Assembly: GCA_002269645.1 (NCBI GenBank)
Contig: NIVC01004560.1
Coordinates: 1 to 41,941, forward strand
Length of the DNA: 41,941 bases
DNA from: Macrostomum lignano
Taxonomy: Eukaryota
Direction of reading: 5' to 3'
Every line of letters starts with the position of its first letter. Position 1 is the stretch's first letter. The notes below the pieces were generated by a model, which worked only from the letters and a program-made list of their open reading frames with translations, was not told where the DNA came from and did not search any database. This document shows positions 1-41,941 of the stretch, in pieces. The position numbers were made by a program, and so were the translations under genes.

Positions 1-138
1 CGATTTTGAGCACTGGGAGAGCATATTGCAGCATTGGAGATTAGGATTCTTCTGAACGAAAGGCTCAAGTAAATATAAGATCATATAACTTTTACCTGTC
101 AATTTTTCCACAAATGAGCTTCACCTGTATTTCCACAG

Positions 139-3100
139 ATTATTGCCTACAACCCGGCCTCAGGATCTCGGGTCACTCCTCAATGACACGGCGGAAATTC
201 AAATCAGCGTCACGGATGTCAATGACAATGCGCCAGTGTTCACGCAGAGTAAGGCCCGAATTCTTACGCTGTTATTAGCATTGGTTTTACATGCTAAATG
301 AGAATTTTTCCAGCACTTTTTAAGACTGAGATTGTTGTTTAATAAATCGACTTTAAACCTTTGAGAACGTCTTGCAAGCAGAGTGAGAATAGTAGCAGAC
401 AGAACTGCTACTTATAGCTGTTATAATACTATGCACATGCAACAGTTGCCCGTTGCCCCGCCATGAAAGCTTTTCGCAATCACAATCAATATTCTCTACT
501 AATAAGTAGACAAACCCAGACAGACAACTCGGCAGCATTAAACCTATATTTGAGTAATAGCTCGTACATTTAACTGCCGGCCGTAATCAACGTGCAAGCG
601 CGATTGCCGCTAAGTTGCTCTGCTGAGTTGGTCTCAGATTGCGGTGAAAATGTCTCACCTACAAAAACCATTATTACAGCATACTTTATTACTATTGTCC
701 AGTTAGTTTGGCTGGGTATAACTTTTCGTTGATGAAATCCTATTGCAGCTCAATACGATTTCTCAATAAATGAGACGCAATCGATCGGTTCCGTCATCAG
801 CACGGCGATACGCGCCACAGACAATGATTCAACGCCGGATACAACCGCGGCGGTTTTTTACGAGCTTCGTCCCTCTGGCGGGCCATTCGCCATCGACAAC
901 GCCACCGGCAGCTTCAGTTTGGCGTCGTCCGTCAGCAGAGACGACGGCGGTTCTGCCGTGCACACTTTGCAAGCGGTTGCCATCAATCTGGAGGCCACGC
1001 CGCAACTGTCAGCCGTAGTTACGGTCACTGTACGCGTCGCTAATGTCAATAACAATCCGCCCGTATTCTCCGCCAGTTTGTACAACTTTAGCGTGACTGA
1101 GAATGCGCCCTTGAGGACAAGTGTCGGCACTCTGGCCGTCACTGATCGCGACGGGGATGCCGTTACGATGACAGTCTTAAGTGGAGGTGCGCATTTTAGT
1201 CAATTGTTGAAACTGTCATAATGCTTTTCTTACGACACCAAGGAGTGAAGAATGACATTTAAATTTTTTTCAGACATGTTCCTTGTCGATTCGACTTCTC
1301 TGCTCACCAATGCTAGCATTGATCGAGAGAGTCTGATGGAGAATCCCATCGTACTCGTTGTGCAGGCCAGTGACGGCAGGTACCAGACGAACACTACAGT
1401 TCGAGTGACAGTCACAGATTTGAATGACAATGCGCCACAATTTTTACCGGCGGTTAGCGAGCTAACAGTTAGCGTTCAAGAAGCCGCGCCGAATGGGACT
1501 TCGGTTGTTAAGGTAAAAGCCATGTAGGGAGGCTTATTGGGACTCTGGAGCATATTTAACGTTGCGACTAAATCGATCCAGACGACCAAAATTCAAGCCC
1601 AGAATCTCTGGTACACAAAACAGAAAAATGTTCATTTTTCTTACTTTTTTCATTTCATTTTAGCTGAATTCAACAGACCCAGACGCTGGCCAGAATGGCA
1701 ATGTCACCTACAGCATCTTGACTGTCAACAGCCCGTTTAAAATCAACGCTTTGACAGGCGAGATCACCGTTGCCAATGGAAACCTGCTCGATTACCAGAA
1801 ACAGGCAGAGATTCCAATCTTAGTAGTGGCCAGTGACAGGGGTCAGCCGGTGCAATCTACAATGCTGACGTTGAAAGTTCAGCTAACCGATTCCAATGAC
1901 AAACCGGTAGTTTTCAATCCCAAAGTCTACACGGCAACTGTGCAGGAAAATCAGAGTCCCGGTCAGTTCGTCACCAGACTTTTTGCAAGTGATGCAGACA
2001 CAGTCCCGGCTGGCTTCAACTTTTCGTTGCCCGTAGCAGCAGATGCAAGCCTCTTTTATCTAGTCAATGCAACAATGACGAAAACAATCAGCTTACTGCT
2101 CAACGAATCTCTAGATAGAGAGCGGCAGAGCCTCTACTCAGTGACAGTCAGCGTCACTGACGGTCTGTTCAACGATTCGGCTATAGTTAATATAACTGTA
2201 GGAGATGAAAACGATAATCCGCCAACATTTCAAAAAACAGCCTATACGTTCTTTGCGGACGAGCAAGCTCCAAACGGTCAGGTTGTAGGCAGCGTAAAAG
2301 CCACCGATGCCGACATAGGATTCAATGCTCAGGTAAACTATTTCATTTCTGGCGGACAGGATAAGTTTGCTATCAACTACTCAACCGGAGAGATTTCTGT
2401 TCGAGCGTCAATAAATGGAACAGCTGGAACAAAATACGATATTATTGTGACGGCCCGCGATCAGGGAACGCCGTCTCTAAGTGGCACAACAACCGTGACG
2501 GTCTACGCCAATCAGACCAACTCGAATACTCCGATCTTCTCGCCATCAATCTACACCGTGTCCGTGAACGAGTCGGCTCCGAACAACACCTTACTCGTCA
2601 CTGTCAAGGCTACTGATGCCGACTTCCCGTCAGTCAATGGAATCATTTCCTACAGTCTGCTTGAATCGAACTCGACGTCCGGACTGTTCAGCGTCGACTC
2701 ATCGACCGGAGACGTCAGCTTAATCGGCGTGATCGACTTCGAGAAGGTCACGTCCTACACGGTGATCGTATTGGCCATCGACCACGCGGCTGCGCCTCGC
2801 ACGGCTACAGCTCAGATCTTCGTACAGGTCTTGAATGAGGACGACACACCGCCTGAGTTCGTTCCCAACTCCTACTTCTTCTATGCACCTCAAAATGCGA
2901 CAGTCGGATTCGCAGTCGGATCTGTGATTGCCGTTGATCCCGACTATCCTAGTGCGAATCCTCAACCAGTCAGCTACTCTGCATCGGCATCGGATTTTCA
3001 ACTCAACTCGACCACCGGAGCACTGACGGTTTCTTCGTCTTTGTCTGTCACAAACTACTCTTCGACGCCATCTGCACCGACGCGTCAGCAATGACGGGCA

Positions 3101-6100
3101 ATGCGACAGTCACTGTGTCAGTGATTCCATCGGATGTGTACTATGCGAAGGTACCTCAGTTCTTGTCTACACCTCTTGTAGCATCAGTGTTGGAGAATCA
3201 AACAGCCTACGTGTTTGTGATCGACGTGAATGCCACCATCAACGGCGGAGCAGAAGACGCCGGCGTCTTATACAGATTGGACAGTGGATCGACAATCTTT
3301 AATATCAGCAGTAGTTTGGTGAGTAGTTGAACAGTTTTTTTCCTGCTTGTTGACAGTTCAATAAAATGTCAATTCGTTCTTTATAGGGGATTGTGGAAGC
3401 GAGACCAGAGACGCTTGACAGAGAAGTGAACACCGAGGTAACATTGATCGTAATAGCCGTGAACACGGCCGAGCCGTCGTTCTCGTCGAGTCAGCCGATT
3501 CGAGTTCTGCTGCTCGACATCAACGACAATGCTCCTCGATTTGAGTTCAGTAGAGGCGAGGTACTTTTGTACGAGAATGCGACAGTTCGCCATGTTGTGA
3601 CAGACCTTCAGGCCACCGACCCAGACACTTCCTCAACAAATGTAAGTCACATTCTAGCTGACTATTGAACGAAGTTAAATCGTTTTCAATAACCAAATTT
3701 TAGCTATTATATGTTGTCTTACACTCATTTCAGCTCACATACTCGATTGTGGGCGATAACTCTGGCGGAAAGTTCCGACTTCAGTCGATTGAGCCCAATG
3801 CGTCTCAGCTGATCCTTGACGCTGTAGTTGACTACGAGGCCATGTCTGCTTTGGGATACGCCTACTCTCTCACCGTATGTTGTCTGAATTGCTTGGTGTT
3901 TTTTGTATGATTAGTTTAGTTTTGTACGCATTATACTCACTTTCAGATCGAAGTGAGTGACGGAAGTTTCAGCTCGAACTACTCGCTCATTGTTCGCATC
4001 GGAGACGTCAATGACAATCCGCCAGTGTTCAGTGCTCCGATGTACAACTTCTCTGTGGCGGAGCAGGCCGATGTGGGAACTCTGGTCGGTCGAGTCGTGG
4101 CCACAGACCCGGATACTGTGGATCTGAACAAGCTGGAGTACGCAGTAGTCGACACTGGTAACTTCTCAATGAATGCTTCAACCGGAGTGATTTCGACACT
4201 GACAATATTCGACAGACTCATCACGAGTCGCTTTTCGTTCAACGTTACCTGCACGGACACTGCTGGAAACATTGTATGTCATTGATTTTTTTACTGCTGC
4301 AGCTACTACGCATATTGTATGCTTTGAAAGTGAAACAATCAATTATACTATAAGTCCTGTTTCCACGAATGCAGGGTTGGACGTCTGTCAATGTCGACGT
4401 ACTCGACGTGAACAACTACAGTCCGAACATGACGAACCTACCCACATCATGGAACATCACCGAGAACGCGACCAGCTTGATGCAGAGCTTCGTCATCCAG
4501 GTGGTCGATAACGACTCCGGTCAGAATGCGAACGTATCGCTGAGCATCGTGTCCGGTGACTCGGTCGGCTCGTTCGCCATCAACGGAAGTCGGTCGAAGT
4601 GACAAAAGTTCTGGACAGAGAGACTCCGGGTCTCACTGTGGACTCGTCCGGAAACGGTGTCATCAAGCTTGTCATGAGAGCTGCGGACAATGGAGTTCCA
4701 CCTCGCAGCTCGACAGCCACTCTTACCGTGCTGTTGCAGGACATCAACGACTCGCCTCCGAGGTTCGCCATTCCTGCTGGTCGAGTACTGCAGCAGGCGG
4801 AGAGTCTGCCAGTGAGATCTACCATCGTCACGTTCGACATGCTCGATGCGGACTTGCCGTCATCGAATAACTTCACATTTAGCATCAGTTCGGCTTCTAA
4901 TCCCAACGGTGAGCTGAAATTAATTCTGTTGTTATGTCAAGCTTACTGAAGCGTTATGATTTTCCGCAACTAGTGTATGACTTAATGGTGAAACGTTTGT
5001 TCCGCAAACATTTCAGAGACTTTTGCAATTGATGGAAGCAACCTCGTTCTGAACAAAGCACTGAGCAGAGTCGCAATGCCCACTCACAACCTTACGATAG
5101 TTTGCTTTGATGGAGTTTTCAGTGTTTCTGTAAGTTAGCATATCCGCATAACTTTTGTATTTACTGCCTTTCGTGCATCTTTAATTTTTTTCATATATTT
5201 CAGACTTTTATCTTAGTAACGGTCGTTGACAGCAACAACTACGGTCCAGTATTTACCAGTGCAGTTTACGTGTTCAATGTGACTGAAAATGACCTGTCGA
5301 ATGCGACTGGACAGTTCATTGGAGTCGTGACGGCTGTGGACCGGGACACCGGAGTGAACGGCCAAGTGACATACTCTGTAGCTTCCCCCAGCAGCTTGAA
5401 GACTCTGCTTGCTATTAATGAGGTTAGTTTTTCGTATTTTCAGAGTTTTCAGTCCAAAGCACTTTTACAATTAACGGATCGGCTGGTGAAATATTTAGCA
5501 ACCCGCAAATATTTTAGACTGGAGCAGTTACCTTGAACGGGACAGTGGACAGGGAGACAAACGCAGAGTTGACGTTTTTCATCATGGCCACTGATATGGG
5601 TGCATCTCCAAGATTCGTAAGTTTGCGACAGAGATATGTTTTGTCTGCTGCTATATTAGTGTTAGATTATTCCACTATCGTTTCAATGGGCAGTGATTTT
5701 TCTGTATTTTTTGAGACAAATGATCTACTTCGAGAGATACGCTAATTCAGACAGCGAAGGTTCTAAGTGGACGTTTTTTAAGTATATTTGATTATTTTAA
5801 CGTAATTGTGGTATCCACCGGCTTCAAAATTCAACTCACATTGGTTTATCTTTATTTGTTATATTTAACTGATCTCCATGCACTGTCGAGTAGTCTCGTG
5901 AAAGAAATTTTAACGGCATGGTTCAGTATTCGAAATCTTGCAATGATAGTTCACCAAGCATTTACAGCTAAAGTTAATTCCTCACTTAAAATTACTATCA
6001 GAAACTATTGAGTTCAAAATCGATGTATGGATAGTGACTTTCTTAATACTAGCTCGTATTGGTATCAGCGTACAAAGCCATAAATACGTCAAATACAATT

Positions 6101-9100
6101 ATGTTATCTATAGTACATCATGTGCTGTAAAAATCCCAGCTGCGAAGGAGCAGATTGACTTGCAAGAAAGGATACTGTTAATACGCTCGTACACGGCGGC
6201 AACAAAAACTACGCTATATCATCCTTTTTACGCTCGTAACTATGTCTGCTGCTATAAATATAATCATTTCACTAAAAATGAAAAGAAATTTGAAGTCTAT
6301 GAATCCCAAGTACACATGCAATATTTAGCATTAAATTTTCGGAAAGCATGGTATTCCTAGCATCTCCTAATCGACCTCAATTCCCATTATCACTTGATTT
6401 ATTTATTATAGTTACCTACACTCAAAATGTGAGTGTCAAAATATTTACCTACACTCACGATTCACTAACTACAATCACATCAACTTGTAAATTCACAAAC
6501 TCGTGACGTAAAATATTAATCAGGGAACAGCAGAGCTACACCTGAAAATACTCGACGTAAATGACAACAAGCCGGAATTCACAATGGTCGCATACACTGG
6601 AACCGTTGCGGAGGGGTCATCTGCTGGAGCAGCAGTGAGCTTTGTAAGCCAAACTTCATATAATTTCTTCATATAAAGATATGAAAATAAATACAAAGGT
6701 AAATCAACTATATATTCTACTCGTGTTAGGTAACGGCAATTATAGCAACCGACAAAGACATCGAAAATAACAGCTATGTTGAGTTCTCGCTCTCCGGCCC
6801 TCACTCAAACTGGTTCAGCATTAGCCAGTCCGGTCAGATACAAGTAGCCAGCGGCGCCCTACTCGACCGAGAGAATCAGTCGAGCTTCTCCTTGAATGTG
6901 ACTGCCAACAACACTAGAGGAGAGCCCACCTGGCTTGCAAACTCGGTTCCTGTGACAATCCAGCTGTCTGATATCAATGACAATGCTCCCGTGTTTACCA
7001 AAGCGTCGTTCGACTTCTTCATCGACTTCTTTTCACCTGTAAGCCAAACTTTAGGAGACGTAACCGCCACAGATGCGGATGCTGGATTCAACGCTCAGAT
7101 TACTTACTTCCTCAGAGGAGGGGAGGACCGGTTCGCCATTGACTTCAGAACAGGAGTCCTGACAGTGAGCAAAGCGCTCAACGGGTCTTCGAGCAACGTT
7201 TTTAGTCTTGTTGTTACGGCACGCGATCAGGGAACGCCGTCTCTAAGTGGCACAACAACCGTGACGGTCTACGCCAATCAGACCAACTCGAATACTCCGA
7301 TCTTCTCGCCATCAATCTACACCGTGTCCGTGAACGAGTCGGCTCCGAACAACACCTTACTCGTCACTGTCAAGGCTACTGATGCCGACTTCCCGTCAGT
7401 CAATGGAATCATTTCCTACAGTCTGCTTGAATCGAACTCGACGTCCGGACTGTTCAGCGTCGACTCATCGACCGGAGACGTCAGCTTAATCGGCGTGATC
7501 GACTTCGAGAAGGTCACGTCCTACACGGTGATCGTATTGGCCATCGACCACGCGGCTGCGCCTCGCACGGCTACAGCTCAGATCTTCGTACAGGTCTTGA
7601 ATGAGGACGACACACCGCCTGAGTTCGTTCCCAACTCCTACTTCTTCTATGCACCTCAAAATGCGACAGTCGGATTCGCAGTCGGATCTGTGCTTGCCGT
7701 TGATCCCGACTATCCTAGTGCGAATCCTCAACCAGTCAGCTACTCTGCATCGGCATCGGATTTTCAACTCAACTCGACCACCGGAGCACTGACGGTTTCT
7801 TCGTCTTTGTCTGTCACAAACTACTCCTTCGACGCCATCTGCACCGACGCGTCAGCAATGACGGGCAATGCGACAGTCACTGTGTCAGTGATTCCATCGG
7901 ATGTGTACTATGCGAAGGTACCTCAGTTCTTGTCTACACCTCTTGTAGCATCGGTGTTGGAGAATCAAACGGCCTACGTGTTTGTGATCGACGTGAATGC
8001 CACCATCAACGGCGGAGCAGAAGACGCCGGCGTCTTATACAGATTGGACAGTGGATCGACAATCTTTAATATCAGCAGTAGTTTGGTGAGTAGTTGAACA
8101 GTTTTTTTCCTGCTTGTTGGACAGTTCAATAAAATGTCAATTCGTTCTTTATAGGGGATTGTGGAAGCGAGACCAGAGACGCTTGACAGAGAAGTGAACA
8201 CCGAGGTAACATTGATCGTAATAGCCGTGAACACGGCCGAGCCGTCGTTCTCGTCGAGTCAGCCGATTCGAGTTCTGCTGCTCGACATCAACGACAATGC
8301 TCCTCGATTTGAGTTCAGTAGAGGCGAGGTACTTTTGTACGAGAATGCGACAGTTCGCCATGTTGTGACAGACCTTCAGGCCACCGACCCAGACACTTCC
8401 TCAACAAATGTAAGTCACATTCTAGCTGACTATTGAACGAAGTTAAATCGTTTTCTATAACCAAATTTTAGCTATTATATGTTGTCTTACACTCATTTCA
8501 GCTGACATATACAATTGTGGGCGATAACTCTGGCGGAAAGTTCAGACTTCAGTCGATTGAGCCCAATGCGTCTCAGCTGATCCTTGACGCTGTAGTTGAC
8601 TACGAGGCCATGTCTGCTTTGGGATACGCCTACTCTCTCACCGTATGTTGTCTGAATTGCTTTGTGTTTTTTGTATGATTAGTTTAGTTTTGTACGCATT
8701 ATACTCACTTTCAGATCGAAGTGAGTGACGGAAGTTTCAGCTCGAACTACTCGCTCATTGTTCGCATCGGAGACGTCAATGACAATCCGCCAGTGTTCAG
8801 TGCTCCGATGTACAACTTCTCTGTGGCGGAGCAGGCCGATGTGGGAACTCTGGTCGGTCGAGTCGTGGCCACAGACCTGGATACTGTGGATCTGAACAAG
8901 CTGGAGTACGCAGTAGTCGACACTGGTAACTTCTCAATGAATGCTTCAACCGGAGTGATTTCGACACTGACAATATTCGACAGACTCATCACGAGTCGCT
9001 TTTCGTTCAACGTTACCTGCACGGACACTGCTGGAAACATTGTATGTCATTGATTTTTTTACTGCTGCAGCTACTACGCATATTGTATGCTTGGAAAGCG

Positions 9101-12100
9101 AATCAATCAATTATACTATAAGTCTTGTTCCCACGAATGCAGGGTTGGACGTCTGTCAATGTCGACGTACTCGACGTGAACAACTACAGTCCGAACATGA
9201 CGAACCTACCCACATCATGGAACATCACCGAGAACGCGACCAGCTTGATGCAGAGCTTCCTCATCCAGGTGGTCGATAACGACTCCGGTCAGAATGCGAA
9301 CGTATCGCTGAGCATCGTGTCCGGTGACTCGGTCGGCTCGTTCGCCATCAACGGAAGTCGGGTCGAAGTGACAAAAGTTCTGGACAGAGAGACTCCGGGT
9401 CTCACTGTGGACTCGTCCGGAAACGGTGTCATCAAGCTTGTCATGAGAGCTGCGGACAATGGAGTTCCACCTCGCAGCTCGACAGCCACTCTTACCGTGC
9501 TTTTGCAGGACATCAACGACTCGCCTCCGAGGTTCGCCATTCCTGCTGGTCGAGTACTGCAGCAGGCGGAGAGTCTGCCAGTGAGATCTACCATCGTCAC
9601 GTTCGACATGCTCGATGCGGACTTGCCGTCATCGAATAACCTCACATTTAGCATCAGTTCGGCTTCAAATCTGAACGGTATTTTTAGGCCTAAATCTCAT
9701 GTTTACAAAAATGAAAGTAATGGTATATGCTTGTGTTTTATAGTACATTTTAATTACCTGTCATTTTGCAGATACATTCGCTATCCAAGGCAGTGCATTG
9801 GTTCTTAACAAAGCGCTGAATGTCAGAGTTCAGTCGAGTTACAATCTGACCATTATTTGTTTCGATGGAGTGTTCAGCGTTTCGGTAAGCTGATCGATGC
9901 AGGAGGTCTAAACACGAAAATGTGTAATGTTTGGTGAAACATTTTATTTCTTGCCCACGTCTTTATTTTAGACATACATTAATATTTCAATAGCTACTGG
10001 AGGAGGCAACAACTACAGTCCGAAATTCAGCAGCTCTCTCTACGCTTTCTATGTCACTGAGAACGACCTTTCAAGTGCACTGAACCAATCTATTGGCGTC
10101 GTGAGCGCTGAGGATAGAGATACGGGACTCAACGGGCAGGTTGTGTATTCGATTGCGTCTCCGAGTTCGTTAAAACATCTTTTAGCCATCAATGAGGTAA
10201 TGGGATGAAAGTATTTCAATATTTTTGACAATAAACTTTTGGGAATTCTTGGTCTAAAATGCAGCGCTCGTATAGGATGTATGTCATATCGTTTTAGAAT
10301 GAAATGCTGTATTCGCAGTCTTTTGTTTCAAGTAACGATTTTTATCTGCTTCAGCATTTATTCACAACTAGACGCTTTTATGCGTTGATTACCATCAAGA
10401 TAAAATCCGGTATCCCTATGAGCTTGTTCCTAAAAAACCAGAAGCAAGCAGGACGAACCAGTAAAACTGATACCGCTGCTTACACCCGAATGGGGGGCTG
10501 ATGAATGGTAACCGAGTCCAGAGAAATACCTAGTTGTGTTTTTTATACACAATGTCTGAATAGAGCAGATTCTCACTTCTAATCACGACGCCAACTGTTG
10601 AATATGATTTCTAACCGGTAATGTATTTCCTTGAATCTTTGAAATTGCTGCCTTTCCATGCAAATTGTGCTTTCGGATGGTACGTAGCACTCACTCTACT
10701 TCTTTGCAATTGAATTCGTCAAAACATCAAAACCTTTCATCCACAAATGTTTTCTTTATAGAAGCTAAATTTAGATCATTCCATAGACAGCTGCGTTCAC
10801 GCAGAACGCTTTATCCGGTCCGCAAACGTTTCGTCTCAGCCTAATTGATTTAAGAACGGAGCGACTACGTTTGATGGAATACAACGCGAAACAGTTTCTG
10901 TGCTAGAATGTTAAATACGAGCCTTTGATACACTGGCTAGTCTAGGGGCGAAATGTTTAGCGAACTGAATTAAACATTTTGCGAGAACGCAGCTGTCTAT
11001 GGCTTGATCTAAATTTAGCTCCTACTTTGAAAACATCCGTGATTTTGCAGTCTGGACGAATTCAATTGCAAAAAAAATATTTAAGGAGATGAAGTCGAGA
11101 ATTCCTATTTGCTGCAGCAGCTAAAGAAAAAAACTGCACTCGAATATAGACAATAAAGTCAATCCGGCTAATAAAGAGCCAATCAATCAGACAGCTCGCA
11201 ATTCAAAGCTGCACTCTCCCAGCCACAGATTTTATAATACAAGCCTAGATGGGCCAGCTGTCTGATGGCAGTGCGAAAACCCCGGGGTTAAGACCATAGA
11301 CTGTAGCTTCTGCTGTTCTCAAGACTCGAATGCTTGAGTACCACGTCTAGGTAATATAGAATCAGTGCTCCCAACAGACTGCAAGCTAAATCAGCCATTT
11401 ATAGCACTTCTCTCTGGTTTAAAGACAATTAAGTAGAAAATTTCAAACCGAATACTGAAGTATTCTTGCTCCAGAACTTGATTTCTACATTTGGTGCTGA
11501 CTTTTATTGAAATTATCCACTTGACTGACTTTTGTCAATATGATTGGCTTCATTGTATACTCGTATAATCTATGGAAGTGGCTGCTGCTTCTGCAGCAAA
11601 AGAGAACTATCGACTTAGATGGCTTGCTTATCTACTTGACTGACAAAGTAACATTACTGCATGATGCTACACCCTTGAGGGCCTTTCGTAATCAAAAGTA
11701 TAAAATTAAAAAATTCAGGTTATTAATTACGGCGTCCCGATTACATCTTTATTAAAAATCTGTCCTTCGCATTTACCAGAACGGAACGGTCACCCTAAAC
11801 GGTACAGTGGATCGAGAAGCGACTCCGAAGCTCACATTGTTTCTTCTAGCTTCGGACTTGGGCACACCGCCTAGAATGGTGAGAACGGGAATTCAGGAAA
11901 TCTTATTCAATATTAAATGAACGAGGCATTAATTACTACTGACAAGCCTTTGTTTAAATGCAGGATACAGCCGAGCTGCAACTTACAGTACTCGATGTCA
12001 ACGATAACAGGCCCGAATTTACCGCTGCTGCATACACCGGATCTGTTCCGGAGGGATCAACTGCTGGTGTGACAGTTAGCTTTGTAAGTTTAATAGAAAA

Positions 12101-15100
12101 GTATCGGCATTCAACTTGAACTCCCAGTGCGAATCACAAAAAAATATTGGAAAATTTCACTTAAAAATTACCTGTGTTGCAATTAAATATGCAAAAGTTT
12201 CTATCCAATTTTTGCATTTTTATTATCAATTTTGTAGATTACATTCAGAAACATCAATATTCAAATTGAAGCATAATCACAATAAATGCTGTTACGTTAA
12301 ATAGATTTTTCCAGCGTCATATAAATGTATTTGAAATTAATCCTGAACTTGCAGTCAACTGGAATTGATGCACGAGACAAAGACATCGAAAATAACAGCT
12401 ATGTTGAGTTCTCGCTCTCCGGCCCTCACTCAAACTGGTTCAGCATTAGCCAGTCCGGTCAGATACAAGTAGCCAGCGGCGCCCTACTCGACCGAGAGAA
12501 TCAGTCGAGCTTCTCCTTGAATGTGACTGCCAACAACACTAGAGGAGAGCCCACCTGGCTTGCAAACTCGGTTCCTGTGACAATCCAGCTGTCTGATATC
12601 AATGACAATGCTCCCGTGTTTACCAAAGCGTCGTTCGACTTCTTCATCGACTTCTTTTCACCTGTAAGCCAAACTTTAGGAGACGTAACCGCCACAGATG
12701 CGGATGCTGGATTCAACGCCCAGATTACTTACTTCCTCAGAGGAGGGGAGGACCGGTTCGCCATTGACTTCAGAACAGGAGTCCTGACAGTGAGCAAAGC
12801 GCTCAACGGGTCTTCGAGCAACGTTTTTAGTCTTGTTGTTACGGCACGCGATCAGGGAACGCCGTCTCTAAGTGGCACAACAACCGTGACGGTCTACGCC
12901 AATCAGACCAACTCGAATACTCCGATCTTCTCGCCATCAATCTACACCGTGTCCGTGAACGAGTCGGCTCCGAACAACACCTTACTCGTCACTGTCAAGG
13001 CTACTGATGCCGACTTCCCGTCAGTCAATGGAATCATTTCCTACAGTCTGCTTGAATCGAACTCGACGTCCGGACTGTTCAGCGTCGACTCATCGACCGG
13101 AGACGTCAGCTTAATCGGCGTGATCGACTTCGAGAAGGTCACGTCCTACACGGTGATCGTATTGGCCATCGACCACGCGGCTGCGCCTCGCACGGCTACA
13201 GCTCAGATCTTCGTACAGGTCTTGAATGAGGACGACACACCGCCTGAGTTCGTTCCCAACTCCTACTTCTTCTATGCACCTCAAAATGCGACAGTCGGAT
13301 TCGCAGTCGGATCTGTGATTGCCGTTGATCCCGACTATCCTAGTGCGAATCCTCAACCAGTCAGCTACTCTGCATCGGCATCGGATTTTCAACTCAACTC
13401 GACCACCGGAGCACTGACGGTTTCTTCGTCTTTGTCTGTCACAAACTACTCTTCGACGCCATCTGCACCGACGCGTCAGCAATGACGGGCAATGCGACAG
13501 TCACTGTGTCAGTGATTCCATCGGATGTGTACTATGCGAAGGTACCTCAGTTCTTGTCTACACCTCTTGTAGCATCAGTGTTGGAGAATCAAACGGCCTA
13601 CGTGTTTGTGATCGACGTGAATGCCACCATCAACGGCGGAGCAGAAGACGCCGGCGTCTTATACAGATTGGACAGTGGATCGACAATCTTTAATATCAGC
13701 AGTAGTTTGGTGAGTAGTTGAACAGTTTTTTTTTCGGCTTGTTCGACAGTTCAAAAAAATGTCAATTCGTTCTTTATAGGGGATTGTGGAAGCGAGACCA
13801 GAGACGCTCGACAGAGAAGTGAACACCGAGGTAACATTGATCGTAATAGCCGTGAACACGGCCGAGCCGTCGTTCTCGTCGAGTCAGCCGATTCGAGTTC
13901 TGCTGCTCGACATCAACGACAATGCTCCTCGATTTGAGTTCAGTAGAGGCGAGGTACTTTTGTACGAGAATGCGACAGTTCGCCATGTTGTGACAGACCT
14001 TCAGGCCACCGACCCAGACACTTTCTCAACGAATGTAAGTCACATACTTACTGACTATTGAACGAAGTTAAATCGTTTTCTATGTTTTAGCTATTATATG
14101 TTGTCTTACACTCATTTCAGCTCACATACTCGATTGTGGGCGATAACTCTGGCGGAAAGTTCAGACTTCAGTCGATTGAGCCCAATGCGTCTCAGCTGAT
14201 CCTTGACGCTGTAGTTGACTACGAGGCCATGTCTGCTTTGGGATACGCCTACTCTCTCACCGTATGTTGTCTGAATTGCTTTGTGTTTTTTGTATGATTA
14301 GTTTAGTTTTGTACGCATTTACTCACTTTCAGATCGAAGTGAGTGACGGAAGTTTCAGCTCGAACTACTCGCTCATTGTTCGCATCGGAGACGTCAATGA
14401 CAATCCGCCAGTGTTCAGTGCTCCGATGTACAACTTCTCTGTGGCGGAGCAGGCCGATGTGGGAACTCTGGTCGGTCGAGTCGTGGCCACAGACCCGGAT
14501 ACTGTGGATCTGAAAAAGCTGGAGTACGCAGTAGTCGACACTGGTAACTTCTCAATGAATGCTTCAACCGGAGTGATTTCGACACTGACAATATTCGACA
14601 GACTCATCACGAGTCGCTTTTCGTTCAACGTTACCTGCACGGACACTGCTGGAAACATTGTATGTCATTGATTTTTTTACTGCTGCAGCTACTACGCATA
14701 CATGTATTGTATGCTTGCAAAGCGAATCAATCAATTATACTATAAGTCTTGTTCCCACGAATGCAGGGTTGGACGTCTGTCAATGTCGACGTACTCGACG
14801 TGAACAACTACAGTCCGAACATGACGAACCTACCCACATCATGGAACATCACCGAGAACGCGACCAGCTTGATGCAGAGCTTCGTCATCCAGGTGGTCGA
14901 TAACGACTCCGGTCAGAATGCGAACGTATCGCTGAGCATCGTGTCCGGTGACTCGGTCGGCTCGTTCGCCATCAACGGAAGTCAGGTCGAAGTGACAAAA
15001 GTTCTGGACAGAGAGACTCCGGGTCTCACTGTGGACTCGTCCGGAAACGGTGTCATCAAGCTTGTCATGAGAGCTGCGGACAATGGAGTTCCACCTCGCA

Positions 15101-18100
15101 GCTCGACAGCCACTCTTACCGTGCTTTGCAGGACATCAACGACTCGCCTCCGAGGTTCGCCATTCCTGCTGGTCGAGTACTGCAGCAGGCGGAGAGTCTG
15201 CCAGTGAGATCTACCATCGTCACGTTCGACATGCTCGATGCGGACTTGCCGTCATCGAATAACTTCACATTTAGCATCAGTTCGGCTTCTAATCCCAACG
15301 GTGAGCTGAAATTAATTCTCTGTTATTATGGCAAGCTTACTGAAGCGTTATGATTTTCCGCAACTAGTGTATGACTTAATGGTGAAACGTTTGTGCCCCA
15401 AACATTTCAGAGACTTTTGCAATTGATGGAAGCAACCTCGTTCTGAACAAAGCACTGAGCAGAGTCGCAATGCCGACTCACAACCTTACGATAGTTTGCT
15501 TTGATGGAGTTTTCAGTGTTTCTGTAAGTTATCATATCCGCAGAACTTTTGTTTTGACTTTCTTTCGTGCATCTTTAATTTTTTTCATATATTTCAGACT
15601 TTTATCTTAGTAACGGTCGTTGACAGCAACAACTACGGTCCAGTATTTACCAGTGCAGTTTACGTGTTCAATGTGACTGAAAATGACCTGTCGAATGCGA
15701 CTGGACAGTTCATTGGAGTCGTGACGGCTGTGGACCGGGACACCGGACTGAACGGCCAAGTGACATACTCTGTAGCGTCGCCCAGCAACTTGAAGACTTT
15801 GTTGGCTATTGAGAAGGTGCTTTTTGGACTAAAGGGCATGTCAACTTAAGCTCATAAAATGGAGCCCGAGTAACATATGTACACAAATGATACGTCATTC
15901 TGCTCACACCAGAAAGCGGGGTTTGGCAAAAAATGAAAAATATTAGAGTTGGGAGAACAAGCAAGGGGATAATTAGGTACTCTTATGTTAACTTGAGCTC
16001 ATAGAGTAGAGTCTCTATAACTATCCCCTTGTTGTTTCTTATCTATCCAAAGTCCAATTTTTGGCAACTTTTTGCCAAACCCAGCCAGAATGACGTATCA
16101 TTTGTGTACGTAGGTTACTCTGACTCTACTTTATGAGTCTAAGTTAACAGGCCCATTTCCTTTTTCTATTCGTTTTACTGCCATATTCTACAAAGTATCA
16201 TATTTTGGTGGTTTCAGAACGGTACTGTGACCTTGGATGGAACAGTGGATCGAGAGACAAACGCCCAGCTTACTTTCTTTATCATGGCTGCAGACATGGG
16301 CGTTTCTCCGCGATATGTACGAGCTATGTTTGATGTTGAATATGATGTACTTTAATATAAAATACGTGATACTAGAAGTGATTTATTGATACTTTTTATA
16401 TTTTTAGGTGGCAATGAAGATAAAAGAAAAAATATACAATTGGTTTAGTTTTAAAAATGAACGTAAATCACGTTCACTACTGATTAATATCTATAATATA
16501 CCTTAAAATCACTATTTACATTTCACTGAAACGAAACGTCGTCTCACGAAACATCATAGCATTTGTTGCTTACGTGTAGGAAAATATTCATTGGCTTACA
16601 CATCCCCTAAGTCATTCTATTTTAAGGGACATATGCAGCCATAGGTTATAACTTTTAAATGGCCTCGTTGGATTACGATAATAAAAATATGCATCTTCAA
16701 ACTCAATCTTTTTGCTTGTTTATCCAGGGTTCAGCTGAGCTGCAACTAAACATCCTTGATGTGAACGATAATGCTCCGGAATTTACTGCAGCACAGTACA
16801 CTGGTTACGTTGCGGAGGGCTCGCCAAATGGCACGATAGTCAGTTTCGTAAGTGCTCAATATACGCTCGTATGCTGATTTTCCGAATCGTTTTCTAATAA
16901 AATCATGCTCTCAGTTTATCGAGAATGTTTTTACTAATTTCAACAGTCGCCGCCTGTGCAAATATCCGATCGCGACATTGGCAACAATGCCTACGTCGAA
17001 TTTTACCTGACCGGTCTGTCAGCGAGCCAATTCCGAATCAACCCCACCTCCGGCCAGATTGAGGTGGCGTCTGGTGCTGTGCTCGACAGAGAGACTCAGC
17101 CCGTTCTGAGCTTTGCTGTGGTTTCCAACAACACTAAAGGACAGCCAGGTTGGCTCAGCCAGACAGTTAACATAACTATCCAGCTCAACGACATCAACGA
17201 CAATGCTCCGGTGTTTTCTACATCGTATGCTTTCTCGATTCTTGAAAATGCTACCGTTATGTCAACCGTTGGCCGGGTTGAGGCCACCGACGCGGATCTG
17301 GGCGACAATGCAACAGTCATGTACGGCATCGCTGGAGGTGCCGATGGCCGATTTGAAATCCAAGTCAGCAGCGGCGAGATCCGACTGTCCGGCAGCCTGG
17401 ATCGGGAGACTAAAGATTTTTATCAACTGAACGTAACCGCAACTGATAGAGGCTCTCCGTCGAAGCAGAACTCATTGATAGTCAATATCACCGTACTAGA
17501 CGTAAACGACGTCGTCCCAAGCTTTGGCATTCCTTCGACAGACGCTGTTACCTTTACAGTGCCCGAGGAACAGTCAGTGCCGCAGACAATCGGCCGAGTC
17601 AATGCAAGCGACGCTGACCTGGGTGAAAATAGCCGATTAACCTACCTGATTGCGAATGCGTCCGTGCCATTCAACATCACGTCCGATGGAGTTGTCCAGT
17701 CAAGCGGTCTTCTTGATCGGGAGTCCATATCCCGCTACAGATTCGTGTGTACGCTAGCGACGCTGGATTCCCATCACTGACAGGCTCAACAGTTGTAGCC
17801 GTTCAACTGACGGACATCAATGACTGGAGTCCAGAGTTTTCGCAGCCAATCTACCAGACATTTACGTTGGAGAAGGCACCTATTGGCACTGTACTTGCAA
17901 TCGTGGCTGCTACTGACAAGGACATAGGCGCCAATGCAAATCTTACTTATTACCTGCAAGGGAACGGGTCCGAATACTTATCAGTTGATCCATTGACTGG
18001 ATTTGTAAGCATTAAACGTACAATAACCATAAACGAACTGCTTAGCAAGGGTTTGATATCACGGAATTCCTCATCTGGAAATGAAACGGTATACAGTCCT

Positions 18101-21100
18101 CTGGTACTACAGGTAAGTACGTTGTGAATATTTTATATGATACAAGTGGTCGGAAGTATAAATATTTAATTCAATACTGAATCCTATTTTTAGCTATTGG
18201 CATTCGACAATCCAGTTGATACAAGCAAAAAACTGAACGGCACAGCTCAACTATGGATCACTTTGACGCAGGTTTCAGACAGTTTGCCGACTTTCACTGC
18301 GGCCAGTTATTCTTTCAGCGTAAACGAAAACTCGCCAGCGGGCACCCCCGTTGGCTCTGTGTCCGCGTCGGTTGTTGGAACGTCAATAGTTGTTAAGTAC
18401 AAACTGGACACGACTAATTCGCTGTTCCAGATCGACGAATTAACTGTAAGTTTTGAACTCATTGTATCAGTATACCAATTTTCGGTTCTGAAATTCTACC
18501 ACGAACATACCTTCCTTCCAGGGCAACATCACCGTTCAAATGGGGGCTGCACTAGACAAAGAGAACACAAGTTTATCAAGTCAACTTTCTCTGACGGTAT
18601 TAGCGTTCACCGATACCGTGCCGTCAAGGCAGAGCTATGGAGCGGTAAGTAGCTTAAGACATTAATTAAAATATACCGGATTTAGGATTTTTTAAAGTAC
18701 ATGTAACTCAGTTCATTTCATCGCTCGTAATTTAATACATCTATTAAACCAAATTTTGAATATTTTCAGTGCACGGTAAGTACTCACTGTAGCAGTTCTG
18801 GAAAGGTGTCTGCTGCTATTGTATGTGCAAAACCATGCGTCCTTGAAACGTGAAAAAACTTTCCAAAACCTACACATGCTATCCTCTTATAATTGTCAGT
18901 GACTTTCTTGCAAAAAAATTTCTGTTATTGACACTCTACCAGTAGATAGGCTTAAGTACTCCACGAACTGCTTTGAAGTGGTATCTGGTCTTTCATTTAT
19001 TATACCCATTTATTTTGTCAAGTCCAAAACTTTGTCCTCGATACTTTATTAGTAACAATCAAAATATAATAAATGCTCGTATCTGCATTTAAAAATACTC
19101 AAAGCTGCATCAACTAATGAAGCAAAAAGTGAAGAGATCGAGTATATTACCAGTAGATGCCTGTATTAAAGAAAACGTCTTGTTACACGGACTTTAAGCT
19201 GTACAAAAACTAAGCCAACTACCGACTTCAATTCAAACATTTAAAGGTGCGCATCACTCTGACTGACGTCAACGACAATCAGCCGGTGTTTTCTCAGGCC
19301 AGTGGTTACTCTTTCGTTGTCGCGGAAGAGCTCACGGAGCCTGTGAGGATCGGCGCGGTCTCTGCCACCGATGCAGACTCTGGAAACAACGCGTTAATTA
19401 GCTACAGCATCGTTGGTGGCAATACAGCCGGCGTCTTTGCTCTCAACAGCACTACTGGCGAACTGACAGCCGTGTCTAGAATCGACAGAGAAGCCGTCGC
19501 CGTCTACTTGCTTCAGATTGCCGCAATCGACAATGGGAGCCCGACAAGACTCAGCTCAACAGTCTCGGCCACAGTATCCTTGACTGATGTGAACGACAAC
19601 GCGCCGGTGCTGTCTATCGGCAGTGCACTAGACTTGAACGTGACCGAGGGCTACGGTCCTGGCTACTTAGCTGCAGTTGTGACCGCCACCGATGCGGACC
19701 TCGGACTGAATGGCAGCGTCAACTTTGACCTCATTCAAACTGACGTGCCACCAATGTTTTACATCACGTCAAATGGTGAGGCTAAAATTGTTGTTTTAAA
19801 ATTTATTAGAACAAATGGATTTGCCATTTACAAAGCTTTTATGAAACGTATGGCGTTTTTCAGGAACCGGCTCTGTGCTGTTAAAAACACTGGGTACCCT
19901 GAACTATGCCTTGAGGACATCCTACCAGCTGACTATCATAGCTTACGACCTCGGCAATCCAGTTCAGTCCTCCAATGCTACAATCGAAGTTTCAGTCATC
20001 AAGTTCGACACTAACCGGCCCCGATTTACCAGCGAATTTTTCAACACAAGCATCGCGGACAATCTGCTCCGAATACGCCAATCTTCGATTTGCCAGCCGG
20101 CCCTCGGCCGTTCAACTACACAATTATAGATGGAGACTCAAACGGCGCATTTTCCATCACGAATCAAGGGAGAATATCAATCACAAAAGTGTTAGCTCCG
20201 CCGTTGCCTCGGGTCTACACGCTCAAAATTTCGGCCACGGACGAGCTGAACAACACAGCCAGTACCATCCTACAGGTGTGGCTAACGTCACCAACCACGG
20301 CGGTGTTCAATACGACTGACGTCACTTTGTCCTGGAACGAGGATCACGGCTCTGGACGCGAGCTGGTGTACGACTTCGCCACAGTGGACGAACTGCTTGG
20401 CAGAACGGTTCAATACGTTATTCAAACGTGCTCACCTATCGGCTGCGAATCCTTGTTTTCCATTGACCCAGCAACTGGTCAGTTCTACGTGATGAGCAGC
20501 CTCGACCGGGAGACCGTGAGCAAATATTCCTTTGTGATACGCGCCAATCTGCCAGGAAGTAGCGGAGGTTCATCAGGCAGGCGCCGAAGGCAGGCCATCG
20601 CTCCACCAACGACCGACACGTCATCAGTGACGTTGACAGTAACGGATGTAAACGACAATCCTCCAGTTTTTAACGTTCCTAGCCCTTTCAGAGTTGGAAT
20701 TCTCATCAACTCACCTGTAGATACGCTGGTTTACACACCAAGTGTAAGTGAATAACCAAGAAGTTGTCATTTTTACGTACGAGATCCAAGATCCCAGATC
20801 CTAGATCCCAGATCCTAGATCCCAGATCCTAGATCCCAGATCCTAGATCCCAGATCCTAGATCCCAGATCCTAGATCCCAGATCCTAGATCCCAGATCCT
20901 AGATCCCAGATCCTAGATCCCAGATCCTAGATCCCAGATCCTAGATCCCAGATCCTAGATCCCAGATCCTAGATCCCAGATCCTAGATCCCAGATCCTAG
21001 ATCCCAGATCCTAGATCCCAGATCCTAGATCCCAGATCCTAGATCCCAGATCCTAGATCCCAGATCCTAGATCCCAGATCCTAGATCCCAGATCCTAGAT

Positions 21101-24100
21101 CCCAGATCCTAGATCCCAGATCCTAGATCCCAGATCCTAGATCCCAGATCCTAGATCCCAGATCCTAGATCCCAGATCCTAGATCCCAGATCCTAGATCC
21201 CAGATCCTAGATCCCAGATCCTAGATCCCAGATCCTAGATCCCAGATCCTAGATCCCAGATCCTAGATCCCAGATCCTAGATCCCAGATCCTAGATCCCA
21301 GATCCTAGATCCCAGATCCTAGATCCCAGATCCTAGATCCCAGATCCTAGATCCCAGATCCTAGATCCCAGATCCTAGATCCCAGATCCTAGATCCCAGA
21401 TCCTAGATCCCAGATCCTAGATCCCAGATCCTAGATCCCAGATCCTAGATCCCAGATCCTAGATCCCAGATCCTAGATCCCAGATCCTAGATCCCAGATC
21501 CTAGATCCCAGATCCTAGATCCCAGATCCTAGATCCCAGATCCTAGATCCCAGATCCTAGATCCCAGATCCTAGATCCCAGATCCTAGATCCCAGATCCT
21601 AGATCCCAGATCCTAGATCCCAGATCCTAGATCCCAGATCCTAGATCCCAGATCCTAGATCCCAGATCCTAGATCCCAGATCCTAGATCCCAGATCCTAG
21701 ATCCCAGATATAACAGAAGCATACAATTATTTCATCCGTCTGCCTACAGGCAACCGACAGAGACTCGACTTCGGTGCTGACCTACTCACTGTCAAATTTG
21801 ACTGACCAGTTCTACATCAATCTGAACAGCGCAGAGCTTCGCACCCGAGCCACATTCTCGTCCTCGGCCAGCACCCCAATTGTGGGCGTCGAGGTGACGG
21901 ACGGAAAGTTCAACGCGTCGATGGTGATTGTTGTGACCTTGCTGACTAGTACTAACAGCCTGGTTTTGACTGCCGGCATAACGCCGGAGGTTTTCAACCG
22001 GTACGAATCACTGATCAAGACCAATTTGTCGGCACTGTTGGGTGTCGATTTTCGCGTTGCCAAGGTAACATCAGCCGTGTCGGGCAGCGGCGACTCGGCC
22101 AAAGTTGATCCGACAAAAACTGACGCCTACATTTACGCCTACAACCCGACAACTGGCACCCTGATCGAGCAGGCCGAACTTCGACGAATTATCGAAGCGA
22201 AACGCGCAGAAATCGCCGCATTTTTTGCACTGTTTGGCGCCAAAAGCTACGACGGAGTGCGCACTCCCGTACTGACCAGCGGTGGCGGCGTCACCAGCAC
22301 TTCGACGGGACTGACGGCGGCGGAGATTGCGCTGATTGTGCTGGCCTGTCTGATCGTCGTCGCTGCCATCATTGCCATCATTGTGCTGCTGTGCTGGCTG
22401 TCTAAAAGGATCAAGCGTCGCTGGCGTCAACTGGAAGCGGACGAAGCTGCGTCGGCAGCGGCAGCTGGCGGTGGCAGTCGGCTGTACGGCTCGCTGGCTC
22501 CGGAAGTGCTGCAGCTGCAGCGGAAAAAGCAGACGGCTACGGACGGCGGCCGAGTCAACGGCGGAGCAACCACGGGCGAGTTGGAGATCGCAGCGGAGGC
22601 GGCTCCGGCGCCATTGGCGGCGATGGAACTGGTGTCCAATCCGACCTACCAGAGGAATCCGAGCAGGCGGTACCCGCCCAGCCAGTTCGGCTCAGCCTCG
22701 GCTGTAGCAGCCGCTGCCGCCGCGGCCAATGGTGCCGAAAATTTCAACGACGATTCGCCGAGGCGTAGTACAGCGTAAGTGTTTGGGAGTGCTTTGTTGT
22801 TGTTTTTTTGGCTTGGGAAAATTTAAAAAGTACTGTACGAACTTGTACCTATCACATGTTTATCTACAAAATTCTCATGATTTATCTTTGCATCTTCAGT
22901 CGCCAATTATAAACTTTGCACTGTTTAGCCACGGGCTTTTCGAAAGTACCCTCTGGGGTTCCGAGAGTTTACATTAATTTAATGGCCTTTCAACCGTTTT
23001 TTGGTTCAACTCCTTTAAAAAGAGACGAGTATAAATTATAAACGAATTGAAAATCGATGAATTTCAATTTTTCAGGACTCACTTTCACTTCACGGAATTC
23101 TACTTCGATGATAAGTAAATACAATTCATTTGCGTTCTTTAGTGTCTTCTTTTCTGTGTTGATATGTAAGCTATATCTTTGATATTGAGTTATGCAAACC
23201 TATAAACGTTTTATTAGACGTTGACTATATACATTTTGTAGAATGCTTGCCTACTGCTTTTGCTTTCTACTGTTACATAAAAGTTAAGTAGTATGCCATA
23301 GCACATTACGACTTGATAAACTTGAAGTCCAGTTTGTCAGGTTCTGGATTGAAGTACGCAGTTCTTGTGATAATTAGTTTTTAAACCTGCACCACTAAGC
23401 CTATATTTACTGCATATAATAGTTTAGTTGTCGATGTGTTTTATCGATACCAAAGCACTCCCTGAACTCGTACCAACGCGTCTTATTACTCGTAGTAGTC
23501 AATACAAATCAGTAGCTATTAGCGCAAATTAAGCTACACTGAAATAACGCACGAAAAAAAATCCAAAAAGGTTTTCGGACAACGTGTCGGGCACTAGCCT
23601 GTCCAGGATTATGTTTGTACCTGCGGCGTACAACTCGCTCAGCGTTAGCATTGGCCTAAATGCTGAAGAGGCCACAACGTAAGGCGCTGGTCAATAGCTA
23701 GTTTTAACAAATCCTAACAATTTTTTATGCAACTGTCCTAACACTACAGGTAACAAATATCTGTATTTGCAAGCTAAAGATTTTATATCTAAAAATTGAG
23801 GCTAAATAATCTAGTAGCAGCGCACGTTTTCAAATTATCATATTCGACACTCAAGAAGCGACGAGGCTACAAACGAGTTGTTTTTGATCGACCCGTCCGA
23901 AGGAATCGATATTGGATTCACGTAAACTTTTTTTCACAGATAACTTCAGTCAGGTTTCTCTATTGGAATTTTGGGTGTAGAAAATCACTCATTGTTTAGG
24001 GTCATCAAATACCAAGATTTTAACCATTGCATGCTTTCTTAATCATCATTTTTAACGTTGAAAGTAATGTTTCTTCAGTTGGCCTCAAATGAACCTTCTA

Positions 24101-26592
24101 AACTATTTCTCTAACTTGTTGTTTCTCCAGTTTCGCAACCTTTTGCATGCTTGTTGTACATTTTAACTCCAGTTTTTGAACGCGCATTTCAACTGCTGTC
24201 CTAAATTTGTATAACACTGTTATCAGTTGATCGTCTGCATGATAGCTGGTGGAGGCTATAAGCAACCAATCAGAATCAACCTGGGATAGAGACTTCTAGA
24301 CTAGAGAAACCACCAGTAGGGTAGGATTCTCTGCGACCAATTAAAATTTAACTGCGGTAGAGAAGTTATAGACAGGCCAATGGGGTGAATCGCTCAGCAG
24401 CCAATCAGAATCGATTTGGGATAGAGAGGTTTATGGTGGGATCTCTCGGTAGCCAATCAGTGTCAGCTTTGGGTAGATAGGTAAAGAATAGTAATAAATA
24501 GTAATAGTAAAACACAGCTGTTTACTTTAAAGCATTTTACTAACTATTCCTAACCTATTTAAAAACGAAACTCTCCAGAGACGAGGATGGCAACCCGATC
24601 ATCGTGGTTAACAATGCTGACAGCACTGACCACGAGGACGCTTGGCTAGCCGCAGCCACAAACCGGCCGGGATCGGGTCCAGCGAGTGATGATCCTCCGG
24701 CTGACGAAGTGTAAGTGTACTTTTAAACATAATCATCATCAATGTATGAATTCATTCTTATGCATGTTAAATATTGCATATGGTGTTAGGATTTTGGTAT
24801 TTACTCTGTAATGTATTGCAATAGGCTTCCCATGGTTTGTAGAGATGCAATACATAAACTTGTGACTAACACTTTAAGTGGTTGTTTGGTATGCAGCTTG
24901 AATAGGTAAAAGATTACTCGAAGGTTCCTCATATAAAATAATAAATAAAATGGTAACTGCTTTGAAGTGTTGAATGTTTAGGTGTGTGTATGAGTGAACC
25001 ACTTTTTTATTTCACTGAAGGCTTCCTATAAATAGATTTTCAATTATTTTATTTGGTGTTTATTGCTCAAAAAAAAACTTTACATGTGCATGAAACTGAT
25101 TCACCACTGATTTAAGCTCTAAAGGCTCATTCACACTGCCATAAAATCACGCGACTGACGTACAAGGAATGAAGGTTGATGTACAAGTCATGTGATCACA
25201 CGAAATTTGGTCTTCTTTGATGGCGGTGTGAACGAGCCGAGCCTATTTTCCTTTAAATTACTGTGTTGTCGATGCTTGTTTATTAAACTCAAACAACTGA
25301 TTTCACTCAAAAATAGTTATATGAAACAAAATATCACGCAGGGAAGAGCAAAGCAGTCCCACTGAGTCTGTGGAACCATTAGTCAATCAGCAATAATAGT
25401 GGAAGGTAACGCCATAGTTTAACGCCTAACTAACTGGATTTTTCGATTTATAAAGCTAACAACAACTATAACAGATTTAACGTTAAATATTTGTAGCTTC
25501 GCTTAGTTCTAACCAAAAAAATTGGATTGTCGGCTTGGGTCCATGGCTTTCCCTACAGAAAAACAGCAACTCCATGCACCTCTCGTGAGGATTTTAGGAG
25601 CTTTACAAGATCTCAGTTGCATCAGAATAGAATAAGCGGGTGGCCACACAAGGCCAGGGTGTTTAAAGTGCTCAAAATTTTGGAATTTAGACGTTAAAGT
25701 CTAAAAAATTTGAGCAAGGATGTAATTTTTGCCGGTGTTGAAAATGATATAAAGAGGTCAGCTTGCAGGAAAGAATATATATTTTTTAATTTAACGATGT
25801 TCACCTGCTCACAATATTCACTAATTGAAACGTAGCATTTTGTCAAATAACTCACTCGCGTGCCTGCTCGTGCTGCTCGTAACCTCCCTTGACGATGATA
25901 GCTCGGTGCTCCGAGGCGGTGTCAGGCTGCCGCCAATCCGACCGCACGATGGTGGTTCCAACCACCGCCGCCGTCATAACCTGCCACCATCCGCAGTCCC
26001 AGACCGGTTGTCGTCTGGCAGCGGGGCTCCAACAACCTGGGAGATGTCAGGTTTGCACCTTCGACACAAATGACAACTTAGATCTTCAGACTGTCAGATA
26101 CAGTCAAAAATTTTTTTAAAGCGAAAGGCCCATTTCACCGCCTAGAAATCTAGAATCTGCCATCTACCATAGCATTGCATACTATTAAGTTTTCTTTCTC
26201 ACTTTCGATAACTGCTTGAGCACCCCTGTTTTTTTTAATTATTTAATCACACGCTGTATCTATTGCATCATTATGATATCGCTACTTTACCAAGCACTTT
26301 TAAGCACATTTTTTTCTACTTTGCTACACTAGAAGCGAAACTAACCGCTATTTAGAGTAGTTTGTTTTTTGTTACCTTTCGACTGGATCCATAATGCAGC
26401 GCTTTACAACTTGATACCTAAAATGATAAACGCAAAACTACGAGTAATTGATTTTTCAGATATCCTCAAAAAATTATTATCTTCACCGATAAAACCACAA
26501 TCCCGCAGAGATCCATATCTGAGGCAGGTCTCGGAATCCGACACTGACGCATTTGGGCAAGATACACTGCGGAGACTACAACTACAACAACT

Positions 26593-26625
<33 letters not shown>

Positions 26626-26812
26626 ACAACAACAACAAGATTTGCAGCAAACTGACGATGCCGGTTTAACAACTAGTATTGACGCTATCGCACCTGTTGA
26701 TCAGCACTCGTTAGTAGAACCTTCGTCCCTAATTGATTTAGATGCTAGCAATGGGGGTGGGTATCAGCTGGTTGACCTCTACGCTGCCGATGCGTTTAAT
26801 ACGGCACTTTGA
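139..26812 (+). CDS. Giant single-pass cadherin (CDH23/PCDH15/CDHR2-like architecture), 5'-truncated by window edge; about 43 complete EC repeats in window
   Basis: Manually spliced GT-AG exons: 139-248, 749-1186, 1274-1512, 1664-3318, 3387-3641, 3734-3874, 3947-4273, 4375-4908, 5017-5129, 5204-5422, 5518-5616, 6524-6643, 6730-8085, 8155-8409, 8502-8642, 8715-9041, 9143-9677, 9772-9884, 9972-10196, 11780-11878, 11964-12083, 12355-13709, 13780-14034, 14121-14261, 14333-14659, 14767-15300, 15411-15523, 15598-15816, 16218-16316, 16728-16847, 16947-18112, 18194-18445, 18522-18644, 19247-19775, 19864-20743, 21750-22774, 23076-23114, 24579-24710, 25902-26050, 26460-26812. Repeated EC motifs (xE, DRE/DYE/DFE, AxDxD, DxNDNxPxF) and a TM helix IALIVLACLIVVAAIIAIIVLLCWL. 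Phases are consistent once 1-bp deletions at about 3060, 4592, 13451, 15126, 17746 and 20064 (and a possible +1 at about 169) are allowed. Confidence 0.93.
1664..6643 (+). CDS. Cadherin macro-unit 1 (9 exons, 11 EC linkers), with two 1-bp deletions
   Basis: ORFs 1718-3094, 3091-3330, 3393-3668, 3953-4285, 4369-4602, 4599-4949, 5270-5536 and 5533-5745 are EC fragments. Frameshifts: TACTC^TTCGAC (3060) and AGTCG^GTCGAA (about 4592). Exon sum is 3463 nt; adding 2 gives 1155 codons. Confidence 0.9.
2456..5382 (+). repeat. Near-identical intragenic block, copy 1 (matches 12847-15776 fully and 7222-9666 up to 4897)
   Basis: Identity starts abruptly mid-exon at CGCGATCAGGGAACG, runs through the introns and ends at GACATACTCTGTAGC. 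Confidence 0.95.
6730..12083 (+). CDS. Cadherin macro-unit 2 (9 exons, 10 EC), fully in frame
   Basis: ORFs 6892-8097, 8161-8436, 8721-9053 and 9125-9808, plus small exons read manually (DTFAIQGSALVLNKAL..., TYINISIATGGGNNYSPKF..., NGTVTLNGTVDRE..., DTAELQLTVLDVNDNRPEF...). Exon sum is 3171 nt = 1057 codons with no indel. Confidence 0.92.
6751..9666 (+). repeat. Near-identical intragenic block, copy 2 (matches 12376-15289)
   Basis: Starts at GACAAAGACATCGAAAAT (offset 5625 to copy 3) and ends at AGTTCGGCTTC. Offset to copy 1 is about 4766-4769. Confidence 0.95.
10703..11072. mobile_element. MITE/foldback-like element in cadherin intron
   Basis: Imperfect inverted arms of about 100 bp: TTTGCAATTGAATTCGTC (10703-10720) / GACGAATTCAATTGCAAA (11055-11072), and AGCTAAATTTAGATCA..CCATAGACAGCTGCGTTC / GAACGCAGCTGTCTATGG..TGATCTAAATTTAGCT. 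No clear TSD. Confidence 0.75.
12355..16847 (+). CDS. Cadherin macro-unit 3 (9 exons, 10 EC), with two 1-bp deletions
   Basis: ORFs 12325-13485, 13482-13721, 13786-14061, 14264-14671, 14749-15207, 15126-15353, 15664-15849 and 16659-16877. Deletions at 13451 (same site as unit 1) and about 15126 (GTGCTTTGCAG vs GTGCTTTTGCAG in unit 2). Exon sum is 3163 nt; adding 2 gives 1055 codons. Confidence 0.9.
12376..15776 (+). repeat. Near-identical intragenic block, copy 3
   Basis: The 5' part (12376-12846) is shared only with copy 2, the centre with both other copies, and the 3' part (15290-15776) only with copy 1. Confidence 0.95.
15834..16154. mobile_element. Foldback/MITE-like imperfect palindrome in cadherin intron
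   Basis: GGGC...GCCC termini. Arms contain GTACACAAATGATACGTCATTCTG / CAGAATGACGTATCATTTGTGTAC, GGGTTTGGCAAAAA / TTTTTGCCAAACCC and CAAGGGGATA / TATCCCCTTG. No TSD recognised. Confidence 0.8.
16947..22774 (+). CDS. Cadherin distal unique ECs (about 10), membrane-adjacent domain, TM helix and proximal tail
   Basis: ORFs 16956-17780/17747-18127, 18197-18652, 19247-20014, 19875-20129/20090-20755 and 21774-22778. The first EC is a diverged paralogue of the first EC of the macro-unit. No EGF cysteines or LamG. TM at about 22326-22400, basic stop-transfer segment KRIKRRWR, and an NPTY motif. Confidence 0.9.
20782..21709. repeat. Intronic 14-bp satellite (AGATCCCAGATCCT)n, about 66 units
   Basis: Strict alternation of 7-mers AGATCCC and AGATCCT for about 0.92 kb, filling nearly all of intron 20744-21749. 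Confidence 0.98.
23076..26812 (+). CDS. Four distal cytoplasmic-tail exons of the cadherin, ending in PDZ-binding NTAL*
   Basis: Exons 23076-23114 (THFHFTEFYFDD), 24579-24710 (DEDGNPIIVV...PADE), 25902-26050 (SVLRGGVRLPP...WEMS) and 26460-26812 (ILKKLL...polyQ...DAFNTAL*) join with matching phases 2,2,2,1. The donor at 26051 (CAG/GTTTGC) is weak. Confidence 0.72.
24261..24460 (+). promoter_or_regulatory. Cluster of five same-orientation CCAAT motifs in cadherin tail intron
   Basis: CCAAT at 24266, 24337, 24377, 24401 and 24453. Direct repeat AGCA(A/G)CCAATCAGAATC...TGGGATAGAGA. Function is unproven. Confidence 0.4.
26576..26638 (+). repeat. (CAA)n coding microsatellite giving polyQ in the last cadherin exon
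   Basis: CTACAACTACAACAACTA(CAA)6 CGA (CAA)8, translated LQLQQLQQQQQQRQQQQQQQQ. Confidence 0.85.
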
Positions 26813-27093
26813 TGCGCGTAAAGCCAACTGGCTGATTGATTGGTTCGCTGCTGATGAAACCTTAGGACAAAAAATCTAATTACACCTGCCGATTGGTCTC
26901 TTCCGATTCTATAGAAATTTTGTTAAAATGCTTCTCTAATTATAATGAAAGCGTCAGATTAAAAGAGGTCGCAGATTCCATGAAAATCACAGCGAACGAA
27001 TCTTTTGAATTGATGAACAAAAATTGCGATGCATGCGAAGACTCATTTTTCTGCCTTTTGTATCCATCGTTTTCCACTGGTCAAGCTAATGTG

Positions 27094-27099
27094 AATAAA
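27094..27099 (+). terminator. Candidate polyadenylation signal of the cadherin
   Basis: First AATAAA I noticed downstream of the stop at 26812, about 280 nt away. Confidence 0.35.
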
Positions 27100-27915
27100 T
27101 TAAATATTAAAGACTGTATTTGATTTGTTATAGTATGCATGTAACTGGTCGTATTTTATTTATCATGTTAATGAAAGATTTCTTGCTAATGCATGTCTCA
27201 AATCAGAACTTGTAATTCGTATATTACTATAAGTTCATACTGCTGTTGATCAGCAAAATAATTACAGATCAAAAAGAAGCTATTTTTTTATAAATTCTTC
27301 ATCAGAAAAAAACTGTGCCTGTTTCCGTTTAAATTTACATGCGTACTTTTAGAATGACATGCTCGTAATTCGAATGTAATATGATTTCGTGGTACGTGAT
27401 CCGTACTGCACACGTTATTTAGTATTATTTATATGCTATATGCATACGCAAAATTACATTTTTACCCGAAAATGCGGGTCTGTTACCAGTGCCTCACTTG
27501 ATTGCTTGCGTTATTGCTGTCAAGCTAAAATATAAAAATATTTCTGTATGCCCACGATAATTGCTCACTGCACCATTAACTGATTTAAAAAATAATTCAA
27601 CAACCAGCTCACGTAATTTATGTTTATCCCTCTCTAAAAGAAATTTCTCTGCTTTTTTAATCTACACTATTTACCAAAATATTTCTCAGATTACTCACAT
27701 CTGTCTTGCTTTTTTTTCTAATCGGAATTATTTTATTTTGTTAATAAACTTTCCCAAATCCGGTCTCCGACCCCCCAAATAAAGATATTTTTTTAGCCAG
27801 AATCTGCCTTCTCGGAGGCACATGTACGGTCTTTTTGCGTCAAAATACGTCTATGCAATCAGATATTCATTCAATTTAAGTTCATAAATTTAATTCAATA
27901 TGCATACCATCTCAT

Positions 27916-28603
27916 CTGTGAAGAGAATACTAGTTTGGCCACAGAAGTTTCAGCCTATTTCATTTAGTCTGTTTAGTCTTCAAATTTTTCATTTGAACCA
28001 AATTTATCTAGCAAACTTCTACTCAGACCTACCCTAGATATGGAAGCCGTATGTCATACTCACTACTCAGTCAAATATTCAAATATGCCACTCAGATCAA
28101 TTATGTATTTCATTACGAGCGTAGATTGGCTTCTGGCGTATTAAACATTCGCCGACACTTATTCAGACACTTCTACAGACACTTTAGTTTCTGTCGTACG
28201 AATCGTAGGAACAAGCATTAAAATTGTTTATTCCTTACAAACTACCAGTAAACTACTTTATTTTAAGCTTTTTTTGCTTTATTTTATTAAATATGAATTA
28301 GGAAGTGTCCTGGACAAATTTAACATTCTTCTTCACGTGAAGAGAATCTATGCAGAATAACAAATTTCATGATTCATATTTAATAAAATAAAGCAAAAAA
28401 AAGCTTAAAATAAAGTAGTTTACTGGTAGTTTGTAAGGAATAAACAATTTTAATGCTTGTTCCTACGATTCGTACGACAGAAACTAAAGTGTCTGTAGAA
28501 GTGTCTGAATAAGTGTCGGCGAATGTTTAATACGTTGGCTTCTGGTATAAATACTTCAGTATTACGAGTATGTCTATGGCCAAACTAGAATTGTCTTTCG
28601 CAG
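27916..28603. mobile_element. Outer non-autonomous element with about 30-bp imperfect TIRs (host of nested MITE)
   Basis: CTGTGAAGAGAATACTAGTTTGGCCACAGA (27916-27945) vs the reverse complement of 28573-28603, CTGCGAAAGACAATTCTAGTTTGGCCATAGA. Confidence 0.6.
28137..28534. mobile_element. Long-TIR MITE with 11-bp target-site duplication (Mutator-like)
   Basis: Near-perfect arms 28137-28298 and 28372-28534 (about 162 bp) around a 73-bp spacer containing the palindrome TCTTCACGTGAAGA. Flanked by TTGGCTTCTGG at 28126-28136 and 28535-28545. Confidence 0.88.
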
Positions 28604-29223
28604 CCTTATAGACAGACGTCAAGGTAAAACTCCTCAAAGAATTACCCAGTGGGAAATTCTGGTACGCCCAAGGGTGCGCAGACCGCGGCGCCCGGTGGCC
28701 TGTGGCCGGTAGCGGGGCGCACTCTTTGTCCAGTCGGGGCGCCGGCCTTATACCCGGCGCCCGGTGGACTGCCCAATAAATTAAGGCAAGAATTGGTTTA
28801 CTCTACTAACAGTAGTATGCAGGGCTTTTACTGATATATTTTGCTCTGGCAGCAGCCTAGCTTTCTGGTTGTTTCAAAATTGAATTTATTTCCAAATAAT
28901 TTTCAGAGCTATCTGATTTTTTTAAGCAATTGTCTCTTCCATTATAAATTTAAACAACCTTGCTGCTACCTGCTTACGAAGTTTGCCTTTTGTAAATTTT
29001 TTTGCAGTTCTTTAGAAAATTAGTTTGAGTCTATGAATGAAATCGAATGAGAAACTTAAATGTAATGAAATTTGAATTTATTTAGCGAAGTTAAATGGAA
29101 CTGATATTAAAACACAATATTAGAACGAAAAATAGTTAAGTTTTTGGCAACAAAGGTGTTGAAAGAATGTCAGTTTTAAAATCATTTTGACAGCATTTAC
29201 TCGTAAAATACGTGCTCTCATAA

Positions 29224-32185
29224 TTAGAAGATTTTAAATTGTCCATCATCCAGCTCTCGCTGATCTTCGGACCAGTTTGATCCACTTGATTCGGTTTCGT
29301 CATCAGATTCGAGAGAGCAGTCAGTGCGGTAGTTGGTTTTTGACTTTGCTGAACGGGGGCGATGGTTGTTCCGCTTTCGAGGCTGAGAATCCAACTGAAT
29401 ACTCGCTCGCTTTCTGGATTGGGAGCTCGGCTTTGCTGTCGCCGCTGGCGGCACTTCTCCCGCTGATAGTCGCGATGGTGTCTGTGACATTGGAAAGAAA
29501 ACAAAAAATTACTGCATGCACATTTTATCTTACTGATAGTAGTATTTAATGCTTAGCAATCATAGTATTCATCGTTCATTATTCAGTTTAGATACGTTTT
29601 TACTCACTAGGGAAAAAGAAGATGAATGGCTGTGTCTTTGCACGGCGCTGCCAGAAGCGGGACTTTGAGTCGCTGCCACCAAAGACCGTCTTTGCACGGC
29701 GCTGCCAGAAGCGGGACTTTGAGTCGCTGCCACCAGAGATCGTCTTTGCACAGCGCTGCCAGAAGCGGGACTTTGAGTCGCTGCCACCAAAGACCGTCTT
29801 TGCACGGCGCTGCCAGAAGCGGGGCTTGGAGTCGCTGCCACCAGAGACTGTCTTTTTACGGCGCTGCCAGAAGCGGGGCTTGGAGTCGCTGCCACCAGAG
29901 ACTGTCTTTGTACGGCGCTGCCAGAAGCGGGACTTTGAGTCGCTGCCACCAGAGACTGTCTTTGTACGGCGCTGCCAGAAGCGGGGCTTGGAGTCGCTGC
30001 CACCAGAGACTGTCTTTGTACGGCGCTGCCAGAAGCGGGGCTTGGAGTCGCTGCCACCAGAGACTGTCTTTGTACGGCGCTGCCAGAAGCGGGACTTTGA
30101 GTCGCTGCCACCAGAGACTGTCTTTGTACGGCGCTGCCAGAAGCGGGGCTTGGAGTCGCTGCCACCAGAGACTGTCTTTGTACGGCGCTGTCAGAAGCGG
30201 GGCTTTGAGTCTGGACTCCGGAAAGCAGCTGGCTTCCTGTGCGATGCGACCGCCCCTTTAATCGGTCACCGCCATGCTTTAGCTGCTGTCTGCAAGTATT
30301 TCTTACAGATTGTTCAGAGGGCCTGCCGGCTTCAGCGGTCGCGCCATAGATGAATGTGATTGCTTCTGTTAGGAAAAAAGTTGAAAGTTACTATGAATAG
30401 CATGCACTGTGCTCGACTAATTTCTTGATATTTAGCTCTAAAAGTCTCATTGAACGTTGATTAAGTAGACTTACTTTGGAAATGGCTGAGCAGAGTGCTC
30501 TGAAATCCAAGCTGCGCATCAGTAAGGTTGGTCGCAACTCCAGCAGCAACAGCTCGGCTTCGCATGTCTGACCCGATTAAATTAATAACCGCCTGCATCT
30601 CTTTCGACAAGCTCTCGTTAAGCATTGCCATTAAAGCATCGGACCACTTGTCTCGCTTGCATGAACGTAGCAGGCTCTTCTGTTTAGATTTTTACAGGTG
30701 AGAATACTTATAGATTATTATTTCAGTGATAGTACTAGTGCGCTTTGAGTAGTAGTTAGAGCATTTCTTCTAATGAAAAGAAAATAAAAAACTCTGTCAT
30801 GAACTTACCAAAGTAGAAATATGTTCATTTGGACTGGAAGCGAATTGCACATATTTTTCCCAGGAGTTGATCGGCCAGAATGAAGGCTCAGAATTATCAG
30901 TTGGAATGTCAGCGCCAACAGGTTCCAAAAAGCGTAGCACGCTCTGCACTTCAGTGCGCATTGCGGTGATTTGTTTGGTCAAACTATTTTCTAATGCTTT
31001 CAATTCATTCTTGCGCATAGTAAGTTCGCGTAGGGCATATAAGGACAGAAACTTGATGCCTCTTGGACTTTCCAGCTCAAAGCTAACACCGGCTTGGATC
31101 TGCTCTTCTAGTTTTCTAAGAAAGCCAGAACCAAAATTAAAAGATGAAATGGTGGGAGGCGACTTAGGAATCGTCGATCGATCATCTGCTACGAACTCAG
31201 CTTCTATTTCAGCTTCCGCCTCAGCTTCCACCTCAGCTCCCATCTCAGCTTCCACCTCAGCTTCCGCCTCAGCTTCCGCCTCAGCTCCCATCTCAGCTTC
31301 CACCTCAGCTCCGATCTCAGCTTCCACCTCATCTTCCGCTTCAGCTTCCGCCTCAGCTTCCACTTCAGCTTCCGCCTCAGCTTCCACTTCAGCTTCCGCC
31401 TCAGCTTCCGCCTCAGCTTCCATATCGGCGTCTACGCCAGCTTCTGCTTCATCATCACTAATAGGAGGCATTGGCGCTAACTGTGCAATCGTAGGCGGAT
31501 GTTGTTTAGGCAGCAAAGCTGGAGGTTGCAAACAGCGGCTGCTCTTATCTTCGAAGATTGCCTCGGAATCGGTGGCTGAGCCGTCTGACAGATTCTGTTT
31601 GGGATGGTTACGGCATGAGAAATTATCAAGTTAATGTCAGTTTTAAAGATTATTTTCACATTTAATTTCTTCCCTTTTCTTAAAAAATAGTTTAAAAGGT
31701 AAAACGGAGAAAACAAAGTTCTCGATAAAAATTATATGGGCTGTGCTTAATTTTACCTTAGTCTGGTAATGCCTTCGTGCTTTCTTCATGTCACGCTCCT
31801 GAAAGACTCTGGGTTGAACCAACTCGAGAATTCGGTTCAGTCGGGTCTTTTTGGCCACCAATTCACGCACAAAGCGGAAGCTCCCAGGCTCTAGGTTGTT
31901 GCTTAGTATTACCTTTAAATTAATGAGAAAATATGAGCGTACAAATATTAGATCGATTCAAGAATTTTAACATTTCAATCGTTGGGATCGGTTGCTTACC
32001 TGAATAATTAGAGCAGAGTAAAAACAGCCTTCATACAAGGCTTCACACTTCCACTTCTCAGTGGAGTCCCTCTTTTCTAACCATTCCTCTTCCTTAAGGT
32101 TTTGAAAGCCTTCAGGAAGCTTCACTTCGCTTTCCGAGACCTCAACAATTTGACGGTCGTCTTTAAAGATCACTAAAAACTTCAT
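29224..32185 (-). CDS. Transposon accessory protein, 782 aa, 6 exons (DUF4806/BEN-like domain suspected)
   Basis: Minus-strand exons 32185-32000, 31912-31757, 31594-30809, 30679-30475, 30365-29608 and 29481-29224 are all GT-AG and sum to 2349 nt with one stop. N-terminus [16 protein letters not shown]...; (AE)n tract; core WPINSWEKY...SLLRSC...[18 protein letters not shown]...GFQSTLL...LKHGGDR; 18-aa repeats; basic/acidic C-terminus. AATAAA on the minus strand at about 29077-29082. The family call is from recalled motif pattern only. Confidence 0.82.
29634..30211 (-). repeat. 54-bp coding minisatellite, about 10.7 copies (LVAAT[P/Q][10 protein letters not shown][Q/R]S)
   Basis: Unit CCAGAGACTGTCTTTGTACGGCGCTGCCAGAAGCGGGGCTTGGAGTCGCTGCCA on the + strand, in frame within exon 5 of the accessory gene. 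Confidence 0.95.
31197..31421 (-). repeat. 6-bp-based coding repeat giving an Ala/Glu-rich acidic tract
   Basis: (GCTTCC/GCCTCA/ACCTCA)n on the + strand translates to [11 protein letters not shown]... in ORF 30797-31531. Confidence 0.9.
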
Positions 32186-32549
32186 TGTAGCATGCAGACT
32201 AGACTATGCTAGTGCAAAACTGAGTACCAAATAAAGCAAGAGTTTGGAGCTCACACTATAGTTTATGCTTATTTAATGATTCAGTGGTTTAGGTTGCTTC
32301 TAGAAGCAATTGTCTTCTATAGTTCTTCGAATGAAAAAGGCCGCCCTGGCTTTTCCAATTTCATTGGCCCTACCGTCCCCGCATCCATACCTGTCCAATC
32401 AGCGCGCACAAACCCCCAAAGGAATAGTTTTCAATTCTTCCCAGCTTTTGTTCATATCCTTTCTTTAATACGAAATAAGCAATCGTAGTAATTACTTTAT
32501 TATTATTACAACAGTCAACTATCATCAAAGTCTGATTCGGACGAAAACA
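32186..32549. promoter_or_regulatory. Putative bidirectional promoter between accessory gene and transposase
   Basis: 364 bp between divergent ATGs. GC box CCGCCC at 32341, CCAAT at 32355 and 32395, ATTGG at 32363. Confidence 0.5.
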
Positions 32550-34576
32550 ATGACAAGGCAATTGAGGCGACAAGCAAATAAGGATTTGCTGGGCTTGTTC
32601 ATGGAAGGAGAACAAGAAGCTTTGGAAGACATCGCACTGCAAGAGAAAAAAAGAAAAGTATTCGAAGCAGATGATTCTGGGAGAGTCGCCGGTTTCATCG
32701 CTTCGGAGTCCTCTGTAGCAGAAGTCAATGAAGGTACGGATCCAGATCTTGACAACGACAATGGCAGCTATCCTGATTTTGACGAGTTCGCGCGAGTTTG
32801 CAGCGATGAAGATGAGGAGATTGACAAGAAAGAGGATGACCGCTCTTTAGAAGATAAAATATTCGCCTTGCTGGTAGTCTACTTTTCTTGTTTCAACCTA
32901 AGTCGTGGATCTAAAAAATTCCTTGTTGATGGTCTAAGAGACATAGGCTTGCCTGCGCCGAAGTCTGTCAACTCTATTGAGGCCGTCATCAATGCTGGCG
33001 ATCCAACGGAAAAATTGGAGCCCATGGGAAAAGGCCATTTTCGCTACATTTCGATTCTGAAAAATCTAGAACTAATGTTTCGCAAAAACCAGCTGCACAT
33101 GAAGCCAGAATATCTACAACACGATAGTGAAACTGAGAAGGTTTACAAAATTGAAGCCATCGTTAATTTTGACGGCTTGCCTTTGTACCGAGCAAGCCAC
33201 TTCGGTCTTTGGCCCATACTTATGTCTATTCCCAGCATATTCAGCAGACCTTTTCCAGTAGCCGTATGGGCTGGTTGTGGCAAGCCACCTCTGAATGATT
33301 ATCTTCGACAATTTTGCGACGAGGCTAAACGTTTTCTTACGGGTCCAATAAAAATTATCGAAAATTTAAGCATCAGCTTCTCGACTATCCGATTTGTTTG
33401 CGATGCGCCTGCTCGAGCCTGGGTCTCAGTAACTCAAGGGCACATGTCGTACGTCGGTTGCATGTACTGCAGGGCTACTGGACCTTATACCGACAACAGA
33501 GTAACATTTTCAACGAGCGTCGGGGAGTCTCGTAGCAGCCAACAATACCGAGAGGGAAAGGAGTCTAACCAGGAAAATAAAAAAATCGCTCTATCGCCCT
33601 TCTAAATTTGCCTAACATTAGTTTTGTCGATGCTTTTCCCCCTGACTACCAGCATGCCGTATGCCTTGGAGTCACAAGGAAGCTATTTTACCTATTTTTC
33701 GACAAATCTAATGGCAAGAAGTGTCTCGTCTATCCCGGTCCGATGAGCCTATTGGGCGACCGAATTACTATGGCTGCCGGTTGGACACCTTCAAACTTTC
33801 AACGAAGACCCCGGAAAATCGACTTGGAACTGAAGCACATGAAGGCTACTGAATTCAGACAGTACTTGCTGTACCTAGGACCTGTCCTCTTCAAAGGCAT
33901 TTTAAATGAAGAAAGGTATAACCACTTTCTTTACCTCCATTTCGCCATTTACGCATACTCCAACGAAAGGTACTCCAAGTGGTGGACGCAGGCAAAAACT
34001 TGCATTGAAGTTTTTGTTGAACGGGCTGCCCACCTTTACGGCCAGAAGTTTATAAGTTTCAATCTTCACACTATTCTTCATTTGGATGAGTTTGTCCGAA
34101 AGCTAGGCAGTTTAAACAACTTTTCGACTTTCCCTTTCGAAAACTTTCTTGGATCTGTAAAGCGCCGCGTAAAGGTGACAAGGCACATGGCAGCGCATTC
34201 AGTTAAGCAGGTGCTCAGAGTTCGCGATCTTCTGTTGAATGAGCAGCGAATTCCACCGTTGAAATTCAGCACAAAGCGAGGTGATAATTGTTGCATAATC
34301 GACAAAGTATGCGTCCTAATCGAAGCTGTAAGTGAAGCTAATCAAGTCACTGGCAGGATTTTACACCCAGTTGACAACATCTACGCCAACCCATATCCAT
34401 CTTTGCGTCTGGGAATCGGCTTGTACAGGATGACATCTGGTGTTCTAACTGGCACACCTGAGCGAAAGTGCTGGATTTTGCCTGCGAATCTGCTTGCCAA
34501 TCTTGCTGGAGCGGACAGGGATCCAGCAAGCCATTTTTTTGTCATTCCTCTGACAGGTGACTCCGAGGAGGCCTGA
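32550..34576 (+). CDS. CMC/EnSpm-type DDE transposase, about 675 aa, split by one 1-bp deletion
   Basis: Motifs NFDGLP, WPIL, VCDAPARAW, GCMYC, FPPDYQHAVCLGVTRKL, KATEFRQYLLYLGP, FNLHTILHL and FPFENFLG. ORFs 32550-33605 and 33608-34576 join as SPFLNLPNISF if one C is added at about 33602. Confidence 0.9.
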
Positions 34577-36258
34577 TGTAGGACGCGTGAGTCGCAAGTG
34601 AGTACTAAAAATATCTTTCTCTGGTTTTTTATATCAATCCGATTTCCTTCTATCTCGATTCTCGTATTCCCTGTATTCTGCAATTCTGCAATTTCTTCCT
34701 GTATATGTTCTCAGCTTCAACACGCAGACATGATTGTAGATTGTGAGTTAAATATTAGTATATTACGATGCATACTCGATCGCAACTGCCATTTTATCTT
34801 TACTTTTAGGATCCGCAGTTTCACGAGTTTACTACAAGCCTGGCGATCGGTCATTCATGAACTGGAGTTATTTTAGAGACTGATTATATTGATTCTATCT
34901 TTATTGTTTACATTCTTGAACCCTAGAATTAGGTACAGCTTAAAATTCGGTGTTATAGAGGCCGGAGGGGTAATTTAGCTCAAAACTGTGTAGGAGGGGT
35001 GGAGGGGCCGGAAACTTAGTGGGAGGTGATGCCGCTGTATGTGGCTGAAATGGGGGATTTATTTTCTTAAACCCCAGTATACGAGTATGAAATACTAATG
35101 GTATTGTATACAGTATTCCTACCTCCAATTCAAGCCAACAGAATTTTTGTAATATTTTACTTATCCCATTGATAATAATCAACTAGCTGCACAACTGTAA
35201 TTTCCATCTGTTACCATCTGGTTTTACTTTTAAGCACATATAAAATGCTATGAATATTTTCTTTCTTTTGCTGGCACCTATTTTAGGTCAGATCGAATCA
35301 ATACTTTCCGTATCAAAGTATTTATGTGTTTATGCTAGGTTGTAACTTATAAAATATATATATATATATATATATAGTTCAGACCTTGTCAAGCCTCGCA
35401 CGAAATTCGTCTTTGTTCTTCCTTTATCTTTGGTGCAATATGGGAATAGAAAAAACTTGATGACCTGCACTGATAAGGAGTCAGGACAGTTTGTTTGTTT
35501 CGCATAGGTTCGCTTAAGCAGGCAAGAACGGTACAACGTAGAAATTCCCATATCACTTCTCTAGCCTTTCTTCTAACCCCCCCCCACCCAACTGAAATGA
35601 ATTGGCCAAAATTAGCTGTCACCTCTAGGTTAAAATAATTCCTTGCATTGCCCTGTCATTACGGGTTATTGCCACTGGCCAGGAAATTCAAAACATTTTT
35701 CTAAGAGCAACTCAAAATGAGTAAGCTTTATACAGGCTATAATTGATGAGAGATTTCTGTTAATGAGAGATAAAGCCCACACGGGTTTTATTGATGTCGG
35801 GTTGTAAAAGACGATCGCAAATAGAGAACAATATAGCGAGAATATTCAAGCTGGCGGACGTGCGCCGAGCTATAATTTTCTGTTAACTCGGGGATTCAGT
35901 AAGACTAGAATAATTGAGTGGCAAAAACTGTCATGAGAACGCAAAGGCACTTTGAAACCTTTATGATTCAGTGGATTTATTCATCCGGAAAAATGACAAG
36001 GCGGGGGTTAGATTGTTATTTATTCATGACCTGTCCCATTTGAGCTCTGACCGCCTCTGAATATGAAAACTGAGAAAATATCTATGTCTATGTATCCCTC
36101 CTTATCAAAATGTGACTGAGTGACTGTGCCCTACTCGTAATCGGGGAGATAAATGAAGGGGAGACAGGGGAGACAGTCTCCTATCTCCAATCTCCCATGT
36201 CTCTTATTTGCCATTATGCAGTTAACTGGGCCCGTCATGCATAGCCTACTGCAGGCTG

Positions 36259-36304
36259 CAGGGGTCAGCAAACTCCAGCCCACGGGCCACATGCGGCCCG
36301 CAGT
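36259..36304 (+). mobile_element. hAT-Charlie-type terminal fragment
   Basis: CAGGGGTCAGCAAACTCCAGCCCACGGGCCACATGCGGCCCGCAG resembles the MER58-type hAT left end. No matching right end was found. Confidence 0.6.
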
Positions 36305-36460
36305 CTCTCTATCCAGCCCTCGGGTCCTTTCTAACTTCCCATGCCAATAACAATCCAGCCCGCTCAAGGTTTGCATCTCTTCTCAGCTTTTTTGCTAATT
36401 TCTTCTCCTTTTCTCATCAAAATCTCCCCTCTCTCCTCCTTTCCCCTCTTTCCTTGCTCC

Positions 36461-36651
36461 CAGTGGCGCAACCAGGGGGGGGCGGGGGGGGGGGGGGCGG
36501 GCCCCCCCCCTTAGGCGGAGACCCAGAAAAAATTGAAGGGGGGACCAAGCGAATTTTCGCCAAAAACAGAGCCTCCCCTCCGCCCCCTCCCTCACGGGAC
36601 TTTACCTTCCAGAATCCGCCCCCCCTCAAAAAATTTCTGGTTGCCCTACTG
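36461..36651. mobile_element. hAT-type MITE, 191 bp, with 8-bp TSD
   Basis: TIRs CAGTGGCGCAACCAG / CTGGTTGCCCTACTG. TSD CTTGCTCC at 36453-36460 and 36652-36659. Confidence 0.85.
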
Positions 36652-36988
36652 CTTGCTCCCTTCCTCTGACATCTCTCCTTTCGCCTCTCTCCTCTCTCCC
36701 TTTATCTCCCTTCTTTCTCTCATCTCGCCTCTCTCCTCTCTTCCCTCCTCTCACATCTCACATCTCTCCCCTCTCCCCTCCACTCTCCTCCTTCTGGCCC
36801 GCAGTCTTGAGCTAGATTCTCTATCTGGCACTTAAAGTAAAATAGTTAGCCAATCCCTCGCAAGGAATTTCGATCATTACAATGAGCAAAAGTTGACATT
36901 AACAAAATTTTGGCGGGCGCGTTGTGCCAAGCCTGAACAGCTTCTCTAGACAGCACTCTGTGCTCTCCAGAATTACTTGAACTGTTAG

Positions 36989-37106
36989 CAGTGGCGCAAG
37001 CAGAATTTCTTATGTGGGGGGGGGCGGATTCTGAAGGGTAAAGACCCAAGGGGGGCGGAGGGGTGGCTCTGTATTTTGGCAAAAATGCGCTTGGTCCCCC
37101 TTTAAT
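36989..37106 (-). mobile_element. Truncated inverted copy of the 36461-36651 MITE
   Basis: Its reverse complement aligns by eye with 36535-36651 (GGGGGACCAAGCG...GCCAAAA...CAGAGCC.CCCCTCCGCCCCC...CAGAATCCGCCCCCCC...TTGC...ACTG). Confidence 0.75.
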
Positions 37107-37534
37107 ACAGCTTGGCAAACCTGATTGATTTTCCGGGATTTCCCCTGTCCTAGTTGTATTTCTCTAAAATTCTGGAAGATAAATCGAGATTCTAGATAAT
37201 AGCTGCATCTAAGATTAGTTTGTTTTGCTATCGCATTGTACCGTACAATTAATTATTGAAAATTTTAAACCTTTGCTGGCATACGCATATGTTATCTTTG
37301 ACCTTACCTGTTGTTTAATAGGTAAATTATTACTGTATGGAGGTACATGTAGATATAGGCATTTTGACTGTCAACTGTCCACCCCATACAAGCATACGGC
37401 TTTCAAATAATTATGCAACCTTGTGCAAGGGTATGCCGCCTACTTACATGTAAAACTTTGAAATGAGTATTTATTTACGCCACTATCCAAGGGGGGGGGG
37501 CGCGGCCGCGGGAGACCGACAGCGGAGACCGCCA

Positions 37535-37963
37535 CAATTTGCCCGCCAGACAATTTGCCCGCCAGACAATTTGCCCGCCAGACAATTTGCCCGCCAGACA
37601 ATTTGCCCGCCAGACAATTTGCCCGCCAGACAATTTGCCCGCCAGACAATTTGCCCGCCAGACAATTTGCCCGCCAGACAATTTGCCCGCCAGACAATTT
37701 GCCCGCCAGACAATTTGCCCGCCAGACAATTTGCCCGCCAGACAATTTGCCCGCCAGACAATTTGCCCGCCAGACAATTTGCCCGCCAGACAATTTGCCC
37801 GCCAGACAATTTGCCCGCCAGACAATTTGCCCGCCAGACAATTTGCCCGCCAGACAATTTGCCCGCCAGACAATTTGCCCGCCAGACAATTTGCCCGCCA
37901 GACAATTTGCCCGCCAGACAATTTGCCCGCCAGACAATTTGCCCGCCAGACAATTTGCCCGCC
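37535..37963. repeat. 16-bp tandem array (CAATTTGCCCGCCAGA)n, about 27 copies, bracketed by a 15-bp inverted repeat
   Basis: Perfect array. GACCGCCACAATTTG (37527-37541) and CAAATTGTGGCGGTC (37994-38008) are exact reverse complements. Confidence 0.95.
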
Positions 37964-38917
37964 GCCCTATTTCACCTTGAATAGAACGGCGATCAAATTG
38001 TGGCGGTCAAATGTACTCGTAGATGTAGTAGACCCGGCGGCCGCCCCCTTTGCCATGGCTGGACTTGCATATAAGGGGGGTAAATTTTGAGCTTACTTTG
38101 GCTTTTTAGACCAAAACAAAAATTTGGGCAAATCTGCCCCCACTACTTTAAAAATCCTGAATTGACCACCAAATCGGACTCATCTAAATGAAAACTTAAG
38201 AATACAAGCAACATTGTACATGCGCTAGTGCTTAAGTAGTGGAGTATTAAAAAATATATTTTTTGTTGCGTTGATTTCGAAGATCAAAAGGTATTACTTA
38301 TAAGTAGGTAGGCTAAAACGCACACTTTTGCGTTCACATCCAATTTCTGAAGTGTATGAAACTCAGAAAAATTTGCACGAGTCGCCTATACCCCACTTTG
38401 GAGCTTGCAGCAATTTTTCAAAGAGATGGCTGCTCAAAGGGTTAAAAGTTCAAGTTAGCTGTAGTATGAGGATTGGTCAATGCAAATAAATAATGAGCTC
38501 ATTATACAAGAAAATAATTAATAAGGATATCAATAGTTCGCCCCACTGTCCACTGCACGTACTGAAAGGCGTACTGTCAGGTTCGAGCACAAAAACACCC
38601 GAAACTAAAAAAATCAACTTTAAAAATTCTGCTCTTTACATAATTTCCTCACAAAAATATTTCATACGTACAAAGAAGAAAACCTACAAACTTTTATCTT
38701 GCGGGATGGGGCGTACCCTTGAGGGCCGCCGGGGCGCCGGCCTAGAGGGTACGCCCCAATTTTTCTAACCACTGGGTATGAATAATTGAATTCGAGTGTT
38801 GGTTCCTGTTTAGCAAACGATCCCAGACATGTATAGAGGCCTCTGCATTTAAAGCCTTATATTTGGTCTGGAAAGGCTTTATTAGTGCCGGAGGTCCTTG
38901 GGTGTAGCTATATCAGT

Positions 38918-40382
38918 TTAGGCATCGAATGCATCATCCAGCACAGCTGAAACACCCAAGTCCGTTGTTGTGGACACCGGACAGAGCTGGAGTCTGGGGC
39001 TGCGCGGATTTCTGACGCCTCGGTGTGGGAGGCGCATCGTTGGTGGCTGAGCGGGTGGCCGGTAGCAGGGCACCGGGCTGTAATACTCAAACTCGGACCG
39101 GTCAACGTACAGCAGCACTTCCTGCTCGCCGCTTCGATAATATCGGCATAAAATCTTTCTACGTCGTTCAGTCAGCTCAAAATGAATTCGGGTTCGGTAA
39201 GCTCGATAAGACAGAATGATGCCGTCGTCCAGGTGAAAGCCGGCCACGAGTTCATATTTTGAGTCTGCTTTCTGGCCGAGTTTCTCGTGAAATTTTCTGC
39301 GCAATCGTTGCGCCCGAGCCTCTTCCATGACGTCCGGCTCGCGGAAGGCGGCCAGCGCAGCTAAACGGCGTCGGCGACTTCGACGAGAGCCGGTGGAGCC
39401 GGAGTCCGCCCTGCCGCACCGGCCGTGTCCGCCGACAACGCCGCCGACGCCTCCGCTCAGATCGGCACCGCCGCTGCCGACGCCTCCGCTGGGTTCAACG
39501 CTGACAATCCCAGCTGCGGCTGCCGTGAGAGCGTTGGCGACGGCCGGCACGGTGGGCACCACGACTCCTGGGATGCGCTTGAGCTTGATGCTCGGCAGGT
39601 CGGCTTCGAGCAGGGCGCCTGGTACACCTGCTGGGAAGGAATTCGACAAATAAGATCGGTTGTGACCGTCATTTCAGAGCATTAGTTTCCAAACGCGAGA
39701 AAAACATTTTTCATATTAAAACGCCTTAAAACTACTTATGACATGGTTTTTCAAGCGTATAGTTAGTAGTTAAACCAGTAAATAATCTAAAAGAAGTATG
39801 GTCATGGCTTGTCAACAGATTGTGCGTATAAGAGTAATATGTGCATATACTGTACTATACTACACTACACTACACTACATACATACATGCCTACATGCAT
39901 ACATACTTGCATACATACTACATGTATGCTTGGGTTGGATATCCCTAGACAAAATATATAACACATATGCAGGTTTTGTGTAACAGCCCATGAGACCAAT
40001 TATAACAAAGATTGTACATCCTATACTGTAGTAGCTTTGGTGTATTACGTGGGGGTCATTTTATTGCGGCTGAACTCAGATTTCTTTTGAATAAATTAAA
40101 AATATTACGTATTGTCGTGTTTTAAACATAGAAAAAAACAAAATAGAAGTTTTAGAAAAATTATTAAGTCAAAAGTATATAGCTTCAAAATAGAATAGCT
40201 AATAAAAATCGTTTTTAATCAAATTTGATTTTGTCTTTTTTATTGAAAACGACTTTCGAAAACAAGTGGAACTAGAAAACATTTTTGACTTTTTCCCTAC
40301 ACTTGCCAACTCCGTGCGGTCGAAGACTGCCACCGCGGCTGCTACCTCTGGAGCCCATCGGTTGAGCTGTCGGTGGCGGCAT
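38918..40382 (-). CDS. Orphan candidate gene, 2 exons, about 264 aa, unknown function
   Basis: GC-rich ORF 38918-39649. Acceptor TTCCTTCCCAG at 39631, and an upstream exon 40382-40301 starting ACCATG (MPPPTAQPMG...GVGK) with a phase-matched GTAGGG donor. No family recognised. Confidence 0.45.
39849..39925. repeat. (TACAC)n/(TACA)n low-complexity microsatellite
   Basis: TACTATACTACACTACACTACACTACATACATACATG... within the putative intron of the orphan gene. Confidence 0.7.
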
Positions 40383-41038
40383 GGTTGCAGAGCTTAGAGA
40401 CAGGTGAAACGGATTAAAATAGTCTCCTTGAATGTCCTCTTTGTCCTCTGAATACAGTTGTTTTCTGCTTGCTTCTTGTCCTTTTATATTCGCTCGTACG
40501 TCTGAATATGCAGATTTCCGGCACCGCAATTTATCCCACTTAAGCCAAAGTCACTTCGAATTGCATGCCTCTGAGAAAGGACAACTGGTCCACCAGGGCA
40601 ATTACAGCTGGGATTTGCGGCTTGTTAGCGGCTGAGCGTCGAACAGTTGGGAAGCAGAAATGACGATTTCGTAATGGTTCTCTTGCTTGAAAAGATTGTG
40701 ATGCAAAAATAGATGTTCCAGACGGATCTTGTTTGACTTTAGATTGCCTTACTTCAATAGTACAGCCTGCAATGAAAGATGGTTCGCATTTCCAGGGGCC
40801 AAAAGATTCGATCCAGGGTATTGCACTCTTACGAGCGTATGAAGTTTTACTAGCTCGTACGAGCTTATCTCTACTTCTTTAAGAAGCTGTACTCATCAAC
40901 AGTCAAAATTGTCCCTGTCTCTCAGTTGAGTGGCACGCTTGTGAGACGCTTGTTGAGAACAACCATTGACAGAACAAGGTCTACTCGTATGTTTGAGGAA
41001 GAAGCGATTTAAGAAGAGTCCATTTATCTGTTGACGCA

Positions 41039-41280
41039 ATGGTTCGACGAATAACTGACGGAGAACGCTGGTATGCTCGATGCCGCGGTTTGTCGATTCA
41101 AGAAGTTGCCCGTCGATTTGGTCGATCCCACTCAGCAATCCGCATGCTGTACTTTAAGTCCATGGAGACGGGAGTGTGGCTCGTTGCGGCAAAGAACGTC
41201 ATGATCTATGCAGCACCACTGTCAGAGCCAACCAAACAACTCGACGGCGGGTCAAGAGGGCTGCTTCATTCCAAAATCAG
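41039..41280 (+). pseudogene. Degenerate Tc1/mariner transposase N-terminal HTH remnant
   Basis: MVRRITDGERWYA..GLSIQEVARRFGRSHSAIRML..K..ETG resembles the Tc1-type paired-like HTH. It continues in a shifted frame (ARCGKERHDL..VRANQTTRR). No DDE region follows. Confidence 0.55.
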
Positions 41281-41505
41281 ATATTCGATGCTTGGTGCCT
41301 TGAATATAATCGTTTTTTATGGAATTTAAGACATGATTTAGCCATAGATGGTGTTGCAAAAAGCTCGTATTTTGAATTGACTTGAATCAGCATAATTGTT
41401 TGAAAGTATTCACTTTTTTTCTGCACTAACTATTGAAATGGAAATACATGGAGTTATTTATTTGAAAAGCATCTTCAATTATGCTGCAGCAAACAAAAGG
41501 CACAT

Positions 41506-41941
41506 AATTTCATCTTACCTAGTTATGATGGTGCTGTTCTTTTGCAAAACTTCCGAGAGTCTGCTGCAGCCGTCTGTTCGAATCTACGTTTACCAGCAGG
41601 TGTGCATGAGCAAAGGAATATCCTTAGCCGTGTGCGAGTCGCACTCCCAAGGCGACTCTCAATCAAAGAATCGACTGCACATGACGGACGAACAGCAGAG
41701 TATCGTTCAGCGTACGGCATCCAAATACCTCTTGGCCTACCGCATGCTGTGAACCTGCCGGCTGTGTTCTTCAGCGTGTTCGCCGGCTCGTGGAGTGATC
41801 GAGTTGGCCGCAAGTATCCCATGATGCTGCCGCCGTTGGGAGCTATTTTAGCAACAGTTTGCTACCGCGCTAGCAGTGCAATCGATGACTCCAAAATCTA
41901 GGCTGGGTGATGGCCGGAGCCGCAGTGTACGGCTTTTTCGG
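41506..41941 (+). CDS. SLC46 (PCFT/HCP1-like) MFS transporter, N-terminal part, with indels; runs off window
   Basis: ...LLQPSVRIYVYQQVC...AVC...IVQRTASKYLLAYRML + NLPAVFFSVFAGSWSDRVGRKYPMMLPPLG (MFS motif A, SLC46 style). Indels at about 41749 (-1), 41865 (+1) and 41893-41896 (+1) restore ...YALAVQSMTPNLGWVMAGAAVYGFF. The start is uncertain. Confidence 0.75.

Follow-up and report, generated by a model that had tools for sequence, protein, structure and literature searches.

The window, a 41,941-nt stretch of DNA from Macrostomum lignano, very probably holds the final 22–27 kb (3′ end) of one gene encoding a type I membrane cadherin, which belongs to a clade of giant spiralian cadherins where an array made only of EC repeats leads into a membrane-adjacent domain (MAD). 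The encoded protein is a MAD-bearing cadherin of the PCDH15/CDH23/CDHR2 type, and its tandem repeats of ~110 aa with Ca2+-binding linkers place it within the cadherin superfamily. As modelled, the in-window product would comprise at least 43 complete ECs and one that is cut, the MAD, a transmembrane (TM) helix and a cytoplasmic tail running into at least one further exon (24579–24710). A giant invertebrate cadherin family is already in the databases, and the gene described here is a long new addition to it.

Between positions 139 and 22774 of the plus strand, a 36-exon spliced model translates into 4,872 aa uninterrupted by any stop codon, and all 35 introns run from GT to AG. The model assumes one mRNA holding all three of the large internal repeats, here called macro-units (U1–U3). 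A scan of the window recovered EC matches on the plus strand and none on the minus strand. Both ends proposed by the first-pass annotation are exon boundaries, 139 lying at a genuine acceptor and 22774 being the final base ahead of a GTAAGT donor, and no signal peptide lies within the window, as had been noted; the N-terminus and EC1–2 are upstream, and only the 3′ part of the gene is covered. An open frame requires six single-base insertions, near 3059, 4591, 13450, 15125, 17748 and 20062. Each is a deficit of 1 nt, in three cases through a change in homopolymer length, and none of the 4,872 codons is a nonsense codon; indel errors in the assembly are the likeliest source of these frameshifts. 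They could alternatively signal a decaying gene. The locus is laid out as follows.

139–248, plus strand: first in-window exon, with the end of an EC (remainder upstream of the window) and a DVNDNAPVF linker; acceptor CCACAG/A at 139, donor AGA/GTAAGG after 248; EC HMM match, positions 83–107.
749–1512, plus strand: two exons (749–1186 and 1274–1512) with unique ECs upstream of the macro-units, identified by splice sites and EC matches 2–4.
1664–6643, plus strand: macro-unit U1; 10 exons, ~11 ECs, 1,155 codons; corrections near 3059 and 4591.
6730–12083, plus strand: macro-unit U2; 9 exons, 10 ECs, 1,057 codons; the sole unit without a frameshift.
12355–16847, plus strand: macro-unit U3; 9 exons, 10 ECs, 1,055 codons; corrections near 13450 and 15125.
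16947–20743, plus strand: unique membrane-proximal block (U4); 5 exons, ECs 35–43 and the start of EC44; 1-nt corrections needed near 17748 and 20062; GRRRRQ furin-like site at 20576–20593 (plus strand).
20744–21749, plus strand: phase-0 intron, nearly all a 14-bp tandem array (AGATCCTAGATCCC × 66, 20782–21709).
21750–22774, plus strand: exon that completes EC44 and encodes the MAD, the TM helix and an initial ~125 aa of cytoplasmic tail.
21957–22271, plus strand: MAD, between the last EC and the TM helix, by sequence and predicted fold.
22317–22400, plus strand: single TM helix (AAEIALIVLACLIVVAAIIAIIVLLCWL); hydrophobic, an AF2 helix, aligning with the PCDH15 TM helix in 6c14.
22775–22780, plus strand: splice donor GTAAGT, containing an apparent stop TAA at 22776–22778.
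24579–24710, plus strand: downstream cytoplasmic exon (...A/DEDGNPIIVVNNADSTDHEDAWLAAATNRPGSGPASDDPPADE...), outside the range of the first-pass annotation.
26356–26812, plus strand: candidate terminal exon, whose ORF ends ...DLYAADAFNTAL (...FNTAL) before the stop; frame-compatible acceptor.

ECs were counted with a cadherin HMM built for this analysis and run on the spliced 4,872-aa model. Its 44 matches represent 43 complete ECs and one partial repeat (146–241) cut by the 5′ edge of the window, confirming the earlier count of at least 43. Pfam PF00028 agrees with the HMM, marking 13 stretches in the first 1,413 aa and nine in the last 1,347 aa (the parts scanned), with E-values as low as 1e-155. 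The repeats are similar to all cadherin families alike. All 43 linkers had been read as DxND-type; this holds for 24, which are canonical DxNDx, whereas the remaining 19 have degenerate sequences such as NQTNSNTP, LNEDDTPP, VIPSDVYYAKVPQF, KFDTNRPRF and LTSPTTAVF. The proposed ectodomain span of 190–200 nm is an upper bound, since 19 of the linkers depart from the canonical motif and the frame would survive in isoforms that leave out entire macro-units.

Thirty of the repeats sit in three 10-repeat macro-units with cores 98–99% identical, introns included; in U1 the core that matches U2 and U3 at this level spans 2442–5416. Assembly polishing over repeats could have inflated this identity. Distally the units differ: the 3′ part of U2 (9680–12083) is diverged from U1 and U3, the distal introns measure 907, 1,583 and 401 nt, and the distal exons show pN of 0.10–0.22 against pS of 0.48–0.82 across macro-units (0.21–0.22 against 0.82 for the distal exons of U2). 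Since the flanks are old and under purifying selection, we consider the macro-units real. Their boundaries are all phase 0 and fall at one common EC position, so that skipping one or two units would keep the frame. The gene probably grew by tandem duplication of a ~10-EC block (5–5.6 kb, 9–10 exons); the three blocks are old, but the cores have been homogenised recently to their present identity, most likely through gene conversion or unequal crossing-over.

It is improbable that U1 and U3 are dead, as pseudogene or pseudo-exon blocks, and that U2 alone is used in a shorter protein. U1 and U3 do carry two frameshifts each, against none in U2, and one of these is common to both (3059 in U1, 13450 in U3); however, the unique block U4, which is needed to reach the TM helix, has two frameshifts itself, so the indels are not limited to spare copies. 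The lack of any nonsense codon, the GT..AG ends kept at 35 of 35 introns and the homopolymer nature of half the indels likewise argue for live units, and the shared indel may have spread via the conversion that homogenised the cores. We regard as very unlikely an assembly artefact, in which haplotype or repeat expansion would have multiplied a single unit and the true gene would have ~24 ECs in this region. The near-identical cores and introns would suit this reading, as would an assembly that clearly has indel errors or lesions and a 1–2% divergence that falls within the heterozygosity range of invertebrates. Yet each unit has its own diverged flanks, the 5′ part of U1 being unlike U2 and U3, and the 3′ part of U2 and the last three exons of each unit stand at 69–90% protein identity. 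Moreover, synonymous sites are saturated while pN is low, distal intron lengths are unequal, a diploid offers two haplotypes and not three, and relatives carry similar internal block repeats at lower identity.

Returning to the single giant gene, its membrane-proximal end identifies the type of cadherin. The ~100-aa juxtamembrane domain proposed by the first-pass annotation is a MAD of the PCDH15/CDH23 type, and the TM helix predicted after it was confirmed. Pfam PF23206 (PCDH15_12th) scores the domain at 23.2 bits, under its 27-bit cut-off, and a sequence search of the PDB matches PCDH15 (6c14, E = 1.6e-5) in an alignment that extends through the TM helix. This single-sequence PDB search returned PCDH15 only and did not reach CDH23 MAD28; a profile of 19 relatives matches PCDH15 at 3e-29 and CDH23 MAD28 at 2e-18. 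Structure prediction gave a ferredoxin-like fold (AF2 pLDDT 88.5, and 95–98 inside the domain), for which the top Foldseek matches are 8tri, 6eet and 6bxz (rmsd 2.0–2.9 Å, E ~1e-7), with Nup54 next. First among them is mouse CDH23 EC25–MAD28 (8tri, rmsd 2.3 Å), and the PCDH15 MAD12 fold is matched at rmsd 2.0–2.2 Å. The MAD12 fold has been reported as Nup54-like, and MADs have also been predicted in FAT, CELSR and CDHR2 (bioRxiv 10.1101/460097). Pfam recovered only cadherin-type domains and PCDH15_12th, with no EGF or LamG module between the ECs and the membrane, and EGF or LamG exons between 20743 and 21750 are impossible because a 14-bp repeat array makes up that intron. The ECs therefore reach the membrane via the MAD alone, and the protein is not of the Fat type. 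That this is a Fat- or Dachsous-type planar-polarity cadherin is barely conceivable: its very many ECs, the Fat 4-like automatic names of relatives, Pfam Cadherin_FAT4_N matches to some repeats and the MADs predicted in FAT and CELSR would fit, but neither EGF and laminin-G modules nor Fat/Dachsous cytoplasmic motifs were found, the MAD stands alone before the TM helix in relatives too and is far closer to PCDH15/CDH23 than to CELSR1 (Foldseek E ~1e-7 against 0.03), sequence search matches PCDH15 only, and Cadherin_FAT4_N also matches many unrelated cadherins.

Among the named cadherins, PCDH15 has 11 ECs, vertebrate CDH23 27, CDHR2 nine and Fat 34. The gene resembles PCDH15/Cad99C in its MAD directly before the TM helix and in its best PDB sequence match, but differs from PCDH15 in having at least 43 ECs and in the lack of collinearity between the ECs that precede its MAD and PCDH15 EC8–11. 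For the C-terminal 1,237 aa, the strongest alignments to PCDH15 (6c13) are out of register, and 8tri (CDH23) falls outside the top matches; neither the EC number (27 or 11) nor the collinear membrane-proximal ECs of a CDH23 or PCDH15 orthologue were found. An amphioxus relative with 26 ECs shows collinearity with PCDH15 EC1–7 and aligns out of register with the gene here. CDH23 shares the long EC-only array followed by MAD and TM helix, and supplies the top Foldseek match (MAD28), but its vertebrate form is shorter. CDHR2 (PCDH24) has a predicted MAD by the membrane and forms long intermicrovillar links, but with far fewer ECs, and no direct sequence or structure match to it was seen here. Fat and Fat-like proteins have a comparable EC number and a predicted MAD-like domain after the ECs, but in Fat EGF and laminin-G modules separate that domain from the membrane, whereas here the MAD abuts the TM helix. 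A CDH23-like cadherin of Nematostella, with at least 6,074 residues, is found in mechanosensory hair bundles, showing that kin of more than 50 ECs exist at such sites (PMC3899209).

The closest matches come from spiralians. The last exon, used as query in an exhaustive HMMER search, returned 21 proteins, the lead matches being cadherins of 3,300–6,148 aa that retain the order EC–MAD–TM–tail; the 21 also include Cad99C, the fly orthologue of PCDH15, and PCDH15-like proteins from amphioxus, starfish, acorn worm and sea urchin. The MAD–TM module is probably homologous to those of PCDH15/Cad99C, Cad89D and CDH23. The predicted relatives come from scallops, abalone, Lingula, a nemertean and a flatworm, and automatic annotation calls them ‘protocadherin Fat 4-like’ or ‘cadherin-23-like’. 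They include Tubulanus polymorphus XP_074649083.1 (‘cadherin-23-like’; 3,989 aa, 31 ECs), Pecten maximus XP_033754776.1 (‘protocadherin Fat 4-like’; 6,148 aa, 54 ECs), Mizuhopecten XP_021355742.1, Argopecten XP_069125193.1, Haliotis XP_067672062.1, Lingula XP_013401573.1 and a fragment from Macrostomum lignano itself (A0A1I8FLM7). Across the group, the final ~1,300 aa are collinear at 31–38% identity; over its full length the C-terminal stretch of 1,341 aa aligns with the C-termini of the Tubulanus protein (38% over 1,330 aa, 746 bits) and of the scallop proteins (33–34%, ~540–553 bits). Out-of-register alignments yield ~200–300 bits, against 540–746 for the collinear relatives, and a collinear C-terminal block (~12 ECs, MAD and TM helix) stands above repeat-level similarity in the Tubulanus/pectinid/Haliotis/Lingula/Macrostomum group. 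Within it, U4 is collinear with the C-terminal ECs of the Tubulanus and scallop giant cadherins, and the MAD is 50% identical to that of the Macrostomum relative; the best relative reaches 47–61% identity over short stretches only. By Pfam, the Tubulanus protein (P0123) has 31 Cadherin stretches and PCDH15_12th at 36.4 bits, with no EGF or LamG. At the other end, the N-termini of the mollusc relatives, scallop included, showed no specific match to EC1–2 of CDH23 or PCDH15. Spiralian giant cadherins share a long EC array, a ~100-aa MAD, a TM helix, a tail and tandem EC-block repeats, the internal blocks being 60–89% identical in Pecten, 54–76% in Mizuhopecten and 83–96% in Lingula, whereas the three 10-EC blocks here are much more similar. 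The in-window EC count (43 complete and one partial) exceeds that of every relative but the Pecten protein; with the latter and the Nematostella cadherin on record, the description of the gene as unusually long was overstated.

The cytoplasmic tail contains an NPTY motif (22638–22649, plus strand). The PDZ-type C-terminus proposed for it (...RRSTA) arose because a splice donor was read as coding sequence: the TAA taken for a stop sits within GTAAGT, and coding sequence resumes downstream. The exon at 24579–24710, bounded by acceptor CTCTCCAG/A and donor AGT/GTAAGT, fits the 22774 donor in phase, and its product is 61% identical over 41 aa to the tail of the Macrostomum relative (P0125; E = 1.4e-7) and 43% identical to that of Tubulanus (pairwise E = 2e-6). 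In the candidate exon at 26356–26812, for which homology searches gave no support, the ending is class I PDZ-ligand-like, as in the relatives, whose tails end in TSF, TSL, THL or TVL (T-x-L/F). The tail here shares no similarity with that of PCDH15, and in the searches that bear on the Fat/Dachsous reading it resembled none of the matches.

Judged only from its architecture and distant relatives, the protein likely acts as a long extracellular tether, joining either apical protrusions (microvilli, stereovilli or cilia) or cells to one another. Its ectodomain would be a long filament with heavy N-glycosylation; the 24 canonical Ca2+-binding linkers would make it stiff, and at the 19 degenerate linkers it could bend. 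The MAD may pack on the last EC and favour parallel cis-dimerisation near the membrane, as in PCDH15, while the tail, through NPTY, the conserved DEDGNPIIVVN...EDAWLAAATNR and probably a T-x-L C-terminus, would couple the filament to cytoplasmic scaffolds. Finally, we entertain, as a rather unlikely prospect, that the macro-units, given their near-identical sequence and phase-0 bounds, serve as length-tuning cassettes, with alternative splicing retaining one, two or all three of them, or with copy number varying between individuals. One gene could then supply MAD-anchored filaments of ~110, 150 and 195 nm, lengths that would fit the spacing of different apical protrusions.

All cadherin-like reading-frame segments within positions 1-23,000 of the window, which is eukaryotic genomic DNA, lie on the + strand and none on the - strand. 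Using a criterion under which each intron had to show GT..AG borders and keep both the frame and the repeat register, we obtained a model of 36 exons spanning 139-22774, with AG and GT at each exon's borders and a translation of 4,872 aa free of internal stops; small exons of two kinds are included (3734-3874 and 5017-5129, each with copies). This translation was scanned with an HMM for the extracellular cadherin repeat (EC) built from 120 cadherins, the product of a protein search with one EC exon that recovered only generic cadherins at ≤40% identity and no orthologue. The scan identified 44 ECs, 43 complete and one (146-241) cut at the window's 5' edge, and the Pfam Cadherin model was consistent with it on the portions scanned. 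The first-pass annotation had counted 43 linkers plus a final EC between 139 and 22774, and both the count and the coordinates are right: position 139 is a genuine acceptor and 22774 the final base ahead of a GTAAGT donor. The locus is a genuine cadherin gene of very great length, and the anatomy first proposed for it holds overall, apart from its C-terminus and the uniformity of its linkers. These had been described as DxND-type throughout; only 24 of 43 match DxNDx and 19 are degenerate, so the filament should be flexible in numerous places, and its span at 4.5 nm per EC is an upper limit. N-glycosylation sequons number 158 in the ectodomain. An insert in EC43 (…PGSSGGSSGRRRRQAIAPP…, 20576-20593) contains a furin-type RRRR site, where the ectodomain might be cut at a distance of two repeats from the membrane.

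Keeping the frame open requires a one-base insertion at six places (~3059, 4591, 13450, 15125, 17748 and 20062), and annotators should be warned that these single-base indels disrupt the frame. We read them as assembly indel errors because all six are single-base deficits, three change homopolymer length (CC>C, GGG>GG, TTTT>TTT), the unique membrane-proximal block is affected as well as the repeated blocks, and the 4,872 codons include no nonsense codon. A young pseudogene is a possible alternative explanation for the same six frameshifts.

The most unusual feature of the gene is that 30 of its ECs sit in three tandem 10-repeat blocks (macro-units U1-U3) homogenised to 98-99%:

Macro-units of the cadherin gene and their high-identity tracts
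1664-6643, + strand: U1
6730-12083, + strand: U2
12355-16847, + strand: U3
2442-4910 / 7208-9679 / 12833-15302: cores of U1 / U2 / U3, 98-99% identical, introns counted
up to 5416 / 15810: U1 versus U3 beyond the cores, ~98% identical
back to 6751 / 12376: U2 versus U3 ahead of the cores, 98.5% identical

Outside these tracts, 220-aa windows are 69-90% identical among the blocks and intron lengths differ, which, together with the substitution pattern, rules out a simple assembly duplication. Per-site differences in the three final exons of every block are 0.10-0.22 (non-synonymous) and 0.48-0.82 (synonymous). Because the flanks have diverged, the introns are unequal and non-synonymous change is far below synonymous change, U1-U3 are read as old duplicates under purifying selection whose cores were homogenised recently, likely through gene conversion or unequal crossing-over; polishing across repeats may have exaggerated the core identity. 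Every block is bounded by phase-0 introns that fall at one identical EC position (…VSF|…D.D), so transcripts with one, two or three blocks would stay in frame. The locus shows a route by which such proteins lengthen, with whole multi-exon blocks of 10 repeats duplicated in tandem and then homogenised.

The membrane-proximal end of the gene was resolved as follows (MAD, membrane-adjacent domain; TM, transmembrane helix):

Features of the membrane-proximal end and cytoplasmic tail
20744-21749, + strand: intron between donor 20743 and acceptor 21750, almost entirely a 14-bp tandem array
from 21750, + strand: exon with the rest of EC44, the MAD and the TM helix
21957-22271, + strand: ~100-aa domain (MAD)
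22317-22400, + strand: TM helix
24579-24710, + strand: downstream cytoplasmic exon, ending in a second perfect donor at 24710

The intronic array (AGATCCTAGATCCC, 20782-21709) has 66 copies with 99% matches. The proposal that a ferredoxin/SEA-like domain adjoins the membrane is borne out by a sequence match to PCDH15 MAD12 and by the predicted fold. Against the domain, PF23206 (PCDH15 MAD12) scored 23.2 bits, under the 27-bit Pfam cut-off, and PDB 6c14 (PCDH15) matched with an E-value of 1.6e-5 in an alignment extending through the TM. A structure model from an alignment of 19 relatives reached pLDDT 88.5 (95-98 inside the domain), and its best Foldseek matches were mouse CDH23 EC25-MAD28 (rmsd 2.3 Å) and PCDH15 EC9/10-MAD12 (rmsd 2.0-2.9 Å), with Nup54 ranking next and CELSR1 far behind. 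This fold was described for PCDH15 MAD12 by authors who predict the same in CDH23, PCDH24, FAT and CELSR (bioRxiv 10.1101/460097). A Fat-type architecture is excluded, as Pfam searches found no EGF or laminin-G domain between the ECs and the membrane.

The protein does not end at the PDZ-type …RRSTA terminus initially proposed, which is an artefact because its stop codon (TAA, 22776-22778) lies inside a splice donor (AGC|GTAAGT) and a conserved tail exon follows downstream; the seeming stop is a second caution for annotation. Joining donor 22774 (phase 2) to acceptor CTCTCCAG|A at 24579 yields …SPRRSTA-DEDGNPIIVVNNADSTDHEDAWLAAATNRPG…, and the exon so reached resembles a Macrostomum lignano cadherin tail (61% identity over 41 aa, E 1.4e-7) and that of a Tubulanus protein (43% identity, pairwise E 2e-6). 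An NP.Y motif past the TM is common to this gene and several relatives. With tails of relatives as tblastn queries, 24579-24710 was the sole match and no further 3' exon was supported. A frame-compatible candidate ORF, putatively part of the gene, ends …DAFNTAL* at 26810-26812, resembling the T-x-L/F ends of relatives and the …DETTL end of a Nematostella protein (PMC3899209).

When the last exon was searched exhaustively with HMMER against 1.84 billion representative proteins, 21 matches were returned, including those below, for which EC counts come from our cadherin HMM and names are automatic:

Relatives recovered with the last exon
P0121, Mizuhopecten, cadherin-related tumor suppressor-like: 3,545 aa, 29 ECs
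P0124, Argopecten, protocadherin Fat 4-like: 3,606 aa, 31 ECs
P0126 (XP_033754776.1), Pecten maximus, protocadherin Fat 4-like: 6,148 aa, 54 ECs
P0129, Haliotis, protocadherin Fat 4-like: 3,554 aa, 28 ECs
P0130, Lingula, protocadherin Fat 4: 3,345 aa, 25 ECs
P0123, Tubulanus, cadherin-23-like: 3,989 aa, 31 ECs
P0128 (XP_078576868.1), amphioxus, protocadherin Fat 4-like: 3,277 aa, 26 ECs
P0125, Macrostomum, Cadherin domain-containing protein: 624 aa (fragment), 1 EC

All full-length relatives share an EC array, a ~100-aa gap, a TM helix and a tail. Weaker matches comprised 11-EC PCDH15-like proteins (amphioxus, starfish, acorn worm), insect Cad99C, arthropod Cad89D and sea-urchin fragments named cadherin-23/protocadherin-15. 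End-to-end alignments pair the model's last 1,341 aa with roughly 1,300 C-terminal aa of the Tubulanus protein (746 bits at 38% identity) and of the scallop proteins (33-34% identity); out-of-register alignments reach ~200-300 bits. In the Tubulanus protein, 31 Cadherin stretches and an above-threshold PCDH15_12th domain were found, and no EGF or LamG domain. The best local identity of the gene is to Macrostomum (50% in the MAD), so a flatworm-like spiralian is its probable source. The gene is a new member of a family already recorded but uncharacterised. With it, a sparsely described clade of spiralian giant MAD-cadherins gains a well-resolved gene structure; the clade ties PCDH15/Cad99C, Cad89D and CDH23 through a common MAD-TM module. 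Sliding-window self-BLAST also detected internal high-identity EC blocks (54-96%) in the Pecten, Mizuhopecten and Lingula proteins, and from these comparisons EC-block amplification seems to recur in the family. P0126, P0121 and P0155, a further relative with EC-block repeats, are EC-only, MAD-bearing cadherins, and the automatic "protocadherin Fat 4-like" names in the family mislead.

The gene is built like the MAD-bearing long cadherins and would work like them, a class assignment that goes no further because EC1-2, diagnostic of CDH23 versus PCDH15 orthology, lie outside the window. PCDH15 EC8-11 and CDH23 EC25-27 are not collinear with its membrane-proximal ECs, and a PDB sequence search with the mollusc relatives' N-termini found no specific CDH23 or PCDH15 match. 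On their own, the ECs leave the protein unclassified, since EC arrays match every cadherin family in the PDB (CELSR1, clustered protocadherins, CDH23, PCDH15, FAT4, DCHS1) with scores that follow the length of the solved fragment. Amphioxus P0128 shows collinearity with PCDH15 at both ends (EC1-7 at the N-terminus, EC9-MAD12-TM at the C-terminus), but its alignments to this gene are all out of register. It has the look of a long PCDH15-like cadherin present beside the same animal's 11-EC PCDH15-like gene. Searching PMC10089651 for the evolution of CDH23/PCDH15 in invertebrates turned up nothing on these animals. The description of the protein as unusually long gives way to precedents, namely the 54 repeats of the Pecten protein and a Nematostella CDH23-like cadherin found in anemone hair bundles, which is at least 6,074 residues long (PMC3899209). 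If expressed full-length, the protein would rank with the longest known cadherin filaments and be a candidate link protein of sensory or epithelial structures, ciliary or microvillar, in a flatworm-like animal.

Elsewhere in the window, a perfect 16-bp tandem array (ACAATTTGCCCGCCAG, 37534-37963; 27 copies, 100% matches) gives spurious ORFs in every frame of both strands, and a 54-bp minisatellite (29633-30211; 10.7 copies, 95% matches) leaves several frames open on both strands. Within a - strand ORF (30797-31531) rich in Glu-Ala repeats lies a 12-bp array of the GAG/GCT type (31196-31422). Two neighbouring + strand ORFs of 351 and 322 aa (32550-34576), separated by one stop codon, resemble a single interrupted gene, perhaps of mobile-element origin; no exact match was found in the sequence collection searched. 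Pfam domains were not found in ORFs 26345-26809, 32550-34573, 38918-39649 and 30797-31531. At the 3' edge, a + strand ORF (41542-41901) with a sub-threshold match to PF07690 (Major Facilitator Superfamily, 18 bits) may be the first exon of an adjoining transporter gene.

Follow-up and report, generated by a model that had tools for sequence, protein, structure and literature searches.

The cadherin gene and its tandem units

The plus strand of the window (the whole 41,941-nt stretch of DNA that was analysed) carries a very large cadherin gene. Pfam Cadherin (PF00028) matches occur in every long exon, with ten cadherin domains per unit (E = 5e-122), in agreement with the initial annotation, which had proposed a giant cadherin. 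The gene contains three copies of a unit of 9 exons, 3171 nt of coding sequence (a multiple of 3) and 10 domains. All three share the same nine exon sizes and phases, with phase 0 at both unit ends, and they span 4.8-5.6 kb each, including a homogenised patch of 2.9-3.4 kb.

All exons are on the plus strand. In copy 1, E1 lies at 1664-3318, E2 at 3387-3641, E3 at 3734-3874, E4 at 3947-4273, E5 at 4375-4908, E6 at 5017-5129 and E7 at 5204-5422. The first five exons of copy 2 are E1 (6730-8085), E2 (8155-8409), E3 (8502-8642), E4 (8715-9041) and E5 (9143-9677), and copy 3 comprises E1 (12355-13709), E2 (13780-14034), E3 (14121-14261), E4 (14333-14659), E5 (14767-15300), E6 (15411-15523) and E7 (15598-15816). 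The GT-AG exon model of copy 2, the sole copy with an unbroken reading frame, stays open over 3171 nt and encodes 1057 aa with 10 Pfam cadherin domains. Rfam and tRNA scans of the window returned no matches.

Farther downstream the exon at 21750-22775 encodes a recognisable hydrophobic helix, giving the order of cadherin domains followed by a transmembrane helix; the C-terminal exon consists of the last cadherin domain, a membrane-adjacent region and the transmembrane helix. This exon is 30-32% identical to the C-terminal ends of scallop, abalone, nemertean and amphioxus proteins of 3,000-6,000 aa, which are annotated as 'protocadherin Fat 4-like' or 'cadherin-23-like', and 47-50% identical to a Macrostomum lignano cadherin fragment. 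In Pfam scans of 19247-22775 the only matches were to cadherin domains and, weakly, to PCDH15_12th, with no EGF or laminin-G domains, and a true Fat cadherin was rejected on that ground. The PCDH15-type membrane-adjacent domain (PF23206) scored E = 7e-5 and 23.2 bits, below the Pfam cut-off of 27. When the 401-aa core reading frame served as a protein query, generic cadherins alone were found, at no more than 39% identity, and the C-terminal exon as query found no matches. The hits of an exhaustive profile search were limited to distantly related giant cadherins and a single Macrostomum lignano fragment, with no independent copy of the locus, and two metagenome scans (one of proteins, one with exact 32-mers) gave no match.

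Near-identical patches within the units

The patches were delimited by self-BLAST, repeat finding and a three-way MAFFT alignment; the three copies and their near-identity are both read from one genome assembly. On the plus strand, the patch of copy 1 (2456-5382) covers the 3' part of E1, E2-E6 and E7 up to 5382 and consists of segments A and B. That of copy 2 (6751-9666) covers E1-E5 and consists of segments C and A, and that of copy 3 (12376-15776) covers E1-E7 and comprises C, A and B. Segment A is thus the shared core, present in all three copies, while only copies 2 and 3 have segment C in common (1 difference in 471 nt), and only copies 1 and 3 segment B (12 substitutions in 474 nt). Copies 1 and 2 are 99.10% identical over 2456-4897 and 7222-9666 (19 substitutions, 3 gaps), copies 1 and 3 are 98.06% identical over 2456-5382 and 12847-15776, and copies 2 and 3 are 98.56% identical over 6751-9666 and 12376-15290. 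The four introns of segment A show 95-98% identity between copies, and the synonymous difference share (pS) in the core exons is 0.008-0.0135, or about 1%. The centres had been described as nearly identical, introns included, and per-site comparison of the three units (98.1-99.1% identity) supports that observation almost to the base.

The transitions at the patch ends are abrupt. At four edges, identity drops from 98-99% within a few bases to 38-55% in the 150 nt beyond each edge, and all four are located in exons. The edge at 6751 lies 21 nt inside the 5' end of E1, that at 9666 lies 11 nt before the 3' end of E5 and that at 5382 lies 40 nt before the 3' end of E7. In the alignment, the breakpoints of the initial annotation (2456/7222/12847, 6751/12376, 9666 and 5382/15776) hold in position and sharpness, but its description of them as mid-exon applies to 2456 only, the others being near exon ends.

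Diverged junctions and the limits of the array

The patches are separated by junctions, likewise on the plus strand. Junction 1 (5383-6750) contains the last 40 nt of E7, a 99-nt exon at 5518-5616, a 907-nt intron, a 120-nt exon at 6524-6643 and the first 21 nt of copy 2 E1. Junction 2 (9667-12375) contains the last 11 nt of E5, a diverged E6 paralogue at 9772-9884 (113 nt), a diverged E7 paralogue at 9972-10196 (225 nt), a 1583-nt intron, a 99-nt exon at 11780-11878, a 120-nt exon at 11964-12083 and the first 21 nt of copy 3 E1. Junction 3 (15777-16946) contains the last 40 nt of E7, a 99-nt exon at 16218-16316 and a 120-nt exon at 16728-16847. The 99- and 120-nt exons that the junctions had been said to keep are present in all three, and the 113-nt and 219/225/219-nt exons match in size as well. 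Alignment between junctions is confined to the exon pieces, which are 70-80% identical; the junction introns, of 907/85/411, 95/1583/401 and 86/271/99 nt, gave no alignment between the three junctions.

The junction exons are saturated at synonymous sites (pS 0.59-0.93) and have a dN of 0.11-0.27. The E6 paralogue of copy 2 is 63% identical in nucleotides to E6 of copies 1 and 3 (pS 0.83-0.87), and at the protein level the units share 61-72% identity in the exons of 99 and 120 nt, and 53-55% in E6 and E7. Saturated synonymous sites together with unrelated introns indicate that the triplication is ancient, which bears out its earlier description as old. The array therefore holds sequence of two very different ages (junction pS 0.59-0.93 against core pS 0.008-0.0135) in a patch-and-junction anatomy that keeps the frame and the exon structure.

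A reading without any homogenisation, in which the centres were recently duplicated beside unrelated and generically similar cadherin exons, would account for some similarity of the flanks, as cadherin domains are generically 25-35% alike. This is very improbable, however, since the protein identities of the junction exons are far above that generic level, their sizes, phases and order are equal in the three units, and the patches replace their counterparts exactly in register.

Diverged relatives of segment C were also found at both sides of the array. The plus-strand sequence immediately left of the copy 1 patch (2295-2455) is paralogous to the end of segment C and has diverged from it to 55-66% nucleotide identity; farther upstream, copy 1 E1 encodes an extra cadherin domain and correspondence to the other units is lost. 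On the right, tblastn and windowed alignment place the start of a fourth unit, never homogenised, at 16947-17420 on the plus strand. Its exon is a diverged paralogue of segment C, with 49-58% protein identity over approximately the first 120 residues, falling to a generic 27-36% near the C/A boundary in windowed alignment; by tblastn it is 40% identical over 270 aa, compared with 25-35% for unrelated cadherin domains. Specific similarity limited to segment C is what would be expected at the right edge of an old array. The gene is thus best explained as carrying an ancient tandem triplication of a 9-exon, 10-cadherin-domain block, followed by a partial fourth copy.

Variable sites and selection

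Every site that the initial annotation had named as diagnostic is present in the alignment, but its argument that these 2-versus-1 sites form a mosaic does not follow, because among three sequences any variable site amounts to a change private to a single copy. The sites were therefore rejected on logic as proof of recombination, and partition, runs and fragment-length tests were used instead. The largest class of variable sites, missed earlier, is private to copy 3 and amounts to 27 alignment columns.

Private changes are distributed unevenly between exons and introns (9/0 in copy 2, 2/7 in copy 1 and 4/8 in copy 3), and with approximately 30 sites in three sequences the copy of origin is associated with exon or intron location at p = 0.001. 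In a GENECONV-type test on the same small set (about 30 sites, three sequences), the longest shared fragment joins copies 1 and 2 across 6 consecutive variable sites (p = 0.02). A runs test on these roughly 30 sites gave p = 0.007, which became p = 0.15 once clustered changes were collapsed. The closest pair in exons is copies 1 and 3, and in introns copies 1 and 2. Conversion had been called recurrent, and the partition and fragment results speak for this, but with so few sites and the weakened runs test they give only modest grounds to suggest that more than one homogenisation event may have occurred. A specific two-event history, an exchange between copies 1 and 3 and then between 2 and 3, was rejected; it predicts that copies 2 and 3 are closest throughout segment A, which was not observed.

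Differences between copies are concentrated in introns (2-5%, as against 0.3-0.7% in exons), and introns carry copy-specific substitutions at 4-17 times the density seen in exons. Changes within the patches comprise 8 nonsynonymous and 9 synonymous, compared with a neutral ratio of 3:1 (p = 0.011). The patches have thus been under purifying selection since homogenisation, and the copies are real, separate loci under selection. A signal of GC-biased conversion was absent: GC3 in the core (0.60-0.63) is inside the range of the unique exons (0.43-0.68), on which ground GC bias was rejected as evidence of conversion. In segment B, GC3 is 0.49 in the converted copy 1 and 0.48 in the unconverted copy 2 paralogue.

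Frameshifts and the quality of the assembly

The reading frame is interrupted by six 1-nt deletions in homopolymers of 2-4 nt, of which two fall in unique exons (near 17744 and 20064). On the plus strand, E1 of copy 1 has lost one base of a CC at 3059-3060, a loss that copy 3 shares at 13450-13451, while copy 2 is intact (7826). In the alignment, E5 of copy 1 reads GG for GGG at 4591-4592 and E5 of copy 3 reads TTT for TTTT at 15125-15126, both breaking the frame. The frameshifts at 4591, at 15125 and in the unique exons had been missed in the initial annotation. Restoring one base per site opens 4,818 of 4,818 codons, and a Macrostomum lignano homologue continues across the 20064 site without interruption. 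Frameshift density is equal in unique and repeated exons (p = 0.69). The confinement of these deletions to homopolymers, their presence in unique exons, the frame that opens upon restoration and the homologue at 20064 together indicate that the assembly probably carries indel errors, and polishing appears to be needed before gene annotation. A pseudogene is the less likely reading, as all six changes are 1-nt deletions in short homopolymers at equal density in unique and repeated exons, no stops occur among the restored codons and purifying selection is detected.

The same errors lend some weight to the view that the near-identity itself is an artefact, either of cross-talk during consensus building or polishing or of a wrong copy number, and the deletion common to copies 1 and 3 could be such cross-talk. 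Several features nevertheless make an artefact improbable. All copies have anchors within 3 kb, in the form of unique junctions of saturated divergence, and the window contains no Ns. Polishing would be unable to create a step from 99% to approximately 45% identity inside an exon, and errors would ignore exon boundaries, whereas the substitutions are concentrated in introns and the nonsynonymous/synonymous ratio is below 1. The equal frameshift density of unique and repeated exons also argues against it.

Probable mechanism and timing of homogenisation

In-register homogenisation by gene conversion between units is the best fit to the array and probably the correct one. Because exon sizes and phases are the same and each unit has 3171 nt of coding sequence, the patches represent replacement rather than insertion. 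Such in-register replacement is what gene conversion or concerted evolution, as proposed in the initial annotation, predicts; that interpretation is supported in part, the mosaic argument offered for it being set aside. Under this model, DNA copying between units, non-reciprocal and in register, would keep one continuous stretch per unit near-identical; the rest of each unit has diverged to saturation. A likely route is break repair by gene conversion, for which a neighbouring unit, 4.8-10.4 kb distant, would serve as the template. Patches would extend outward from segment A and stop where continuous pairing with the partner copy ends. The left stop of copy 1 (2456) would then correspond to the left edge of the array, and the stops at 6751, 9666 and 5382 to points 11-40 nt short of introns that are unrelated between copies. 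If patches end where pairing ends, it would also follow that the left part of copy 3 is common to copy 2 only and its right part to copy 1 only.

That hybrid-like appearance of copy 3, with a left part resembling copy 2 and a right part resembling copy 1, could alternatively be produced by repeated in-register unequal crossover, in which units are gained and lost and hybrid units formed without gene conversion as such; because the units are in tandem and in frame, each of 3171 nt and with phase 0 at either end, the gene would stay functional throughout. After a single exchange between copies 2 and 1, however, the hybrid would lie between those copies and junction 1 would be present twice in highly similar form, whereas the hybrid is actually last in the array and the three junctions are all different and anciently diverged. 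Several compensating gains and losses would be required to leave one old junction per unit, and unequal crossover is accordingly an unlikely source of the pattern. We infer gene conversion rather than rounds of unequal crossover, acting in several events.

With regard to timing, the balance leans towards continuous homogenisation, in which the flanks escaped early and the centres may never have diverged, over late conversion of diverged units. Recombination is disfavoured between DNA only 60-70% identical, which argues against recent conversion of units that had long been diverged.

Between copies 1 and 3 the introns show 5.1% difference and synonymous sites only about 0.8%, a disparity that plain long-tract conversion does not predict. 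This disparity and the frameshifting 1-nt deletion shared by the same two copies would fit a homogenisation that is biased towards exons and spreads damage, the frameshift having been copied from module to module, although such a process is improbable. If both observations are real, they would imply either exon-preferring conversion (by very short tracts or an RNA-derived template) or selection holding the ten-domain modules identical, and with either process a disabling mutation would also have been copied from one module to another.

Comparison with known systems and implications

As an instance of concerted evolution the array is clear but ordinary, being of a kind already known from the nebulin and titin triplicates and from protocadherin conversion. 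The kringle IV-2 repeats of LPA are tandem coding modules kept near-identical by concerted evolution, with units identical throughout and highly variable in number. In spidroin genes, repeat modules are likewise homogenised within the gene (PMC3933166). The present units resemble both in being tandem coding modules of one gene held near-identical; spidroin repeats, however, are intronless and homogenised whole, and neither system has old diverged spacers of the same exon structure as found here.

Block copy-number variation in people is documented for the nebulin triplicate region (NEB TRI) and the titin segmental duplication (PMC9109913, PMC9142044). As in those genes, a multi-exon block is present three times in the gene of a giant modular protein, with very high identity that includes introns, and in NEB TRI and titin in-register recombination alters the number of protein modules. 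Unlike those genes, where whole adjacent blocks are alike, only approximately 52-61% of each unit is homogenised here, 1.4-2.7 kb of anciently diverged exon paralogues and unrelated introns lie between the patches, and the three patches differ in extent.

Region-restricted gene conversion has been reported for the variable exons of clustered protocadherins (Noonan et al. 2004, as reviewed in PMC3966226). The two cases share a patchwork in which tandem paralogues of the cadherin superfamily are homogenised in part of the ectodomain and diverse in the rest. They differ in that each protocadherin variable exon is an alternative first exon belonging to a separate isoform, whereas the present units are serial in one frame, and in that the converted tracts here include introns.

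Short-read mapping and gene prediction are liable to go wrong in this region. If real, the three tracts of 2.4-2.9 kb at 98-99% identity would be good substrates for in-register recombination, and such events would make the protein longer or shorter by exactly ten cadherin domains (1057 aa). Variation in the length of the adhesion protein, as in nebulin and titin, is then plausible by analogy, and the unit copy-number variation that the initial annotation took to be implied has the standing of an analogy as well. The locus also offers a clean teaching case, in which the ending of each patch where pairing between sister units ends would account for three patch extents in one old array.

Homogenised patches within an old triplication

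A single very large cadherin gene occupies the + strand, where it is present from base 1 and extends to at least 22775. Its exons were modelled with GT-AG introns from reading frames and splice signals; every long exon carries cadherin domains (Pfam), and the exon at 21750-22775 (+) encodes a transmembrane helix and a cytoplasmic tail. An ancient tandem triplication lies within this gene. Its unit consists of nine exons (E1 to E7 followed by a 99-nt and a 120-nt exon) with a coding length of 3171 nt, or 1057 residues, comprising 10 cadherin domains (Pfam) and being in phase 0 at both start and end.

The three copies of this unit share centres that are nearly identical. Copies 1 and 2 are 99.10% identical (2456-4897 and 7222-9666), copies 1 and 3 are 98.06% identical (2456-5382 and 12847-15776), and copies 2 and 3 are 98.56% identical (6751-9666 and 12376-15290); the triplication and the coordinates proposed in the initial annotation are therefore real in the sequence and accurate. 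One segment (A) is common to all three copies; copies 2 and 3 alone share a second (C, 6751-7221 and 12376-12846), and copies 1 and 3 alone a third (B, 4898-5382 and 15291-15776). All patches are continuous with segment A. In the 150 nt outside each edge, identity falls from 98-99% to 38-55%, and thus the steps are as sharp as had been described. The edges had also been called mid-exon. All four do lie in exons, but the term is exact only for 2456, deep within the long exon E1, as 6751 lies 21 nt into E1, and 9666 and 5382 fall 11 nt and 40 nt short of the 3' ends of E5 and E7, respectively.

The stretches between and after the patches (junctions 1 to 3, at 5383-6750, 9667-12375 and 15777-16946) have a very different history. 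Each of the three contains exons of 113, 219/225/219, 99 and 120 nt, alike in order and phase, and these exons are the only sequence that can be aligned between junctions (70-80% identity); the intron lengths are 907/85/411, 95/1583/401 and 86/271/99 nt. Nucleotide identity of the junction exons is 60-73%, with a dN (nonsynonymous distance) of 0.11-0.27 and saturated synonymous differences (pS, the share of differing synonymous sites, 0.59-0.93, versus approximately 0.01 in the centres). Their proteins are 53-72% identical, compared with 25-35% among unrelated cadherin domains of the same gene. The first suggestion, of concerted evolution in an anciently triplicated part of a giant cadherin, is right in kind.

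A fourth unit starts at 16947, after junction 3, and has 49-58% protein identity to segment C over approximately 120 residues, after which similarity drops to a generic level around the C/A boundary. Just upstream of 2456, copy 1 still resembles the end of C over approximately 150 nt (55-66% nucleotide identity), and farther upstream the domain content differs. The layout that best describes the old array is X-(A B J C)x3-Y, with J standing for the junction between units and X and Y for the sequences upstream and downstream of the array. On this reading, the left patch edge, at 2456, plausibly coincides with the boundary of the array.

Divergence among the copies

Within segment A, copies 1 and 2 differ at 0.57% of exon and 2.1% of intron positions (pS 0.0135, pN 0.0032), copies 1 and 3 at 0.28% and 4.9% (pS 0.0077, pN 0.0013), and copies 2 and 3 at 0.66% and 3.1% (pS 0.0116, pN 0.0050). 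Segment B of copies 1 and 3 has 10 differences over 182 intron sites and 2 over 292 exon sites; segment C of copies 2 and 3 has a single difference over 471 sites. The three copies together show 8 nonsynonymous and 9 synonymous changes, where neutrality would give 3:1 (p = 0.011). Because these differences track exon boundaries and codon positions, they are evolutionary changes rather than sequencing noise. Every copy is also anchored in junctions of its own that have diverged to saturation. The copies are therefore separate loci, and readings of them as alleles or as a collapsed repeat were rejected.

Three further features of the divergence were observed. Over the full patch shared by copies 1 and 3 (2456-5382 and 12847-15776), introns differ by 5.1% and synonymous sites by only about 0.8%. 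Eight of the 10 intron substitutions in segment B are transversions. At the start of E3 in copy 2 (8504-8513), four private substitutions fall within 10 nt, three of them synonymous or third-position changes and one Ser to Thr; this looks like one clustered event rather than four independent mutations.

The initial annotation had also argued from sites grouping two copies against one that the copies are mosaic. As stated this argument fails: a site that sets copies 1 and 3 apart from copy 2 simply records a change private to copy 2, and three sequences with a star-shaped history yield all three site classes, so that such sites are no proof of mosaicism. More than one homogenisation event nevertheless has moderate support. 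In exons copies 1 and 3 are most alike, in introns copies 1 and 2. Counted for exons and introns respectively, private changes number 9 and 0 in copy 2, 2 and 7 in copy 1, and 4 and 8 in copy 3 (permutation p = 0.001). Site classes are clustered along the sequence (runs test p = 0.007, or 0.15 once neighbouring changes are collapsed), and copies 1 and 2 have in common a fragment at approximately 8130-8424 that covers six consecutive variable sites (p = 0.02). A specific two-event history, in which copy 1 was homogenised with copy 3 and then copy 2 with copy 3, was rejected, as it predicts that copies 2 and 3 should be closest throughout segment A, which is not seen.

Mechanism and timing of homogenisation

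Gene conversion during break repair, with a neighbouring unit as template, would replace sequence in register; in-register replacement that carries introns along and leaves exon structure intact is what such conversion is expected to produce. Every patch ends where pairing with its partner ends, either at the margin of the array or where an unrelated intron lies a few tens of bases farther on, and this accounts for both the unequal extents of the patches and the edges just inside exons. Unequal crossover alone fits poorly, because the hybrid-looking copy is the final one of the array and the old junctions that follow the units all differ from one another. A signal of GC-biased conversion was looked for and none was found.

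Two timings of conversion fit the data from this one genome. The units may have been converted late, after they had already diverged, as originally proposed, or they may have been homogenised continuously since the triplication, with the flanks escaping early when intron rearrangements cut them off. Recombination between DNA 60-70% identical is strongly disfavoured, which counts against late conversion, and we therefore lean toward continuous homogenisation.

The kind of phenomenon is already known, and the cadherin case is a new instance of it. Among described systems, the nebulin triplicate region and the titin segmental duplication come closest: there, multi-exon blocks of giant modular genes are repeated threefold and vary in copy number (PMC9109913, PMC9142044). 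Clustered protocadherin exons are also close, region-restricted conversion being described for them in a review's account (Noonan et al. 2004, as reviewed in PMC3966226). Unlike those systems, each cadherin unit is homogenised only in part, to an extent that differs per copy, and ancient spacers of constant exon structure separate the patches.

Frameshifts and assembly quality

In the exon model, the coding sequence between 749 and 22775 forms one open frame of 4,818 codons only if a single missing base is put back at six positions, all of them frame-breaking 1-nt deletions in homopolymers of 2-4 nt. An identical change, CC to C, occurs at 3059 (copy 1) and 13450 (copy 3); the others are GGG to GG at 4591, TTTT to TTT at 15125, and deletions at approximately 17744 and 20064 in short homopolymers of unique exons. 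Deletion density is alike in unique and repeated exons (p = 0.69), the restored frame has no other stop codons, and a Macrostomum lignano homologue reads straight through site 20064. This suggests that, apart from the shared change, the deletions are most likely residual indel errors of a long-read assembly. Random error cannot explain the shared change, since the three copies agree fully over approximately 120 nt to either side of it; it is either consensus or polishing cross-talk or a real frameshift copied by conversion. Indel errors cannot produce the step from 99% to 45% identity.

Affinities of the gene and other elements

The gene is without a close relative in the protein collections searched. 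The nearest sequences by identity come from Macrostomum lignano: 47-50% at the cadherin C-terminus and, for the transposon-like frame described below, 64%. In the exon at 21750-22775 (+), the stretch that separates the last cadherin domain from the transmembrane helix resembles the PCDH15-type membrane-adjacent domain only weakly, at 23.2 bits against a cut-off of 27. It also aligns at 30-32% with the C-termini of cadherins 3,000-6,000 aa long from molluscs, a nemertean and amphioxus. A Fat cadherin was considered and rejected, because no EGF or laminin-G domains were found in the gene (Pfam). At 24580-24696 (+), a 61% match over 41 residues to a Macrostomum lignano cadherin fragment (P0075) suggests that a further exon probably carries the cytoplasmic tail onward, past the apparent stop at 22775.

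Most of a 1-kb cadherin intron is taken up by a minisatellite at 20782-21709, with 66 near-perfect copies (99% matches) of the 14-nt unit AGATCCTAGATCCC. Other tandem arrays lie at 29633-30211 (54-nt unit, 10.7 copies), 31196-31422 (12-nt unit, 19 copies, an acidic Glu-Ala repeat if read on the - strand) and 37534-37963 (16-nt unit, 27 perfect copies). A transposon-like reading frame of approximately 675 residues with one stop, at 33606, occupies 32550-34576 (+); it has no Pfam match, and its second half (33608-34576) shares 64% identity with a Macrostomum lignano protein annotated as DUF4218-containing.
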